In this document: positions 1-64,000 of the stretch, piece after piece
Layout: each line of letters opens with the position of its first letter
How positions within the stretch are numbered: the stretch's first letter is position 1
NCBI GenBank assembly: GCA_041653535.1
Contig: JBAZFH010000002.1
Location: forward strand, 173,011-237,010
Length of the DNA stretch: 64,000 nucleotides
Origin: Patescibacteria group bacterium
GTDB lineage: Bacteria > Patescibacteriota > Patescibacteriia > JACRDY01
Reading direction: 5' to 3'
Notes under the pieces: generated by a model
Told to the model about the DNA's origin: nothing
Database searches by the model: none
What the model saw: the letters and a program-made list of their open reading frames with translations, nothing else
Made by a program: the position numbers and the translations under genes

Positions 1-368
1 AAATTATTACCCCGATACTCAATCATCACGAGGACAAACCGCCGACATTGGAGGCTGTTATTGTCAAAGTGGCCGACGCTATTTCCGGTGCCAGACCAGG
101 AGCAAGAAAAGATACTTATGAAAATTTTTTGCAGCGTTTGGAAGAACTGGAAAAAATCGCTACTTCTTTTGCCGGAGTGGAAAAAACTTATGCTATTCAG
201 GCTGGTCGTGAAATCCGCGTCTTTATCAATGCTGACGAAATAAACGATCTGCAGGCGACTAAGCTTGCTCGAGATATCGCCAATCGTATCGAAAACGAAC
301 TCAAATACCCCGGTGAAATCAAGGTCAATATTATCCGCGAAATGCGCGTGATTGAATACGCCAGATAA
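1..368 (+). CDS. rny: Ribonuclease Y, C-terminal fragment (5' end outside window)
   Basis: Frame is open from base 3 (IITPILNHHEDKPPTLEAVIVKVADAISGARPGARKD...). This is the tail of the HD domain and the conserved RNase Y C-terminus ...EIKVNIIREMRVIEYA. It is followed by ymdB, as in Firmicutes. Confidence 0.85.
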   Translation, partial: IITPILNHHEDKPPTLEAVIVKVADAISGARPGARKDTYENFLQRLEELEKIATSFAGVEKTYAIQAGREIRVFINADEINDLQATKLARDIANRIENELKYPGEIKVNIIREMRVIEYAR

Positions 369-435
369 AATCAATGATTACTAATTGGTAATTTAGAAAT
401 ATTTTTTTACCAGCCAGACGGTCACTCTATAAAAT

Positions 436-1254
436 ATGATAAAAACGAATAACCTTAAAGTTTTGTTTTTCGGCGACGTCATCGGTAAAATCGGTCGGCG
501 GGCGCTGGTTAAGGCTGTGCCGAACCTTCGCAAAAAATACGAAGCTGATTTGGTGATTGTCAATGTAGAAAATCTCGCTCACGGCAAAGGTATTACTCGT
601 AAAACCTGGAACGAGCTGATTGAAAGCGGTATTGATTTTGCTACTTCGGGAAATCACATATTCAAAAAACCAGAAGGAGTAGAAATGCTCGACGAAGATA
701 TTCCGATTATCCGTCCGGCAAATTATGCACACAAAACTCCGGGTAAGGGTTACAAGATAATCGAAACCGCCAAGGGTCCGATAATGATAGTTAATCTTCT
801 GGGTCAATTGTTTATCAAGGATGAACCGGTACCGACTAATCCTTTCACCAAATTAGCGGATATTTTAGCTAACGCCAAACCAAAAAAGGTTAAAATGGTC
901 ATCGTTGATTTTCACGCTGAAGCCACTTCGGAAAAAGTTGCCCTAGGTCGGCAATTTGACGGCGAGGTATCGGCGGTTCTTGGTACTCACACCCATATTC
1001 CTACCGCCGATATGAAAATTTTGCCAAAAGGCACCGGTTATATTACCGACGTCGGTATGGTGGGAGATAAAAATTCTATCTTGGGCGGACAGATTGAACC
1101 GATACTTGATGCTTATATGAACAAAGAACGCAGTTCACGTTTTGAAATATCGGAAAACGGCATCTGCCTGGCTAATTTTGTCTATCTGGAAATCGATACC
1201 GCCAAAGGCTTGACACGTAAAATAAAACGGTTAGACAAGGAAATTGTCGTATAG
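436..1254 (+). CDS. ymdB: YmdB-family metallophosphoesterase (2',3'-cyclic-nucleotide phosphodiesterase-like)
   Basis: 272 aa. N-terminal LFFGDVIGKIGR, then VENLAHGKGIT, GNHIF and DFHAEATSEK (calcineurin-like metallophosphoesterase motifs). Conserved rny-ymdB synteny. Confidence 0.8.
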   Translation: MIKTNNLKVLFFGDVIGKIGRRALVKAVPNLRKKYEADLVIVNVENLAHGKGITRKTWNELIESGIDFATSGNHIFKKPEGVEMLDEDIPIIRPANYAHKTPGKGYKIIETAKGPIMIVNLLGQLFIKDEPVPTNPFTKLADILANAKPKKVKMVIVDFHAEATSEKVALGRQFDGEVSAVLGTHTHIPTADMKILPKGTGYITDVGMVGDKNSILGGQIEPILDAYMNKERSSRFEISENGICLANFVYLEIDTAKGLTRKIKRLDKEIVV

Positions 1255-1260
1255 TATAAT
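1231..1260 (+). promoter_or_regulatory. Putative sigma70-type promoter for hup (TTAGAC-18 nt-TATAAT)
   Basis: TTAGAC at 1231-1236 and TATAAT at 1255-1260, about 45 nt upstream of the hup ATG. By-eye match only. Confidence 0.35.
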
Positions 1261-1304
1261 AAAAGAGGTAAAATTAGAATAAATTTAACCACAAGAAAAA
1301 CCAT

Positions 1305-1604
1305 ATGAACAAAGCTACTCTAATCGAAACCCTAGCGCAAAAAGCCAACGTCTCAAAAAAACAGGCCGAGGATTTGGTTGACGCCCTGATGCAAACTATA
1401 ATGGACACTATTAAAGACGGCGGTGAAGTTACTCTTACTGGTTTTGGTACTTTTTCCGCTCGCGTTCGTAAAGGTCGCGAAGGCATTAATCCGAGATCGA
1501 AAACTTCTATTACCATTCCTCCGACTAAAGTAGTCAAATTTAAAGCCGGTAAGGTTTTGAAAGAAACGCTCAAGTCTTCCAGCAATACTCCGGCAGCCGT
1601 ATAA
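1305..1604 (+). CDS. hup: HU/IHF-family DNA-binding protein
   Basis: 99 aa. MNKATLIETLA...GFGTFSARVRKGREGINPRSKTSITIPPTKVVKFKAG is the canonical HU arm motif. Confidence 0.9.
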   Translation: MNKATLIETLAQKANVSKKQAEDLVDALMQTIMDTIKDGGEVTLTGFGTFSARVRKGREGINPRSKTSITIPPTKVVKFKAGKVLKETLKSSSNTPAAV

Positions 1605-1621
1605 AATATAGAAAATATTTT

Positions 1622-1660
1622 TTAAAAAATACCCCGCGATAAGCGAGGTATTTTTATTTA
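1622..1660. terminator. Bidirectional intrinsic terminator between convergent hup and clpP
   Basis: Hairpin ATACCCCGC-GATAA-GCGAGGTAT (1629-1651, one mismatch). It is flanked by an A-run upstream and a T-run downstream. Confidence 0.55.
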
Positions 1661-1712
1661 GTTTATAGAAGTTAGGTTGTTTTAGACCGTAATTTTTCCG
1701 CGTAAACAAAAA

Positions 1713-2300
1713 TTATTTGCTATTGATAATAATTTTATCGATAATGCCGTATTTTTTAGCTTCTTCTGCGTCCATGAAGAAATCACGATCGCCGTCTTTT
1801 TCTATTTTAACAACCGGCTGGCCGGTATGTTTGGCTAGCAGCTTATTCATTTTTTCGTGAACCTTGATAATTCTTTCAGCGCGGATTTTGACATCAGCAG
1901 CTTGTCCTTCGGCGCCGCCCATTACTTGATGAATCATTATTTCCGAATTAGGCAGAGCGTATCTTTTTCCTTTAGTACCAGCGGCAAGTAGCGTCGCTCC
2001 CATGGAAGCTGCCTGACCAACACAAATAGTGGCAACGTCACATTTTACATACTGCATGGTATCGTAAATAGCCAGCCCGGCAGTTACGCTGCCTCCGGGG
2101 GAATTGATATAAAGCTTGATGTCTTTTTTGCTGTCTTCAGCGTCCAAAAATAAGAATTGAGCGATGACAATGTTGGCGACAACATCGTCAATAGGAGATC
2201 CTAAAAATATAATCCGGTCTTTGAGCAAACGAGAATAAATGTCGTAAGCGCGTTCGCCGAACTGGGATTTTTCAATAACAGTAGGGATAAGGTAATTCAT
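1713..2300 (-). CDS. clpP: ATP-dependent Clp protease proteolytic subunit
   Basis: 195 aa. [19 protein letters not shown], catalytic-Ser context GQAASMGA, and IMIHQ. Confidence 0.95.
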
Positions 2301-2404
2301 AAATTAAGATTTTAAGAAGTTAATTCCAAAAAGCCAGTTTTGTTTTTGGGAGATGAATAAATGGTAGCATTGATGCGGTTAATTTTCAAGAACTTTAGCT
2401 TTGT

Positions 2405-2420
2405 CTGAAAACACTGAAAA
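2405..2420. promoter_or_regulatory. Direct heptamer repeat CTGAAAA-CA-CTGAAAA upstream of clpP (possible operator)
   Basis: Two exact 7-mers 2 nt apart (2405-2411, 2414-2420) in the 175-bp nrnA-clpP spacer, about 105-120 nt upstream of the clpP start. Confidence 0.2.
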
Positions 2421-2475
2421 TTTTGGCATTTATGAAAATAATAAAAAGAAAACGGGTATAAGAAGGTTTAAATAT

Positions 2476-3468
2476 CTAATTAATAACCGTTACTTTCCAG
2501 CCCTTGCCTTCTACTTTTTCTATCCGTCCCCGTACCAAAAATCCGGCGGATTTTTTGTGCCCGCCGCCGCCATATTGACGAGCGATTTCCGACACATCGA
2601 CGTCATCACGAGTGGTGCGCAGACTGCCGCGGACAAAACCGCCATCTTCTTCTTTGAAAATGATTACTGCTTTTGCCGTACCAAGGTTGTTTAAAAAATT
2701 TGCCACGCCGGCAAAATCATCAGGTGATACTTTGTTATCCTCTAAATCTTTAAGGGTGATGGCAGTGGTGGCTATTCCTGTTTGCGGGTCTTCTTCTAGG
2801 CGCAGGAGGGCAATTCCCCAAAGATGTAAAATAGGCAGTTTTTTGTTTTGCCAAGTATTTATTGTTACTTCTTGCAGTCGTGCGCCAAAACCAAGCAGTT
2901 CAGCGCCGGTACGTAAAGCGGTAAAAGTCGTTCCTAGATTTGTGAAATTTTCCGTATCGGTGACCAGTCCTGTCAGTAAGCAAGTGGCGATATCTTTGGT
3001 TATTATTATTCCCATTTGTACAAAAAGATTGTAAACTATTTCGCAAGTAGAAGAAGCGTCGGTTATTACCAGCGAGATATCAAAAAAATTCGGTTCGGGG
3101 TTTTGGTGATGATCAATATTGATAAAAGTTGTTCCTGTTTTTTTTATTTCACGTAGCTTTTCTTCGATGCCGGAATTTTTTAGTTGACCAAAATCAACCA
3201 TGACGACCAGATCGTATTCTTTCGTATAAATTTCTTCCGGGTTGTTTTTTAAAAAATTAACTCCGGGTAAATAACTCAAGCTGGCAGGAACGGGATAAAG
3301 ATTGAAAATCGTAAAATTTTTTGTGATACTTTTTAGATAATGACCAAAAGCAAAACAAGATCCGAGGCTATCTCCGTCCGGTTTGGGAATTGAGTGCCCC
3401 AAAATCAAAATTTTTTTTGAAGTCAATATTTTATCTAAAATTTTTTGGGCTAAAAATAGATCAACCAT
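2476..3468 (-). CDS. nrnA: DHH/DHHA1-family phosphoesterase (NrnA-like oligoribonuclease/pAp phosphatase)
   Basis: 330 aa. GHSIPKPDGDSLGS, NIDHHQN (the DHH motif), and C-terminal GGGHKKSAGF (DHHA1 GGGH motif). Confidence 0.8.
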   Translation of the reverse strand: MVDLFLAQKILDKILTSKKILILGHSIPKPDGDSLGSCFAFGHYLKSITKNFTIFNLYPVPASLSYLPGVNFLKNNPEEIYTKEYDLVVMVDFGQLKNSGIEEKLREIKKTGTTFINIDHHQNPEPNFFDISLVITDASSTCEIVYNLFVQMGIIITKDIATCLLTGLVTDTENFTNLGTTFTALRTGAELLGFGARLQEVTINTWQNKKLPILHLWGIALLRLEEDPQTGIATTAITLKDLEDNKVSPDDFAGVANFLNNLGTAKAVIIFKEEDGGFVRGSLRTTRDDVDVSEIARQYGGGGHKKSAGFLVRGRIEKVEGKGWKVTVIN

Positions 3469-3518
3469 AAATTAGTGTAGAAAGGGTAAGCGTAAAATAT
3501 AGAGAGGGGTATATTTTT

Positions 3519-3866
3519 TTATTTTTTACTCTCCTGGCGGATTTGCTCAAGCAGTCTTTCTACTTCTTGTGCCGCCATCGCTCCTCGGTCAATGCGAAAA
3601 GACAGTAGTGGGGTAAATTGCCAATCCAGTTTGGCAGCCAATAAACGGCGCAATTCTTTGACGCTATCGCGCAGCTTACCATAAACAATACCAATATTTT
3701 CTTCGGGGCTGACGGTTATCCAGATTTTGGCGGAGCGCAGGTTTGGAGATATTTGCGCGCGCAAAACAGTTACCAAAGAATCTTTTGGCAATTCGATCTC
3801 TCTTGCTATGATTTCGCTTAATTTGTCGCGCAGCACTTCTCCGGCGCGTTGGGCTCTATTAGACAT
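3519..3866 (-). CDS. rbfA: Ribosome-binding factor A
   Basis: 115 aa. RAQRAGEVLRDKLSEII...VTVLRAQISPNLRSAKIWITV is the typical RbfA KH-like core. Confidence 0.85.
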   Translation of the reverse strand: MSNRAQRAGEVLRDKLSEIIAREIELPKDSLVTVLRAQISPNLRSAKIWITVSPEENIGIVYGKLRDSVKELRRLLAAKLDWQFTPLLSFRIDRGAMAAQEVERLLEQIRQESKK

Positions 3867-3991
3867 AAGTTCACTATATTATAGCACAAAATGATTTTTG
3901 TAAAGGTGCGGCAGGTAAAAGACGGAATGTATGATATAAGATTTGTAATTTTTAATCTCCAGCCGTTAGCCTTCAATCATTTATTTCCAAA

Positions 3992-4020
3992 TTGACTTTT
4001 TGTCATAAATAACGTAAACT
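3992..4020 (+). promoter_or_regulatory. Putative promoter for infB (TTGACT-17 nt-TAAACT)
   Basis: TTGACT at 3992-3997 and TAAACT at 4015-4020, 15 nt before the infB ATG. The -10 element is weak. Confidence 0.3.
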
Positions 4021-4034
4021 TTTGAATACTTGTT

Positions 4035-6041
4035 ATGAATGTTACTGAGCTAGCACGAAAACTAAGAGTAACAACAAAAGAGCTACTGGAACTTTTGCCG
4101 CAGCTTGGTTTTGATATTGGCGCGCGAGCGATAAAAGTTGATCCGCGGGTAGCGTCGCAAATTTTACGGGAATGGCCGCGTTTTTATCGTGAACATCAGG
4201 CTAAGCTTGAGGCTATTCGCAAGCAAAAATTAATCGAAGAACGTAAGCTCAAAATGCAGGACAGCGGTCCGGTAAAACTGTCGGCAGTGATGACTGTCCG
4301 TGAATTCGCGGAAAAATTGGAAGTGCCGGTCAATCAGGTGATCGCCGAACTGATGAACAATGGAATCTTGGCAACGCTTAATGAGAGAATAGACTATGAC
4401 ACCGCTGCCATCGTGGCGGAAGGTTTTGGTTTTACGGTAGAAAAGTCGGAAGATGTCGCTTCCGACGTTGATATCGATAAGGATAAAAGAATAAGAGATA
4501 TCCTTGATAGTGCTGATAAAGAAAAATTGCAAGCACGTCCGCCGGTAGTAGTGGTGATGGGTCACGTCGATCACGGCAAAACTAAATTACTCGACGCTAT
4601 TCGTAAAACAAACGTTATTGATACGGAACACGGCGGTATTACTCAACACATCGGCGCGTATCAAACCATTTTTCAGGGACGGGCGATCACTTTTATCGAC
4701 ACTCCTGGTCACGAGGCTTTTACTACTATGCGTTCCCGCGGTGCCAAGGTCGCCGATATCGCCATACTTGTAGTAGCTGCCGATGATTCGATAAAACCGC
4801 AAACCGTGGAAGTAATTCAGATTTTACAGGCGCTCAATTTGCCTTTTATCGTGGCGATAAATAAAATCGATAAACCAGATGCCAATATTGAAAAGGTAAA
4901 ACAAGATTTGGCGCAGCGAAATTTATTGCCAGAAGATTGGGGCGGCAAAGTTGTTTGTGTGCCTATTTCCGCTAAACAAGGAACTAATATTAATCAACTT
5001 CTGGAGATGATCTTGTTGATTATGGATTTGAATAAAGAAAAAACTATGGCCGATCCTACCGGTCCGGCATGCGGTACTATTATCGAAGCTCATAAAGATG
5101 CCGGCGAAGGAGCCGTGGCAACATTGTTAGTGCAAACCGGTACTTTAAAAGTAAATGATATTTTGTCTATTAATGGCGCTTTTTACGGTCGGGTGCGGGC
5201 GATGAAAGATTGGATCGGCAAAGATGTTTTTGCCGCTCCGCCGGGAATGCCGGTCAAGATTTTAGGTTGGCGGGCGGAAGCCGCGGTCGGTGATATATTA
5301 GAAGTCGTATCCGATGTCAAAAAACTAAACGAACAAAAGATAAAGAAGCAAAAACCGTCGTCTGTTTCTAGCGCCGTAGTAACGCAAACCGAAAATTCCA
5401 GCGAAGAAGACGAGGAGAAGATAAAGACTCTGAATATAGTTTTGCGCAGCGATGTACTGGGTTCGACCGAAGCGATTGTCGAATCTTTGGCTAAACTAGA
5501 AATTCCGCATGGTGTAAAGTATAAAATAGTTTCTCAAGGGCTGGGTAATATAGTTGAATCCGACGTTTTGCGTGCCGAAGGCGACAACGGCGTGGTACTC
5601 GGTTTTAACGTTCAGGTTACGCCACTGGCTAATAAAATAGCGGATGAAAAAAAGGTAGAGGTAAAAACCTATAAAATCATTTATGAGTTGCTTGATTTGG
5701 TAAGAACAAAACTAAACGCTATGATTGAAGTAGAGATTAAAGAAAACGATATCGGCAAGGTGGAAGTTTTGGCGTTATTTAGAAAAGATAAGGTTGGTCA
5801 AGTGGTTGGCGGTCGTGTTAAGTCTGGCAAGATAGAAACCGGAGCCAAGGTTCGCGTGATGCGCGAGAATCTTGATTTAGCGCGACTGAAAATTTTGGAG
5901 TTACAAACCACCAAGCAGATAGTCAAAGACGTAGAGAAAGGTTTTGAATGTGGTATTAAATTAGAAGGAAAATTTGAGGTAGCTGTTGGTGATACGCTGG
6001 AAGTCTATCAGGAAGAAATGATAGAGAGAAAAGTAAAATAA
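4035..6041 (+). CDS. infB: Translation initiation factor IF-2
   Basis: 668 aa. IF2_N helix (MNVTELARKL...), GTPase motifs GHVDHGKTKLLD, DTPGHEAF and NKID, and a conserved C-terminal beta-barrel region. Confidence 0.95.
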   Translation: MNVTELARKLRVTTKELLELLPQLGFDIGARAIKVDPRVASQILREWPRFYREHQAKLEAIRKQKLIEERKLKMQDSGPVKLSAVMTVREFAEKLEVPVNQVIAELMNNGILATLNERIDYDTAAIVAEGFGFTVEKSEDVASDVDIDKDKRIRDILDSADKEKLQARPPVVVVMGHVDHGKTKLLDAIRKTNVIDTEHGGITQHIGAYQTIFQGRAITFIDTPGHEAFTTMRSRGAKVADIAILVVAADDSIKPQTVEVIQILQALNLPFIVAINKIDKPDANIEKVKQDLAQRNLLPEDWGGKVVCVPISAKQGTNINQLLEMILLIMDLNKEKTMADPTGPACGTIIEAHKDAGEGAVATLLVQTGTLKVNDILSINGAFYGRVRAMKDWIGKDVFAAPPGMPVKILGWRAEAAVGDILEVVSDVKKLNEQKIKKQKPSSVSSAVVTQTENSSEEDEEKIKTLNIVLRSDVLGSTEAIVESLAKLEIPHGVKYKIVSQGLGNIVESDVLRAEGDNGVVLGFNVQVTPLANKIADEKKVEVKTYKIIYELLDLVRTKLNAMIEVEIKENDIGKVEVLALFRKDKVGQVVGGRVKSGKIETGAKVRVMRENLDLARLKILELQTTKQIVKDVEKGFECGIKLEGKFEVAVGDTLEVYQEEMIERKVK

Positions 6042-6067
6042 TTAATGATTAACAATTAATAATTTAT

Positions 6068-6391
6068 ATGTCTGAGATTATATTAGATGACAAAAATTTT
6101 GAGGCAGAAGTACTCGCCTCTGACGTGCCGGTGCTTGTAGATTTTTATGCCGTTTGGTGCGGTCCGTGCAAAATACAGGGGCCGATGATTGATGAATTAG
6201 CCGAGGAGATGAAGGACCAAAAAGTAAAAATCGCCAAACTGGACGTTGACAAAGCGCCGGAATTTTCCCAGAAATACGAAATTATGTCTGTTCCTACCTT
6301 GATTATTTTTAAAGGCGGGCAAATAGTCGAACGCATGACTGGGATGAGAACAAAAGAGGAATTAAAAGAAAAGTTGGAAAAGTTAATATAA
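6068..6391 (+). CDS. trxA: Thioredoxin
   Basis: 107 aa with the WCGPC active site and the VPTLIIFKGG motif. Confidence 0.95.
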   Translation: MSEIILDDKNFEAEVLASDVPVLVDFYAVWCGPCKIQGPMIDELAEEMKDQKVKIAKLDVDKAPEFSQKYEIMSVPTLIIFKGGQIVERMTGMRTKEELKEKLEKLI

Positions 6392-6414
6392 TATAATAAG
6401 TTTTTAGAATATTT

Positions 6415-6447
6415 TAAAACTCCGTTTATTGGGCGGAGTTTTTTAAT
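6415..6447. terminator. Intrinsic terminator shared by convergent trxA and the TrmB-like gene
   Basis: AAAACTCCG (6416-6424) pairs with CGGAGTTTT (6434-6442), followed by a T-run. It overlaps the last codons of the minus-strand gene. Confidence 0.5.
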
Positions 6448-7211
6448 ATTATCCCGCTAGACACGGACCACAATCCTTCAAATATCGCGAGCATGGTATC
6501 GTGAAATTCTTTTGATTGGATTAGTACTGCCGACAGTTCTTTGAGTGAAGAAATAATCAGCACTTTGTCATCGTAAATATCGATGACTGAAGAAAATTTT
6601 CCGTACATTACCGGCGGCAGGACGCGAGGGTTGCGTTCCAGGAGCTGTTGCGGGGTCATTAGTTTTTGACTTTCTTGGTATTCCCAGAGCGATCGGCTGG
6701 TAATACCTTTGGCTTGGCGGGTTTCCACGAAATATTTGGCGTAATTTTTATCAAATTCAGAAAAAAAGTTTTTAATGGGAGAAATAATATCCCAGTGTTT
6801 TGATTTGCAGTAGAGTGCGTCTTCGATTACTGTTTTTACGCCCTCGATCCCTTCATAGTGATAGACGCTGATTTTATTTTCCGGCTGTTCCATGCTTTGT
6901 AGCAGGAGCGGGATAATAGCGGAGATTTCACCTTTTTGTTTTTCTAGCATTCTAATTTTTTCTTGGAGCAGGTTTTGGATGTTTTTCGGGTCGGTGGCGG
7001 TGAAAAGTATTTTTTGTCCGGAAATTTTTTTCCCGACCAGTCCCTTGTCTGTCAAAGTGCCTAGGGCGTGATAAATTGTCGTCCGGTTAACGTTGGTTTG
7101 TTTGACCAGTTCATTTACCCCGATCGTCGAGTATTTCAAAGCAGCGAGGTATATCTTTACTTCAGTTTGCGTCAGACCTAGATTTTTTAGAGAGTCGGTG
7201 ATTTGGGACAT
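6426..7211 (-). CDS. TrmB-family transcriptional regulator
   Basis: The ORF track gives 6426..7310. I trimmed it to the ATG at 7211 (MSQITDSLKNLGLTQTEVKIYLAALKY...NRTTIYHALGTLTDKGLV, a TrmB winged helix). The 33 upstream codons are translated low-complexity leader repeat. Confidence 0.7.
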   Translation of the reverse strand: MSQITDSLKNLGLTQTEVKIYLAALKYSTIGVNELVKQTNVNRTTIYHALGTLTDKGLVGKKISGQKILFTATDPKNIQNLLQEKIRMLEKQKGEISAIIPLLLQSMEQPENKISVYHYEGIEGVKTVIEDALYCKSKHWDIISPIKNFFSEFDKNYAKYFVETRQAKGITSRSLWEYQESQKLMTPQQLLERNPRVLPPVMYGKFSSVIDIYDDKVLIISSLKELSAVLIQSKEFHDTMLAIFEGLWSVSSGIILKNSAQ

Positions 7212-7248
7212 ATTGGTAGTTGGTAGATGGTAGTTGGGGATTAGGGTC
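7212..7248. repeat. G/T-rich short-period repeat (ATTGGTAGTTGGTAGATGGTAGTTGGGGATTAGGGTC)
   Basis: Direct reading. On the minus strand it is a G-free C/A/T leader that abuts the TrmB-like ATG. It matches 25 of 37 positions with 11069-11105 in the same orientation. Confidence 0.6.
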
Positions 7249-7464
7249 AAGAGAAATAAGAAATTGGAAATGACTATTATAATAATATTAGTTATTGATG
7301 GTTTTGTCAAAGATTGTTTGTAATGAAATATATTTAAAATTAGATAAAAAATTTATTTGTTTATCAATAGTTATAAACACATATTAACACTTTTGGTATT
7401 TAGCTGTTAAATATAGGTGGAAAAAGAACATTAAAAATTGAAACAAACAAAAAGGAGGATAACG

Positions 7465-8349
7465 ATGATTATCGATGTCCATACCCATACTACTACGCAC
7501 GATCTGTGGGATTTACATACCAAAACCGCCACACTGACCGATCTGGAAGGATTGGCCGCGCAGTACGACGTCAGGAAAATCATCCTGATGGCAACGTATT
7601 TTCCGACCAAAGGCACGGGACTGCACAATTTGGATCTGCTGCGCCGAATCGGAGAAAGCAAACTTTTTGCCATGTGCGCCAGTCTAAACGCTATGACTGC
7701 TGACGGTCTACACATCGGTCTGCAGGAGATCAGCCTCTTGGCGCGAGAAAAAATGATCGTCGGGATTAAGCTCTATCCCGGTTATCAAAATTTTCACCTT
7801 TCCGATCGACGAATCGATCCACTGTATGAGCTCGCGGAAAAGTATCGTTTGCCGGTGACGGTTCATACCGGTGAGTTGCATCACTGCTGCCCGGTCAAAG
7901 ATCGGGGAGAGGGTCGCGGTCGCTGCGGTCAAGTCTGCCCGATTGACGAGTGGCAAAATTTGGCGCGACCGTCGCAGATTATCGAAGCAGCGACACGCTT
8001 TCCCGAAGTCAATTTTGTGCTGGCACATCTGGCCAATCCCTACTTCAGTGAGTTGCTGTATGACGTGATGGCAGTATTGCCAAACGTCTACACGGATATT
8101 TCCGGACAGTTTCGTTCGGGAACAGAAGAAGCGACTGAGGAATACAAAGATGAAGTGTTGGCGCAAATCAAAATGTTTATTTCGTCAGGGCAAGCCGGCA
8201 TCGATCGAGTGATGTTTGGTACAGACTTTCCTATTCAGTCTTACGCCGACACGGTTGATTTCGTGGAACGGCTGGGACTAGGTAAAGAAGACAAGGAAAA
8301 AATCTACTGGCGTAACGCCGCAAGGCTGTTTGCGTTGGATATAGGGTAA
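7465..8349 (+). CDS. Amidohydrolase-superfamily (TIM-barrel metal-dependent hydrolase) protein
   Basis: Start set at the ATG 7 nt after AAGGAGG. MIIDVHTHTTTHD (HxH metal motif), VTVHTGE, and LAHLANPY...FGTDFP. Contains a Cys-rich insert HHCCPVKDRGEGRGRCGQVCP. Confidence 0.7.
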   Translation: MIIDVHTHTTTHDLWDLHTKTATLTDLEGLAAQYDVRKIILMATYFPTKGTGLHNLDLLRRIGESKLFAMCASLNAMTADGLHIGLQEISLLAREKMIVGIKLYPGYQNFHLSDRRIDPLYELAEKYRLPVTVHTGELHHCCPVKDRGEGRGRCGQVCPIDEWQNLARPSQIIEAATRFPEVNFVLAHLANPYFSELLYDVMAVLPNVYTDISGQFRSGTEEATEEYKDEVLAQIKMFISSGQAGIDRVMFGTDFPIQSYADTVDFVERLGLGKEDKEKIYWRNAARLFALDIG

Positions 8350-8360
8350 GGAGACGGAAT

Positions 8361-9056
8361 ATGGAAAGAAAAAGAATTTTGGTTACCGCCGGGTCCACAG
8401 TAGTGCCTATTGATCAGGTGCGAGTTATTTCCAATATCTTTAAGGGCAAAACCGGAACGGCTATTGCTGCACATTTTGCAGAGCGAGGACACGGCGTGAC
8501 TTTGCTCACCTCAAATCCAGAGCTGCTTGAAGATTACCGCGAGATCAGCAATGGCTGGAATATTCAGGTGGTGAAATTCCGGACGTTCAACGACCTGGCT
8601 AGCGCAATGAAAAAGCTGATCACTGCCGGCGCATATGACATGATCGTTCATTCGGCCGCAGTCAGCGACTATCAGGTCGCTCAAGTACTGACGAAAGATG
8701 TAGGAGGTCAGTTGTTGCCACTAGACGCTGGTACAAAAGTTTCTTCTCGGCACGGCAAGCTGTATCTGGAAATGGTGCCGACAGCAAAATTGATCGACAA
8801 GATTCGGACCGATTGGGGTTTTGCCGGCTATCTGGTCAAGTTCAAACTGCAGGTGGGAATCGGCGACGGAGAGCTAGTCAATATCGCCCGTCAGAGCCGA
8901 GCTGATTCGGCATCAGACCTAATCATCGCCAACTGTCTGGAGTGGGCCGCTCAATATGCCTATGCTATTGGGTCTGATAATACGGCAGAGAAAATTTCGC
9001 GGGAAAAAATCGGCGAGACGATTGAAAGGAGGGCGGGTTGGTATGACGAAAAATAA
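8361..9056 (+). CDS. CoaB-like phosphopantothenate-cysteine ligase domain protein (stand-alone)
   Basis: 231 aa. ILVTAGSTVVPIDQVRVISNIFKGKTG and HSAAVSDYQV match the CoaB (DFP C-terminal domain) motifs. SD AAGGAG lies 7 nt upstream. Confidence 0.65.
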   Translation: MERKRILVTAGSTVVPIDQVRVISNIFKGKTGTAIAAHFAERGHGVTLLTSNPELLEDYREISNGWNIQVVKFRTFNDLASAMKKLITAGAYDMIVHSAAVSDYQVAQVLTKDVGGQLLPLDAGTKVSSRHGKLYLEMVPTAKLIDKIRTDWGFAGYLVKFKLQVGIGDGELVNIARQSRADSASDLIIANCLEWAAQYAYAIGSDNTAEKISREKIGETIERRAGWYDEK

Positions 9057-9702
9057 AGTTTTACTCGGGCTGACTGGGAGTGTAGCTTCCAAGCTCGACA
9101 GGCAAATTGTGGCAGCGCTAAAAGCAGAAGGTTGCGAGGTGATCGTTGTTCCAACTATTGCTTCGCTGTATTTCAGCTGGTCTCTCAAGCTCGAGTTTGT
9201 TAAAGCGTTGCTAGCAAGCAAGCTTGGCTTACTTGGTAGGATGTTAGCGCGGGTAATCGAGCTATTGTTTCCAAGCAAACTCGGAGCGCCGGTAGTTACC
9301 GATGCCGCCGAATGGCGCGGACTCAACTACAAAAAAAATATGCCGATCGAGCATATTGTCTTGCGCGACTGGGCTGATGTGCTGGTAATCGCGCCGCTGT
9401 CGGCTAACACGCTTGGCAAAATCGCAAACGGTCTAGCAGACAATCTACTGACTTGTATTGTCCGCGCTTGGGATCCGGCCAAACCAGTTGTGCTGGCACC
9501 GGCTATGAATACCAAGATGTGGCAGTCGTCGTTTACCGCAACGCACTTGCAAAGTTTGAAAAATATTTTTCAGCTGTGTGTAGTGCCACCGGTAAGTAAA
9601 AAGTTGGCTTGCGGCGATGAAGGAGTTGGTGCACTGGCTGCTATTACTGACATCGTCGCTGCTGTCGGCGTTGCCACAAAATCGTCTCTCGACGTTGTCT
9701 AG
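9043..9702 (+). CDS. HFCD-family flavoprotein (CoaC-like phosphopantothenoylcysteine decarboxylase)
   Basis: Start trimmed to ATG 9043 (SD AAGGAGG 9 nt upstream; 14-nt overlap with the CoaB-like gene). LGLTGSVAS, HIVLRDWADVLVIAPLSANTLGKIANGLADNLL, PAMNTKMW and LACGDEGVGAL. A roughly 40-aa insert follows the first strand. Confidence 0.7.
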   Translation: MTKNKVLLGLTGSVASKLDRQIVAALKAEGCEVIVVPTIASLYFSWSLKLEFVKALLASKLGLLGRMLARVIELLFPSKLGAPVVTDAAEWRGLNYKKNMPIEHIVLRDWADVLVIAPLSANTLGKIANGLADNLLTCIVRAWDPAKPVVLAPAMNTKMWQSSFTATHLQSLKNIFQLCVVPPVSKKLACGDEGVGALAAITDIVAAVGVATKSSLDVV

Positions 9703-9733
9703 TTGCAAATAACCTGAAAAAAAGGAGCGGTCA

Positions 9734-9991
9734 ATGGAAGCGTACAAAACAGTTTGTCCAGATTGCGGCTATGTCCGGTTTTGGACCGGTTGGAAAACCG
9801 GTTTGGGCAAGACCAAAGAACAGCTGGAACAGATGAGCCGTGATTTCAAGACATGCAAGAAATGCGGTTCGGTTAACGCCAAAACCGGTTCTGACCGTGA
9901 GTCTGAAATAGGCCGCGATTTTGCTGCCATGGACAAAGAGGCAGTGCGAGTCATTGGCGATTTTATCAAAGAACGGTTGGGGGTAAAATAG
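9734..9991 (+). CDS. Small zinc-ribbon protein (85 aa), unknown function
   Basis: CPDCG...CKKCG pair. SD AAAGGAG lies 6 nt upstream. Confidence 0.5.
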   Translation: MEAYKTVCPDCGYVRFWTGWKTGLGKTKEQLEQMSRDFKTCKKCGSVNAKTGSDRESEIGRDFAAMDKEAVRVIGDFIKERLGVK

Positions 9992-9992
9992 A

Positions 9993-10250
9993 ATGAAAGT
10001 CCGTGTTTATGGAGAAGATAAGGCAGGACTTGTCGCTGATACAACGGTGATTCAAATAACGTGTCCGCATTGCAACAGCGATCTGGACGTGACTTTTAGC
10101 GACATCAGTCGTTGTGCCGGTTTTCGTCACGATGTAGATGCTTGCGGAGTAAGGACTTGCTGCGGTGCCTGCAATCAGTATTTTCTCATTTCGCAAGACA
10201 AGATGCCAAAAAATTGGCTAAAGGCGTTATTTCCGCCTGATGAGTTTTGA
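9993..10250 (+). CDS. Small Cys-rich protein (85 aa), unknown function
   Basis: CPHC...C...C..CCGAC. The start is 1 nt after the previous stop, suggesting translational coupling. Confidence 0.5.
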   Translation: MKVRVYGEDKAGLVADTTVIQITCPHCNSDLDVTFSDISRCAGFRHDVDACGVRTCCGACNQYFLISQDKMPKNWLKALFPPDEF

Positions 10251-10260
10251 AAAAAAACAA

Positions 10261-10286
10261 AACCCCGTACCAAGTATGGGGTTTTT
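10261..10286 (+). terminator. Intrinsic terminator
   Basis: AACCCCGTA-CCAAG-TATGGGGTT (one GU pair) followed by TTT. Confidence 0.7.
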
Positions 10287-10352
10287 AAAATATTGACTTT
10301 TTTCTGTTATTATTCTAAGTTATATAGTTAAATAAAAAAGGAGGGCGTTAAC

Positions 10353-10724
10353 ATGTACAGAGACATTGAACCGGATGGACGCGTCCGCAGCGTTCTTTTC
10401 GCGGGATGGCTGGTTGTTGTGGGGTTGATGATCACCGTATTCTTTTTTCACATTTTAGGAAAGGTTGCTTGGGGGTTGTTTATTGCTCTTTATTCTTTGC
10501 CCTGGTGCATTTGGGGGTTTGTCACTATCGGCGCTTATGTTTTGCAGTTTAAAATGAACATGACGATGGGTAGTGGCAGTAAGGAAAAAAAAGAAGATTG
10601 GCGACGCGGCGGCAACAGACGGTACAGATATTCTGGTATTCCGGGGGGAAATTCCAGTGGTCTTTGGAATCAAGGTCGGGTTTGGGATCCGGAAAAAAAC
10701 CAATGGGAAGAAAAAAAGGAGTAA
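10353..10724 (+). CDS. Small membrane protein with a Gly/Arg/Trp-rich tail (123 aa)
   Basis: Two to three hydrophobic helices, then a charged tail KEKKEDWRRGGNRRYRY.... SD AAGGAGGG lies about 8 nt upstream. Confidence 0.5.
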   Translation: MYRDIEPDGRVRSVLFAGWLVVVGLMITVFFFHILGKVAWGLFIALYSLPWCIWGFVTIGAYVLQFKMNMTMGSGSKEKKEDWRRGGNRRYRYSGIPGGNSSGLWNQGRVWDPEKNQWEEKKE

Positions 10725-10758
10725 TGAGACGACTTAAATAACGCGAGGAGGGGAGAAA

Positions 10759-10983
10759 ATGAACCGCGTTAAGCAAGAGCCAAAACCCGGCAGAAAGTGC
10801 GTTCTTTGCGGTATGCCGCTGAGTATGTACAATCCAAACAATCAGTGTTTTTGTCATCAAACAGGGTTGAAAAACGACCCCTTGTTTCTACGAGTAGAAA
10901 AAACTGGTTGTTTTTCAACTGGAATTCGGGGCTTCGATTTTCGTCGGACCATGTCCGACTACGAAGGAAGATCGGTTGATTAA
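10759..10983 (+). CDS. Small putative zinc-binding protein (74 aa)
   Basis: KCVLCG...CFCH motif. SD GAGGAGGGGAG is upstream. Confidence 0.45.
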   Translation: MNRVKQEPKPGRKCVLCGMPLSMYNPNNQCFCHQTGLKNDPLFLRVEKTGCFSTGIRGFDFRRTMSDYEGRSVD

Positions 10984-10989
10984 AAATCT

Positions 10990-11026
10990 ATCCGCCCGAT
11001 ACACTAGTCGGGCGGATTTTTATTTT
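10990..11026 (+). terminator. Strong intrinsic terminator closing the SD-bearing block
   Basis: Perfect 10-bp stem ATCCGCCCGA (10990-10999) / TCGGGCGGAT (11008-11017), followed by TTTTTATTTT. Confidence 0.8.
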
Positions 11027-11068
11027 CTTGAAAAAAAAGGTTAAAAGTAGTACACTGCTACTGCTTTA

Positions 11069-11105
11069 TTTGGTAGCTGCGGATTGGTGGTTGATGATTG
11101 GGATC
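11069..11105. repeat. G/T-rich short-period repeat (TTTGGTAGCTGCGGATTGGTGGTTGATGATTGGGATC)
   Basis: Direct reading. Similar to 7212-7248. Also the 5' arm of a GU-rich pairing with 11178-11197. Confidence 0.6.
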
Positions 11106-11164
11106 TAGAAAATTTTTCTAACCATCCGCCTACGTCCGCCGCCGCGGACTTCGGCGAGGCAAGC

Positions 11165-11199
11165 TAACCATTAACCATTAATCATTAATCATTAATTAC
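11165..11199 (+). repeat. Five tandem heptamers TAACCAT/TAATCAT/TAATTAC forming a G-free trxB leader
   Basis: TAACCAT x2, TAATCAT x2, TAATTAC x1. The array ends 7 nt before the trxB ATG, and there is no G in 11165-11206. Confidence 0.85.
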
Positions 11200-11206
11200 T
11201 ATTTTT

Positions 11207-12148
11207 ATGGAAAATCAATACGATGTTGTCATCGTCGGTGGCGGTCCGGCTGGTATCGTTGCCGCTATTTATGCCGCGCGTAAACAATTAAATACCGTTA
11301 TTATCACCCCTGACCTCGGCGGTCAGATGGCGATTACCAACCATATAGAAAATTACCCCGGTTTTGAAAATATTTCCGGTCCAGAGTTGGTAAACAAATT
11401 TCGTTTGCAGGTGGAAAAGCTGGGCGGTAAATTTATTTTTGATCAAGTCGTCGGTATAGAGCCGGTTGACAGTATTTTTAAAGTCAAAACTTCTGGCAGG
11501 GAATTTATGACTCGAACAGTTGTCCTGGCTTTTGGTTTGACACCACGAGGGCTAGATGTTCCCGGAGAAGAAAAGTTTAAAGGACGCGGTATCGCTTTCT
11601 GTGCTACTTGTGACGCGCCGCTTTATAAAGGAAAAACCGTGGCAGTAGTTGGCGGTGGTAACAGCGCGATGGAAGCTATTACCGAGTTGTCTAAAATCGC
11701 TACCAAAGTTTATGCCACGCATCGCGGCGACAAATTTAGCACCGCTGATCCAGTCGAAGTAGAAAAGATTAGTGGTTACGCCAATGTCGAAGTGATGTTG
11801 AACAGTGAAATCACAGGGTTTATCGGGGATAAAAAATTAGAAAAAATTTTGGTTCATAATAATAAAAATGAAAAGCCGGATTTTGAGTTGGCGGTCGACG
11901 GCGTGTTTTTAGAAATCGGTTACGTGACTAAAACCGACTGGCTAAAAGGGTTTGTGGATATTGATGAAAAAGGACATGTATTAATCAATGAAAAGGCCGA
12001 AACTTCTCGACCCGGCGTTTATGCCGCTGGTGATGTGACCAATACGACTTATAAACAAATTGTTATTTCCGGCGGCGAGGGTGCCAAAGCCGCGTTGTCA
12101 GCTTATAAATATTTAAACAACTCCAAAACGGTTACGCCGGATTGGTAG
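11207..12148 (+). CDS. trxB: Thioredoxin-disulfide reductase
   Basis: 313 aa. GGGPAG FAD motif, redox-active CATCDA, GGGNSAMEA NADPH motif, and GDVT....KQ. Confidence 0.95.
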   Translation: MENQYDVVIVGGGPAGIVAAIYAARKQLNTVIITPDLGGQMAITNHIENYPGFENISGPELVNKFRLQVEKLGGKFIFDQVVGIEPVDSIFKVKTSGREFMTRTVVLAFGLTPRGLDVPGEEKFKGRGIAFCATCDAPLYKGKTVAVVGGGNSAMEAITELSKIATKVYATHRGDKFSTADPVEVEKISGYANVEVMLNSEITGFIGDKKLEKILVHNNKNEKPDFELAVDGVFLEIGYVTKTDWLKGFVDIDEKGHVLINEKAETSRPGVYAAGDVTNTTYKQIVISGGEGAKAALSAYKYLNNSKTVTPDW

Positions 12149-12154
12149 TGGATA

Positions 12155-12175
12155 GTCCAGAGTCCAAAGTCCAGA
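12155..12175 (+). repeat. Three tandem heptamers GTCCAGA/GTCCAAA/GTCCAGA
   Basis: Direct reading, immediately after the trxB stop. Confidence 0.8.
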
Positions 12176-12188
12176 GTTTGGGGTAAAT

Positions 12189-12236
12189 CCTCCTAACCTC
12201 CTAACCTCCTAACCTCCTAACCTTTTAACTTCCTAC
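12189..12236 (+). repeat. Tandem octamer CCTCCTAA x4 plus two degenerate units; G-free gdh leader
   Basis: Units at 12189-96, 12197-204, 12205-12 and 12213-20, then CCTTTTAA and CTTCCTAC. The array ends 4 nt before the gdh ATG. Confidence 0.9.
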
Positions 12237-12240
12237 TATT

Positions 12241-13482
12241 ATGTCTAATGCATTTTCCAACGCCATGAAGCAGCTTGACGTCGCTGCCAAATATTTGGAT
12301 TTTGAGCCAGAGATTTTGGATAAACTACGATCGCCGAAAAGAGCGTTCAATTTTTCTCTTCCGGTAAAAATGGATAATGGCACGACAAAAACTTTTGAAG
12401 GTTATCGCGTGCAATACAACGATGCCAGAGGTCCTTTTAAAGGTGGAATCCGTTTTCATCCTAAAGCCGACATGAACGAAGTAAAGGCATTGTCTTTTTG
12501 GATGACGATTAAGTGCGCTGTTGTCGGTATTCCTTTTGGTGGTGGCAAAGGCGGCGTGACAGTCGACCCCAAAAAATTGTCAGCAACTGAGCTAGAAAAT
12601 CTTTCTCGCGCTTATGCTCGCGCACTGGGTAAAAATATTGGTCCATATATTGATGTGCCGGCGCCCGATGTTTACACTACGCCGCAGATCATGGCTTGGA
12701 TGATGGATGAATACGAAAAATTGGTTGGTTGTCATGCGCCAGGAGTGATTACTGGCAAGCCTCTGTCTGTTGGCGGATCGCTAGGTCGCGACACAGCTAC
12801 GGCGCAAGGAGCTTTTTATGTTTTGCAGAGTTTGGCTAAAAAAATTAGATTAAACAAAAAAGCGAGTTTGGCAATACAGGGTTTTGGTAACGCCGGTTAC
12901 CATCTGGCGCGGTTAGCTTACGATGCCGGTTACGTTATTAAGGCGATAGCCGATTCGCGCGGCGGAATAGTGGCGCTGGACGCTAAAGGTTTTGATCCAA
13001 AAGAAGTGGTGGTTTACAAGGAAAATAATGGTGAACTGGGCAGTAATAAAACTAAGTACAAAAAAATAGTAAGTGAAAAAGTTTTGGAAGAAAAAGTGGA
13101 CGTGGTGGTTCCGGCGGCGCTAGAAAATCAAATTACCCTAAAAAATGTCGGCAAGATTAAAGCCGCGGTAGTACTGGAAGTGGCTAACGGACCGACTACT
13201 CCCGAGGCTGACGTGAAGTTGTTTAAAAAAAGCGTGGTGGTTTGCCCGGATGTTTTGACCAACGCCGGTGGCGTGACCGTTTCATACTTTGAGTGGGTGC
13301 AAAATTTGCAGGGTTATTATTGGACGGAAAAAGAAGTGTTTAGTAAGCTGCAGCCGATTATGGAGAGTTCATTTGCGGCTGTTTGGGATATTTCTCAAGA
13401 AAAAAAAGTTGATCTGCGTACTGCTAGTTTTGTTTTGGCAATCAAGCGTGTGGTGGAGGCGATGAAGGCGAGAGGGTATTAA
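12241..13482 (+). CDS. gdhA: Glu/Leu/Phe/Val-family dehydrogenase, most likely glutamate dehydrogenase
   Basis: 413 aa. The GPFKGGIRFHP...KCAVVGIPFGGGKGGV catalytic-Lys region and the GFGNAG Rossmann motif. Confidence 0.9.
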   Translation: MSNAFSNAMKQLDVAAKYLDFEPEILDKLRSPKRAFNFSLPVKMDNGTTKTFEGYRVQYNDARGPFKGGIRFHPKADMNEVKALSFWMTIKCAVVGIPFGGGKGGVTVDPKKLSATELENLSRAYARALGKNIGPYIDVPAPDVYTTPQIMAWMMDEYEKLVGCHAPGVITGKPLSVGGSLGRDTATAQGAFYVLQSLAKKIRLNKKASLAIQGFGNAGYHLARLAYDAGYVIKAIADSRGGIVALDAKGFDPKEVVVYKENNGELGSNKTKYKKIVSEKVLEEKVDVVVPAALENQITLKNVGKIKAAVVLEVANGPTTPEADVKLFKKSVVVCPDVLTNAGGVTVSYFEWVQNLQGYYWTEKEVFSKLQPIMESSFAAVWDISQEKKVDLRTASFVLAIKRVVEAMKARGY

Positions 13483-13501
13483 AAAGTAAAAAGTAAAAAA
13501 A

Positions 13502-13524
13502 CTGCGGGAGGCCGCGGTTTTTTG
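13502..13524 (+). terminator. Intrinsic terminator after gdh
   Basis: CTGCGG-GAGG-CCGCGG (one GU pair) followed by TTTTTT. Confidence 0.65.
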
Positions 13525-13651
13525 TATACTAAGTTTAGCCCCTGTATGCCGTTCCCTGCATACTTCGTTTTTATATTGACTAGCTATAGATTCCGTAGTA
13601 AGGTGTTAAATCAAGACAAAAGGTTCTTTTACGTAAAGAAGGAGTAGTCAA

Positions 13652-13879
13652 ATGAAAAGTTTTCTTTTGCGGAAGTGGCACGAGTTCATGGCTAAGAGTG
13701 ACGAGACTATTTGGTTGACGGTAATCCTTTCTGTCCTTTGCGCCGTTTGCGCGATTCTTGTCACCTTCGGGCTTGGCAACAATCCGGTGGTTTTTTTTCT
13801 CTTGGCCGTATTCTACGGCGCCCTTGCAGCAGTCCTTTTCTTTGTCACACCAAAGGTGCCATCACCACCGCCATTTTGA
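13652..13879 (+). CDS. Small two-helix membrane protein (75 aa)
   Basis: Two hydrophobic helices and a PSPPPF tail. SD GAAGGAG lies 7 nt upstream. Has its own terminator. Confidence 0.5.
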   Translation: MKSFLLRKWHEFMAKSDETIWLTVILSVLCAVCAILVTFGLGNNPVVFFLLAVFYGALAAVLFFVTPKVPSPPPF

Positions 13880-13892
13880 CCAATCACCCAAC

Positions 13893-13925
13893 GCCCTCGC
13901 GTTTCATATGACGCGGGGGTTTTTA
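13893..13925 (+). terminator. Intrinsic terminator
   Basis: CCCTCGCGT (13894-13902) pairs with ACGCGGGGG (13911-13919, one GU pair), followed by TTTTT. Confidence 0.7.
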
Positions 13926-13927
13926 AT

Positions 13928-14005
13928 TAGTATATAGTATATAGTATATACTATATAGTATAGAGTATAGAGGAAATTTACAAAAACCCTATATACTATA
14001 TACTA
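13928..14005. repeat. AGTATAT-type repeats forming a 17-bp perfect inverted repeat plus an inner 20-nt palindrome
   Basis: TAGTATATAGTATATAG (13928-13944) is the exact reverse complement of 13989-14005. There is an inner palindrome at 13938-13957. The 3' arm ends 6 nt before the rnhB ATG. Confidence 0.85.
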
Positions 14006-14011
14006 ATTTCC

Positions 14012-14629
14012 ATGATTACCCCGACTTTTAAACTTGAACAAATCGCCTTGGCTGACGGTTTCACTCTGATCGCCGGTATTGACGAAGCTGGTCGTGGACC
14101 TTGGGCTGGACCGCTCTGCGCTGCCGCAGTTATTTTGGATATCGCCAGTTTTAGCAACGACGCTGTTCGTGACTCCAAGATGTTAACGGCCAAAAAGCGT
14201 GAAGAGCTTTCTCCTTGGATTAAGGAAAACTGTATTGCTTGGTCGGCCGGTGAAGTTTCTTCCGAGGAGATCGACGCCATTGGTCTGCAAATGGGCAACA
14301 AAACCGCCATGAAGCGCGCGATAGAAAACCTCGCCACCAAGCCTGATTTTATCTTGACCGACTATGTCGGTCGGATTGAGTTTCGTACGCCTTTTAAAGT
14401 AGTAAAAATGGGCGACAAACTTTCTATTTCTATTGCCGCGGCTTCGATTATCGCCAAGGTTCATCGTGATGAGATAATGATGCGCCTAGCAGAGCAATAT
14501 CCAGAATATCGTTTTGACCTGCACAAAGGTTACGGCACGGCGCTCCACCAAGAAATGATCCAAAAATACGGACTTTGTCCGATTCATCGGCGCAGCTTTC
14601 GGCCGATCAAACAGGTTGCGAAAAGCTAA
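14012..14629 (+). CDS. rnhB: Ribonuclease HII
   Basis: 205 aa. GIDEAGRGPWAGPL and DSKMLTAKKRE motifs. Confidence 0.9.
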   Translation: MITPTFKLEQIALADGFTLIAGIDEAGRGPWAGPLCAAAVILDIASFSNDAVRDSKMLTAKKREELSPWIKENCIAWSAGEVSSEEIDAIGLQMGNKTAMKRAIENLATKPDFILTDYVGRIEFRTPFKVVKMGDKLSISIAAASIIAKVHRDEIMMRLAEQYPEYRFDLHKGYGTALHQEMIQKYGLCPIHRRSFRPIKQVAKS

Positions 14630-14645
14630 AATAGGTAGTAAAATC

Positions 14646-14680
14646 ATAAATAACTAAGCTACAGCTATTTATTTTTTTAT
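14646..14680 (+). terminator. Possible AT-rich intrinsic terminator after rnhB
   Basis: ATAAATA...TATTTAT arms with an inner AGCT-AC-AGCT, followed by a T-run. The stem is weak and AT-rich. Confidence 0.4.
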
Positions 14681-14691
14681 TTATCAAAAAT

Positions 14692-15000
14692 ATGGCAAAA
14701 GAACCATGGAGTGATGAGTCAATTACCGGTCCAAGAGTGGTGCCGTCTAACGCGGAGTTTGTTGATGTTCCCACTGACCCAAAAGTTGATGAAAAGATTT
14801 TTATCATGTCTTTGGTTTTACGTCCTGGTGAAAACCAGGTTGATACAGAAAAAATCCGTGATCGTTTTCAGAGAGTGGTAAGACATCTGGCAGCGCTAGA
14901 GGAAGAACTATTTGCCGGATTTGGCGAAGAAATGAAAAAAGCCGATTTGGAAGAGCTGCGTGACCGTTTCGAAAAATTAGTTAAAGAAAAAGCAGCCTAA
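14692..15000 (+). CDS. Hypothetical protein (102 aa, acidic, helical C-terminus)
   Basis: Clean ORF ending 9 nt before leuS. I recognise no motif. Confidence 0.4.
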   Translation: MAKEPWSDESITGPRVVPSNAEFVDVPTDPKVDEKIFIMSLVLRPGENQVDTEKIRDRFQRVVRHLAALEEELFAGFGEEMKKADLEELRDRFEKLVKEKAA

Positions 15001-15009
15001 GATAATTTT

Positions 15010-18000
15010 ATGAATGAATATAATCACCAAGAAATAGAAAAGAAATGGCAGAAGGTTTGGACAGGGCAAAATATTTATCGCACTCGAGAAGACAAGGGTA
15101 GACCCAAGTTTTACATTTTGGATATGTTTCCCTATCCCTCTGGTGTGGGACTACATGTTGGTCATCCCAAAGGATATATTGCTACTGATATTTTTGGTCG
15201 GGCTAAATCAATGCAGGGCTACAATGTGCTCCATCCCATGGGATGGGACGCTTTTGGCTTGCCGGCAGAAAACTACGCTATCCAAAACAAAGTTCATCCG
15301 CGCCAGGCGACAGAAGAAAATATCAAAACTTTCAAAAATCAGCTAGCCATACTCGGTTTCACTTACGATTGGGAAAGAGAAATCAATACTACTGACCCGG
15401 CGTATTACAAATGGACGCAGTGGGCTTTTATTCAGATGTTCAAAAAAGGTCTTGCTTACGAATCATACGAGCCGATCAACTGGTGTCCATCTTGCAAAAC
15501 CGGTCTAGCCAACGAAGATCTGGAAAACGGTCTTTGCGAACGTTGCGGTTCAGAAGTAGAACGTAAACCCATTCGACAGTGGGTGCTAAAGATTACCGAT
15601 TACGCCGACCGACTACTAAACGATTTGGAAAAATTGCCGGACTGGGAAGAGTCGATCAAAGAAATGCAGAGGAATTGGATTGGGAGGTCGGAGGGGGTAG
15701 AGATAGAATTTAAAATTAAAAATAATGGTGAGCAGCAGTATAACCCACCAATTAATTGGTGGGTTAACAGTGGTGACGGAGACGTTTGGTTTTTTGTTAC
15801 TTTCCCGACTTACAGCCGAGGTTTATTTTTTGAAGAGCAAGGTGAGGCTCAGAAAATAATCAATATTTTTGAGCAGATTGTTAAGGAAAAAAAATATCAA
15901 GTGGCAGATATCGCGGTTATGCCAGAGCACGTACACCTGCTTGTTAAACGCGGAAAAAAAGACGATTTGGAAAAGATTGTTAAAAACCTCAAAGGTATTA
16001 GTTCTCGTTTGTATGATCAAAGCGAGGAGCATTTATGGGCTAAAAGTTTTGAATACGAAACGATAGAGAACCAAGTAGATTTTGATAAGGTGATTAGTTA
16101 TTTACAAAATAATCCGATCAAGGCGGGTTTGCCAAAAGATGGTAGACTTTTATCCGAGTATCGGATGACTACGATTGGTGGGTCAGTCGACAGGATTAAG
16201 GTGTTTACTACTCGACCGGACACGCTCTATGGCGCAACTTATTTAGTATTGTCGCCGGAGTACGCGTGGTTAAACTCAGTGTCGCCGGAGTACGCGTGGT
16301 TAAACCACCAATTAATTGGTGGTTTAACCAATGCAGATGAAGTGGTGGCTTATATCGAGAAGACCAAGCAAAAAACCGATCTAGCTCGCCAGGCGGAAAA
16401 AGAAAAAACCGGCGTTGAGTTAAAAGGCATCAAAGCTATCAATCCGGTTAATGGCGACGAGCTGCCGATTTTTATTGCCGACTATGTTTTGTCCAGTTAC
16501 GGCACGGGAGCTATCATGGCAGTGCCAGCTCACGATGAAAGAGATTTTGAATTTGCCAAGAAATTTAACTTGCCGATCATTCCGGTTATTAAAGATGAGG
16601 ATAAAGATAAACGTGGAACAATTTTGGTTATTCATGGACTATGCGGAAATTCTAATGAAAATTGGTTTCCGTGGTTAAAAGATAATGCCCAAAAAATTGG
16701 TTATGAGGTTTTAGTCCCAGATCTACCAAATGCAGATGAACCAAAAATGGAAGAATGGTTGTCGGTTTTAGCTGGTCTAAAAGAAAAATTAGTTGGTGAG
16801 ATAATTGTAATTGGTCATAGTTTGGGCGCTGCAGTGGCTTGTAAATTTGTTGAAGAAAATAATTTGAAAATAAATAAGTTAATTTTAGTTGCGCCGACTG
16901 GGTCAAGTCAAGGTGAAGATAATTGGCAAGCGTTAAAAAGTGCTGGTGTAACAGATAGTGGCATTCAAGCAATTAAAGATTTTAACGGAGTGAAAATTGA
17001 TTGGAAAAATTTGCAAAGTTTAATCGAAAGTCCGTTTATTTGTATGTCAGACAATGATCCATATATTCCGTTGGAAGTTCAGAATGATTATAAAGGAATA
17101 AATCCGGCAATTAGAATATTTTCTAACTGCGGTCATTTTAATCAAAAAGCGGGTTTTATCAAGTTTCCTGAATTAATGGCGGAGATCATGGATGGGGCTT
17201 ATGTCGGCAAAGGTGGTTTGGTTAATTCAGGAGAATTTGATGGTATGGAAGTTGATGAAGCCAAGAAAAAAATTACTAAAAAAGTTGGCGGCAAACTGAC
17301 CGTCCAATACAAACTTCGCGATTGGGTGTTTTCTCGCCAGCGTTATTGGGGCGAGCCGATTCCGCTCGTCAAATGCGACAAATGCGGCTGGGTAGCAGTA
17401 CCGGAAAAAGATTTGCCGGTCGAGCTTCCTGATGTAAGATTTTACGAGCCAACCGGTACGGGTGAATCACCGCTAGCTAATATTACCGACTGGGTAAATA
17501 CCACTTGCCCGGAGTGCGGCGGACCAGCTAAACGTGAAACCAACACCATGCCACAGTGGGCTGGATCATCTTGGTATTATTTACGTTATATCGATCCGCA
17601 CAATGATACGGCGCTAGTCGACAAGAAAAAAGAAAAATATTGGTCGCCGGTTGATTTTTACGTTGGTGGAGCTGAGCACGCGACACGACATTTGATTTAC
17701 GCTAGATTTTGGCACAAATTTTTGTATGATATTGGCGCGGTAAATTATGATGAGCCGTTTAAGAGATTGCAACACGTTGGATTGATACTAGCTGAAGACG
17801 GTCGCAAGATGAGTAAGCGTTGGGGCAACGTGATAAACCCAAACGATATCGTCCGCGATTATGGCGCTGACGCCATGCGTGTTTACGAAATGTTTATGGG
17901 ACCTTTTTCGCAACCCTGCGCTTGGAGTACAGATGGGTTGGTTGGAGCTAGAAGATTTTTGGTTAAGATATGGAAATTGCAAGATAAAGTAAAGGAGACG

Positions 18001-18474
18001 GAAATTGAGAAATTAGAAATTAAGAAATTGGTTCATAAGACGATTAAAAAGGTTACCGAAGATATTGAAAACTTTAGGTTCAACACCGCTATCTCGGCGA
18101 TGATGATTTTGGTTAACGAAATGGAAAAGGAAGAAAGTATTTCAGCCGCCAATTTTCAATTTCTCATTTCTATATTATCTCCTTTTGCTCCGCATATCTG
18201 CGAAGAGTTGTGGCAAAAGCTTGGTCACATTGACAGTATTACTGTGCGGCCTTGGCCGAAATATGACGAGAAGCTGATTGTTGACGACGTTGTTAGCTTA
18301 GTCGTTCAGGTCAACGGCAAACTAAGAGAAAATATTGAAGTAGCAAAAGACATCACGGAAAAAGAAGCAACCGAGCTGGTGCTAGCAAGCGAAAAAATAC
18401 AGAAATGGCTAGAAGGGAAAACACCAAAGAAAATAATTTTTGTTCCGGGTAAATTAATTAATATAGTTGTTTAA
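15010..18474 (+). CDS. leuS: Leucine-tRNA ligase with two large in-frame insertions (1154 aa)
   Basis: HIGH motif (HVGHPKGY), CP1 editing motif TTRPDTLYGATY, AHDERDFEFA, RDWVFSRQRYWGEPIP, KMSKS motif (RKMSKRWGN), and a C-terminal anticodon-binding region, all in one frame. About 300 codons longer than the 860-aa E. coli LeuRS. Confidence 0.95.
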   Translation: MNEYNHQEIEKKWQKVWTGQNIYRTREDKGRPKFYILDMFPYPSGVGLHVGHPKGYIATDIFGRAKSMQGYNVLHPMGWDAFGLPAENYAIQNKVHPRQATEENIKTFKNQLAILGFTYDWEREINTTDPAYYKWTQWAFIQMFKKGLAYESYEPINWCPSCKTGLANEDLENGLCERCGSEVERKPIRQWVLKITDYADRLLNDLEKLPDWEESIKEMQRNWIGRSEGVEIEFKIKNNGEQQYNPPINWWVNSGDGDVWFFVTFPTYSRGLFFEEQGEAQKIINIFEQIVKEKKYQVADIAVMPEHVHLLVKRGKKDDLEKIVKNLKGISSRLYDQSEEHLWAKSFEYETIENQVDFDKVISYLQNNPIKAGLPKDGRLLSEYRMTTIGGSVDRIKVFTTRPDTLYGATYLVLSPEYAWLNSVSPEYAWLNHQLIGGLTNADEVVAYIEKTKQKTDLARQAEKEKTGVELKGIKAINPVNGDELPIFIADYVLSSYGTGAIMAVPAHDERDFEFAKKFNLPIIPVIKDEDKDKRGTILVIHGLCGNSNENWFPWLKDNAQKIGYEVLVPDLPNADEPKMEEWLSVLAGLKEKLVGEIIVIGHSLGAAVACKFVEENNLKINKLILVAPTGSSQGEDNWQALKSAGVTDSGIQAIKDFNGVKIDWKNLQSLIESPFICMSDNDPYIPLEVQNDYKGINPAIRIFSNCGHFNQKAGFIKFPELMAEIMDGAYVGKGGLVNSGEFDGMEVDEAKKKITKKVGGKLTVQYKLRDWVFSRQRYWGEPIPLVKCDKCGWVAVPEKDLPVELPDVRFYEPTGTGESPLANITDWVNTTCPECGGPAKRETNTMPQWAGSSWYYLRYIDPHNDTALVDKKKEKYWSPVDFYVGGAEHATRHLIYARFWHKFLYDIGAVNYDEPFKRLQHVGLILAEDGRKMSKRWGNVINPNDIVRDYGADAMRVYEMFMGPFSQPCAWSTDGLVGARRFLVKIWKLQDKVKETEIEKLEIKKLVHKTIKKVTEDIENFRFNTAISAMMILVNEMEKEESISAANFQFLISILSPFAPHICEELWQKLGHIDSITVRPWPKYDEKLIVDDVVSLVVQVNGKLRENIEVAKDITEKEATELVLASEKIQKWLEGKTPKKIIFVPGKLINIVV
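15741..15766. repeat. 26-nt perfect palindrome TAACCCACCAATTAATTGGTGGGTTA
   Basis: Checked base by base. The 18-nt core CCACCAATTAATTGGTGG is at 15745-15762. It is translated as NPPINWWV. Confidence 0.95.
16250..16305 (+). repeat. Tandem duplication (26-nt unit, 30-nt period) TGTCGCCGGAGTACGCGTGGTTAAAC
   Basis: 16250-16275 and 16280-16305 are identical. Together they encode SPEYAWLN-SV-SPEYAWLN. Confidence 0.95.
16298..16329. repeat. 32-nt perfect palindrome GGTTAAACCACCAATTAATTGGTGGTTTAACC
   Basis: Checked base by base. It carries the same 18-nt core at 16305-16322. It is translated in a different frame from the first copy, as LNHQLIGGLT. Confidence 0.95.
16591..17190 (+). other. Alpha/beta serine-hydrolase domain (YdeN/RBBP9-like) inserted in-frame in leuS
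   Basis: TILVIHGLCGNSNENWFPWLK...YEVLVPDLPNADEP...VIGHSLGA (Ser codon 16819-16821)...LILVAPTG...SDNDPYIP...NCGHF (His codon 17134-17136). It lies between LeuRS motifs AHDERDFEFAKKFNLPI and GGLVNSGEFDG. Confidence 0.75.
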
Positions 18475-18475
18475 T

Positions 18476-18964
18476 ATGATGGAAGGTGGTGAAATAATAG
18501 AGCAAAGAAAAACAGACGGTTCTGGAGTTAAAGAAGAGGCGGCTTTGCTTATAGAGCTTCAGGCTGCAGCGGAAAAAGAATTGTCAGATTTGATTTCCCT
18601 TTTTGAGAGAGAAATCACTGCTCCTACCAAACAATTTTCCTTATTTATAAAAAATTCCGTCGAGAGGCTGAAAAACAATCGTGACAGTGGGGGTGGTGAA
18701 ATCAAAGATGGTTTTAATGATATCTTTTCTCGTTATAATGCGGTTTATTCCAAAAGAAAAGAGGATGGAGTTTTTCGTCACAACCTTTTTGATTATTTTG
18801 TTCACGCGGTAGGCGTTTTGGATTTGTTGAAAATGGATATTGATGAAGGCAAAGACAGTAAAAAAAGAAGAAAACAGGCGTTGGAGCTCATTCGTTATGA
18901 CTATGAAAAAGCCAAGTCTTTTCTGGCGCAAAAAATAAACGGTTCTAACGGAAAAGAAGTCTAA
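18476..18964 (+). CDS. Hypothetical protein (~162 aa)
   Basis: The ORF track starts at TTG 18467, inside leuS. The first ATG (18476) is 1 nt after the leuS stop. I recognise no motif. Confidence 0.4.
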   Translation: MMEGGEIIEQRKTDGSGVKEEAALLIELQAAAEKELSDLISLFEREITAPTKQFSLFIKNSVERLKNNRDSGGGEIKDGFNDIFSRYNAVYSKRKEDGVFRHNLFDYFVHAVGVLDLLKMDIDEGKDSKKRRKQALELIRYDYEKAKSFLAQKINGSNGKEV

Positions 18965-18969
18965 GTTTT

Positions 18970-19671
18970 ATGCAAGCAGTGATACTAGCCGCCGGTCGTG
19001 GCGTACGTATGCAGCCTTTGACTTACGAAATACCAAAACCGATGCTCCGAGTGCAAGGCAAACCCATACTTGCTTACACCATAGATTTGTTGCCGGCAGA
19101 AATCGACGAAATTATTATTGTTGTTGGTTATCTCGGCGATCAGATCAAGGAATATTTCGGGCAAGACTACAACGGTAGAAAGGTTGTTTATGTCGAGCAG
19201 CAAGAACTGCTCGGTACAGGGCACGCATTGTCTTTATGTCGGGATATATTGCACGACAGATTTCTGGTTTTGATGGGAGATGATATATATTCTGCTGCCG
19301 ATATTCCGCGCTGTTTGGAGTACGAGCAAAGTATACTTGCCAAAGAAGTGACAGCCGAAGAAAAAAGAAATTACGGGGCGTTTGAAATAAACGACAAAGG
19401 AGATCTGATCGGTATTACCGAAAAAGAATTGCCGACCGGAGATAAGTTTTTGGTCAACACCGGTTTGTATGTACTAGACATGACATTTTTTGACTACGAT
19501 TTAGTCTCGATCAAAGACGGCAAAGAGTTTGGCCTACCGCAGACACTGGTGAATGTGGCCAAAGATCATCCGATCCGCATCGTGAAAACAGATTACTGGT
19601 TGCCGATAGGTTATCCTGATGATATCGAAAAAGCGGAGATATATTTGAGGAAAAATGGAGTGATTAGATAG
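18970..19671 (+). CDS. Sugar-1-phosphate nucleotidyltransferase (NTP_transferase family)
   Basis: 233 aa. MQAVILAAGRGVRMQPLTYEIPKPML matches the GxGxR signature, plus LLGTGHAL and GDD. Confidence 0.8.
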   Translation: MQAVILAAGRGVRMQPLTYEIPKPMLRVQGKPILAYTIDLLPAEIDEIIIVVGYLGDQIKEYFGQDYNGRKVVYVEQQELLGTGHALSLCRDILHDRFLVLMGDDIYSAADIPRCLEYEQSILAKEVTAEEKRNYGAFEINDKGDLIGITEKELPTGDKFLVNTGLYVLDMTFFDYDLVSIKDGKEFGLPQTLVNVAKDHPIRIVKTDYWLPIGYPDDIEKAEIYLRKNGVIR

Positions 19672-19703
19672 ATACTAGCCGCTAGCCGCTAGCGGCTAGT
19701 ATC
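19671..19703. repeat. 33-nt palindrome GATACTAGCCGCTAGC-C-GCTAGCGGCTAGTATC
   Basis: Two perfectly complementary 16-nt arms around one central base. It starts at the last base of the stop codon. Two copies of AGTATCTAGG follow (19698, 19724). Confidence 0.9.
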
Positions 19704-19761
19704 TAGGTCTTAGTATTTAGTATCTAGGGAACATTATCGCTTAATTTATAACCACCGTCCT

Positions 19762-20298
19762 ATGAACCTAGACGAAAAGATTCGCAAGATTCCCAATTGG
19801 CCAAAAGAGGGTATTTTGTTTTACGACGTGACTACGCTTTTTGAAGATCCGGCGGCGCTACGTTATACTATCGACAAAATGATCGAGCCGTATCGCGGAC
19901 AAAAAATCGACAAGATAGTAGCTATCGACGCGCGCGGATTCTTGCTCGCAACGCCAATGGCGCTAGAAATGAACACCGGAGTATCTCTAGTCCGCAAGAA
20001 AGGCAAACTACCCCACAAAACTGTGGAAGCTAGTTACGAAAAAGAATATGGTCCAGATACGATAGTCATGCACGAAGATACTATCAAACCCGGGGAAAAG
20101 GTTTTGATTGTTGACGATCTGCTTGCTACCGGCGGCACGATGCTGGCGTCAGTGGAGCTGGTACGAAAGCTTGGAGGAGAGGTAGTGGGTGCTAGCGTTT
20201 TGGTAAACCTGTCGTTTTTGCCAGGGCTGGAAAAGTTGAAAGCTGAAGGAATAAGAGTAAATTATTTGGTGGAGTATAATAATGAGGCGGTAGTGTAA
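19762..20298 (+). CDS. apt: Adenine phosphoribosyltransferase
   Basis: 178 aa. GILFYDVTTL and the PRPP motif VLIVDDLLATGGT. Confidence 0.9.
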   Translation: MNLDEKIRKIPNWPKEGILFYDVTTLFEDPAALRYTIDKMIEPYRGQKIDKIVAIDARGFLLATPMALEMNTGVSLVRKKGKLPHKTVEASYEKEYGPDTIVMHEDTIKPGEKVLIVDDLLATGGTMLASVELVRKLGGEVVGASVLVNLSFLPGLEKLKAEGIRVNYLVEYNNEAVV

Positions 20299-20324
20299 TC
20301 TAATAATGATAAAAAAGCTTGTTT

Positions 20325-21104
20325 ATGGATTTGTTTAAAAGTGCGGCAAAAGGTTATACGAAATATCGCGGAGAATATCCTAAAGAAGTAATTGAGAAAA
20401 TAATTGCTAAATTAAATTTAGATGGGTCAGGGCGTCTTTTGGATATCGGCTGTGGCGACGGCACATTAACCTTCGCATTATCGAAGTATTTTAAAGAAGT
20501 AGTTGCAGTGGATATAAGTATTGAAATGATAAATGAAGGGAAAAAAAGAGCCAAAGCATTAGGTGTTAACAATATTAATTGGATCGTAAAGAGCGCCAAT
20601 AGCTTAAATGATGATATCGGCAGATTTGATTGTATTACAATTGCTAAAGCGTTACATTGGTTTGATATAGAAAAAGTTTTATCTTTAAGCCATAAAATTT
20701 TAAAACATAATAGCGCAATTGTTATTTTAGGAGGAAAGAGTATTTGGAATTATGCACCAACAGAATGGGAGAAAAAAATAATTGAAATTATTAAAAAATA
20801 TCTTGGACCGGAAAGGATGACTATAAATGGCAAATTTCTGGTTTCACAAAAGCCCTACGAGGGTTATTTAAAGGAAGCGGGTTTTAAAAATATAAAGGTG
20901 TTTGGATATACTACGCCCAAAGGTCCTAAAACAGTTGACGAAGTTTTAGCCGAGCAGTTTTCGACTTCCTATGCGGCAAAAGAGCTTTTTGGCAATAGAT
21001 TAATCAATTTTGAACAAGAGTTGAAAAATGAATTATTAAAGATTCGTCCAGATAACAAATTTGTCAGCGAGTCTAGAGGAGATGTAATTATGGGGTTTAA
21101 ATAA
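20325..21104 (+). CDS. Class I SAM-dependent methyltransferase
   Basis: Start moved to the first ATG. LLDIGCGDGTLT (motif I) and a Methyltransf_11-like core. Noticeably AT-richer than its neighbours. Confidence 0.7.
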   Translation: MDLFKSAAKGYTKYRGEYPKEVIEKIIAKLNLDGSGRLLDIGCGDGTLTFALSKYFKEVVAVDISIEMINEGKKRAKALGVNNINWIVKSANSLNDDIGRFDCITIAKALHWFDIEKVLSLSHKILKHNSAIVILGGKSIWNYAPTEWEKKIIEIIKKYLGPERMTINGKFLVSQKPYEGYLKEAGFKNIKVFGYTTPKGPKTVDEVLAEQFSTSYAAKELFGNRLINFEQELKNELLKIRPDNKFVSESRGDVIMGFK

Positions 21105-21136
21105 TAGTTGAATGAATTAAGAATAATAAATAAAAT

Positions 21137-21868
21137 ATGAAAATCGGCATTATCGGTGGTAGTGGTCTAGATGATCCAAAGATTCTAGAAAACGCCACAG
21201 AAAAAGAAGTGGAGACACCTTATGGTATGCCTGCCAGTGCTTTGATTATTGGTAAAATTGGTAATACTGATGTAGTGGTGGCTTCACGCCATGGTAAAGA
21301 TCACACTATTACTCCAACGCACGTTCCTTTTCGCGCCAACATTTGGGCGCTCAAAGAAGAGGGCTGCACCCATATTTTGGCAACCACTGCTTGCGGCTCG
21401 CTACGCGAAGAAATTAAACCGGGCGACTTGGTTTTTATCGATCAGTTTATTGATAACACCAAACATCGGATTCTGACTTTTTTTGAAGATCGGGTAGTAC
21501 ATACGCCAATGGCCGAACCGTTTAGTCGGGAACTGCGCGACAAACTTTCAGCTGCAGCTAAAGACCTTGGCTTTGCTTATCACGATAAAGGTACGATGGT
21601 AACTATCGAAGGACCGCGCTTTTCTACCAAAGCCGAATCGCATATGTTTCGCGCTTGGGGCGCTGACGTGGTTAATATGTCGACAGTACCTGAAGTGATA
21701 CTAGCTAACGAGCTTGGCATTCCTTATCAATCAATTGCTATGGCAACAGATTATGACTGCTGGAAAGAGGATGTTGAGCCGGTAAGCTTTGAAATGATTT
21801 TGCAGCGGATGGCGGAAAACGCCGATAAAGTGAGGAAGCTGATTATCCAGGTAATAAAAAATTTTTAA
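21137..21868 (+). CDS. mtnP: S-methyl-5'-thioadenosine phosphorylase
   Basis: 243 aa. [33 protein letters not shown], and [13 protein letters not shown]...IDNTKHR. Confidence 0.85.
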
Positions 21869-21896
21869 CAATTTAATAATTTAATTAAAAAAAAGT

Positions 21897-22445
21897 ATGA
21901 AAAAAAATTGGCAAATATTTGTCGTTTTGGCAATAATAATTTTGGCAGCTGCTTCGCGCTTAGTTCATCATCCGTTTAATTTTACGCCGATCATTGCTTT
22001 GGCGTTATTTGCTGGTTGTTATTCCAAAAAACATTGGGCGATAATTTTGCCTTTGGGAGCGATGTTGGTCAGCGATTATTTTATTGGTTTTTATGACTGG
22101 CAGGTGATGGCTTCGGTCTACGTCGGTTTTGCCATCGCTTTTTATATCGGTTGGTTTTTAAAAAAACACAAAACCTGGTACGGGGTTGGTGCCGCAGCGC
22201 TTATTTCCTCGGTGGTGTTTTTTGGGGTAACCAATTTCGCAGTTTGGGGATTTTTTGAATGGTATCCGCATACTTGGGCGGGGCTGGTTTCTTGTTTCAC
22301 CTTAGCTTTGCCATTTTTTCGCAACAGCTTAGCCGGAGATCTGATTTACAGCGCCGCTTTATTCGGATTATTTGAAACAGCTATTTATTTCGTAGATAAA
22401 AAAAATTGGATAAAGCAAAACACGACTTCTCCGGAAAAGGTGTAG
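21897..22445 (+). CDS. Integral membrane protein (5-6 TM), unknown function
   Basis: 182 aa, hydrophobic throughout. No catalytic motif recognised. Confidence 0.4.
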   Translation: MKKNWQIFVVLAIIILAAASRLVHHPFNFTPIIALALFAGCYSKKHWAIILPLGAMLVSDYFIGFYDWQVMASVYVGFAIAFYIGWFLKKHKTWYGVGAAALISSVVFFGVTNFAVWGFFEWYPHTWAGLVSCFTLALPFFRNSLAGDLIYSAALFGLFETAIYFVDKKNWIKQNTTSPEKV

Positions 22446-22461
22446 TTAATGTCTAAAAAAT

Positions 22462-23421
22462 ATGGATAGTCAAAAACAAATTTCGATTGTTATTCCTCTT
22501 TACAATGAAGCAGGCAATCTCGAAAAATTATACAGCGACCTAAAAGATGTTTTAGCCAAAATTTCTTGTTCTTGTAATTATGAAATTATTTTTGTTGACG
22601 ACGGCAGTACCGATGGCAGCACCGAAATGGTTTTGCGTTTTGCTGCGAATGATCGGGCGGTAAAAGTGATAGAGTTCTCTCGTAACTTTGGTAAAGAGCT
22701 CGCTATAACCGCCGGCGTAAATAATTGCGAGGGAGATGCCTGTATTATCATGGATGCCGATTTACAGCATCCGATCGGGTTAATACCGGAGTTTGTCAAA
22801 AAATGGGAAGCAGGCGCCGAAGTGGTAGTGGGTGTTCGTGAAAAAAATAAAAACGAAGGTTTGACAAAAAAAATCGGTTCAATCCTTTTTTATAAAATTA
22901 TCGGTATGATTAGCGAGACAGAAATGGTGCCGCGTTCAACCGACTACCGTCTGCTTGACCGTAAAGTGATAAAAGAGTTTAACCGCTTTACGGAAAAAAA
23001 TCGTATTACCCGTGGATTAATTGCTTGGCTCGGTTTCAAAAAAGATTATATTTATTTTGCCGCCAACGCGCGCTATTCGGGCAGAGCCAGCTATGGATTT
23101 TTTAAACTAATCAAGCTGGCTTTATCGGCTTTCGTTACTCATAGTCTTTTTCCGCTAAAATTGGCCGGCTATGTTGGGGTTTTTATCACCATTTTTTCCG
23201 CAATAACCGGAATTTTTATCTTTACCGACAAATATATTCTCAATAATCTTTGGAACCTCAACTTTACCGGGACGGCTTTGCTAGCGGTTTTAATCATTTT
23301 TTTCGTCGGCATCATTCTTTGTTGCCTGGGATTGATCGCTCTGTATATTGCCAATATTCATGAAGAGGTTTCTCATCGGCCTCTATATATTGTCCGCCGC
23401 AGAGAAAACTTTGATAATTAG
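22462..23421 (+). CDS. GT2 polyprenyl-phosphate glycosyltransferase (GtrB/ArnC/DPM1-like)
   Basis: SIVIPLYNEAGNL, FVDDGSTDGS, DADLQHP (DXD), plus two C-terminal TM helices. This is the typical lipid-phosphate sugar synthase architecture. Confidence 0.8.
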   Translation: MDSQKQISIVIPLYNEAGNLEKLYSDLKDVLAKISCSCNYEIIFVDDGSTDGSTEMVLRFAANDRAVKVIEFSRNFGKELAITAGVNNCEGDACIIMDADLQHPIGLIPEFVKKWEAGAEVVVGVREKNKNEGLTKKIGSILFYKIIGMISETEMVPRSTDYRLLDRKVIKEFNRFTEKNRITRGLIAWLGFKKDYIYFAANARYSGRASYGFFKLIKLALSAFVTHSLFPLKLAGYVGVFITIFSAITGIFIFTDKYILNNLWNLNFTGTALLAVLIIFFVGIILCCLGLIALYIANIHEEVSHRPLYIVRRRENFDN

Positions 23422-23445
23422 CAGGCAGTTCAATTTATTTATTTT

Positions 23446-24423
23446 ATGATTAAATACAGCTTTATCATACCGGTAAAGGAAATTAACGATTATATCCAGG
23501 AAACCGTTGCTGCTATTTTGAAAATTTCTCGCGACGATTACGAAATAATTATTTATCCGGATGTCGCTACTTCTGACGTCTGGTTAAAGACAAGGCAGAT
23601 TGCCACCGGACATGTCGGTCCGGCGCAAAAAAGAAGCTTGGCGATAAATGACGCCGCTAGCGAGATATTGGTTTTTGTTGATGACGATGCTTACCCGCAG
23701 GCGGATTTTTTGGACAAACTCGATGACGATTTTTCGTCGGCAGAGGTCGTGGCTGTCGGCGGTCCGGCTATTACTCCGGCAAGCGACGGTTTTTGGCAAA
23801 AAGTTTCCGGCGCTGTTTTTTTGAGTAAACTGTCGGGCGGATTTCCCGAACGTTACGCTGCAGTTGGTGTTAAACATTTTGTTGATGACTGGCCGAGTGT
23901 TAACCTGTCAGTGCGCAAAACAGATTTTTCCGCTGTCGGCGGTTTCGATAGCGTTTATTGGCCGGGCGAGGATACTAAACTTTGTATTGATCTGATTAAA
24001 AAAGCTAAAGGTAAAATACTCTATGATCCGGCTTTGATTTGCTTTCACCATCGTCGAGATGGATTTTTCAGACACTTAAAACAAATCGGCAATTATGGAC
24101 TTCATCGTGGGTTTTTTGTCAAAAAATTTCCCCAGACATCTTTGAAGTTAAAATATTTCTTTCCCGGTTTTTTTCTTTTGTTTGTACTGGTCGGAGCGCT
24201 TTTTAGTTTATACTCGCCATTTTTTTTAAAACTATATATACTAGGTTGGCTGGTTTATGTTTTGATTTTGGTTAAAGCCCTGCTGGAAATAAGTAAATAT
24301 GAGAAAAATTGGTCGATATTGCTTAATTCTTTATACTATATATTTTTTACCCATATTTTCTACGGCATTCGTTTTATTCAAGGTCTGATTTTTACGAGAG
24401 ACTTAAAAAGCAAATTAAGGTAA
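23446..24423 (+). CDS. GT2 glycosyltransferase with C-terminal membrane helices
   Basis: FIIPVKE..., VFVDDDAYP, and GEDTKLC. Confidence 0.7.
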   Translation: MIKYSFIIPVKEINDYIQETVAAILKISRDDYEIIIYPDVATSDVWLKTRQIATGHVGPAQKRSLAINDAASEILVFVDDDAYPQADFLDKLDDDFSSAEVVAVGGPAITPASDGFWQKVSGAVFLSKLSGGFPERYAAVGVKHFVDDWPSVNLSVRKTDFSAVGGFDSVYWPGEDTKLCIDLIKKAKGKILYDPALICFHHRRDGFFRHLKQIGNYGLHRGFFVKKFPQTSLKLKYFFPGFFLLFVLVGALFSLYSPFFLKLYILGWLVYVLILVKALLEISKYEKNWSILLNSLYYIFFTHIFYGIRFIQGLIFTRDLKSKLR

Positions 24424-24427
24424 CAGC

Positions 24428-25885
24428 ATGAGAATTTCTATTTCTTATCCGCCTCTGGAATCGCCAAAAGGTACGCCGCTACTCAGCCAAAATCGGCAAT
24501 TTCAGTGGTTTAACAGTCCAACTTATATTTATCCGATGATTCCGGCTTACGCCGCGACGCTTTTGCAATCCCAAGGTCATGAGGTTTTATGGGATGACGG
24601 TATTGCCGAAGGTTTGGAATATAAAAAATGGTTAGAAAAACTATTGCATTTTTATCCTGAGTTGGTTGCTATCGAAACAAAAACTCCAGTGGTTAAAAAA
24701 CACTGGGAGATTATTAAGCAAATAAAAGACGTTATACCGAGCGGCAAGATAGTTCTGATGGGAGATCATGTTAGCGCTTTGCCGCAAGAATCGTTTGAAC
24801 AGTGTCCAGTAGATTTTGTGATTGCCGGCGGTAATTATGATTTTATTTTAGCTAATATCGCCGGATATTTGGCAAAACGGGAAAAACTGGGCGGCGGTAT
24901 TTGGTACCGCGACGGTAAAGAAATAAAAAATACCGGAGAGTACGATCCGCATGTTCATAATTTAGACGAACTGCCGATGATCGACCGCGAATTAACGCGC
25001 TTCCGTCTTTATGCTTACCAAAACGGAAATTTCAAATACACTCCCGGTTCATATATGATGAGTGGGCGTGATTGTTGGTGGGGGCGCTGCACTTTTTGTT
25101 CTTGGACAACGATTTTTCCCGGTAAAAATTTTCGCGTTCGCAGCGCGGAAAAAGCTCTAGACGAAGTCGGTAATTTGATAAAATTGGGAATCAAAGAAAT
25201 TATGGAAGATTCCGGTAGTTTGCCCGTCGGTAAATGGCTGGAGGATTTTTGTCAGGGCATGATTAAACGTGGTTACAGCAAAAAGGTGGTGATGAGTTGT
25301 AATATGCGTATCAATGGTATTAAAGATCCGGCTCTTTGGTGGTTGATGAAAGAGGCGGGTTTTCGTTTTATTTTATTTGGACTGGAGTCGGCTAACCAAG
25401 TAACTTTAGACCGAATAGAAAAAGGATTACGGGTCGAGGAAATAGAGCCGGGGTTAAAAATGTGCAAAGAAGCCGGACTTGAGCCGCACATTACGGCGAT
25501 GATCGGCTATCCTTGGGAGACTAAAACGGATGCCAAGAAAACGGTTGATCTGGCAAAAAGTTTATTTAAAAAGGGTTATGTTGATACGCTACAGGCGACG
25601 ATTGTTATACCTTATCCGGGAACTCCGTTGTATAAATATTGCAAGGAAAACAATTTACTGAATTTTGACGATTACGATCGTTTTGATCAGCGCGAGCAAG
25701 TAATGAAATCCGAGCTGACTACGACTGATGTTAAAGAATTGACTCAGGGGTTGTACAAATCATTTGTCACGCCAAAATTTTTGTTTAAAAAAATCATCAG
25801 TATTCGTAGTTTTGCCGATGTTAAATTTCTGGTTCGAGCGGCGATAAGGGTAGTTGGTCACTTGACCGACTTTAGTAAAAAATAA
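24428..25885 (+). CDS. B12-binding-domain radical SAM protein (class B), atypical CX4CX2C cluster spacing
   Basis: N-terminal Rossmann-like B12 domain, the cluster motif GRDCWWGRCTFCSW, and a downstream GLESANQ motif. Confidence 0.7.
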   Translation: MRISISYPPLESPKGTPLLSQNRQFQWFNSPTYIYPMIPAYAATLLQSQGHEVLWDDGIAEGLEYKKWLEKLLHFYPELVAIETKTPVVKKHWEIIKQIKDVIPSGKIVLMGDHVSALPQESFEQCPVDFVIAGGNYDFILANIAGYLAKREKLGGGIWYRDGKEIKNTGEYDPHVHNLDELPMIDRELTRFRLYAYQNGNFKYTPGSYMMSGRDCWWGRCTFCSWTTIFPGKNFRVRSAEKALDEVGNLIKLGIKEIMEDSGSLPVGKWLEDFCQGMIKRGYSKKVVMSCNMRINGIKDPALWWLMKEAGFRFILFGLESANQVTLDRIEKGLRVEEIEPGLKMCKEAGLEPHITAMIGYPWETKTDAKKTVDLAKSLFKKGYVDTLQATIVIPYPGTPLYKYCKENNLLNFDDYDRFDQREQVMKSELTTTDVKELTQGLYKSFVTPKFLFKKIISIRSFADVKFLVRAAIRVVGHLTDFSKK

Positions 25886-25895
25886 AATAAAAAAA

Positions 25896-27191
25896 ATGAA
25901 AAAATATATTTTGGCCTTAGCAAGCAACAGGATAGTGCGTAACAGTTCTATTCTTTTTATTGGTTCAATGATTTGTGCGGTCGGCAACTACCTTTTTCAT
26001 TTAATAACCGCTCGAATGTTGACTGTTAACGCTTATGGCGAGATGGAGTCATTGATTGCTCTGTTCTATATTATCTCCGTACCGGCTGGAACGATTATGA
26101 CCGTGATTATCAAATATTCTGCTCAATTCAGCGCCGAAGGAAGACTTGATAAAGTACATAAATTATTTACCGCTTTCAGTCATAAGCTGCTCTTGGCCGG
26201 ATTTATTTGTTTTATTGTTATTTTTTTTCTTAGTCCGTGGATTGCCAAATTTTTACAACTATCTTCAGTTTTACCCGTGATAATTTTAGGAACAATAATG
26301 ATTACGGCGCTGCTGTTGTCTTGTGGTCGTGGAGTTCTCAACGGTTTGCAAAAATTTTTTTCAACGGCGATAAATATGGTTATTGAAGTTTTAACCAAAA
26401 TTATTTTAGCCTTTGCTTTTATTTATTTCGCTTTCGGCGTTAATGGCGCAATCGGAGCAATCAGTATCGCTGCTCTAACCGCTTATCTCTTCGTTTTCAA
26501 ACCATTACGTTTTTTGCTTAAGGAAAAAATCGACGAAACAAAAATTGATTATAAAGAAATTTTTCTTTTTTCTTTGCCGACACTTTTTATTACTCTGTTT
26601 CTCAATCTTTTTTATAATGTTGACGTTTTGTTGGTCAAACATTTTTTTGATCCGAGTATGGCCGGGCAATACAGTGCATTGACGGTGCTTGGTCGGATAG
26701 TATTTTTTGTAACCATGACCATCTCGACGGTGGTTTTTCCACTGACAGCCGAAGCCCATACTAAAAACGAAAATCATAGGAAGATTTTGAATCAAGGTTT
26801 TATTTTAGTAAGTTTAATAGCTGGAACGGCTTTGTTTTTATTTTTTTCCGTCCCGGGACTGGTTATCAAAATTTTAATCGGTAGTAAATTTTTGGCAGTC
26901 GCCCCGTATCTTGGCTGGTTTGGACTGGCGATGTTTTTTTATTCTTTGGTTTATCTTTTAACTCAATATTTTTTGTCTATTGGTAAAACCAAATGTCTAT
27001 ACATTGTAACCGTCGGTGTCGCAGTGCAGGTAACGTTGATAATGTTGTTTCATAATAGTATCGTGCAGATAGTGCAGATAATGAACGTAGTAATGATTGG
27101 GACGACACTGGCTTTGCTTATTTATTATAAAAAAATCGGTAAGATATTAATGGTAGATAGGCAGCAGATACAAGAAGTAATAACGCAATAA
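25896..27191 (+). CDS. MOP-superfamily polysaccharide flippase (Wzx-like)
   Basis: 431 aa with about 12 or more TM helices. The N-terminus is typical of the polysaccharide-biosynthesis-protein family. Confidence 0.65.
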   Translation: MKKYILALASNRIVRNSSILFIGSMICAVGNYLFHLITARMLTVNAYGEMESLIALFYIISVPAGTIMTVIIKYSAQFSAEGRLDKVHKLFTAFSHKLLLAGFICFIVIFFLSPWIAKFLQLSSVLPVIILGTIMITALLLSCGRGVLNGLQKFFSTAINMVIEVLTKIILAFAFIYFAFGVNGAIGAISIAALTAYLFVFKPLRFLLKEKIDETKIDYKEIFLFSLPTLFITLFLNLFYNVDVLLVKHFFDPSMAGQYSALTVLGRIVFFVTMTISTVVFPLTAEAHTKNENHRKILNQGFILVSLIAGTALFLFFSVPGLVIKILIGSKFLAVAPYLGWFGLAMFFYSLVYLLTQYFLSIGKTKCLYIVTVGVAVQVTLIMLFHNSIVQIVQIMNVVMIGTTLALLIYYKKIGKILMVDRQQIQEVITQ

Positions 27192-27200
27192 GTAATTATT

Positions 27201-28205
27201 ATGGAGCGGTTATTTGTTTCAATTGTTATGCCGACGTTTAATTCGGCTAGAACGCTGGAGGCGGCTTTAGCGGCGATAAAAAATCAAAATTATCCGGCGG
27301 ACAAAGTTGAGATAATTATTGCTGATGCCGGATCGACCGATAAAACCAGACAGATCGCCAATAAATATACTAACTTGATTTTTGATAATCCTCTGACTAC
27401 CGGCGAAGCGGGCAAAGCCGTGGCGGTAAAAAAAGCCAAGGGCGATATTGTCGCACTAATAGATTCGGACAATATTTTACCGACTAACGATTGGTTGGAA
27501 AAAATGGTCGCGCCATTTGACGACCCGGAGATTATCGGCAGTGAACCGTTAGAATATACGTATCGTCCGACGGATCACTATATTACGCGCTACTGCGCCC
27601 TGATTGGTATGAACGACCCTCTGTGTTATTTTTTGGGCAATTATGATCGTTATAGCTTTTTAAGTAAAAAATGGAACGGACTACAAATTAAAGTCGAAGA
27701 GCAAGACGATTATCTGAAAGTCTTTTTGGAACCAGGGAAAATGCCGACGATTGGCGCCAATGGTACGATGATTAGAAAGCAGTATTTGCAAAACGTTGGT
27801 GACTATTTGATGGATATAGATATTATTTACGATTTAGTTGCTTCTGGCAAAAATAAATTTGCCAAAGTAAAAGTAGGTATCATTCATCTTTTCGGCGGCA
27901 GTCTAAAAACTTTTTACCGTAAACAAAAAAGGAGGGTGAAAGATTATTTGTATTTTAAAGACAAGGGTAACCGTAGTTATCCCTGGAAAAGTCAGTCTCG
28001 CGTTGGTTTGGTCAAATTTGTTGTTTATTGTCTTTTGATTTTTCCTTTAATTTTTCAGAGCATAATCGGATTTTGCCGCCGGCGTGATTGGGTTTGGTTT
28101 CTGCATCCGGTGTTTTGTTGGATTACTTTTTGGGTTTACGGTTGGGGGACAATCTTTAGTTTGTGGCATAAAGAGCAGATGAGTCGAGAAAAGTACGGAC
28201 AGTAG
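27201..28205 (+). CDS. GT2 glycosyltransferase
   Basis: VSIVMPTFNSARTLE, IIADAGSTDKT, LIDSDN, and C-terminal TM helices. Confidence 0.75.
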   Translation: MERLFVSIVMPTFNSARTLEAALAAIKNQNYPADKVEIIIADAGSTDKTRQIANKYTNLIFDNPLTTGEAGKAVAVKKAKGDIVALIDSDNILPTNDWLEKMVAPFDDPEIIGSEPLEYTYRPTDHYITRYCALIGMNDPLCYFLGNYDRYSFLSKKWNGLQIKVEEQDDYLKVFLEPGKMPTIGANGTMIRKQYLQNVGDYLMDIDIIYDLVASGKNKFAKVKVGIIHLFGGSLKTFYRKQKRRVKDYLYFKDKGNRSYPWKSQSRVGLVKFVVYCLLIFPLIFQSIIGFCRRRDWVWFLHPVFCWITFWVYGWGTIFSLWHKEQMSREKYGQ

Positions 28206-28219
28206 TTGATATCTTGATT

Positions 28220-28248
28220 TTGACGGTAAATAAGCATATTCTTAATAT
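28220..28248 (+). promoter_or_regulatory. Putative internal promoter (TTGACG-17 nt-TAATAT)
   Basis: Lies in one of only two gaps longer than 60 nt in the cluster, 27 nt upstream of the SDR gene. Confidence 0.4.
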
Positions 28249-28274
28249 ACGATAAATAAAGAGCTTCTTTTTTT

Positions 28275-29312
28275 ATGCAAAATTATTTGATTATCGGCGG
28301 TGCTGGTTTTATTGGCTCTAACATTGCTAGCTATCTGTGTTCTGTCGGTAAAAGCGTTACAATTCTAGACAATTTTTCTCGCCGAGGAACAGATCTCAAT
28401 CTCAAATGGCTGCAAACAAGTTATCCGGACATTAAGGTGGTAAAAGCTGATGTTCGTCATGATTTAGACAAACTTAACGAAGCCGTAGCGCAAAACGAGG
28501 TTGTCTATCATTTAGCGGCGCAGGTAGCAGTTACCACTTCGGTCAAAAATCCCAGAGAAGATTTTGAGATTAATGCGCTCGGCACGTTTAACGTTTTGGA
28601 GGCCGCCAGGCTTTCCGCTCGAAAACCGATTGTGATTTTTTCTTCCACCAATAAAGTTTATGGCGGCATGGAAGATGTTAAAATAGTTCATGACGAAAAA
28701 CGTTACAGTTACGCCGATTATCCACTTGGTATTCCCGAAGATCGCTTGCTTGATTTTCATTCTCCTTACGGTTGTTCCAAGGGTACCGGCGACCAATATG
28801 TCCGCGACTATGCCAGAATCTACGATATTCCCACTGTAGTTTTCCGCCAATCTTGTATTTATGGCACGCATCAGTTCGGTTTGGAAGACCAAGGCTGGGT
28901 AGCTTGGTTTACTATTGCCTCGCTGCTTAGTAAACCGTTGAAAATTTACGGCGACGGCAAGCAGGTTCGCGATGTGCTTTTTGTTGATGATTTAGTCAGA
29001 GCTTTTGTTAGTGCTACGGACAATATAGAAAAAACCAAAGGAAAAATTTTCAATATCGGCGGCGGGGCTAGCTATACCATGTCGCTGCTTGAGCTAGTTA
29101 GTTATCTGGAAGAATTTCTTGGTCAAAAAATCACTTATTCTTTTGCCGATTGGCGACCGGGAGATCAGCCGGTCTATATTAGCGACGTGCGCAAAGCCAA
29201 AGAAGTATTTGGCTGGCAACCGCAGATTGATGTGAAGCAAGGCGTGTCTAAGCTCGTCTTTTGGGTAAAAGAAAATCGGGCGATGATCGAAGATGTTTTC
29301 AAAGACATGTAA
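28275..29312 (+). CDS. NAD-dependent sugar-nucleotide epimerase (SDR; CDP-paratose-2-epimerase-like)
   Basis: IIGGAGFIGSN, DNFSRRGTDLNLKWL, and YGCSK (YxxxK). Confidence 0.75.
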   Translation: MQNYLIIGGAGFIGSNIASYLCSVGKSVTILDNFSRRGTDLNLKWLQTSYPDIKVVKADVRHDLDKLNEAVAQNEVVYHLAAQVAVTTSVKNPREDFEINALGTFNVLEAARLSARKPIVIFSSTNKVYGGMEDVKIVHDEKRYSYADYPLGIPEDRLLDFHSPYGCSKGTGDQYVRDYARIYDIPTVVFRQSCIYGTHQFGLEDQGWVAWFTIASLLSKPLKIYGDGKQVRDVLFVDDLVRAFVSATDNIEKTKGKIFNIGGGASYTMSLLELVSYLEEFLGQKITYSFADWRPGDQPVYISDVRKAKEVFGWQPQIDVKQGVSKLVFWVKENRAMIEDVFKDM

Positions 29313-29327
29313 AATAATTATAAAATT

Positions 29328-30431
29328 ATGAAAATTTTAGTTACCGGCGGCGCCGGATTTATTGGTTCTCATCTAGTCGACCGTCTTATCGAGCAGGGTC
29401 ACGAGGTCAGAATTTTTGATAATCTGACTGAACAAGTGCATCAAGGTAAAATTCCTGAATACCTGAACCCCAAAGCCGAGTTTATCAAAGGTGATGTTTT
29501 AGACCGCGCGGCGCTTGCCGCAGCGCTTGCAGGAATAGATGTGGTCTTTCACTTTGCTTCGGCAGTCGGAGTAGGACAGTCGCAATATCAGATTTATCAT
29601 TATGTGAATACCAATGTCGGCGGTACGGCTAACTTGCTAGATATTATTGTTAACGACAAACTGCCGATAAGAAAAGTGATTGTCGCTGCTTCTATGAGTA
29701 GCTACGGCGAAGGTCTTTATAATTGCGACAAATGCGGCGCGGTTAGACCAGAGCTACGTTCGCAAGTAGTAGATGGCGATTGGGAACCGCGTTGTCCGCT
29801 TTGTGGCGGAACAGTCAAACCGATACCGACCAATGAAAAAGCGGTGCAATATTGCAATTCTATTTACGCTTTGACTAAAAAAGCTCAAGAAGATATGGTA
29901 ACAAACATCGGTCGAACTTATAATATTCCGACTGTTGCCCTTCGTTTTTTTAATGTCTATGGTCCCAGACAGAGCCTGTCTAATCCTTACACCGGCGTAG
30001 CGGCAATTTTTATGAGTCGGATCAAAAACGGTAACTCGCCGGTGATCTATGAAGACGGGCTTCAGACACGCGATTTTGTTTCTGTTTACGATATTGCTGA
30101 TGCTAATATTGCCGCGATGAATAGTGCTAGCTCCGACTACGAAGTTTTCAATGTTGGTAGCGGCACGGCTTTACCAATTAAAGAAGTGGCGGAAATTTTG
30201 GCCAAACTCTATGGTAATGATGTTAAACCAGAAATAACTAGCCAGTTTCGCAAAGGCGATGTGCGGCATTGTTTTGCCGACATGACAAAGGCTAAAGAAA
30301 AATTGGGCTGGCAGCCAAAAATTTCTTTCGAGCAAGGTATGGCTGATCTGATCGCTTGGAGTCGTGATGCCGAGGCGGTAGACAGTCTGGATAAAGCCAT
30401 TGCCGAGATGAAGGAAAAGGGTTTAGTTTAG
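29328..30431 (+). CDS. NAD-dependent epimerase/dehydratase (SDR) with zinc-ribbon insert
   Basis: VTGGAGFIGSH and YALTKK (YxxxK). The insert is CDKCG...CPLCGG (about 29721-29810). Confidence 0.75.
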   Translation: MKILVTGGAGFIGSHLVDRLIEQGHEVRIFDNLTEQVHQGKIPEYLNPKAEFIKGDVLDRAALAAALAGIDVVFHFASAVGVGQSQYQIYHYVNTNVGGTANLLDIIVNDKLPIRKVIVAASMSSYGEGLYNCDKCGAVRPELRSQVVDGDWEPRCPLCGGTVKPIPTNEKAVQYCNSIYALTKKAQEDMVTNIGRTYNIPTVALRFFNVYGPRQSLSNPYTGVAAIFMSRIKNGNSPVIYEDGLQTRDFVSVYDIADANIAAMNSASSDYEVFNVGSGTALPIKEVAEILAKLYGNDVKPEITSQFRKGDVRHCFADMTKAKEKLGWQPKISFEQGMADLIAWSRDAEAVDSLDKAIAEMKEKGLV

Positions 30432-30441
30432 AAGAAAAAAA

Positions 30442-32766
30442 ATGAAAATATTATTTCTCAATCATAACCAGGAAAAGGTTGGTACTTATTACCGTTGTTT
30501 TTTCTTGGGAAAATATTTGTCGCAAATCGGTTACCAAATCACCATGATTTGCGCCAGCGGAAAAAGTTTTGATCTGCGGATTCGTCGGCAGAAAATTAAC
30601 GACAACTTTACTATTATTACTCTACCGCGGATCAAGTACAGCCGCTATCTTACTGGTCAGCTTTTACTTCGTTTGCCGCTGACTATTTTTTACATTTTTT
30701 CTTTATCTTACGACATTTGTCACGCCTTTACCGTCGCTCAACCGCAAATCGGTATTCCGGCTTGGGTAGCCAAAAAAATAAGAGGCAAAAAATTGATTGT
30801 CGATTGGGATGACCTGTGGGGCGGTGGTTTTGCCGACTATCATGCCTGGCCGATCAAACCGGTTTTGTCTTGGTTTGAGAATTCTGTCCCGCGACTCGGC
30901 GATCGGATAACTTATGTTTCCGAATATCTGGGTGAAAGGATAAATAAACTCGGGTTGATGGATCGCGCGGCCAAAATACCTAATGGTTCTGACCCAGAAA
31001 AAATACTGTCGCTAGATAAAGCTGTCGTTCGTCAAAAGTTGGGACTAGCTTTGGACAAAAAATATTTAGTAGCTATGGGTAATACTTATTTGGAGAGTTT
31101 TGCCCTAATGCTGACGGCTTTTGCCGAAGTGGTTAAGAAAAACAGTAATGCCTTTTTGATTCTACTTGGCAATGCCGAAATCTCTCCAGCGCTGCAAGAC
31201 CTTTTTGCCAAAATAAAAGACAATGTTATTATTGGCGGTTTTGTGCCGATTGAAAAAGCTGCGGCGTACCTCAGCGCCGCTGACGTTTTAGTGCTGCCCA
31301 TGGACAGCAATCCTATTGAGTTTGCTCGTTTTCCGATTCGTCTGGGCGACTATCTTTGCGCCGGTAGGCCGGTTGTTTCCAATGCTGTCGGCGAAGTAAA
31401 ATATTATTTGGAAAAATATAATTGTGGTTTGATCTCGGCGCCGCAAGATACCGACGCAATGGCTAATAATGTTTTGACTTTACTATCCGATCAGGAACAG
31501 TCGCAGAAGCTGGGTCTTGCCGCTCGGCAAGTGGCAGAAAATATTTTGCCGTGGAAAAAAGCCGCGTTTGAGTTATCTACGGTTTATAATGATTTAGCGA
31601 GCGAAGAGGTCAGAAACAAAAAAATATCAGGGATTATTATTTTGTCGCCGTTTTACGAACCAAACACCGGAGGAGTGGAAACTCATTTACGCGATTTATC
31701 TAAATATTTAGTTAAACAAGACTATCGCGTGGCGGTATTAACTTATCAGCCGCTTACCACCAAAGCCAAGGCCCCGATCTGGGAGCAACCAGGAGAAGGT
31801 TTCATTATCCACCGTATTCCTTGGGTTGGTCATAATCTTTTTCATAAATTAGAAGAGCATCCGTTTTTTCAATTTTTATATCTGACACCGATCCTTTTTG
31901 TTTATACGTTTTTCTTTTTATTATTTAATCGTCGCAAATACGAAGTAATTCACGCTCACGGGCTTACTTCGGCGCTGATCAGTAACTTCATGCAGAAAAT
32001 TTTTCATATCCGTTTTGTGGTTAGCATGCACGCAATCTACGGTTTTCGTCCCGACTGGTGGCTAGCCAAAGTTTGCCGGTTTATTTTAGCTCCAGCCAAA
32101 AAAATATTTTGTCTTGCTGAAGCATCGCGTGACGATATTCGACAGTTGGACCTGGAAGAAAAAAGATTGGATCTTTATATCCAGTGGGTGGATCAGGACA
32201 ATTTTAAGCCGCGAGATAAAAAAGAATGTCGAGCGACGTTAAAATTGACCGATAAATTTACTGTGCTTTTTGTTGGACGCCTAATCGAGAAAAAGGGCGC
32301 CGGTGTTTTGCTTGAGGTAGCAAAAAAACTGCCAAACATTAATTTTATTTTTATCGGCGATGGGCCAATGTATGATGATTTGAAAAAAGCGGAGGGAATA
32401 TCCGGTAATGTAATTGCTGCCGGCAAAAAAGAACAAGAAGAAGTGGCCGAATATTTTGGCGCTTGCAATGTAGTAGTGGTGCCGTCGCAGTATCCCGAAG
32501 GTTTTGCTCGAGTGGTTTTGGAAACATTGTCTAGCGGTCGGCCGATTATTGCGGCTAACGCCGGTTGTCTGCCGGAAATGATTACTGAAAAAGTAGGGGT
32601 GCTGCTAGAACCAACAGCGGAAAACATTACCAATCAGCTAGAGGATTTTTACAATAACCCAGACAAACTTTTGGCGCTGGAAGCAAATTGCCGAGAATAC
32701 GCGCTTGAACATTTCGGTGAGGCGCACGCCAAACCAATCGAAGAGTCTTACTACATAACCGAATAA
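30442..32766 (+). CDS. Fused double GT-B (GT4-type) glycosyltransferase, 774 aa
   Basis: Two successive GT4-like units. Each ends in an E(x7)E-type region (...PMDSNPIEFARFP... and ...PSQYPEGFARVVLETLSSGRP...). Confidence 0.65.
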   Translation: MKILFLNHNQEKVGTYYRCFFLGKYLSQIGYQITMICASGKSFDLRIRRQKINDNFTIITLPRIKYSRYLTGQLLLRLPLTIFYIFSLSYDICHAFTVAQPQIGIPAWVAKKIRGKKLIVDWDDLWGGGFADYHAWPIKPVLSWFENSVPRLGDRITYVSEYLGERINKLGLMDRAAKIPNGSDPEKILSLDKAVVRQKLGLALDKKYLVAMGNTYLESFALMLTAFAEVVKKNSNAFLILLGNAEISPALQDLFAKIKDNVIIGGFVPIEKAAAYLSAADVLVLPMDSNPIEFARFPIRLGDYLCAGRPVVSNAVGEVKYYLEKYNCGLISAPQDTDAMANNVLTLLSDQEQSQKLGLAARQVAENILPWKKAAFELSTVYNDLASEEVRNKKISGIIILSPFYEPNTGGVETHLRDLSKYLVKQDYRVAVLTYQPLTTKAKAPIWEQPGEGFIIHRIPWVGHNLFHKLEEHPFFQFLYLTPILFVYTFFFLLFNRRKYEVIHAHGLTSALISNFMQKIFHIRFVVSMHAIYGFRPDWWLAKVCRFILAPAKKIFCLAEASRDDIRQLDLEEKRLDLYIQWVDQDNFKPRDKKECRATLKLTDKFTVLFVGRLIEKKGAGVLLEVAKKLPNINFIFIGDGPMYDDLKKAEGISGNVIAAGKKEQEEVAEYFGACNVVVVPSQYPEGFARVVLETLSSGRPIIAANAGCLPEMITEKVGVLLEPTAENITNQLEDFYNNPDKLLALEANCREYALEHFGEAHAKPIEESYYITE

Positions 32767-32774
32767 TTTTGGCT

Positions 32775-33797
32775 ATGTCTCTTGCTACCAAGGCGTACAA
32801 TTTTATTATTTACAATCGTCTGGTCAAACGTCTTGCCGGATGGTTTTTGCGTCAGCGGTTTTTTAATCAAAATTATTTTTATCAACAGAAATACCAGCGG
32901 TTACTAAAAAATAAAATGGGAAAATATCAGCGAGTGCCTTTTCGGGTGATGATTGAGAACACCAATGCATGCAATTCCAACTGTGTTTTTTGCCCGCATC
33001 CGGCAATGAAAAGAAAAATCGGCAATATGTCGATGGAGCTTTTTCAAAAAATTGTCGATCAGTGTGTTAGCCTAGGCATTGATTATGTTACCATCTATGG
33101 CTTTGGCGAGCCGCTGCTCGACCCTGAGTTTGTCGCCAAAGTAAAATACGCCAAAAGTCGCGGTATCAAAAGAGTGACTACTAACACCAACGGCGCGCTT
33201 TTAACCGAAGAAAGAAGTAGAGCGCTTGTCGAAGCCGGCATTGATGAGATCTATATCAGCTTTGACGCAGCAACAGCTGAAACCTTTCGCAAGATTCGTC
33301 CGGCTCTTAACTTCGATAAAATAGAAAAAAATATTTTCGACTTGGCCAGGATCAGAAAAGAAATGGGATCAAAAAAACCAGAAATAGTTTTGAGTTTTGT
33401 CGAGACTGGCGACAACAAACAAGAAGTAAAAAAATATATCAAAAAATGGCAAAAAACAGTTGATCATATTTCTATTTCTTTCATCCATAACTGGACAGGT
33501 GACCTTTTTGATAAGCTAAAAATAAAACAGCGAGATTGGCTACGTGATCCGTGTCGTTTGATTTGGACCGACATGGTAATCAGCTGGGACGGCACAGTGC
33601 CGCTTTGTTGTAACGACTACGAAAATAAAATAATTTTAGGTGATATTAACAAGCAGACGGTTGCCGAGGTTTGGGGCGGAGAAAAGCTGCGGCAATTTCG
33701 TTATTATCATCAAAAAGGAGAATTTAAGAGTATTAACATTTGTGCTGATTGTGTGTATAATTGTCATCATAAGTCGCCATGGTGGGTCGGCAAATAA
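32775..33797 (+). CDS. Radical SAM protein with SPASM/twitch-type C-terminal Cys cluster
   Basis: NACNSNCVFCPH (CX3CX2C). C-terminal ...PLCCNDYENK...CADCVYNC. Start set at the first ATG after the upstream stop. Confidence 0.75.
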   Translation: MSLATKAYNFIIYNRLVKRLAGWFLRQRFFNQNYFYQQKYQRLLKNKMGKYQRVPFRVMIENTNACNSNCVFCPHPAMKRKIGNMSMELFQKIVDQCVSLGIDYVTIYGFGEPLLDPEFVAKVKYAKSRGIKRVTTNTNGALLTEERSRALVEAGIDEIYISFDAATAETFRKIRPALNFDKIEKNIFDLARIRKEMGSKKPEIVLSFVETGDNKQEVKKYIKKWQKTVDHISISFIHNWTGDLFDKLKIKQRDWLRDPCRLIWTDMVISWDGTVPLCCNDYENKIILGDINKQTVAEVWGGEKLRQFRYYHQKGEFKSINICADCVYNCHHKSPWWVGK

Positions 33798-33806
33798 ACC
33801 TTTAAT

Positions 33807-34424
33807 ATGTCAAAAAGGCAAGATCGCGCTACTATTACCAGAATAAAAAAAATATCCCGGTTGATACCAGGCGGGAAAATTTTAGATATTGGTTGCCGGG
33901 AAAATTTATTACAAGATTTTTTACCAGCAGGAACGGAATACTTCGGTTTAGAAGTGAGTAGTACCAACAGCAGCCAAAACGGGGAAAAAAATAAATTTTT
34001 GCCGCAAGGAATTTGTGATGACAAGTCGAGAGAGGTTTTTGGCGATTTGAAATTTGACGCAGTAGTTTTGGCGGAAACCCTGGAACACTTATTAGAGCCT
34101 TTTCAAGCTCTGGATAATATAAAATTTTTATTGCGCGACGGCGGTCAGCTTATTGGTAGTGTGCCGAACGCCGTTGCCTGGCGTTATTTCTTTTTTTTGG
34201 AATTATTAGGTGACGGAATGAACGATTTTGTTGCGCCGAAATGGGATGGTCATGAGCACTTTTTTGCTTTTAATAAATATATTTTAAGAACGCTTTTAAT
34301 GCGAGCAGGGTTTAAAAAAATAACGATCAAAGAGTGGGGAAGCTGGATTCCTGGTACAGGAATTTTTTTACCTTTCAATTTTCGCGGTTCGCATTTGATT
34401 TTCACGGCGGAAAAACAATCTTGA
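33807..34424 (+). CDS. Class I SAM-dependent methyltransferase
   Basis: ILDIGCRENLL and LAETLEHL motifs. Confidence 0.6.
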   Translation: MSKRQDRATITRIKKISRLIPGGKILDIGCRENLLQDFLPAGTEYFGLEVSSTNSSQNGEKNKFLPQGICDDKSREVFGDLKFDAVVLAETLEHLLEPFQALDNIKFLLRDGGQLIGSVPNAVAWRYFFFLELLGDGMNDFVAPKWDGHEHFFAFNKYILRTLLMRAGFKKITIKEWGSWIPGTGIFLPFNFRGSHLIFTAEKQS

Positions 34425-34452
34425 AGTTTTAATCAACTTAATCGTTAAAAGT

Positions 34453-35871
34453 ATGGCACAAGTGGTTTTAATTCAGGCTTCTATGGGATTTTATGGCGAT
34501 GAAGGAATAGTCGCCGACCAGACTTCTAATCCGCCGATGGGTCTTTTATATATTGCTGCTTATTTAGAAAAATACGGAGTTTCGGTCAGACTAATTGATC
34601 CTTTTCCGGAACAGCTCAATTTAGCTGATATCCTCAAAGAGATTGAATTAGAAAAACCCTTGGTTATCGGTATTTCTGCTATGACTCCGGGTATTCCTAC
34701 TGCTTACAAAATGGCGCAAGCCATTCGCGGGCGGTTTGGTCCGCGACCTTTTATAGGCGTCGGAGGTATTCATACGAGCGTTGATCCGGGTTTTATTGAT
34801 CGTTATCCAATTTTTGATTTTGAAGTCGTTGGGGAAGGGGAGGTAACTTTTTACGAAGTCCTTCAAACTGTTTTGGCTGGTAAAATACCGCAGAAAAAAT
34901 ATTTTGGTAAAATTATAGAAAATCTTGATGATTTGCCTTTTCCCGCCAGACATCTTTTGCGAGGTAGATATTTTTGTCCGCACGATGAAACAGAGGCAGA
35001 TGATCCGGAAGTAACTATTATTGCTTCACGAGGCTGTCCTTTTCACTGCATTTTTTGTTCCAAGCCGGGATTTAGGGATCGTTATCGCTATCGTTCGGCA
35101 AAAAATATTGTAGACGAAATGGAAAGAGATTATAAACTATGCAACGGCAAGTTTAATTTTGTTGACGATACCATCGGAGCCAATCAGCAGAGAGCGATAG
35201 AGTTTTGCGAAGAAATAATGTCACGAAAACTAAAGGTTCAGTTTGCCGTCCAGATGAGAGCAACTGACGCCAGCGATGTTTTTTTTAAAAAATTAGCGGC
35301 ATCAGGTTGTCGCGAAATATTTTTTGGTGTTGAATCCGGCAGTAATCGAGTGAGAAATGAAATAATCGAAAAAAGAGTCCCAGAGGAAAAATTATTTGAG
35401 GCGGTTAAACTTTGCCGTCGTTATGGCATGCAGTCAAATTTTTACCTGATGCTCGGATTTCCTACGGAAACAAAAAAAGATTTAGAAGATACGGTCAATA
35501 TCGGCGTCAGGACCAAAGTTGATTTTATCGGTTTGCATGTTACTCAGATCATTCCCGGGTCCCGTTTGTATGATTTAGCCATCAAAGAAGGTAAGATGTC
35601 TAACGATCTGTTGGATCAATATATTCGTGGCGAGTTAGGTAATAATTTTTTTGAAGTTTTTCCAAAATATATTCCCGATGGTTTGACGATTAAAGATTTA
35701 GAGGCTGCCAGAACACTTGCTTATCGTAAATTTTTTATCAATCCTGGTTGGTGGTATCGTCGCATCAGGTCTTATTTCAAACACCCCGATCGGTTGGTTA
35801 AAGATTGGAAACAATTCAGATTAGGAATTTATGTTTTAATTCACGGGCATACTAAATCGGCAGCATCTTAG
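34453..35871 (+). CDS. B12-binding-domain radical SAM protein (class B)
   Basis: N-terminal B12-like domain (LLYIAAYLEKYG...IGISAMTP), SRGCPFHCIFC, and GVESGSNRV. Confidence 0.8.
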   Translation: MAQVVLIQASMGFYGDEGIVADQTSNPPMGLLYIAAYLEKYGVSVRLIDPFPEQLNLADILKEIELEKPLVIGISAMTPGIPTAYKMAQAIRGRFGPRPFIGVGGIHTSVDPGFIDRYPIFDFEVVGEGEVTFYEVLQTVLAGKIPQKKYFGKIIENLDDLPFPARHLLRGRYFCPHDETEADDPEVTIIASRGCPFHCIFCSKPGFRDRYRYRSAKNIVDEMERDYKLCNGKFNFVDDTIGANQQRAIEFCEEIMSRKLKVQFAVQMRATDASDVFFKKLAASGCREIFFGVESGSNRVRNEIIEKRVPEEKLFEAVKLCRRYGMQSNFYLMLGFPTETKKDLEDTVNIGVRTKVDFIGLHVTQIIPGSRLYDLAIKEGKMSNDLLDQYIRGELGNNFFEVFPKYIPDGLTIKDLEAARTLAYRKFFINPGWWYRRIRSYFKHPDRLVKDWKQFRLGIYVLIHGHTKSAAS

Positions 35872-35900
35872 TTTCTCATTTTCTAAAACAGTTTTTTAAT

Positions 35901-38342
35901 ATGAAAAGACTTTTCCAGTCCAAACATTTTTGGCCGGTTTTGATTGTTGTTTTGGCCGGTTTGGCGGTTTTTACTTGGTTTAAGGGCGATTTGATTTTTA
36001 GTTATGGCGACGTGAGGTTCAATTTTTCTCCTCTGGAAACTTTTAAAAACTATTTTTATACTTGGAGCAGAGAAGATACCGGCTCGCCGGTAATACAGGC
36101 GATGCCGTTTATTTTTTACCAAATTTGTTTGGCTATTTGGGCAAAGATCGGTCTGCCATTATTTTTATTCCAACGGTTGGCTTATTATTTTTTGTTTGTT
36201 TCCGGCGGTTTGGGGGTCTATGTTTTGTTAACTACTGTTTTTCGCGGCGAACGACGTTATTTAATAGGGCTGTTAGCAGCTCTTTTTTATATGTTTAATA
36301 TTTATGCTCTAGTTATGGTTTGGGGCATGGGTATCCAGATTATTTATTTTTATCCTTTTTTGCCATGGTTGCTAACCCTTTTTATTAGGGGGATAGAGGG
36401 TGGGAAGGTGATAATCTATTTGCTTCTTTTTTCTCTGCTCAATTTTTTAGTCGCTATTGCTTACAGTAACGCTTCTTATGTGGTTTTAGTCTGGTTGCCG
36501 ATTTTTGCTTATTTTATTTTTTATTTGTTTGTTAATCGTCGTGACCGGCAAAAGGTCAGGGTCGCTTGTATTTTTACAGCTTTATTGGTGGTCGTTTGGT
36601 TATTGCTAAACCTTTATTGGTTAGTACCTTTTGTCTATGATATTTCTTCTTTTTCTTCAGCCGCTTTGAAAAATGCAGCTTATTCTCACAGTTTGGGCGA
36701 GACGGTTCGGGGTGCGAGCGTGACGGCACATTTGTCTAATGCCGTCAGACTTTTTGGCTATCAGCCTTTTGATGATAATTTTTCTTATGCGCCAGGAGAT
36801 TATTTTCATTCGTATTCGCCGGTCTATAACGGCAAAATATTTTTTACTATACTTAGCTATACTATTCCGCTGCTAGCTTTGGGAAGTTTATTATTTTTAT
36901 TTAAAGAAGAGAAAAAAGAAAAAAGGCGTTTAGTGTTTTTTTTGTTGTTTTCAGTTGCCGCTTTATTTTTGTATAAGGGATCGCAACCTCCGTTTGGAGG
37001 CTTATATGTTTGGGCAGTAAACAAGTTTTCTTTGTTTGGTGCTTTTCGTCATCCGATGGGGAAATTCGGCACGTTTCTTGTCTTGGGTTATGCTGTCTTG
37101 ATCGGCTACACTCTCAGCGAAATTTATTTGTGGTTAAAGAAGAAAATAAATGCAACTAATGCCAAAACAGTTTTGGTTGTTATTTGTGTTTTATTGTTTG
37201 TTATTTATCAGTATCCATTTTGGCAAGGAGATGTTTTTCATGAAAAAGGACTAATTTCTCGGTCAGCTTTAGTGGGCGTTCCTGATTATTATCGAGAGGC
37301 GGCTGGCTGGCTGGCGACGCAGCCGGAAAATTTTAGAATTTATCCTGTGCCTGAGACGGGTTTTTTTGGTACCGCGTTGCGTTGGGATAACGGTTACGAT
37401 GGAGCTGATCCCGCCTATCCTCTTTTATTACGATCGGTAACGCATTTGATGAATGAAAACGGAATCGAAATAAAAATTTGGGACGAAATTTCAGCCGAGA
37501 CGGTTAACGAGCAAAACGCGGCATTATTGATGGGACTGCTAAATACTAAATATGCTATGGTGAGAAAAGACGTGGCGAAAGAATATTTTAATATGCCGAA
37601 AGTCACTTTTGATCTGGCCGTGAAGCATTTGGAAAAAGAAGAAATAGCCGGCTTAAAATTCGATCGGAATATTGGTCAGTTGGATTTTTATTTGTTGGAG
37701 GATAAATATTTTTATCCTCGTATCTACGTTCCGACATTTTGCGCTCTAAGCTCCGATTGGTTGCAAGCCTTGAAATTAGTCAACACTAGACTGGAAAAAG
37801 ACAAGATAGCGATTTTTACTTCTACGGATCCGGAGAAAACCTTTGGTCAGATCCGTAAAGATTCAGCCTTTGATTTTAGTGCTACGGCGGTTTTGGACGG
37901 CAAAAAAGAATCATTGGAAAATCTGACGTTGAAAACGGCACCAGACATAAAATTTGAAAGAATAAACCCGACAAAATATCGAGTCGAAGTTAGTAATGCC
38001 CAAGGTAACTTTCTTTTGGTACTGTCAGATAGTTTTAATAATGAATGGAAAGCCTATTTAATACCTGATACAAAGCGGGTTAATAGTTTTTTTGGTCAGA
38101 TTGCCGAAACGTGGAGTTTGCAGCCGATTGCCGATGATAAGCACTTTTGGGTTAATAAATACGCTAATGCTTGGTATGTGGAGCGACCGGAACAAAAAGA
38201 GGACTTTACCATTATTTTAGAATTTTGGCCGCAGCGCCTAGTTTATTGGAGCTTGACCGCAAGTGTCGTTGCCTGGTTGGTTTTTATTATAGTATTGATT
38301 ATTGTTAGCCGAAAAAAAAGAAAGTCAATTAAAGATATTTAG
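35901..38342 (+). CDS. Large polytopic membrane protein, GT-C-like (AftD/DUF3367-like) with extracytoplasmic C-domain and C-terminal anchor
   Basis: 813 aa. N-terminal GDLIFSYGDVRFNFSP...WSREDTG loop, about 14 TM helices, a soluble C-domain, and a final TM. Paralogous to 54459-57677. Confidence 0.5.
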   Translation: MKRLFQSKHFWPVLIVVLAGLAVFTWFKGDLIFSYGDVRFNFSPLETFKNYFYTWSREDTGSPVIQAMPFIFYQICLAIWAKIGLPLFLFQRLAYYFLFVSGGLGVYVLLTTVFRGERRYLIGLLAALFYMFNIYALVMVWGMGIQIIYFYPFLPWLLTLFIRGIEGGKVIIYLLLFSLLNFLVAIAYSNASYVVLVWLPIFAYFIFYLFVNRRDRQKVRVACIFTALLVVVWLLLNLYWLVPFVYDISSFSSAALKNAAYSHSLGETVRGASVTAHLSNAVRLFGYQPFDDNFSYAPGDYFHSYSPVYNGKIFFTILSYTIPLLALGSLLFLFKEEKKEKRRLVFFLLFSVAALFLYKGSQPPFGGLYVWAVNKFSLFGAFRHPMGKFGTFLVLGYAVLIGYTLSEIYLWLKKKINATNAKTVLVVICVLLFVIYQYPFWQGDVFHEKGLISRSALVGVPDYYREAAGWLATQPENFRIYPVPETGFFGTALRWDNGYDGADPAYPLLLRSVTHLMNENGIEIKIWDEISAETVNEQNAALLMGLLNTKYAMVRKDVAKEYFNMPKVTFDLAVKHLEKEEIAGLKFDRNIGQLDFYLLEDKYFYPRIYVPTFCALSSDWLQALKLVNTRLEKDKIAIFTSTDPEKTFGQIRKDSAFDFSATAVLDGKKESLENLTLKTAPDIKFERINPTKYRVEVSNAQGNFLLVLSDSFNNEWKAYLIPDTKRVNSFFGQIAETWSLQPIADDKHFWVNKYANAWYVERPEQKEDFTIILEFWPQRLVYWSLTASVVAWLVFIIVLIIVSRKKRKSIKDI

Positions 38343-38409
38343 AAAATTGAGAAAAATTTGGCTATCTTTACAAGAAAAGTTAATGGGAGTAGACTGTAAA
38401 AACTAAAAT

Positions 38410-39567
38410 ATGTCCAAGAAAATCTACATAATAGCCAATACCATGATAGAACCGGGCATGAGCGGCGGTAATAGAATTTTTATTGAATTAGCCAAAAATT
38501 GGGTAAAAACCGGTCATCAGGTTACGGTTTTTACCTCTCCTGTTGGTAAGCAGATTTGTCAGGCTAATGATTTGATGGGCGCTCGGTATGTCACTTGGCC
38601 GGCACAAAATTTTCGCTTTTTAGGGATTTTCGGTCAATACTTTGTCGGTGTTTTTTGGGGTTTATGGAATGCGCTAAAAAGTTGGCGCGGATTTGAAAAT
38701 GTTATTGTTTGGTCAACGTCTGATTTTTGGCCGGATGCTTTATCGGGATTACTTTTTAAAATCATTAACCCCAAATGTTTCTGGATTGCTTCGGTATTTA
38801 TGTTTGCTCCGAATCCTTTCAAACAGACTAAATTTTACGTCAAAGCTTTTTTACATTTTATTACCCAGAAACCAATTTATTTTCTCAGTAAAAAAATAGC
38901 GCAGATGATTTTTGTTACCAATGACGGTGACAGAGATTTTGTTGTAGGCGATGGAGTGCCGGCCGAGCGGGTAGTATCGATCCGCGGCGGCGTTAATCTT
39001 GATTATATTCAAAGTATCAGAGCCGAAGGAAAAAAATATCTTGGTATTTTTATGGGACGGGTGCATCGCCACAAAGGAATTTTAGAGCTGCTTGATGTCT
39101 GGAGAAAGGTTTGTGATGTTATGCCGCAGGCCAAGCTAGCAGTGGTAGGAGAAGGTCCACAGGAAAAAGAAGCCAAAGAAAAAGCGGAAAAATTGGGATT
39201 AAAAAATAATGTCGTATTTTTTGGTTTTGTGGATGGTGACTACAAATATATTTTGATGAAAGAAAGTCAGATGTTTTTACATTCCTCGGTCTGGGATAGC
39301 GGCGGCATGAGTGCGGCCGAAGGCATGGCTTGCGGTTTGCCGGTAGTTGGTTATGATTTGCCGGCTTTCAAAACATATTATCCTAAAGGTATGCTCAAAG
39401 CGCCGCTTGGAGATCGGGATAAATATGCCGAATTGATTATCAGTCTAGCAAACGATGTTAGTCTTTATCAAAAGATCAGCGCTAAAGCTCTAGACTGGGC
39501 AAATGGTTGGGACTGGGCGGTAAATGCTAGTCGTATTATGCAAGCGATTGATGGAATTTTAAAATAA
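38410..39567 (+). CDS. GT4 glycosyltransferase
   Basis: GGNRIF..., GRVHRHKGI, and SVWDSGGMSAAEGMACGLPVV (EX7E region). Confidence 0.75.
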   Translation: MSKKIYIIANTMIEPGMSGGNRIFIELAKNWVKTGHQVTVFTSPVGKQICQANDLMGARYVTWPAQNFRFLGIFGQYFVGVFWGLWNALKSWRGFENVIVWSTSDFWPDALSGLLFKIINPKCFWIASVFMFAPNPFKQTKFYVKAFLHFITQKPIYFLSKKIAQMIFVTNDGDRDFVVGDGVPAERVVSIRGGVNLDYIQSIRAEGKKYLGIFMGRVHRHKGILELLDVWRKVCDVMPQAKLAVVGEGPQEKEAKEKAEKLGLKNNVVFFGFVDGDYKYILMKESQMFLHSSVWDSGGMSAAEGMACGLPVVGYDLPAFKTYYPKGMLKAPLGDRDKYAELIISLANDVSLYQKISAKALDWANGWDWAVNASRIMQAIDGILK

Positions 39568-39574
39568 TTTTTAT

Positions 39575-40240
39575 ATGTTTAATGAACAAAAAGGTTCTAA
39601 GGCTTATCCTGAATATGATCCGACTGACGAGGACTCGGAGATTTCTCGGCTTTATAAGTTAATCAAAGAACAACCGTTGGAGCAGTCAGATGCTGCTGTG
39701 TGGTTGGAGGGCGAAGCAGACGACCGCAATGTAAAGTGTATAAGGATCGTTCAGAGTGATTATGCACCCAAGCTAGTTTTATCGGGTGGCGTTGATAAGG
39801 CGCCAACGGATATTCCATCTCAAAAAATGGCCGAGGTGTTCGTTCAATCTGGAATTAGTCGTGATCAAATCATTATAGACCCTACGTCTTTGAATACGAA
39901 GGAGCAGGCAGTAAATGTTTTGCGTTTAGTTAAAGATAATGATTGGCACAAAATAATCTTAGTAGCTAATCCATATCACCAGATTAGAGTTTTTTTGACT
40001 TTTTTGGCGGAGCTTAAAAAACAAGGTATGGACAAGATGGTTAAAATCATCAATGCCCCAGCGGATTTGAATTGGTTTAGGACCACAGCTCGAGGTCGCG
40101 ATGAAGTTGATTTGTTTAACGAAGAAGAAATCCCTCGGTTGATAAAATATGGTCAGGATGGTGTTGATGGCAAAAAAGCAGACGTCGCTAAGTTATCAGA
40201 GGGCTTAGATTATATAGAATATTGGAATAATCAATTATAA
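39575..40240 (+). CDS. DUF218 (YdcF/SanA-like) domain protein
   Basis: LVLSGGV...TKEQA...ILVANPYHQIRV pattern. Confidence 0.5.
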   Translation: MFNEQKGSKAYPEYDPTDEDSEISRLYKLIKEQPLEQSDAAVWLEGEADDRNVKCIRIVQSDYAPKLVLSGGVDKAPTDIPSQKMAEVFVQSGISRDQIIIDPTSLNTKEQAVNVLRLVKDNDWHKIILVANPYHQIRVFLTFLAELKKQGMDKMVKIINAPADLNWFRTTARGRDEVDLFNEEEIPRLIKYGQDGVDGKKADVAKLSEGLDYIEYWNNQL

Positions 40241-40249
40241 ATTTATTTT

Positions 40250-41266
40250 ATGTTCAGAGGCAAAAGAATACTAGTTACCGGGGGGACGGGATCGTTTGGC
40301 CATCAAATAGTTAATGATTTGATTCCTTACGAACCGGCCGAGATACGGGTTTTTTCCCGTGATGAAAAAAAGCAGCACGACATGCGTTTGGAATATCCGG
40401 ATGTTAAGTTTTTAACTTTTGTTATTGGTGATGTTCGCGATGCTGCGTCAGTACGATCAGCAATGAGAGGAATTGATATAGTTTTCAACGCCGCGGCATT
40501 AAAACAAGTTCCTTCCTGCGAATATCATGTTATCCAGGCAGTCAAAACCAACATTCTTGGTCCGCACAACGTTATCGAAGCGGCTTTGCAAGAAGACGTT
40601 GAGAAGGTGATAACTATTTCAACAGACAAAGCGTGCGAACCGATCAACGCCATGGGTATCAGTAAGGCAATGCAAGAGCGTTTGTTTGTTTCGGCCAACC
40701 TTGAAAAAGGTAACAAAAGAACAGTCTTTGCCGGCGTTCGTTATGGCAACGTGCTTGGTTCTCGCGGGTCAGTAGTGCCGCTATTTAAACAGCTTGCCGA
40801 AGAAGGCAAGGATTTACCGATTACCGACAGACTAATGACGCGTTTTATTATTACTTTACCTCAATCAATAGAGCTAGTTTTTTATGCAGCCGAGCATGCT
40901 GTCGGTGGTGAAATGTTTGTCAAAAAAATGCCAGCGCACACCATCACTGATTTGGCAGAAATTATCTTAGCCCGACACGGCAAAAATGAAAATCAAAAGG
41001 TAGTAGAAAAAGGAATCCGTCCCGGAGAAAAGATTCATGAGAGTCTGGTTTCTCCTTCCGAGTCACTGCACTGTATTGATCAGGGCGACTACTTTGTTAT
41101 TTTGCCGCAGATATCACTACCCGATGTAGAAGCTAAATACGGTTCGTTAATAAACAATCTCCCTGGTCCGACGCAGCAAAAATCTTTCCGCTATTCTTCG
41201 GAAAATACTCAACGTCTAAGCAAAGAAGATCTTGGGGAGCTACTAAAAAATGAAGGCTGGATCTAA
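40250..41266 (+). CDS. UDP-GlcNAc 4,6-dehydratase-type SDR (PseB/CapE/FnlA/CapD-like)
   Basis: ILVTGGTGSFG, FSRDEKKQ, and ISTDKACEPINAMGISKAM. Confidence 0.8.
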   Translation: MFRGKRILVTGGTGSFGHQIVNDLIPYEPAEIRVFSRDEKKQHDMRLEYPDVKFLTFVIGDVRDAASVRSAMRGIDIVFNAAALKQVPSCEYHVIQAVKTNILGPHNVIEAALQEDVEKVITISTDKACEPINAMGISKAMQERLFVSANLEKGNKRTVFAGVRYGNVLGSRGSVVPLFKQLAEEGKDLPITDRLMTRFIITLPQSIELVFYAAEHAVGGEMFVKKMPAHTITDLAEIILARHGKNENQKVVEKGIRPGEKIHESLVSPSESLHCIDQGDYFVILPQISLPDVEAKYGSLINNLPGPTQQKSFRYSSENTQRLSKEDLGELLKNEGWI

Positions 41267-42173
41267 AATTTTAATTACTGGCGGTAGCGGCATGCTGGGT
41301 AGCAGCCTATTTTTTACGTGGCAGGAAAAAGCTGACATTTATCTTTTGTCGCGTGAGTTGCCGGCTTACGATCAGGAAAAAAGTGTTAGCGTTGATCTAA
41401 CCGACGGGCAAAAAACTCTTGAAGCGGTAAAGAAAATAAGTCCAGATATTATCGTTCACACCGCGGCAATGACTAACGTTGACTATTGTGAAGATAACCC
41501 AGAGCAAGCGCGTGCGGTTAATGTAATGGCAACAGAAAATATTGCTTTAGCTACCAAAGAGATTGGCGCCAAACTGGTTTATATTTCTACTGATTTTGTC
41601 TTTGACGGCAAAAAAGGAAATTATACCGAGGAAGATGTGCCAAATCCTCTCAGCGTCTATGCTAAAACAAAATGGGAAGGCGAAGAAGTGGTGAGAAATA
41701 TTTTAACTGACTGGTTGATTATTCGCACTACCATCTATGGCTGGAATATTTTACAAAAAAGTTGTTTTCCCGAAGCGGTAATCAATGCTTTGAGTCAAGG
41801 TAAAGAGTTTACCCCGTTTGAAGATCAATACAGCACGCCGGTTTTTACCGAAACTCTGGCCGATGTTTTATGGCAGTTGCTGGAGAAAAATAAAATCGGA
41901 ATTTATAATGTTACTTGCAATGAAATTTTGTCTAAATATCAGTGGGCGCAGATGGTTGCTGATGAGTTCGGTCTGGATCAAAGCAGCTTACGACCGGTCC
42001 CTTTTGCGTTAGCCATACTGCGAGCGCCACGTCCGGTTAACGCTTCTTTAAATAACGCCAAGTTGCTTAGTGAACTAGGTTGGGATAAAATTAGTCTGAA
42101 AGACGATATAAAGAAAATGCATCTAAGGCAAAATTTTTATGGTCAATATAAAAAATCTAGAGAAAAAAGTTGA
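41250..42173 (+). CDS. RmlD-like sugar-nucleotide 4-reductase (SDR)
   Basis: ILITGGSGMLGS, ISTDFVFDG, and YAKTKWEGE. 17-nt overlap with the upstream gene. Confidence 0.7.
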   Translation: MKAGSKILITGGSGMLGSSLFFTWQEKADIYLLSRELPAYDQEKSVSVDLTDGQKTLEAVKKISPDIIVHTAAMTNVDYCEDNPEQARAVNVMATENIALATKEIGAKLVYISTDFVFDGKKGNYTEEDVPNPLSVYAKTKWEGEEVVRNILTDWLIIRTTIYGWNILQKSCFPEAVINALSQGKEFTPFEDQYSTPVFTETLADVLWQLLEKNKIGIYNVTCNEILSKYQWAQMVADEFGLDQSSLRPVPFALAILRAPRPVNASLNNAKLLSELGWDKISLKDDIKKMHLRQNFYGQYKKSREKS

Positions 42174-42525
42174 TGATCGCGGCTGGTTAGCTGAAATAAT
42201 CCGCGCCGAAGATGTCGAGCCAAAAGAATTCGGTCAGTTTTTGATTACTACCGCCAAACCAGGGATTACCAAAGGCGGTCATTACCACAAAAGAAAAAAT
42301 GAATGGTATTGTGTCATTCGCGGTAAAGCCGAGCTTTATCTAAAAAATTTGACTAGCGGGCAGGAGGAAAACGTAATTTTGGACGAAAATAATTTGCAGT
42401 TAGTAAAAATCGAGCCAAACGTTTTTCATAGCATTAAAAATATCGGTGAAGACGAAATGTATCTCCTTGCTTATACTACGGAGGTGTTCAACTCCGAAGA
42501 TCCGGATACCTTTACTCTAAGTTAA
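42139..42525 (+). CDS. Cupin-fold sugar-nucleotide epimerase/isomerase-like protein
   Basis: 128 aa. DDRGWLAEI...KGGHYHKRKNEWYCVIRGKA...FHSIKN is a cupin His cluster. Confidence 0.55.
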   Translation: MVNIKNLEKKVDDRGWLAEIIRAEDVEPKEFGQFLITTAKPGITKGGHYHKRKNEWYCVIRGKAELYLKNLTSGQEENVILDENNLQLVKIEPNVFHSIKNIGEDEMYLLAYTTEVFNSEDPDTFTLS

Positions 42526-42531
42526 TATAAG

Positions 42532-43416
42532 ATGAAAAAAATATTTTGCCCGATCTGCGGTGAGGGTAAATACGAAGATTTTTTAGACACCCGAGATGCT
42601 AGATATAGTCAAGCGGGCGTTTTTAAATTGGTTAAATGTATCCAATGCGATATGGTTTTTTTAGCCGTTATTCCCGAGGGAGACGAGTGGAAAAAGTTTT
42701 ACCCGGATGACTATTGGGCGGAAGAAGATAGTTTTTTCAATAATTTTGTTATCAATTTTTTATTGGCTAATTTTTTGCGGCTGATAAAAAAATATAAAAA
42801 ATATGGTAGCGTTCTTGATGTCGGGTGTGGCACCGGTAGAGTTTTGGAATATTTAGCGAGTAAGGGATGGCGGGTTTGGGGTCAAGAAATATCATCAGTT
42901 GCTTGCCGCCAAGCTGAGAGAAGAATAGAAAATGTTTATTGTGGTCCGCTTAAAGCCGCGACTTATCAAGAAAAATTTTTTGACGTGATAATCCTAAATT
43001 ATGTTTTTCATCAGATGATCGATTTAGCCGAAGAGCTGGCCCAAATAAAAAAAATAATCAAAGATGATGGAATAATGGTTTTTAGTATTCCCAATGTTGA
43101 CAGTCGTCAGTTGACGATAACTCAGCGGGATTGGTTTTGTATTGATTCTCCTCGCCATATTTATTTTTTTTCCCCAAAAACGATCAAAAGATTTTTTGAA
43201 AAAGAGGGACTAGAGATTGTTGATATAAGTTTCCCGTTATTTCAATTGCCACTCGATTTTTTTCATGGTCTGACTGCAAAATATTTTGGCAATAAAAAGG
43301 GGACAAAATATTGGTTTTTGTTTTTTCCGCTTTTAGTTTTTTCGTTGTTAATAAAAGTTATACCAGCCTACCGTAGTTGTATGACAGTGGCATGTAAAAA
43401 ACAATATGTCGAATAG
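42532..43416 (+). CDS. Class I SAM methyltransferase with N-terminal zinc ribbon
   Basis: CPICG...CIQCD, then VLDVGCGTGRVL. Confidence 0.7.
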   Translation: MKKIFCPICGEGKYEDFLDTRDARYSQAGVFKLVKCIQCDMVFLAVIPEGDEWKKFYPDDYWAEEDSFFNNFVINFLLANFLRLIKKYKKYGSVLDVGCGTGRVLEYLASKGWRVWGQEISSVACRQAERRIENVYCGPLKAATYQEKFFDVIILNYVFHQMIDLAEELAQIKKIIKDDGIMVFSIPNVDSRQLTITQRDWFCIDSPRHIYFFSPKTIKRFFEKEGLEIVDISFPLFQLPLDFFHGLTAKYFGNKKGTKYWFLFFPLLVFSLLIKVIPAYRSCMTVACKKQYVE

Positions 43417-44218
43417 TGCCAGGAGAATGGTAAAAAATTTAATCTGGTTGTACAAGTATGTCTTAGAGTATTTAGGTTCTTTTTTTGTTATCGAGGGAGA
43501 TTTATCGCGGTTAGTAATCACCGTTGATGTAGAGACCGCTGTCGATTTTTGCAATTGGCAGCCAGAGGCCGTTGCGTTAAAACATGCTGAAATCTCTCGA
43601 AGTGCTATAACGGAAATGATCGCTTTGACTAGGCAGTACAATGTGCCTATTACGTGGTTTTGTACTGGGAAGACTATTTTAAAAAACGAACAAGAGCCGT
43701 TAAATTATTTTGGTGATCTAATTGATGGCTTAACCGATTCCGGAGTGGGGCACGAAATAGCTTCGCATACTTTTAGCCATCCGCATTGTTCCAAAATCAG
43801 TCGACAGGATTTTATTCAAGAGATGCAAAAATTGAAAGAAGCCTTTGTCCAAAGAGGATTGGCATTTAGCAGCCATGCTTATCCTTGGAACGAGGTTGCT
43901 TATCTCGAGGAGTTACCAAAATTTAGCGTTCAAACTGTCAGAATAAAAGAAGGACTCTTTCCAAGTGTTATAAGTCAGCCGGAAAAATCGATTGTCAATT
44001 TAGTTAAACAATCTCTTGAAGGCACGCCACTTAGTTTTTGGTTGATTAAATTTGGTCTGCATATTGCCCGGCGAAAAAAAGCCTGTTTTGTCTGGTTGCT
44101 GCACCCGGAAAATTTTTATTATCAGCAAGATAAAGAGATAATAAAAAAAGTTTTTGACTACGCCGTTTATTTGCGGAAAAAAGGAGAACTAAAAATTATT
44201 ACCGTTAAAGAAATATGA
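43406..44218 (+). CDS. Polysaccharide deacetylase (NodB-like) family protein
   Basis: ITVDVETAVDF and HEIASHTFSHP motifs. Confidence 0.6.
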   Translation: MSNSARRMVKNLIWLYKYVLEYLGSFFVIEGDLSRLVITVDVETAVDFCNWQPEAVALKHAEISRSAITEMIALTRQYNVPITWFCTGKTILKNEQEPLNYFGDLIDGLTDSGVGHEIASHTFSHPHCSKISRQDFIQEMQKLKEAFVQRGLAFSSHAYPWNEVAYLEELPKFSVQTVRIKEGLFPSVISQPEKSIVNLVKQSLEGTPLSFWLIKFGLHIARRKKACFVWLLHPENFYYQQDKEIIKKVFDYAVYLRKKGELKIITVKEI

Positions 44219-45129
44219 ATAAAGAAAAATGCATAGTTTGCGGTCAAACGCAGCTTGACAATGTTTTTGAAATCCAAAGACCGGATTTTTCTCGTCCGGT
44301 AGGGATTGTTGTTTGTCGTAACTGTGGTTTTATTTTTCAGTCAGTGGGTCTGACACAGCAGGAAACAGCTTTATATTATAATCGGGAATACTATCAGCGT
44401 CAGACGTCTTTTTTGGAAAAAATGTTGGTGCTTTTTTTAGAATGGCTGGTGGCAATAGAAATCGGCAAAAATCGTTCCGGTGGGTTGATTTTAGATATTG
44501 GTTGTGGGGAAGGAAATTTTTTAAATAGTATGAAAAGAAATGGTTGGCGAACCTTCGGTATTGACACCTCGGCTGTTGCCTGTGAGGTGGCGACTAAAAA
44601 ATTAGGCAACGATGCTGTCGTGTTAAATAAAAATCTTGAAGATTGCGGATTTGCTGATAACTATTTTGATGTCGTAACTTTGTGGCATGTTTTGGAACAT
44701 ATCGAGAATCCCGACCGGTTACTCACCGAAATACGGCGTATTCTTAAACCAAATGGTATGCTGGTTGTTGAAGTGCCAAATTTATCTAGTCCGGTTTTTA
44801 AACTCACCAAGCAGGGGTACTTTAGTTTTGACGACCCGACTCACTTGTATCATTTTAGCGCTAAGACGCTAAATAAGTTGATTGAAAAAAACGGCTTTTC
44901 TTTTAAAAAACGGGGTTGCACGACATTCAATATTGTTTTATCATTATTTACTAGCATATCGCGCCGATTGTATTATCGAGATAAAATAAATTCTAAGGTG
45001 ATAAGGAGCCTGGTTTTTGTTGTTTTGTTTCCACTTTTGACGATTTTGACCTTAATTTTTGGATTTTTGACGCTAATACGTCCGCTAGGCAGTGTTTTGC
45101 GATTTTACTACTCAAATAATCAAAAATAA
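44215..45129 (+). CDS. Class I SAM methyltransferase with N-terminal zinc ribbon
   Basis: CIVCG...CRNCG, then ILDIGCGEGNFL and LWHVLEHI. ATGA start/stop overlap. Confidence 0.7.
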   Translation: MNKEKCIVCGQTQLDNVFEIQRPDFSRPVGIVVCRNCGFIFQSVGLTQQETALYYNREYYQRQTSFLEKMLVLFLEWLVAIEIGKNRSGGLILDIGCGEGNFLNSMKRNGWRTFGIDTSAVACEVATKKLGNDAVVLNKNLEDCGFADNYFDVVTLWHVLEHIENPDRLLTEIRRILKPNGMLVVEVPNLSSPVFKLTKQGYFSFDDPTHLYHFSAKTLNKLIEKNGFSFKKRGCTTFNIVLSLFTSISRRLYYRDKINSKVIRSLVFVVLFPLLTILTLIFGFLTLIRPLGSVLRFYYSNNQK

Positions 45130-46617
45130 ATGAAGGTATTGCTTTCTAATCCTCCTTGCCGCGTTGATTCGGGTGACGGCAAAGAAAAGTTTTTTATCCG
45201 TGCTGGCTCTCGCTGGCCATTTTCTGTCACAAAGAAAAAAGAGGAGAAAGCGGACTATTTACCGTTTCCTTTTTATTTAGCCTATACCGCCGCTCTTTTA
45301 GAAAAAAAAGGTTTTGATATTGTGGTTAACGACGCGGTGACGCTAAACAAAACAGAGGAAGAGTTTCTACAAGAAATCGTGCGAGACAATCCTGATATAA
45401 TTTTATTCGAAACCTCAACGCCGACGATCAATCATGACTTAGTATTAGTTAATAAAATAAAAAAACTTTTACCTAAAATAAAAATTGCTCTTGCCGGACC
45501 TCATGTTTCAACTTTTTTTCAAGAAACCATGAAAAAATCTCCAGTTGTAGATTTTATTTTTATTCAAGAATACGAGCTGTCCTTCACTGAATTAGTCGAA
45601 CGGTTAGTACAAGGAAAGACTTTTGATGATATTACGGGGCTAGTTTGGCGTTCCGGTGAGCAGATAAAAAATAATCCACCAAAACTGATTGATCCGCTTG
45701 ATCAACTGCCGCCGCCGGCTCGTCGTTTTTTCCCTATTGATTTGTATTGGGACGGATTTTGCCAATATCGGCCGGCAGTACAGATGCATGCCACCAGAGG
45801 TTGTCCTTTTCGCTGTAATTTTTGTCTTTGGAACCAAGTAATGTACAACAATGCCAAATATCGTACATTTGGTGTTAAAAGAATCGTCGATGAAATGAAG
45901 GACTGCCAGAAAAAATACGGCGCCAAAGAAGTTTATTTTGACGACGATACTTTTACCGGCAATAAGCAATTTGTTTTAGATTTTTGTCGAGAGATAAAAA
46001 ATCGTGGTCTTAATATCCATTGGTCGTGTATGGGTGATGCCATGATCACCGACGAAGAAATGGTGGAAGCGATGGCGGATGCTGGTTGTGTTGGTATGAA
46101 ATTTGGCGTTGAGTCGGGAGATGCGGAGGTTTTAAAAAAAATTTGTAAGCCGGTGGTTCATGAAAAGATAAAAAAAGTAGCGCGACTACTAGCCAAAAAG
46201 CATATTAAGACTCATGCTACTTTTACTTTCGGTCTTTCAGGAGAAACTAAAGAGAGCATGAAAAAAACCATGGATTTTGCTAAAGAATTGGACGTTGATA
46301 GCGTGCAGTTTTCTATTAATACGCCTTTTCCGGGTACCAGGTATTACCAGGAATCTCAAGAAAAAGGTTTGTTACTAGCCAAAGATTGGTCGGACTACGA
46401 CGGGGCGACTTCTTCGATAGTTAAATTTGAAAATTTGACCAACGAGGAAGTAGAGTGGCGTTATTGCAGTGCTAGCGGTGAGTGGTTGCGTTATAAGCTA
46501 AAAAGCCCGCGTTGGGTGTTGCGACAGGTCTATAATTTTTTCCGTTTGCTGGTCGGACAAGGTACGGTTGGCGCCGGGCAAAAGTTAAAAAGGCTTTTTG
46601 AATTAATTAAATCTTAA
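45130..46617 (+). CDS. B12-binding-domain radical SAM protein (class B)
   Basis: RAGSRWPF..., TRGCPFRCNFC, and GVESGDAEV. Confidence 0.8.
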   Translation: MKVLLSNPPCRVDSGDGKEKFFIRAGSRWPFSVTKKKEEKADYLPFPFYLAYTAALLEKKGFDIVVNDAVTLNKTEEEFLQEIVRDNPDIILFETSTPTINHDLVLVNKIKKLLPKIKIALAGPHVSTFFQETMKKSPVVDFIFIQEYELSFTELVERLVQGKTFDDITGLVWRSGEQIKNNPPKLIDPLDQLPPPARRFFPIDLYWDGFCQYRPAVQMHATRGCPFRCNFCLWNQVMYNNAKYRTFGVKRIVDEMKDCQKKYGAKEVYFDDDTFTGNKQFVLDFCREIKNRGLNIHWSCMGDAMITDEEMVEAMADAGCVGMKFGVESGDAEVLKKICKPVVHEKIKKVARLLAKKHIKTHATFTFGLSGETKESMKKTMDFAKELDVDSVQFSINTPFPGTRYYQESQEKGLLLAKDWSDYDGATSSIVKFENLTNEEVEWRYCSASGEWLRYKLKSPRWVLRQVYNFFRLLVGQGTVGAGQKLKRLFELIKS

Positions 46618-46622
46618 TCAAT

Positions 46623-47765
46623 ATGAAAATCGGGGTTCTTATCGGACAGGTAGTACAGATAGGCGGTGTGTGTATTGCCGCTTTTGAAGAAGTGCGTAAT
46701 TTGCGAGCCGTTGGTCATGATGCCGAGCTGGTTATTTTGCAGGAGCGACCGGAATTTCGATTTGATGATTTTGCCGGCGATATTCCGATACGCTATATTT
46801 CTCGTGAGCTGCCGGCGTGGGCACGGATAGATTTCAAAATTCCATTTTTTTCTTTTTTTAGATTTTTTCATCTGCGCAGTTTTTTTACCGCCAAAAAAGT
46901 CATCAGAGATCAGGAGTATGATTTGCTGATTGTCCACGAAACATACAATTGTTTTGCTGCGCTATCTCTCAAGAAAGACCGTCATATTCCTTTCAAAGTT
47001 TTTTTGTGGGACCCGGCATCGTATATTTTGCCGAGAGTTTATCAAAACAGTTTTCTTGGTTTATTTTTACCGATACTTTTTCCTCTTAGCCTGCTACTTG
47101 ATAAAAAGATAATTAAAGAAGCCGAAGAGGTTATTGTTTGTTCTGATTTGCACAAAAAGTATATCGAAGGTATCGGCGGACGGGACAAAACTAAAATCGT
47201 TTATCCAGGTTGCTATCCCCTGGAAAAGTTACCAGAAGAAAAAAAACAATATCTATTAGCACTAACCAAATGGGATATCGGAAAAAATCCTTTCTTGCTT
47301 TTAGATGTTTTAAAAATATTGGTTGATAAAAATATAAAATTAATTGTTGCCGGAAATTGGGTGCAAGAAGATTATCGTCTGGAGTTTATTGATAAAATAA
47401 AGCAAGAAGGATTGGTTGATAGGGTAGGACTGATTGATAGGGTGGATGATCTGCAAAAGATACAGCTTTTTTCCGGCGCGATTGTCCTCGTTCATCCGAT
47501 TATCGAAGCTTTTGGCATGATGTGTTTAGAAGCGGCCGGTTGCGGATGTCCCAGCATTATCCCCAAAGGATCGGGGGTAACAAATATTTTTGAACACGGT
47601 ACGCAGGGTTTTTTTCCGACCGAAGGGGATATCAACGCTTACGCCGGCTATATAAACGATTTGGTAGCAGATACGGCTTTAGCGGCAAAAATGGGTAATG
47701 CAGCCTGGGAAGTGGCTAAACAAAACACCTGGGTAGAGCACGCTAAAAAGATATTGATGCAATAA
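46623..47765 (+). CDS. GT4 glycosyltransferase
   Basis: C-terminal HPIIEAFGMMCLEAAGCGCPSI (EX7E region). Confidence 0.7.
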   Translation: MKIGVLIGQVVQIGGVCIAAFEEVRNLRAVGHDAELVILQERPEFRFDDFAGDIPIRYISRELPAWARIDFKIPFFSFFRFFHLRSFFTAKKVIRDQEYDLLIVHETYNCFAALSLKKDRHIPFKVFLWDPASYILPRVYQNSFLGLFLPILFPLSLLLDKKIIKEAEEVIVCSDLHKKYIEGIGGRDKTKIVYPGCYPLEKLPEEKKQYLLALTKWDIGKNPFLLLDVLKILVDKNIKLIVAGNWVQEDYRLEFIDKIKQEGLVDRVGLIDRVDDLQKIQLFSGAIVLVHPIIEAFGMMCLEAAGCGCPSIIPKGSGVTNIFEHGTQGFFPTEGDINAYAGYINDLVADTALAAKMGNAAWEVAKQNTWVEHAKKILMQ

Positions 47766-47778
47766 ATATTCTTTAGCG

Positions 47779-48573
47779 ATGAACAAAGAACTAAACAATT
47801 CGGACGGCAATATCGGATCTTATGACCGGCAGTATTTTTTGGAGAAAGAATCCGGTCGGTACGATTTTCGTAATAAAATAATAAATCAAAGATTTAAAGA
47901 TATTTTGCGGTTGGTTGCTTTGAGTAGTAACGACAAGGTTTTAGATTTAGGGTCTGGTCGCGGCGAGATGGGTGATATTTTGCAAGGCAGTGCAGGAGAA
48001 ATTGTTTTAGCGGATTATTCTGATGAAGCGTTGGCGATAATAAGGGGGCATATTGTGGCAAATGAGAGGGTGAGGATAGAAAAGATCAACGCCAAAAGTA
48101 TTCCTTATCCCGACGAATATTTTGACAAGGTGTTCTTTTTGGAAGTTATCGAGCATCTCTATTTACCAGAAGCGGAAGATGTTTTAAGGGAAATAAAAAG
48201 AGTTTTAAAAAATGGTGGAGAGCTGATTTTATCTACTGGTCCAAACAAATATTTATCTTCTCCGCAATACTTTATCGCTCAAAAGGTTTTTAACCTAAAA
48301 ACAGAGTGGGGTAAATATCATTTAAACGAATTTTCGTATTTTTCACTTAGAAAAGCGGTCAAAAAAAATTTTAGTGATTTTAAAATATATTGTTATGAAG
48401 ATCCAGGATGGTTTTATTCGACAATAAAAAGCCAAAATCTTCCCAGACTAATCAAAGAGGTCACGCGTCTACTTAACAAAGTATATGATTTGAGTCTTTT
48501 TAGACTTCTGAGAACAAAGCTGCCGCTCAGAAAGTTTTTTGCTCACCGTTTCATATTAATAGCTAAGAAATAA
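47779..48573 (+). CDS. Class I SAM-dependent methyltransferase
   Basis: VLDLGSGRGEMG and FLEVIEHL. Confidence 0.7.
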   Translation: MNKELNNSDGNIGSYDRQYFLEKESGRYDFRNKIINQRFKDILRLVALSSNDKVLDLGSGRGEMGDILQGSAGEIVLADYSDEALAIIRGHIVANERVRIEKINAKSIPYPDEYFDKVFFLEVIEHLYLPEAEDVLREIKRVLKNGGELILSTGPNKYLSSPQYFIAQKVFNLKTEWGKYHLNEFSYFSLRKAVKKNFSDFKIYCYEDPGWFYSTIKSQNLPRLIKEVTRLLNKVYDLSLFRLLRTKLPLRKFFAHRFILIAKK

Positions 48574-48590
48574 AAAATAATTGATATTCT

Positions 48591-49253
48591 ATGTCCAGAA
48601 TAGATGATTCCCGTCAGGGTTACGACGAACTTCATAAAGATCAAGGCTTTAGCGAGGAGCCGGAGTACTATGAAGTTGTCGGCGCGTTAGTCAAGGGTAA
48701 AAAAAGCGTAGATATTGGTTGTGGCTATGGTTTTATCGAAATGTATTCTCCAGAAACAGTGGCGGTTGATTTTTCCGAAGAAGCGTTAAAAGTAGCGCAG
48801 CAAAATGGCGCGCGGCAAACAGTGAAAGCGCCAGCCGAAGAACTGCCGTTTGCCAGCGATGAGTTTGAAGTAGCGACAAGTATTGGTGTTTTGGAACACT
48901 GCGCCGATCAAAAAAAAGCAATTCAAGAAATGGTTAGGGTTTCCAAAATTCAAATTTTAGCAGTTCATGCCAAGTTGCCTTATGGTTTAGAATTAGTACG
49001 CCGTCCGCTCATTAAATTTTTTGGTCTCAAAGATCAGCCAATCGAAGACCCTCTGACTATGAAACAGATTAAGCAGCTGCTCAAAGACGCCGGCTCGCGC
49101 GTTATCGTCGAAGGTTTTTGGAACTATATTGATCTGCGCTGGCTTTGGAAAAAAATTCCTTATAGTTTGGTGAAATGGCCGTCTCATCATTTTGTCATTG
49201 CTATTAAAACACCAAACCTCGAACGTAAATTTTTAGGAGAAAATGAAAGATAA
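48591..49253 (+). CDS. Class I SAM-dependent methyltransferase
   Basis: SVDIGCGYG and IGVLEHC. Confidence 0.65.
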   Translation: MSRIDDSRQGYDELHKDQGFSEEPEYYEVVGALVKGKKSVDIGCGYGFIEMYSPETVAVDFSEEALKVAQQNGARQTVKAPAEELPFASDEFEVATSIGVLEHCADQKKAIQEMVRVSKIQILAVHAKLPYGLELVRRPLIKFFGLKDQPIEDPLTMKQIKQLLKDAGSRVIVEGFWNYIDLRWLWKKIPYSLVKWPSHHFVIAIKTPNLERKFLGENER

Positions 49254-50376
49254 TATTGGAAAGATTATCAAAACTATTGTTAACAACCCGGGCAATATAC
49301 CCTGGCGCGGTTTTCAGTTCGCCCGAAGGATTTTTCCGCTAGATTATTATTTTGCCTCCGGTCACGCTTTTCCCCCAGACATTATTACCATACTGATCAC
49401 TAGGCGTTGTAATTTTAGTTGTCCGGGTTGTTCTTCTGCTTCACCGCTGTACACCAAAGATTGCGCGGACAAAAAAGAAATGAGCTTGGAGGAAATAAAG
49501 AAACTAATTGACCAAGTCGCTTGGTTTAAACCAGCGATATATTTTAACGGTGGCGAGCCAACACTCCGTCCTGATCTGATCGAGGCGATAAAATATGCCA
49601 AAAGCAAAGGGTTGATAACGGCGCTGACCACCAACGGCAGTTTGATGGACGAAGATTTGACGGCAAAAATAGTTTCCAGCGGGCTTGATTTTTATTCTAC
49701 CTCTATCGACGGTCCAGCAGAGTATCACAATGCTCGTCGCGGTTTTACTTTTGCTTATGAAAACGCTACCAGGGGAATTATCAATCTTTTGCTTGCTAGA
49801 AAAAAGGCAGGCGTTGCCACACCGCATATTCGCATTTCTTGTATCACTAACAGTGAGAAGGTGGATTATAACTGGCACGTTTTGCACTTAGCGAACGACC
49901 TTGGCACTGACGAAGTGGCTTTTGGTAATCTAATGTTTTATTCACCAGAAGTTGAAAAAAAACAAAATGATTTTATTGCCGCGCATGGCACTGGCGGACA
50001 AGAAGTGATTGGTTTAGCCGTTAATGACGGCAAGATAGCGGTTGATGCCCCGGCATTAAAAGAGTTTTATCGCACCGCGAAGCAAAAATCCAAAATACCG
50101 GTTTACCTGGTGTTAAACGAGGGAGACGTTGATAGTTTCTATTCCTGGCGGTATCCGGCTAAAAGCCGTTGTCTTACTCCTTGGCTGGTGGCAGTGGTTT
50201 TACCAAACGGCGATGTGACGGTTTGCCAAAATTTAATACTAGGAAATATTTTGCAAGACAAATTTACAAAAATCTGGAATAACAAAAAGTTTAAATATTT
50301 TCGTTTAGCCAGAAAGAAATACCAGATGCCGGCTTGTTTTCGTTGTATCGAAGGTCAGGAAATAAAATTTGATTAA
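49243..50376 (+). CDS. Radical SAM protein with SPASM/twitch-type C-terminal Cys motifs
   Basis: TRRCNFSCPGC and FNGGEPTL. C-terminal ...RCLTPW...VCQN...CFRC. Confidence 0.75.
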   Translation: MKDNIGKIIKTIVNNPGNIPWRGFQFARRIFPLDYYFASGHAFPPDIITILITRRCNFSCPGCSSASPLYTKDCADKKEMSLEEIKKLIDQVAWFKPAIYFNGGEPTLRPDLIEAIKYAKSKGLITALTTNGSLMDEDLTAKIVSSGLDFYSTSIDGPAEYHNARRGFTFAYENATRGIINLLLARKKAGVATPHIRISCITNSEKVDYNWHVLHLANDLGTDEVAFGNLMFYSPEVEKKQNDFIAAHGTGGQEVIGLAVNDGKIAVDAPALKEFYRTAKQKSKIPVYLVLNEGDVDSFYSWRYPAKSRCLTPWLVAVVLPNGDVTVCQNLILGNILQDKFTKIWNNKKFKYFRLARKKYQMPACFRCIEGQEIKFD

Positions 50377-50377
50377 T

Positions 50378-51574
50378 ATGCGGATATGTTTTTTTAATCT
50401 TAATCGGCTTGATTACGAAGGTGGCGCCGAAAAGTATTTTGTCGAGACGGCTGCCGCGCTAAAAAGGGATGGTCAGGATGTTTTTTTTGTTTGTGATAAT
50501 TACTTTTACGTTCGGATTCGGCCAAAAATAGAAAATTTTATTTTTCGTCTGATCGGAGCGCCACTGCATCAAAATGGGATTACTTCCCGCCAGCTGGAAG
50601 AAGATCTGAAAATATTTGATAGCTACAAAATGCCGCTATTATTTCAGTTGCCGTTTTCCGCCGCACGCAGGAAAATCAAAAAATTATTAGCCCAAGCCGA
50701 CGTAATTTATTGCAAAAACGAGTTTATTGATTCTTGGTATTTGAAACGTTTAATCGGCAAAAAGGGATTTGCCAAAGTAGTGCTTGGATTACACACTGCT
50801 ATTTTTTTAGCCAATGCAGAATCTTTTCATTCGCGAGTTCATAATTTTTTGTATTTTTCGCGCGTTTACCAAAAAGTTTTGCAGCTTTGCGGCGCCGTTC
50901 ATGTGATCAACAATTCCTATAAAGATAAATTGGTCGAAAGTTTCAAGCTTGATCCGGGAAAAATTGTCTTTGTGCCAAACGGAATAAAAGAAAACGATTT
51001 GGAAAGGACGACTGCCGGCGAAAGTGACGCTTTTAAGATTTTATTCGCCGGACGCTTTACCGAACAAAAAGGCATTGATTATTTGTCGGAAATCATTGAT
51101 AATCTATCTAAAGATCCAATCTTTTCGCGAATAGAAATATTGATTGCCGGAGCGGGTCAGCGCCAGGATATTGTAGATAAATTGATAAATAAATTTAGTA
51201 ACGTCAAATATCTTGGTTTTGTCAAGGAAATGTCGAATCTTTATCGACAAGTTGATATTTGCATCGTGCCGTCACGTTGGGAAATGTTTCCGTATAATTG
51301 TCTGGAGCCGCAAGCGAAAAGTTTGCCAGTAGTGGCTTTCGACATTCCCGGAACTAAAGATATTGTTGTTAATGGCACGACCGGGTTACTTACTCCGCTT
51401 GGCGAGGCGAATTCCTTTAGCGGGGCAATAAAAAAAATGTTTGATCTAAAGGCTAATAACCGCGTCGAGTGGCAAGTGATGAAAGATGCGGCTTACAAAA
51501 ATGTTTCGGAAAGATTTACTCTGACAGCTGTGGCAAAAGAACTGGAAAAACTTTTTGAAAAAGTAAAAAAATAA
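50378..51574 (+). CDS. GT4 glycosyltransferase
   Basis: Start set at the ATG 1 nt after the upstream stop. GRFTEQKGI and PSRWEMFPYNCLEPQAKSLPVV. Confidence 0.7.
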   Translation: MRICFFNLNRLDYEGGAEKYFVETAAALKRDGQDVFFVCDNYFYVRIRPKIENFIFRLIGAPLHQNGITSRQLEEDLKIFDSYKMPLLFQLPFSAARRKIKKLLAQADVIYCKNEFIDSWYLKRLIGKKGFAKVVLGLHTAIFLANAESFHSRVHNFLYFSRVYQKVLQLCGAVHVINNSYKDKLVESFKLDPGKIVFVPNGIKENDLERTTAGESDAFKILFAGRFTEQKGIDYLSEIIDNLSKDPIFSRIEILIAGAGQRQDIVDKLINKFSNVKYLGFVKEMSNLYRQVDICIVPSRWEMFPYNCLEPQAKSLPVVAFDIPGTKDIVVNGTTGLLTPLGEANSFSGAIKKMFDLKANNRVEWQVMKDAAYKNVSERFTLTAVAKELEKLFEKVKK

Positions 51575-51575
51575 T

Positions 51576-52127
51576 ATGGTAGAGCTGCAAAAAATAAACT
51601 TTGGTTGCGGGCACAAACATTTGTCCGGTTTTATTAATGTTGATAATAACCCCAACGTCAAAGAAGCTGATGTTGTTCATGACTTAAATATCTTTCCTTA
51701 TCCTTTTGCTGATTCTTCGGTTAACGAAGTAATCATGGACCATGTTTTGGAACACTTGGACGATCCGATTCGGGTGATTGAAGAGCTATATCGAATCAGT
51801 GCTGACGGGGCGATGCTTTATATCAAGACGCCGCATTTTTCTTGCAACTGGCTGCACCCGGGGCACAAAAATGGGATTAGCACGATGCTTTTCAGCTATT
51901 TTGTTCATGACGGAGATGATTACTACGGAGATTGTTACTTTGAAGTAAAGAAAATCAAGTTAAGCTGGTTGCGTCCAGCAAACAAACATTCGGTTGCGCT
52001 CAATACGCTTTCCCGGATAATTAATTTTTTCGCCAACCTCAATATTGGTTTCTGTCAGCGAGTTTGGTGTTACTGGGTGGGGGGATTTGAAGAGTTAGAA
52101 TTTGAAACCAAAGTAATAAAAAAATAA
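51576..52127 (+). CDS. Class I SAM-dependent methyltransferase (Methyltransf_11-like)
   Basis: INFGCGHKHLSGFINVD and MDHVLEHL. Confidence 0.6.
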   Translation: MVELQKINFGCGHKHLSGFINVDNNPNVKEADVVHDLNIFPYPFADSSVNEVIMDHVLEHLDDPIRVIEELYRISADGAMLYIKTPHFSCNWLHPGHKNGISTMLFSYFVHDGDDYYGDCYFEVKKIKLSWLRPANKHSVALNTLSRIINFFANLNIGFCQRVWCYWVGGFEELEFETKVIKK

Positions 52128-52128
52128 A

Positions 52129-53346
52129 ATGACAGAGTTTTTTTTCTCGGAAATAGAAAAATATAAATATCCGGATTTTCTGATTGATATTATCCAGGAT
52201 TCTTTGAATATTTTTCTTGGTAATATCGGTGAAGACAATCTTGCCGCCGTTGTCCTTCATGGTAGCACCGCGAAGGGTAAAATTACTATTATTGGTGATC
52301 AGCTCTACAGCGATGTGGAGTTTTTTGTCTTTGTTCGCCGTAGCGTTAGCGGCGCGGCAGCAGAAAAAATAAGAAACGATTTGGTGGCGATAAAAGAAAA
52401 GTACCATCAAAAAAACCGTTTTTTTCATGTCGACTTTATTATTAAGAAAAAGTGTTTAATGCGGTTTTATCAGAGAAACCTTTTGATCTATGAGCTGAAA
52501 AACGCCGGTAAGGTTTTGTACGGTGATCTGAATATTCTTTCTAATATCCCGAAGATCGATGAAAAAAACATTAATCTGAGAGCCGTCAACGATATTATGC
52601 TTATGCGCTTGAGGGTTTTCTTGAAAGATTTTAGTTTTAATCCTGGTGACAAAGAGGATTATTATGCGTTACTAAAAAATGTTTATCAGTATTTAATGGC
52701 GGTGGTTGTTTTTAATAAAGGGATTTTGTTACCTAGCGGTTATGACAGGTATAAATATGTCGAAGCGCACCACGAGGACTATTTATTTTTGGGGGACAGA
52801 TTTTTTTCCAATTATTATTTTTCCAGTCGGATGAAATTTCCGATGCACTTTGCGGAAAACGAGAGAAACGTGTCTTTTGATAAGGGGTATTTTGATTACG
52901 CCAAAGAAGTGGTGGGCGGCATGTTTTTAGTTCTGAGACTTTTACTTCAAAAAAACAATCTGTCCCAGTCAGAGATAAATGAGGAGAACGTTTTTTCTGT
53001 TTTAGACAGATCAGCCGATATTTTTAATGACAGCTGGTTCGATGTTTATAGTCTGGCTTGTCGGGTGCGCTATCTCAAGCAAGTTGTTTTATCGGGTAAG
53101 ATTTTTTCTCTATTTAAAGCTTTTAGACCGATAAAAAAGAAATTGGTTTTGGCGTATCTGGCGCTTTGTTTTGCTCTCAAAAAACAACTAAATGGCGAAT
53201 CACCAGATTTGTATTTGCAGTTGGCGGCAAAATATACCAAGCAACTCAGTTACGAAAATACAAAGTTTTCTCTGACAGGGGACTTTAAAAAAGATTTTTA
53301 TTTCCTTAAAGCGGAGCTGCTCACTATTTATCGAATTGTTTTTTAA
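52129..53346 (+). CDS. Hypothetical protein with possible minimal nucleotidyltransferase (Pol-beta-like) N-domain
   Basis: VVLHGSTAKGK...SDVEFFVF resembles the GS...[DE]x[DE] NTase signature. The rest is helical. Weak call. Confidence 0.3.
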   Translation: MTEFFFSEIEKYKYPDFLIDIIQDSLNIFLGNIGEDNLAAVVLHGSTAKGKITIIGDQLYSDVEFFVFVRRSVSGAAAEKIRNDLVAIKEKYHQKNRFFHVDFIIKKKCLMRFYQRNLLIYELKNAGKVLYGDLNILSNIPKIDEKNINLRAVNDIMLMRLRVFLKDFSFNPGDKEDYYALLKNVYQYLMAVVVFNKGILLPSGYDRYKYVEAHHEDYLFLGDRFFSNYYFSSRMKFPMHFAENERNVSFDKGYFDYAKEVVGGMFLVLRLLLQKNNLSQSEINEENVFSVLDRSADIFNDSWFDVYSLACRVRYLKQVVLSGKIFSLFKAFRPIKKKLVLAYLALCFALKKQLNGESPDLYLQLAAKYTKQLSYENTKFSLTGDFKKDFYFLKAELLTIYRIVF

Positions 53347-53347
53347 T

Positions 53348-54454
53348 ATGGCTAATCTGGTTATCTTCATCGACGGTTTTCCTTACGATCAGCTGGCGCA
53401 GACCGATTTTTTGAATAATCTCAAAAAAAGTCGTCGTATTCCCGGTATCGGCTATAGTTTTAATCTTTATTTGGAGATGTTTGCTGGACTAGTGCCAGAT
53501 CAAAGCGGTGTGTTTTGTGAGTTTGCTTTTGAGCCGCAACGGTTGCAAAATAAAACCGTTCGTATTTTAATGCCGGTTTTGAAAATTATTGATAAACTCG
53601 GTATCTTTTCTTCTCTTTTTAAACGTTTTGTCACAGGGTATTGTGGTTTTAAGTTTCACAACGTGCCGTTTGCCTACCGATATTTTTTCACCGACGCGGG
53701 AAAACAAATCCAACGTCCTGATCTGCGGGAAAAAACTATTTTTAAGAAAATAGAAAAGTTAAGTAATGGTAAAATTTTTGATCATAGCATTTGCTGCTAT
53801 ACCGACAAAGAAAGCGTGGGTCTTTTTTATCAAAATATTGACGCCGATAATCTTTTTATTCATTTCACCGAGCTGGATGGAGCCGGTCACGCCGGATTTT
53901 TGAGCGCCGAATATTTTGCTAAGCTAAAATGGCTTGATGATAAGCTGAAAAATATCTGGCAAAAATATCAAGAGCGGCATCCGGGAGCAAATCTTATTAT
54001 TTTGTCAGATCATGGTTTTTGCTCGGTTGAGAAATTTATCCGACCGGAGTTTGAAAGAATCGGCAGCTTAAAAGCCGGTAGAGATTATTTTTATTTTGTT
54101 GATACGACTATGGTTAAGTTTTGGTTTTTATCACAAGCGGCAAAAGAAGCGGTTTTGAAATATTTAAGCGGTTTGGATTTTGGCAGGGTTTTAAGTGAAC
54201 AAGAACGTTTGGCTTCAGGAATAGCAGACAAAAAGTTTGCTGACGAGATTTTTTTACTTCAGCCCGGCATTGCCTTTTTCCCTTCTTTTTACGGTGGAAT
54301 CATTAAGGTTAAAGGAGTACACGGTTACGGTCCGGAGTGTAGCGGACATCACGGAATATTTTTGTATAATACGCCAAGGCGGGTTGAAATTGCGCCTATC
54401 ATCAATAACAAAGAAACATATCAGTGCATTTTAGATATTTTAGATTTAAAATAA
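53348..54454 (+). CDS. Alkaline-phosphatase-superfamily protein (nucleotide pyrophosphatase/phosphodiesterase-like)
   Basis: VIFIDGFPYD, ELDGAGHAG, and ILSDHGF metal-site motifs. Confidence 0.6.
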   Translation: MANLVIFIDGFPYDQLAQTDFLNNLKKSRRIPGIGYSFNLYLEMFAGLVPDQSGVFCEFAFEPQRLQNKTVRILMPVLKIIDKLGIFSSLFKRFVTGYCGFKFHNVPFAYRYFFTDAGKQIQRPDLREKTIFKKIEKLSNGKIFDHSICCYTDKESVGLFYQNIDADNLFIHFTELDGAGHAGFLSAEYFAKLKWLDDKLKNIWQKYQERHPGANLIILSDHGFCSVEKFIRPEFERIGSLKAGRDYFYFVDTTMVKFWFLSQAAKEAVLKYLSGLDFGRVLSEQERLASGIADKKFADEIFLLQPGIAFFPSFYGGIIKVKGVHGYGPECSGHHGIFLYNTPRRVEIAPIINNKETYQCILDILDLK

Positions 54455-54458
54455 TAAG

Positions 54459-57400
54459 ATGATTGTCTTGGAAAAAATAAAAAAGTATTGGCCGATTTTA
54501 TTTATTTTAGTTTTGGGTTCTTTGCCCTTGGTTTGGTTTAGAGATGGTCTGCTTATCGCCGGCGGCGACAATGATTGGTATCTTAACCCGGTAAAGCTTT
54601 TTCACGATGCCCTTTACACCTGGTCAGGGCTAAAAAGCGCTGGAGAAATAAATTTTTTGGTTTGTCATATTTTTCCATTGCCTGCTTTTTGGGCTTTATT
54701 AAAACTGGTCGGTTTGAGTTTGGTTAATATCCAGAGGCTATGGACTATTTTGATTTTCGTTACCCCGGCTCTATCGATTTATTATTTGGTTATCAGATAT
54801 TTTGGCGCAGACAAAAAGGAGGTTAAATATCAGCTCGTCGGACTGCTAGCCGCTATCCTCTATAGCTTCAATATGTTTTTGATTAATAGTCCGCTCAACT
54901 CCGTTGCTTCTCCGGTGCTGGCAATCATGCCGCTGATGCTTTGGTTCTTTATTTCGGCTTTGGAGCAAGAAAAATTTTCTTTCAAATATCCGGCGGCTAT
55001 TAGCGTGTTATCTATTTTCCTCTTTTTTTCGAACACCAATCTGGCGGAAGTTAGTATTATACCACTGGTCCTCGGTCTTTATTTGTTATTTTTTGTTGCT
55101 TTCAACTTTAAATTTTTTAAAATAGTTCATGCTTTCAAAGTAGTCGTGGCTAGTGTAGTCGCATATCTGGCGGTTAACTCCTGGTGGTTGCTGATAATAT
55201 CTTTTTCTTTTGTTGAAGCTGCTTCCAAAGCAGGAGAAATTGTAAAAAGTATCAGTTTTGTCGAACGTAGTTATTTGTTTGAAGTATTTAGATTGATGGG
55301 TTTTTGGGCTTTTAGGATCAAAACCGGCGCGGGGCTTTCAAACGTGCCGTACAGTGATTTGTATTATCAACCTTTACTTATAATCTTGACCTACCTAATT
55401 CCACTAGTGGTATTTTTCGCTTTAATTTTTCGACCGCGGGACAAGAAGATTATTTTTTTCTCCCTGATTTTTTTGCTGGGAATATTTTTAGCCAAGGGGA
55501 CCAATGAACCGTTTGGTGTCGTCTATGGTTTTTTGTTTGAAAAGATCCCTGGATTTTGGGTTTTTCGCAACCCTTACTCCAAATTTATGCCTTTGACGAT
55601 ATTTGGTTTTTCGATTTTGTATGGTTTATCTGCCGCCGATATATATTATGGAGCAAAAAAGTGGTTTGTAACCAAGATAAAAAACCGGCAAAGGGCGGTA
55701 GCGATGGCTTTGATTATCCTTGTGTTTTTGGGGTTACTGCCAATTGCGGCTGCCTGGCCAATACTGACCGGTAAATTTTTGTCCGATGCTTCCTGGTATG
55801 GTACACCTGAAAAATCAATGCATGTCCAAGTGCCGGACTACTGGCAGCAAGCAAACAAATGGTTTACAGAAAACGACCCTGAAGGTAGAGTTTTGCTTTT
55901 ACCCAAAGCAGGATATGGGCATTGTTATAAATGGTTGTCGGGAATATGCACCGGAGGATATGTTGCCAACTATCTTATACCAAATCCGATTATCAGCTAT
56001 CCCAATCTAAAAATAGATTCTCCGTACGATAACACGATTGATAGTCTTTTTTCTTACATTAAACCGCAGACCAGGGTTGATCTTGCCGAATTACTGGGTG
56101 TTTTTAATATTAAATATATCTTGCAGCAAGACGATTTACTGTGGCAAAGGGCGGGCACCGATTCTTATTCGCCGGAACAGATAAAAAATATTTTAGCGGA
56201 GCAGCCGGGGATAGAGTTTATAAAAAATTTTGGCAAGTTGAATCTTTATCAGATTAAAGGTGATTATTACGTGCAGAGAATTTTTGCCCCACGTAAAGTT
56301 AGTTATACGTCTAGCAAAGATCCCCTGGAGACAAGTCAGGCGGTTTTACTCAACAAAAAAAACGTGACGGAAGAGTCGATGTTCGAAATAAAAGATGGTT
56401 TGGATAGTTCAGACAAGGATTTGATAGCAACAAAAAGACTAGCCGATACTAACGGTTATAGTCTAGATATACCAGCGCAGGCAGAATATGATTTTTATTT
56501 GATTCAAAAACCAATCTCGCCGCAAGTTGTGGTCTGTGCCGGATGCCCGTCGGGTTTTGGTATTAGTCTTGGCGATGAATATTCGGGGAAACAATTATTT
56601 TTTACTAAAGCAATAAGTGGTGGAGTTTACTTTGATAATGACAAAAAGATTTCTTTGTCCTGGCGTCGGTCGATAAAGATTTATCCTTTAGACGTTAATG
56701 ATGTGGGTATTGATAGTCCGATAGTCGGTTGGAGTTTTATCCAAAATGTTGGGGCGGTAGATCTTTACGGGTCGCAGCTGTCGGAAAATTTTCCCGAAGA
56801 CTACAAAACGTCATCAGAAGCAAAAATATTTTTTGCCGGTTTCCGGGATGGACAGCAACTGGGCGAAGACTGGGGGGTCGAAATTTTTCCCGATTCTTTT
56901 GAAATAGGGACTATGAAGACCAGAAGGGTGGTGGTTAGTGTGCCAGCGGGAACTAGACCCGGGGAGGGCTATCGATTCGTTTATCTCAAAAAACCAAGCA
57001 TGCTTTCCGATTTAGATTTTGGGAGCAATGTCGGCACAAGCAGTGTTTTATCTGTCGGTTCTGCAAGTCTCGCTGCCGGCAATCATCGTGTTTTATTGAC
57101 CGGACTGACCAGCGAGGATTTGGATAAAATGACTTTTGTTGCCAAGAAAAAGGTGGTGGAAGGCGGAGTGGTGGTGCCAAAAATAACATTCAAAAAAATC
57201 AACCCGACAAAGTATAAAGTGATGGTTAGTGGAGCTGTAACCGATTTTTCTTTGGTTTTTTCTGAAAACTTTAATACTTTTTGGAGGGTTTATGTCTTTC
57301 CTCAAGTATTTTTAAGCCAAAGGGAACTTTCGGGCAAGCCTTTTTCGCCAGTGTCATCAAGCGGTCCGGTAGACGCTGATTTTGTAAGCGAGGAATATGG

Positions 57401-57677
57401 CGGATCCACGCAGAATAATAATCTTACGTCGCCTTTTTACAAGACATATTTTAGGTCTTCGCTTGGCGAGCACCAGCATTTTTTGGCCAATGGTTATGCT
57501 AATGGTTGGTGGATTAAGCGACCGGACTGCCTTGAACAAGGAGATAAGTGTCAGAATTTCGAAATCATTATTGAATTTTGGCCACAAAGGATTTATTATC
57601 TCGGTGGCTTGATTTCCGGTCTGTCATTTTGTTTGATATTGTTTTATTTGATCAAAAAAATACGGTCGAGGGAATAA
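54459..57677 (+). CDS. Giant polytopic membrane protein, GT-C-like (AftD/DUF3367-like), 1072 aa
   Basis: N-terminal GLLIAGGDNDWYLNP...WSGLKSAGE loop, many TM helices, a large soluble C-domain, and a C-terminal module INPTKYKV...GYANGWWI...IIEFWPQR plus a TM anchor shared with 35901-38342. Confidence 0.5.
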   Translation: MIVLEKIKKYWPILFILVLGSLPLVWFRDGLLIAGGDNDWYLNPVKLFHDALYTWSGLKSAGEINFLVCHIFPLPAFWALLKLVGLSLVNIQRLWTILIFVTPALSIYYLVIRYFGADKKEVKYQLVGLLAAILYSFNMFLINSPLNSVASPVLAIMPLMLWFFISALEQEKFSFKYPAAISVLSIFLFFSNTNLAEVSIIPLVLGLYLLFFVAFNFKFFKIVHAFKVVVASVVAYLAVNSWWLLIISFSFVEAASKAGEIVKSISFVERSYLFEVFRLMGFWAFRIKTGAGLSNVPYSDLYYQPLLIILTYLIPLVVFFALIFRPRDKKIIFFSLIFLLGIFLAKGTNEPFGVVYGFLFEKIPGFWVFRNPYSKFMPLTIFGFSILYGLSAADIYYGAKKWFVTKIKNRQRAVAMALIILVFLGLLPIAAAWPILTGKFLSDASWYGTPEKSMHVQVPDYWQQANKWFTENDPEGRVLLLPKAGYGHCYKWLSGICTGGYVANYLIPNPIISYPNLKIDSPYDNTIDSLFSYIKPQTRVDLAELLGVFNIKYILQQDDLLWQRAGTDSYSPEQIKNILAEQPGIEFIKNFGKLNLYQIKGDYYVQRIFAPRKVSYTSSKDPLETSQAVLLNKKNVTEESMFEIKDGLDSSDKDLIATKRLADTNGYSLDIPAQAEYDFYLIQKPISPQVVVCAGCPSGFGISLGDEYSGKQLFFTKAISGGVYFDNDKKISLSWRRSIKIYPLDVNDVGIDSPIVGWSFIQNVGAVDLYGSQLSENFPEDYKTSSEAKIFFAGFRDGQQLGEDWGVEIFPDSFEIGTMKTRRVVVSVPAGTRPGEGYRFVYLKKPSMLSDLDFGSNVGTSSVLSVGSASLAAGNHRVLLTGLTSEDLDKMTFVAKKKVVEGGVVVPKITFKKINPTKYKVMVSGAVTDFSLVFSENFNTFWRVYVFPQVFLSQRELSGKPFSPVSSSGPVDADFVSEEYGGSTQNNNLTSPFYKTYFRSSLGEHQHFLANGYANGWWIKRPDCLEQGDKCQNFEIIIEFWPQRIYYLGGLISGLSFCLILFYLIKKIRSRE

Positions 57678-57682
57678 AAATT

Positions 57683-59539
57683 ATGAAAAATAAAATTATT
57701 AAAATCATAAAAGCCATGTTTAGTTGGTGGTCGGCGGGAGAGCGGATAATATTTTTAGAGTACGCCGCACTGTCTATTTTTATATTATTGCCGATATTTA
57801 AACCCGGATATATTTTTGCTCTGGACTTTACCGCCGCTCCGCATTTTGATTTTCCATCCACAGTTTCTTTCGAGTACCCGTGGTTAGTTTTTTTGTGGTT
57901 ATTAAATCTGTTTATTCCGGCGGCAGTGATACAAAAGATAATTTGCTTCGCCATTCTGTTTTTAGCCGGCATCGGTGCACATTATTTTGTCGGAAAGTTT
58001 TCGTCGACTAAATGGTCAAAATATTTTGCCGGTTTGTTGTTTATCTTTAATCCGTTAGTTTATTCTCGTTTAGCTTATGGTCAGTTTCGTTTTTTGTTAG
58101 GGTACGCTCTATTGCCGTGGTTATTTTTAGCTGGCTTGCGGTTTTTGAAACAACCATTGATTAAAAAGACGTTTTATTTAGCGCTACTCCTAACGGTTTG
58201 CGGAGCAGTCAGTCTCCATATTTTGTTTATATTTTCTTTTGTTTTTATCGCGACGTGGCTGACTCGTTTTTTTCAATCAATTTATAACAGAAATTATTTG
58301 TTTGAATTTTTAAAACAAACCGTTTTTTTATTGCTATTATTTTTGTTTTTAAATAGTTATTGGTTATTACCGGTTTTTGTCAACCATTCTAGCGTCAACA
58401 ATGCTCTGTCATCTTTTGACCAGCGGGACGTCTTTGGTTTTCAGACCAATGCCGACTCTCGCTTTGGGGTTTTTGTTAACACAGCAGCGATGTATGGTTT
58501 TTGGGGTGACAGAGAGGGTCGTTATTTTTCTCAAAAAACAGTAGTCTCTTATTGGTTTGTTTTGTTTCTAGTGTTATTATTTTTTGTTTTTTGGGGCGTT
58601 GGTTTGTTGTTTTGGAAATTAATCAAGAAATATCATCAGTTCAGATTATTGACAAACCCGTCTGTTGCTCAGCTAAAAGATGAACGATTATCGGAAGATA
58701 TTTGGCTTGCCCTCCCAATATTTTTTTGTGCCGTTGTCGCTTTGTTTATGGCTGTCGGCGTGGCGCATCCATTTTCTGCGCTGATTTCTCAGTGGTTATA
58801 CCAAAACTTTTCTTTTTATAAAGGTTTTAGGGAGCCGCAAAAATGGGTAGTGGTCTTGATTTTAGCTTATACCTATTTTGCTTCATTTGGTGTTGATGAT
58901 TTGGTAAAGAAAGCCGCCCGCGGTCTTGAGTATTTGGCCAGGAGAGCCAATCAACTAAAAACAAAGAAACCGATTTTATTTTTATTGTCAGTTTTTAGAA
59001 AAGTTTTGCCCGTGATATTTCTGATCGTTCCTTTGTTCTACAGTCCGATATTATTGCTAGGGCTTGGTCGCCAGATGTGCGTTGGTTCTTATCCGGCCAG
59101 TTGGTACGAGTCTAACGAGCTGTTAAATTCTGATCAGGAAAATTTTCAGACGCTTTTTCTGCCATGGCACATGTATCTCAATCTGTCTTTTGCTTGTAAC
59201 AAGGTAGTAACAAATCCTGCCGCTGCCTTTTTTGATAAACCATTTATAGTCGGAGACAATATTGAATTTGGAAATATTTATAACCAAAATAATCGGGCTG
59301 ATTCAAAATATGTCGAAGAAAACATATTGCAAAACAAAGGGCGGTTTACTCAAAAAGACGGCGGGGGTTTAGGAGAAGTGTTGAATACGATAAACGTTAA
59401 GTATGTTGTTTGGGCAAAAGAGTCGGATTTTTTTAATTATGATTTTGTTAAATTGGCGCCGGACTTAGAATTGGTTTATGATAGAGACAGGATTCAAATT
59501 TATAAAAATTTAAAATGGCAAGATGAAAAAAATAGATAA
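57683..59539 (+). CDS. Polytopic membrane protein, possible GT-C-type glycosyltransferase (618 aa)
   Basis: Start trimmed to ATG 57683, after the upstream stop. About 12 TM helices and a soluble C-terminal domain. Confidence 0.4.
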   Translation: MKNKIIKIIKAMFSWWSAGERIIFLEYAALSIFILLPIFKPGYIFALDFTAAPHFDFPSTVSFEYPWLVFLWLLNLFIPAAVIQKIICFAILFLAGIGAHYFVGKFSSTKWSKYFAGLLFIFNPLVYSRLAYGQFRFLLGYALLPWLFLAGLRFLKQPLIKKTFYLALLLTVCGAVSLHILFIFSFVFIATWLTRFFQSIYNRNYLFEFLKQTVFLLLLFLFLNSYWLLPVFVNHSSVNNALSSFDQRDVFGFQTNADSRFGVFVNTAAMYGFWGDREGRYFSQKTVVSYWFVLFLVLLFFVFWGVGLLFWKLIKKYHQFRLLTNPSVAQLKDERLSEDIWLALPIFFCAVVALFMAVGVAHPFSALISQWLYQNFSFYKGFREPQKWVVVLILAYTYFASFGVDDLVKKAARGLEYLARRANQLKTKKPILFLLSVFRKVLPVIFLIVPLFYSPILLLGLGRQMCVGSYPASWYESNELLNSDQENFQTLFLPWHMYLNLSFACNKVVTNPAAAFFDKPFIVGDNIEFGNIYNQNNRADSKYVEENILQNKGRFTQKDGGGLGEVLNTINVKYVVWAKESDFFNYDFVKLAPDLELVYDRDRIQIYKNLKWQDEKNR

Positions 59540-60350
59540 AGAAAAAATAATTTTTGGCGTCAAGCTGATAATTTTGCTGTTAGTTGTGATTTTTAGTTTG
59601 TATAAAGACATTACCATTGTTGGTTTGTTGGTTCTGGCTTTTTCGGCATATGTTATTTTGTGGCAACAAGAGATCGCTACTAGTTTTGTAGCTGGGATTT
59701 TGTTACTGATTGTCTCACAGGTTATAACCGTATTTCGTTCAGAGGTCAGTGCGCGGTCATTGGCTGGTTATGGCTTGGTATTAATTTTAGTATCTATTTT
59801 TACTTGGTTTTTTGTTTACTTCAAAGATAAGCTTAGATTTATTCTGAGAAGATTTATTTTTAGTAAGACAGAACCATTAGTTGCGGAAGGGATTGGTAAT
59901 TATAAAAAAGCAGTGGCGAGGTTGAAAGATTCTAATAAAGGGACAAATATGTCTTTTACCAAACGAATACAGCAGCGGTGGTCGTTGATAATAATGCTGC
60001 TTTTGAGTATTTGGAAGGGTAGCCGATTTTTTGTAGTCAAAATCGCCGCCATGATTTTGTTGTTTCTGATTATACTGGTTATGACAAGTTGGTCGATTCT
60101 AAATACTTTTATTTTATTGGTGATGTTTATAGGAATTTTATTCAACATTGATGCCCGACCGGTTTTTCTATTAGGTATAATTTTGTTAATAGGGATACCG
60201 ATATTTTTGATTTTGGGTAAAGAGGGGGTAAGCGCTGTTTTAGCAATTTACGCCTATCACGCCTTAATTATTGGTTTTATATGGGACTTGGCAGGTGCAA
60301 TAAGGATCAAATATCAGGGCGCGCGACCGATCTGTGCCAGGTTTGAGTAA
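59523..60350 (+). CDS. Integral membrane protein (275 aa)
   Basis: Multiple TM helices. 17-nt overlap with the upstream gene. Confidence 0.4.
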   Translation: MKKIDKEKIIFGVKLIILLLVVIFSLYKDITIVGLLVLAFSAYVILWQQEIATSFVAGILLLIVSQVITVFRSEVSARSLAGYGLVLILVSIFTWFFVYFKDKLRFILRRFIFSKTEPLVAEGIGNYKKAVARLKDSNKGTNMSFTKRIQQRWSLIIMLLLSIWKGSRFFVVKIAAMILLFLIILVMTSWSILNTFILLVMFIGILFNIDARPVFLLGIILLIGIPIFLILGKEGVSAVLAIYAYHALIIGFIWDLAGAIRIKYQGARPICARFE

Positions 60351-60378
60351 TTGTGGATAACTGGCTTTTATTGAATTG

Positions 60379-60407
60379 TTGGCTTTTTCTATTTATTTTG
60401 GTATAAT
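60379..60407 (+). promoter_or_regulatory. Putative strong promoter (TTGGCT-17 nt-TGgTATAAT, extended -10)
   Basis: TTGGCT at 60379-84, TG at 60399-400, TATAAT at 60402-07. About 90 nt upstream of the FN3-protein ATG. Confidence 0.5.
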
Positions 60408-60497
60408 AATAACCAGTAAAAATATCTCTAATTTTAAACAAGTAGTTGGTTTTAAAATATTTAACTTAATATAAAGAAAAAAATAAAAAACCTTATT

Positions 60498-61487
60498 ATG
60501 GGTCAATTATTCAAAAATTTATCTCGCAACGAAAATTTCGTTGTAAAAGGGCTTTTAATAGCAGCTTTGCTAGTTCTAGCCGCGTCTATTTCTTCGACTG
60601 TTTATTCACAAATACAAGGATATGTTGGTTATGGTTATGGCTATAATGCCTGGGGCTATGGCTATGGTTATGGATCTTCTCTTCCGTCAGCTGTTAGCGA
60701 TCTTGCTTTGAGCACGACTACTAGTAGCGGCGAATTAAGAGCCAGTTGGACTGCGGTAACCACTTGTATGGATGAAACAAGTCTTGATAATTTTGCTTAT
60801 TACAAGGTTTACTGGGCTACTTCGTCAACAGACGCCAATAGCACGTCCCGTTTAAGTGCGATCGTTGCTACTCAGGGTAGTGGTACGATTAATGCTACTA
60901 TCAGTGGCTTAACAGCAGGAACTACTTATTATATGGCTATTTATACAGTTGATTCCATGGGAAACTGGAGCAATATTTCTAACGTTTCTTCTTTGGCAGC
61001 TGGTGCGACTAGCACTGCTGGTCAAAATGGCGGTGGCGGCGGTGGTGGATCAAGTACCACTACTAGTCCGACTACCGGTGAGTCAGTGCCTGTGGTTGTG
61101 GTTGCTCCTACCCCTGCTTTGGGAGTTGTCACCGGATTTACCACGCCAACTGTTACTGGGGTAAAGAGTGAATCTTTGAGAACTGGTAATTTCGCTTATG
61201 GCTACGCTCGCGTTGCTTCCCTGGCAGTGGAGCAGGGTCTGGCTAAATACCTAGCTACGAACCTGGAAAATAAATTCGGCAGAGCTACTTTCAACAGTTT
61301 GTTCCGCAAAGCCACAAAGACTTCTGGGCAATGGTGGTACGCTTATGTAAATGCTTATACTTATGGCGGCTACACATTAAAGGAAGTCCAACAAGGCGTG
61401 AAGTTTGGCGGTAAAACCGTTCATCCGACCATACCGGCTTCTGCTTGGAGAAATAGCGCGGATTATAAGGCTTACATCAATAAATAG
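60498..61487 (+). CDS. Secreted/anchored surface protein with Gly-Tyr repeat, FN3-like domain and Ser/Thr/Gly linker
   Basis: N-terminal hydrophobic helix, GYVGYGYGYNAWGYGYGYG, FN3-like LRASWTAV...YYKVYW...GLTAGTTYYMAIYTVDSMGNWS, then GGGGGGSSTTTSPTTG. Confidence 0.6.
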   Translation: MGQLFKNLSRNENFVVKGLLIAALLVLAASISSTVYSQIQGYVGYGYGYNAWGYGYGYGSSLPSAVSDLALSTTTSSGELRASWTAVTTCMDETSLDNFAYYKVYWATSSTDANSTSRLSAIVATQGSGTINATISGLTAGTTYYMAIYTVDSMGNWSNISNVSSLAAGATSTAGQNGGGGGGGSSTTTSPTTGESVPVVVVAPTPALGVVTGFTTPTVTGVKSESLRTGNFAYGYARVASLAVEQGLAKYLATNLENKFGRATFNSLFRKATKTSGQWWYAYVNAYTYGGYTLKEVQQGVKFGGKTVHPTIPASAWRNSADYKAYINK

Positions 61488-61509
61488 AATCTAGATAGAT
61501 AGAATAAAA

Positions 61510-61540
61510 AGACCTCGGGAAATCCGGGGTCTTTTGTATT
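61510..61540 (+). terminator. Intrinsic terminator
   Basis: GACCTCGG (61511-18) pairs with CCGGGGTC (61524-31, one GU pair), followed by TTTT. Confidence 0.7.
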
Positions 61541-61578
61541 TTAGAAATATTTAATCTTTAGAGAGTTAAAATAGCGGC

Positions 61579-62904
61579 ATGGAAGCTAGGCGTTTTAGAT
61601 TTTATTTACTGGTTATTTTATTAATAATAGCGATTGTTCGTTATTATTTATGGTTGCCGCAAAATGAGCCACGACAAGTGATTTATTACAATGGTCAAAA
61701 GCTTGATTTTAAAGCATTAGTGGTGGACGACCCCAAATACAACATTGACTCCGGTAAATTGGTCGTACAGCCAGAAAATTTGAAAGGAAAGGTTTTGGTT
61801 ACAACAGAACTTTACCCTAGATATTATTATGGTGATTTATTACAGATTAGCTGTCGTCTTGTCGCGCCAAAAGCCAAGGAGGGCTTTGCTTACGATAAAT
61901 ATTTGGCTAAGTCCGATATTTATTCTATTTGTTATCAGCCCAAAATAAACATCGTTGCCCGTGGTCAGGGCAGCAGCATCAAGCAGGCAATTTTTGCTTT
62001 TAAACAAAAGGCAATAAGGGTAATTGATCGGCAATTGCCGTCGCCGACTTCGGCGCTACTGACCGCTATTATTTTTGGTGATACTGGTAAAATACCCGCG
62101 GCGCTGGCTGATAATTTTTCTCGAACCGGAACAACGCATATTATGGCCGTATCAGGAATGAATATTACTTTATTGGTGGCGATTATGCTTAATTTTTTGG
62201 TGGCGGTCGGTCTGCGGCGTAAAACCGCTTATTATTTTATAGTTGTATTTTTATCAACTTTTGTTTTTTTGATTGGCGCGCCGGCTTCAGCGGTACGGGC
62301 GTTGATAATGGGTATACTGTGGCTGACCGCGGCGCAAATCGGGAGAATTAACAACTCCGGTTGGGCACTTACTTTAGCCGGCGCGGTGATGCTGGCGCTT
62401 AACCCGATGTTATTATTTTACGACGCTGGTTTTCAATTATCTTTTTTATCAATGTGGGGGCTGGGTAAATTTGGTGATCTGGTAAATAGATTTTTGGAAA
62501 AAGCAAAAATACCATCGGCTTTCGCTATCCGCGAGTCTCTTGCCTCTACTATCGCCGCGCAGATTGGCACTTTACCTCTCATGGTTTATAGTTTTCACAG
62601 TATTTCTATTATTTCACTGTTAGTAAACGTTTTAGTTTTGCCAGTAATACCAGTGGTGATGATTACCGGGTTGATTTTAGTTACTCTAGGCTTGGCGATT
62701 AAGGTATCGTTAATATTTTTATCATGGTTCGTATATTTATTTTTGTACTACATGGTCGGCATAATTAATTTTTTTGGAAAAGTGGATTTTGCGGCTTTAA
62801 ACATCAATATTGGCTTGTGGTCGGTCGTGGTTTACTATTTGTTGTTATTAGTAGCGCTTTATTGGAAGAAAGTAATTTTATGCTACCAAAGATTAAAAAA
62901 ATAA
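61579..62904 (+). CDS. comEC: ComEC/Rec2 DNA-uptake channel, N-terminal and membrane part
   Basis: 441 aa. DUF4131-like OB region, then the competence domain (TGTTHIMAVSGMNITLL). Confidence 0.8.
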   Translation: MEARRFRFYLLVILLIIAIVRYYLWLPQNEPRQVIYYNGQKLDFKALVVDDPKYNIDSGKLVVQPENLKGKVLVTTELYPRYYYGDLLQISCRLVAPKAKEGFAYDKYLAKSDIYSICYQPKINIVARGQGSSIKQAIFAFKQKAIRVIDRQLPSPTSALLTAIIFGDTGKIPAALADNFSRTGTTHIMAVSGMNITLLVAIMLNFLVAVGLRRKTAYYFIVVFLSTFVFLIGAPASAVRALIMGILWLTAAQIGRINNSGWALTLAGAVMLALNPMLLFYDAGFQLSFLSMWGLGKFGDLVNRFLEKAKIPSAFAIRESLASTIAAQIGTLPLMVYSFHSISIISLLVNVLVLPVIPVVMITGLILVTLGLAIKVSLIFLSWFVYLFLYYMVGIINFFGKVDFAALNINIGLWSVVVYYLLLLVALYWKKVILCYQRLKK

Positions 62905-63749
62905 TTTTGTGGTTAGTGTTGCTCGAGATGGTTTTAGTTGTACTATTTTTTTTATCTTTTCGTTTTGGTTGGTCAAGTAAAAAAATAGAAGTGGTTTTTT
63001 GTGACGTCGGTCAAGGCGACGCAATGCTAATAAAAACTTTTACCGGTCAAGACGTTCTTATTGACGGTGGACCAGGGGATGCGGTTTTGAGCTGCCTTGG
63101 TAATCATTTGCCGTTTTATGACCGTAGTCTGGATTTGGTAATACTCACACATCCGCATCAAGACCATCTGGGTGGGCTAGTCGCAGTTTTGGATAAATAT
63201 AGCGTTAATAGTATTATTGCTAGCGGTCTTGATATTGCCGTAGGTAATGCAACGGGTAAGGAACTAGGGCAAAAGATAAAGGAGAAAAATATTAAAACCA
63301 CTAGTGCTGTCGCTGGTCAGGTGGTTGATTTTGGACAAGGAATAAAGATGGAAATATTATTTCCCTTAAGTAAAAAAAATGACTCCAAAAAAGATTTGAA
63401 TGATATTTCTATAGTTAGCCGTCTGGTTTATAAAGATAATGAATTTTTATTTATGGGCGACGCCGGGATTGAGACGGAAGAAGTGATTTTGTTAAGCAAT
63501 AAAAATGTATCAAGTGACGTTTTAAAAGTTGGTCATCATGGCAGTTTTTATTCCAGTAGTGAAAATTTTTTGCAGGCAGTTTTACCAAAAGTAGCAGTTA
63601 TTTCCGTCGGTGAAAACAACAAGTTTGGTCATCCGTCTAATTTAGTCGTCAAGAGATTGGAAAGACGCGGGGTCAGGATTTTTCGTACCGACCAAGACGG
63701 CGATATTGTATTGATAAGCGATGGGGTAAAAATTTATGACAAAAATTAA
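62880..63749 (+). CDS. ComEC-type metallo-beta-lactamase-fold domain protein (separate ORF)
   Basis: Start at ATG 62880, a 25-nt overlap with the upstream ORF. A TM helix, then FCDVGQGDAMLI, THPHQDHLGG and VGHHGS. Confidence 0.8.
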   Translation: MLPKIKKIILWLVLLEMVLVVLFFLSFRFGWSSKKIEVVFCDVGQGDAMLIKTFTGQDVLIDGGPGDAVLSCLGNHLPFYDRSLDLVILTHPHQDHLGGLVAVLDKYSVNSIIASGLDIAVGNATGKELGQKIKEKNIKTTSAVAGQVVDFGQGIKMEILFPLSKKNDSKKDLNDISIVSRLVYKDNEFLFMGDAGIETEEVILLSNKNVSSDVLKVGHHGSFYSSSENFLQAVLPKVAVISVGENNKFGHPSNLVVKRLERRGVRIFRTDQDGDIVLISDGVKIYDKN

Positions 63750-63874
63750 AAGCGAGAAAGAAAATTAGACCATTTGTTGTCACATTAATTATATCGCCGT
63801 CAGTTTTTATTTTGTAACGATTATTCGTGTTGGTCCGTTTTTGGTGTGGTAGCAGGCGGTAATGTCCTGTCGCC

Positions 63875-63902
63875 TTGCCAAAAGGACGTATTTTGCTATA
63901 AT
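63875..63902 (+). promoter_or_regulatory. Putative promoter for ndk (TTGCCA-16 nt-TGcTATAAT)
   Basis: TTGCCA at 63875-80. Extended -10 with TG at 63894-95 and TATAAT at 63897-902. 33 nt upstream of the ATG. Confidence 0.5.
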
Positions 63903-63935
63903 AGAGCCAATAATTTTTTAAAAAGAAAAATCATA

Positions 63936-64000
63936 TGGAACACCCAAAAGAGGAAAAAACCCTGGTTATCATTAAACCAGACGGAGTACAAAGAACATTG
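63936..64000 (+). CDS. ndk: Nucleoside-diphosphate kinase, N-terminal fragment (runs off window)
   Basis: MEHPKEEKTLVIIKPDGVQRTL is the canonical Ndk start. Confidence 0.8.

What the first reader, a model, noticed from the sequence alone, without database searches (positions are those of the whole stretch)
35901..59539. Three giant GT-C-like membrane proteins, two sharing a distinctive C-terminal module, plus a GtrB-like donor synthase and a flippase
Seen directly:
- Both the 813-aa and 1072-aa proteins begin with a short TM helix, then a G-D-x-x-x...(F/L)-(S/N)-P...W-S loop, followed by many TM helices.
- Both end with the same module: INPTKY(R/K)V.VS...F.LV.S..FN..W..Y ... (K/G)YAN(A/G)W(Y/W)(V/I) ... 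(L/I)EFWPQR, plus a terminal TM anchor. They are therefore paralogs.
- A third protein of 618 aa has a similar polytopic-plus-soluble layout.
- The cluster starts with a GtrB/DPM1-like GT2 and a Wzx-like flippase.

Established: GT-C enzymes such as mycobacterial AftD use polyprenyl-phosphate sugars made by GtrB/DPM1-type enzymes and act on the outer face of the membrane.

Inference: this is a three-step extracytoplasmic glycosylation system. Its acceptor could be a polymer, a lipid or a surface protein.
Basis: partly seen in the sequence, partly recalled or inferred. Interest (0 to 1): 0.55.

Follow-up and report, generated by a model that had tools for sequence, protein, structure and literature searches.

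The report
AftD-family membrane glycosyltransferases in a Patescibacteria glycan operon
Three large membrane proteins in a 38-kb sugar-polymer operon of an uncultivated Patescibacteria bacterium are relatives of the mycobacterial cell-wall enzyme AftD; they probably add sugars to a surface glycan outside the membrane, which is a correct but largely expected finding.

Summary

The 618-aa protein is a shorter homolog (hhalign probability 99.9%). Its model (pLDDT 94) also has a GT-C fold, and its closest named family is MmpA.

The first-loop acidic residue is D or E in 34 of 34 relatives. The equivalent of the essential AftD K361 is kept in all three proteins.

A full-length GtrB ortholog (E 1e-67 to 5EKP, two C-terminal TM helices) and a Wzx-type protein sit in the same tightly packed operon. 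They lie 9–13 kb upstream of the stated coordinates.

The C-terminal module is not distinctive. It matches more than 7,500 cluster representatives, nearly always at the end of AftD-like proteins, and is homologous to the YfhO C-terminus.

NCBI already names the 1072-aa protein an AftD-family protein. This is a new member of a known kind. Donor, acceptor and number of steps remain inferred.

The parts
21897..60350 (+). A run of 33 consecutive same-strand genes with gaps of 69 nt or less: the surface-glycan biosynthesis operon that contains all the parts below.
   Evidence: ORF list. Intergenic distances range from -35 to +69 nt. Pfam content: 3 GT2; 5 GT4 genes, one of them a double GT4; Wzx; 3 B12-binding radical SAM; 2 SPASM radical SAM; 8 class I methyltransferases; sugar-nucleotide dehydratases, epimerases and a reductase; a deacetylase; 3 GT-C. 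The next gap (147 nt) holds a promoter-like site, and the following gene has its own strong terminator.
22462..23421 (+). GtrB/ArnC/DPM1-type GT2 (319 aa): the putative polyprenyl-phosphate sugar (donor) synthase.
   Evidence: PDB phmmer: Synechocystis GtrB 5EKP E 1e-67 (residues 6-312 vs 27-327), ArnC E 4e-31, DPMS E 3e-18. NCBIfam gives full-length matches to PgfS (219 bits) and ArnC (142 bits), both below the equivalog cut-offs. Two C-terminal hydrophobic helices at 233-256 and 263-303.
25896..27191 (+). Wzx-type (Polysacc_synt) multi-pass membrane protein (431 aa): the putative lipid-linked sugar or oligosaccharide flippase.
   Evidence: Pfam PF01943 at 60 bits and PF13440 at 51.6 bits. 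Weak NCBIfam match to the O-glycosylation flippase Wzx. Its substrate is not determinable here.
35901..38342 (+). Long AftD-family GT-C protein (813 aa): an N-terminal GT-C core that by paralogy with the 1072-aa protein has about 11 TM helices, an outside soluble domain, a C-terminal beta-sandwich module and a single TM anchor.
   Evidence: PF11847 at 42.1 bits (threshold 26) over residues 44-567. Paralog of the 1072-aa protein. D37 in the first loop. R383-x-P-x3-K388-F motif. An acidic residue is kept (G-A-D-P) at the position aligned to AftD D474/E475.
36009..36011 (+). Codon of D37 in the 813-aa protein, the conserved first-extracytoplasmic-loop acidic residue.
   Evidence: The column is D or E in 34 of 34 aligned relatives. 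AftD D41 in the same loop is essential.
37947..38315 (+). C-terminal module of the 813-aa protein (residues about 683-782, motif INPTKY...LVLSDSFNNEW...NKYANAW...LEFWPQ) plus the terminal TM anchor (about 783-805).
   Evidence: BLASTP against the 1072-aa module E 4e-19. Profile A3 at 99.9 bits. TM helix followed by the SRKKRKS tail.
54459..57677 (+). Long AftD-family GT-C protein (1072 aa): GT-C core (1-610), a poorly modelled beta-rich insert (about 620-900), the C-terminal module and a TM anchor.
54567..54569 (+). Codon of D37 in the 1072-aa protein (G-G-D-N-D), the conserved first-loop acidic residue.
   Evidence: phmmer places D39 opposite AftD D41 and D37 opposite K39. D37 is the invariant acidic column of the family.
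57171..57656 (+). C-terminal module of the 1072-aa protein (residues about 905-1046, interrupted by a disordered loop at 953-990) plus the TM anchor (about 1047-1066).
   Evidence: AF2 strands at 908-948 and 1007-1040 with pLDDT about 90, and helix 1042-1069. Alignment A3. hhalign to a YfhO-unit C-terminus gives probability 94.8%.
57683..59539 (+). Short AftD/MmpA-like GT-C-fold protein (618 aa): GT-C core plus the proximal outside domain, with no C-terminal module or anchor.
   Evidence: PF11847 at 22.5 bits, below the threshold of 26. NCBIfam MmpA NF053599 at 113.7 bits, E 9e-33, full length, below its cut-off of 210. AF2 pLDDT 94.2. Foldseek to AftD E 1e-7, TMq 0.58. hhalign to the 1072-aa family probability 99.9%. 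D48 nearly invariant; R129, R383 and K387 invariant among 60 homologs. A GAGGGA Shine-Dalgarno-like site lies 9 nt upstream of the ATG at 57683.
59523..60350 (+). Multi-pass membrane protein (275 aa) of unknown family, overlapping the end of the 618-aa gene by 17 nt. It is a possible accessory component.
   Evidence: Hydrophobic segments. No Pfam or NCBIfam hit. Only itself found in the word-index search. 28% identity to a 288-aa protein that sits next to the 618-aa homolog in L015.

Best explanation
The three proteins are GT-C-fold membrane glycosyltransferases of the AftD/DUF3367/MmpA superfamily. They are encoded in one 38-kb operon for a surface glycan in a Patescibacteria (CPR) bacterium.

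Proposed mechanism:
1. Cytoplasmic GT2 and GT4 enzymes, sugar-nucleotide enzymes, methyltransferases and radical SAM enzymes build and modify a lipid-linked glycan.
2. The Wzx-type protein moves lipid-linked material to the outer face of the membrane.
3. The GtrB-type GT2 (22462-23421) makes polyprenyl-phosphate monosaccharide.
4. The two long AftD-like enzymes (813 and 1072 aa) and the short MmpA-like one (618 aa) transfer sugars from such lipid-phosphate donors onto the glycan on the outer face. They use the conserved first-loop aspartate and the R-x-P-x(2-3)-K motif at the membrane-soluble domain interface.
5. The C-terminal beta-sandwich module and single TM anchor of the long forms hold or position the acceptor.

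Shown: homology, fold, conserved residues, a topology consistent with an outside active site, the GtrB orthology, and the operon organisation.

Inferred: the identity of donor and acceptor, the number and order of steps, and that all three proteins are catalytically active.
For: Family and fold:
- Pfam PF11847 scores above threshold for the 813-aa and 1072-aa proteins.
- Sequence hits to AftD: E 1.3e-7 for the single sequence and E 2.8e-22 for the family profile.
- The 618-aa model has pLDDT 94 and its top fold hit is AftD. It is homologous to the long forms at 99.9% probability.

Conserved residues:
- The first-loop acidic residue is conserved in 34 of 34 relatives. D48 is nearly invariant in the 618-aa family.
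- The lysine aligned to the essential AftD K361 is present in all three proteins.

Topology:
- The N-termini, and the C-terminal tails of the two long forms, are K/R-rich. A single terminal TM helix places the soluble domain outside.

Donor synthase and operon:
- The GT2 is a GtrB ortholog with two TM helices.
- 33 co-directional genes have gaps of 69 nt or less.

Conservation elsewhere:
- AftD-like genes with the same module recur in 2-3 copies, sometimes fused in tandem, inside similar glycan cassettes in other Patescibacteria MAGs.
- A long form followed by a short form also occurs in a Saccharimonadales glycan cluster, L014.

Known paradigm:
- Multi-component transmembrane glycosylation systems (PMC8035078).
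Against: - There is no biochemical evidence for any non-actinobacterial member of the family.
- No conserved acidic residue is seen in the region aligned to AftD E251. The D474/E475-aligned position is acidic in the 813-aa protein but is G-G in the 1072-aa protein.
- The GtrB-like gene is 12.5-35 kb from the GT-C genes. No GtrB-like gene was found within 10 kb of AftD-like genes in 12 related loci.
- No GtrA-type flippase, initiating phosphoglycosyltransferase, Wzy or WaaL family was detected anywhere in the window. The pathway as drawn is therefore incomplete.
- Residues 620-900 of the 1072-aa protein are modelled with low confidence and match no family.
- The 618-aa protein scores below both the AftD and the MmpA family cut-offs.
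Confidence: 0.7

Rival explanations
1. The 618-aa protein, and possibly one of the long paralogs, is not a transferase. It would be a GT-C-derived scaffold or lipid-handling accessory, as proposed for MmpA in corynebacteria, that partners the adjacent 1072-aa enzyme or helps move a lipid-linked intermediate.
For: - The best named family for the 618-aa protein is 'MmpA family trehalose lipid delivery protein' (113.7 bits, full length).
- MmpA has no demonstrated catalytic activity and was suggested to be a membrane anchor for a complex (PMC8698533).
- AftD itself has a non-catalytic partner role with TmaT, and aftD and mmpA share a locus in Mycobacteriales (bioRxiv 10.64898/2026.07.31.741767).
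- A long form followed by a short form recurs in L014.
- The 1072-aa protein lacks an acidic residue at the D474/E475-aligned site.
Against: - The 618-aa family keeps D48, R129, R383 and K387 nearly or fully invariant across 60 homologs from CPR bacteria and archaea. These sit in the same elements that carry essential residues in AftD.
- The whole GT-C core and proximal soluble domain are intact and confidently modelled.
- The 2026 preprint itself notes that MmpA may be a glycosyltransferase.
- Patescibacteria are not known to make mycolates (my own knowledge), so the MmpA lipid role cannot be transferred directly.
Confidence: 0.15
2. The AftD-like proteins transfer whole Wzx-flipped, polyprenyl-diphosphate-linked oligosaccharides. 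They would act as a polymerase, ligase or oligosaccharyltransferase, not as adders of single sugars from polyprenyl-monophosphate donors.
For: - The window has a Wzx but no recognisable Wzy, WaaL or other ligase family.
- After AftD, the closest structures are the oligosaccharyltransferases STT3, AglB and PglB.
- AftD-like genes in related loci lack a nearby GtrB-like gene.
Against: - The closest homolog by sequence and by fold, AftD, is thought to use a monophosphate-linked monosaccharide donor, decaprenyl-phosphate arabinose.
- There is no WWDYG-type motif in any of the three proteins.
- A bona fide GtrB ortholog is present in the same operon.
- Monophosphate-sugar GT-C enzymes (AftA, PMT, ALG12, ArnT) are also strong fold matches.
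Confidence: 0.1
3. The acceptor is a surface protein, not a polysaccharide. This would be O-glycosylation as in PMT/Ppm1 or the streptococcal Pgf system. A candidate acceptor is the adjacent Ser/Thr/Gly-rich FN3 protein at 60498-61487.
For: - The GT2's best NCBIfam match is PgfS, which by my own knowledge belongs to a protein O-glycosylation system.
- PMTs are good fold matches.
- An FN3 protein with a T/S/G-rich linker lies next to the operon. A weakly similar protein (34% identity over 137 aa, E 2e-4) occupies the same position in L015.
Against: - The FN3 gene has its own promoter-like site and terminator.
- N-x-S/T sequons are not enriched: 6 observed against 4.1 expected, p about 0.2.
- The operon's many GT2/GT4 genes and its Wzx point to a polymer. 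AftD's acceptor is thought to be a polysaccharide.
- The PgfS match is far below its cut-off (219 vs 500 bits), and GtrB is the better match.
Confidence: 0.05

Closest known systems
Mycobacterial arabinofuranosyltransferase AftD (M. abscessus, PDB 6W98; Pfam PF11847 GT-C_AftD)
   Same: - A first-loop Asp, and the lysine equivalent to the essential K361.
- A large outside region followed by re-entry into the membrane.
- A likely role as a late, outside-acting glycan glycosyltransferase.
   Different: - Only one C-terminal TM helix, instead of TM12 plus a 4-helix bundle that binds acyl carrier protein.
- No recognisable CBM/F5-8 type C domains.
- The E251 equivalent is not conserved, and the D474 equivalent is lost in the 1072-aa protein.
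- No decaprenyl-phosphate-arabinose pathway genes in the window, so an arabinofuranosyl donor is unsupported.
- The host is a CPR bacterium. The AftD structure paper reported homologs only in Actinobacteria.
MmpA (NCgl2761 / Rv0226c), NCBIfam NF053599
   Same: - The 618-aa protein matches the model over its full length (E 9e-33).
- It has the same layout: about 10-11 TM helices and one extracytoplasmic C-terminal domain.
- It sits beside a long AftD-like gene, just as mmpA shares the tmaT locus with aftD.
   Different: - The score is 113.7 bits against a cut-off of 210.
- There are no TmaT, MtrP or CmpL partners and no mycolate biology.
- The MmpA paper stated that there were no homologs outside corynebacteria and mycobacteria. 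This family has more than 160 relatives in CPR bacteria and archaea.
Multi-component (three-component) transmembrane glycosylation systems: GtrA/B/C, CsbB-GtcA-YfhO, GacI-L (review PMC8035078)
   Same: A membrane-anchored GT-A enzyme that makes C55-P-sugar, a flippase and one or more GT-C transferases that act outside, all encoded together with a wall-polymer pathway.
   Different: - There are three GT-C proteins of the AftD type instead of one small GtrC/YfhO-type enzyme.
- GT-A and GT-C genes are not adjacent.
- The only flippase candidate is Wzx-type, and no GtrA-type protein was found.
YfhO family (PF09586) lipoteichoic/wall teichoic acid glycosyltransferases
   Same: The C-terminal beta-sandwich module plus terminal TM anchor is homologous to the C-terminus of a YfhO unit (hhalign probability 94.8%, E 5.5e-8). 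One database protein, P0035, fuses a YfhO unit to an AftD-like unit.
   Different: None of the three window proteins matches PF09586. Their GT-C cores belong to the AftD branch.
Oligosaccharyltransferases STT3 / AglB / PglB
   Different: There is no WWDYG motif, no detectable sequence similarity, and no evidence for a peptide acceptor.

Membership tests
AftD family (Pfam PF11847 GT-C_AftD / DUF3367) | Whole-protein score at or above Pfam's gathering threshold (26 bits): the 813-aa and 1072-aa proteins | tested here: met
   42.1 and 90.6 bits. NCBI also names the 1072-aa protein an AftD-family protein.
AftD family (Pfam PF11847 GT-C_AftD / DUF3367) | Whole-protein score at or above Pfam's gathering threshold (26 bits): the 618-aa protein | tested here: not met
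   22.5 bits. Homology to the long forms is nevertheless firm by profile-profile comparison (probability 99.9%).
AftD family (Pfam PF11847 GT-C_AftD / DUF3367) | GT-C fold: an 11-TM core with juxtamembrane helices in loop 1, plus a proximal mixed alpha/beta periplasmic domain | tested here: met
   [not shown]
AftD family (Pfam PF11847 GT-C_AftD / DUF3367) | Essential active-site residues of AftD: the first-loop Asp (D41) and K361 | tested here: met
   D37 is D or E in 34 of 34 relatives, and D48 is at least 90% conserved in the 618-aa family. K375, K388 and K387 lie in the R-x-P-x(2-3)-K motif, and K375 aligns to AftD K361. Residue list taken from bioRxiv 10.1101/2019.12.22.885152.
AftD family (Pfam PF11847 GT-C_AftD / DUF3367) | Essential residues E251 and D474 of AftD | tested here: inconclusive
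   No conserved acidic column appears in the region aligned to E251. At the D474/E475-aligned site the 813-aa protein has A-D-P, the 1072-aa protein has G-G-Y, and relatives vary. These are loop alignments at 12-15% identity, so they are uncertain.
AftD family (Pfam PF11847 GT-C_AftD / DUF3367) | Full AftD architecture: three CBMs, TM12 plus a four-helix C-terminal bundle, and a bound acyl carrier protein | tested here: not met
   There is a single terminal TM helix. No CBM or any other Pfam family matches the soluble regions.
AftD family (Pfam PF11847 GT-C_AftD / DUF3367) | Arabinofuranosyl transfer from decaprenyl-phosphate arabinose | not testable with these tools
   No DPA-pathway families were seen among the window's ORFs scanned with Pfam (those of about 120 aa or longer). 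Activity needs biochemistry.
Multi-component transmembrane glycosylation system (GtrABC / CsbB-GtcA-YfhO type) | A membrane-anchored GT-A enzyme that makes polyprenyl-phosphate sugar | tested here: met
   The GT2 at 22462-23421 matches GtrB 5EKP at E 1e-67 over its full length, also matches ArnC and DPMS, and has two C-terminal TM helices.
Multi-component transmembrane glycosylation system (GtrABC / CsbB-GtcA-YfhO type) | A dedicated flippase for the polyprenyl-phosphate sugar (GtrA-type or Wzx-type) | tested here: inconclusive
   A Wzx-family protein is present at 25896-27191, but its substrate cannot be assigned. No GtrA family hit was found. A DUF6580 membrane protein lies directly upstream of the GT2.
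Multi-component transmembrane glycosylation system (GtrABC / CsbB-GtcA-YfhO type) | Genetic linkage of the GT-A and GT-C partners | tested here: inconclusive
   They share a tightly packed operon but lie 12.5-35 kb apart. No GtrB-like gene lies within 10 kb of AftD-like genes in 12 related loci. Those flanks were too short to test an arrangement like the window's.
MmpA family (NCBIfam NF053599), for the 618-aa protein | Score at or above the curated cut-off (210 bits) | tested here: not met
   113.7 bits, E 9e-33, residues 28-609 against profile positions 6-497 of 543.
MmpA family (NCBIfam NF053599), for the 618-aa protein | Locus with tmaT and mtrP, and a role in trehalose mycolate acetylation and transport | tested here: not met
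   No TmaT-like acyltransferase or CmpL/MmpL transporter family is present in the window. Locus composition taken.
YfhO family (PF09586) | A Pfam match to the YfhO GT-C core | tested here: not met
   No PF09586 hit at E<=0.1 for any of the three proteins. Only the C-terminal module is homologous to a YfhO C-terminus.
Oligosaccharyltransferases (STT3/PglB/AglB) | A WWDYG-type motif in the soluble domain | tested here: not met
   A regular-expression search found no W(W/Y)D(Y/F/W)G or WWD in any of the three proteins. The similarity is at the fold level only.

The most novel reading that the evidence does not exclude
The 'long AftD-like plus short MmpA-like' gene pair is an ancient two-protein module shared by Mycobacteriales and Patescibacteria. 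Several GT-C paralogs, often duplicated or fused in tandem, would polymerise or branch a wall polymer entirely outside the membrane from lipid-phosphate monosaccharides, as mycobacteria do for arabinan. In CPR bacteria the module is embedded in a conserved cassette rich in B12-dependent and SPASM radical SAM enzymes and methyltransferases. The product would be a so-far undescribed, heavily modified envelope glycopolymer of these episymbiotic bacteria. It would also imply that the ancestral role of MmpA is glycan synthesis and not mycolate transport.
Probability: 0.15. Interest if true: 0.6.

Novelty: new member of a known kind. Interest (0 to 1): 0.3.

Why it matters
The envelope chemistry of Patescibacteria/CPR bacteria is almost unknown, and their surface is what contacts the host cell.

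This result shows that AftD-type GT-C enzymes form a large non-actinobacterial branch. More than 7,500 cluster representatives carry the same C-terminal module. The enzymes sit in conserved CPR glycan cassettes, which gives concrete candidate genes for outside-the-membrane glycan assembly.

It also shows that the MmpA family is not confined to mycolate-producing bacteria, contrary to the original description. That bears on what MmpA does in mycobacteria.

None of this changes current concepts. The fold, the family and the three-component logic are established, and the automated NCBI annotation already carries the family name.

Tried and rejected
1. A profile of the C-terminal module searched against PDB sequences gave only chance-level hits (E about 1). 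The 618-aa family profile against PDB also gave nothing.
2. Pfam at E<=5 on four isolated segments and one whole protein gave no credible family. The inputs were the 1072-aa insert (residues 610-905), both C-terminal modules, the 618-aa soluble domain and the 275-aa protein.
It worked with the 8-sequence alignment A4 but found only 10 loci.
4. The afdb50 fold library was unavailable, so no taxonomic survey by fold was possible.
5. Protein comparison of A2 against A4 failed internally. I replaced it with a local hhalign run.
6. Oligosaccharyltransferase membership was rejected because there is no WWDYG motif.
7. N-glycosylation of the neighbouring FN3 protein was rejected because sequons are not enriched (6 vs 4.1 expected).
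9. The context look-up for the Methanoperedens homolog P0125 returned nothing.
10. An arabinofuranosyl/DPA reading of the NCBI name was rejected as unsupported. No DPA-pathway genes are in the window, and the operon's donor synthase is GtrB-like.
11. DUF6580 as a known flippase or transporter could not be supported: no PDB or NCBIfam match.

Full report
**What is there.** The window has about 40% GC, and nearly all of its genes are on the + strand. From 21897 to 60350 there are 33 consecutive genes separated by -35 to +69 nt.

Pfam and NCBIfam assign these genes as follows:
- three GT2 enzymes;
- five GT4 genes, one of them a 774-aa double GT4;
- a Wzx-type Polysacc_synt protein;
- a three-gene set (PseB/FnlA-like dehydratase, RmlD-type reductase, WbjC-like cupin) typical, by my own knowledge, of 6-deoxy-hexosamine pathways;
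- two further epimerase/dehydratases and a polysaccharide deacetylase;
- eight class I methyltransferases;
- three B12-binding radical SAM proteins and two SPASM radical SAM proteins;
- an alkaline-phosphatase-superfamily protein;
- the three large membrane proteins of the finding.

The flanks are housekeeping genes: IF-2, ClpP, LeuRS, RNase HII and ComEC. The 1072-aa protein is identical to an NCBI protein from a 'Patescibacteria group bacterium' MAG. NCBI already names it 'alpha-(1->3)-arabinofuranosyltransferase family protein'.

**Check of the observation.** The 813-aa and 1072-aa proteins align at 26% identity over 649 residues (E 4e-43). A separate C-terminal block aligns at 30% identity (E 4e-19).

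In an alignment of 34 relatives the acidic position, D37 in both proteins, is D or E in every sequence.

Simple hydropathy analysis shows many TM segments plus one terminal TM helix followed by a K/R-rich tail.

The 618-aa protein is only marginally similar to the long forms by BLASTP (E 0.001 and 0.4). Its family profile, however, aligns to the 1072-aa family with 99.9% probability over 487 columns (E 9e-32). It therefore lacks only the distal soluble region, the module and the anchor.

Its start is best placed at the ATG at 57683. That is 6 nt after the upstream stop, with a GAGGGA site 9 nt upstream.

The GtrB-like and Wzx-like genes exist. They lie at 22462-23421 and 25896-27191, upstream of the coordinates given in the finding.

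**Family and fold.** PF11847 (GT-C_AftD) scores 90.6 bits for the 1072-aa protein, 42.1 for the 813-aa protein and 22.5 for the 618-aa protein, against a threshold of 26.

The 1072-aa protein hits M. abscessus AftD directly (E 1.3e-7). Its family profile hits AftD at E 2.8e-22.

| Model | Confidence | Best structural matches |
|---|---|---|
| 618 aa | pLDDT 94.2 | AftD first (E 1e-7, TMq 0.58), then the oligosaccharyltransferases, AftA and PglB |

Transporters appear only at chance level.

**Catalytic residues.** The AftD structure paper reports K39, D41, E251, K361 and D474 as essential (bioRxiv 10.1101/2019.12.22.885152).
- First loop: D37 (GGD or YGD) is the invariant acidic residue here. 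phmmer aligns 1072-D39 with AftD D41 and 1072-D37 with K39. The 618-aa family has a nearly invariant D48.
- K361: it aligns with K375 of the 1072-aa protein, inside a conserved F-R-x-P-x2-K-F motif. The same motif is present in the 813-aa protein (R383...K388) and the 618-aa protein (R383...K387, both invariant).
- E251: no conserved acidic column is seen in the aligned region.
- D474/E475: the aligned site is acidic in the 813-aa protein (G-A-D-P) and in many relatives, but it is G-G in the 1072-aa protein.

These are loop alignments at low identity, so I treat the last two points as inconclusive.

**The C-terminal module.** Its minimal form is about 85 residues: P-x-I-x-F-x-K-I-N-P-T-x-Y-x-V ... 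L-V-F-S-E-x-F ... W-K-A ... H-F-x-x-N-G-Y-A-N-G-W-x-I ... G-D-Y ... L-E-F-x-P-Q. A TM helix and a basic tail follow.
- It is present in all 34 aligned relatives, including a CBM-bearing AftD-like protein.
- A profile of it matches 7,541 cluster representatives at E<=1e-3 and 3,467 at E<=1e-10 among 1.84 billion. In the longer proteins listed it nearly always sits within roughly 20-45 residues of the C-terminus of 700-1,200-aa proteins.
- Eight of ten sampled full-length carriers hit PF11847 at E<=1e-3, five of them above the threshold.
- It is homologous to the C-terminal region of a YfhO unit (hhalign probability 94.8%, E 5.5e-8).
- It has no Pfam model and no PDB sequence match.

The module is therefore a family hallmark of a large non-actinobacterial AftD branch. 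It is not a peculiarity of these two paralogs.

**The donor synthase.** The 319-aa GT2 at 22462 matches Synechocystis GtrB (5EKP) over its full length at E 1e-67. It also matches ArnC at about E 4e-31 and archaeal Dol-P-Man synthase at E 3e-18. NCBIfam gives full-length sub-threshold matches to PgfS and ArnC. It has two C-terminal TM helices. I accept it as a polyprenyl-phosphate hexose or HexNAc synthase. Its sugar specificity is unknown.

**Context elsewhere.** Relatives found by exact look-up and by pattern scan come from Patescibacteria or 'Saccharibacteria' MAGs, plus one Auribacterota MAG.
- In six of the 12 loci the AftD-like genes are accompanied by B12-radical SAM genes. Several of these also carry a SPASM radical SAM gene, GT4 genes and methyltransferases orthologous to those of the window, at up to 67% identity.
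- AftD-like genes occur in two or three copies per locus. In L002 and L004 two complete units, each with its own module, are fused into single 1,705-aa and 1,958-aa proteins.
- No GtrB-like gene lies within the 10-kb flanks of these loci. The window's own arrangement (12.5-35 kb) would also have been missed, so this test is inconclusive.
- Homologs of the 618-aa protein number more than 160. They include Saccharimonadales, Methanoperedens and other archaea.
- In a Saccharimonadales genome the order is Wzx-GT2-GT4-GT2-pyruvyltransferase, then a 929-aa protein with the same C-terminal module but no Pfam hit, then the 618-aa homolog.
- In another MAG the order is a 288-aa membrane protein, the 618-aa homolog, an FN3-like protein and ComEC, mirroring the window.

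**MmpA link.** The 618-aa protein matches NCBIfam 'MmpA family trehalose lipid delivery protein' over its full length (113.7 bits, E 9e-33, cut-off 210). The two long proteins do not match it.

MmpA (NCgl2761/Rv0226c) was described as lacking homologs outside corynebacteria and mycobacteria, apart from partial similarity to the AftD N-terminus. It was suggested to be a membrane anchor (PMC8698533). A 2026 preprint places aftD and mmpA in one conserved locus and notes that MmpA may be a glycosyltransferase (10.64898/2026.07.31.741767).

The long and short forms therefore sit together both in Mycobacteriales and here. This is the most interesting by-product of the analysis.

**Most likely mechanism.** I commit to the known 'multi-component transmembrane glycosylation' logic (PMC8035078).
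1. The GtrB-type enzyme loads a monosaccharide onto polyprenyl phosphate.
2. The lipid-linked sugar reaches the outer face. The flippase is uncertain.
3. The AftD-like enzymes transfer it to a glycan that the operon's cytoplasmic enzymes built and Wzx exported.

Homology, fold, conserved residues, topology and operon structure are shown. The donor, the acceptor, the number of steps and the activity of each paralog are inferred. Confidence is about 0.7.

Rivals:
- a non-catalytic, MmpA-like scaffold role for the 618-aa protein (0.15);
- en-bloc transfer of diphosphate-linked oligosaccharides, prompted by the absence of any Wzy, WaaL or phosphoglycosyltransferase family in the window (0.1);
- a protein acceptor (0.05). 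This is weakened by the lack of sequon enrichment in the neighbouring FN3 protein and by that gene's separate promoter and terminator.

**Verdict.** The finding is real and its interpretation is essentially right. It describes new members of a known family working in a known way, already named as such by automated annotation. Three points are new:
- the C-terminal module defines a very large AftD branch and is shared with YfhO;
- MmpA-like proteins are widespread outside mycolate producers and are paired with long AftD-like proteins;
- these enzymes belong to a conserved radical-SAM-rich glycan cassette of Patescibacteria whose product is unknown.

Interest is 0.3.

Noticed in passing
window 15010-18474 (+): The leucyl-tRNA synthetase ORF is 1,154 aa, which by my own knowledge is about 300 aa longer than typical bacterial LeuRS. 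It carries two in-frame extra domains: an IS200-like Y1 transposase domain (residues 263-368, 57 bits) and a serine/alpha-beta hydrolase domain (residues 538-723, 68 bits). They sit between the catalytic, editing and anticodon-binding domains.
   Followed up: no
window 24428-25885, 34453-35871, 45130-46617 (B12-rSAM); 32769-33797, 49243-50376 (SPASM rSAM); loci L001, L002, L004, L005, L006, L008: Three B12-binding radical SAM and two SPASM radical SAM enzymes are interleaved with GT4 and methyltransferase genes. Their best but sub-threshold NCBIfam matches are HpnJ, BchE, ApyD and AprD4. B12-radical SAM genes recur next to AftD-like genes in six related MAG loci, several of them with orthologous SPASM, GT4 and methyltransferase genes. 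This suggests an unusually modified glycan, perhaps C-methylated or deoxygenated.
   Followed up: partly
L002 3-5117; L004 6530-12403: In two related MAGs, two complete AftD-like units are fused in tandem into single proteins of 1,705 and 1,958 aa. Each unit has its own GT-C core, C-terminal module and TM anchor. A further database protein, P0035 (1,573 aa), fuses a YfhO unit to an AftD-like unit.
   Followed up: partly
window 21897-22445 (+): A DUF6580 integral membrane protein (182 aa, 167 bits) lies 16 nt upstream of the GtrB-like GT2. It has no PDB or NCBIfam match. It could be a small partner or flippase for the synthase, or it could be unrelated.
   Followed up: partly
window 60498-61487 (+); L015 9134-10429: A membrane-anchored or secreted FN3 protein with GY repeats and a Gly/Ser/Thr-rich linker follows the operon. 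It has its own promoter-like site (60379-60407) and a 13-bp-stem terminator (61507-61535). A weakly similar protein (34% identity over 137 aa, E 2e-4) occupies the same position before ComEC in L015. N-x-S/T sequons are not enriched.
   Followed up: partly
window 53336-54454 (+) and 52129-53346 (+): Immediately upstream of the 1072-aa gene lies a 372-aa alkaline-phosphatase/phosphodiesterase-superfamily protein (PF01663, 41.9 bits). Before that is a 405-aa protein with only a faint nucleotidyltransferase hit. Neither has an NCBIfam match, and neither was found in the related loci.
   Followed up: no
window 59523-60350 (+): A 275-aa multi-pass membrane protein overlaps the end of the 618-aa gene. 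The word-index search found no homolog other than itself. It has a 28%-identical counterpart next to the 618-aa homolog in L015, so it is fast-evolving but positionally conserved.
   Followed up: partly
window, whole: No initiating phosphoglycosyltransferase (Bac_transf or MraY/WecA type), no Wzy polymerase and no WaaL-type ligase family was detected in the 64-kb window, despite the 38-kb glycan operon with a Wzx.
   Followed up: partly
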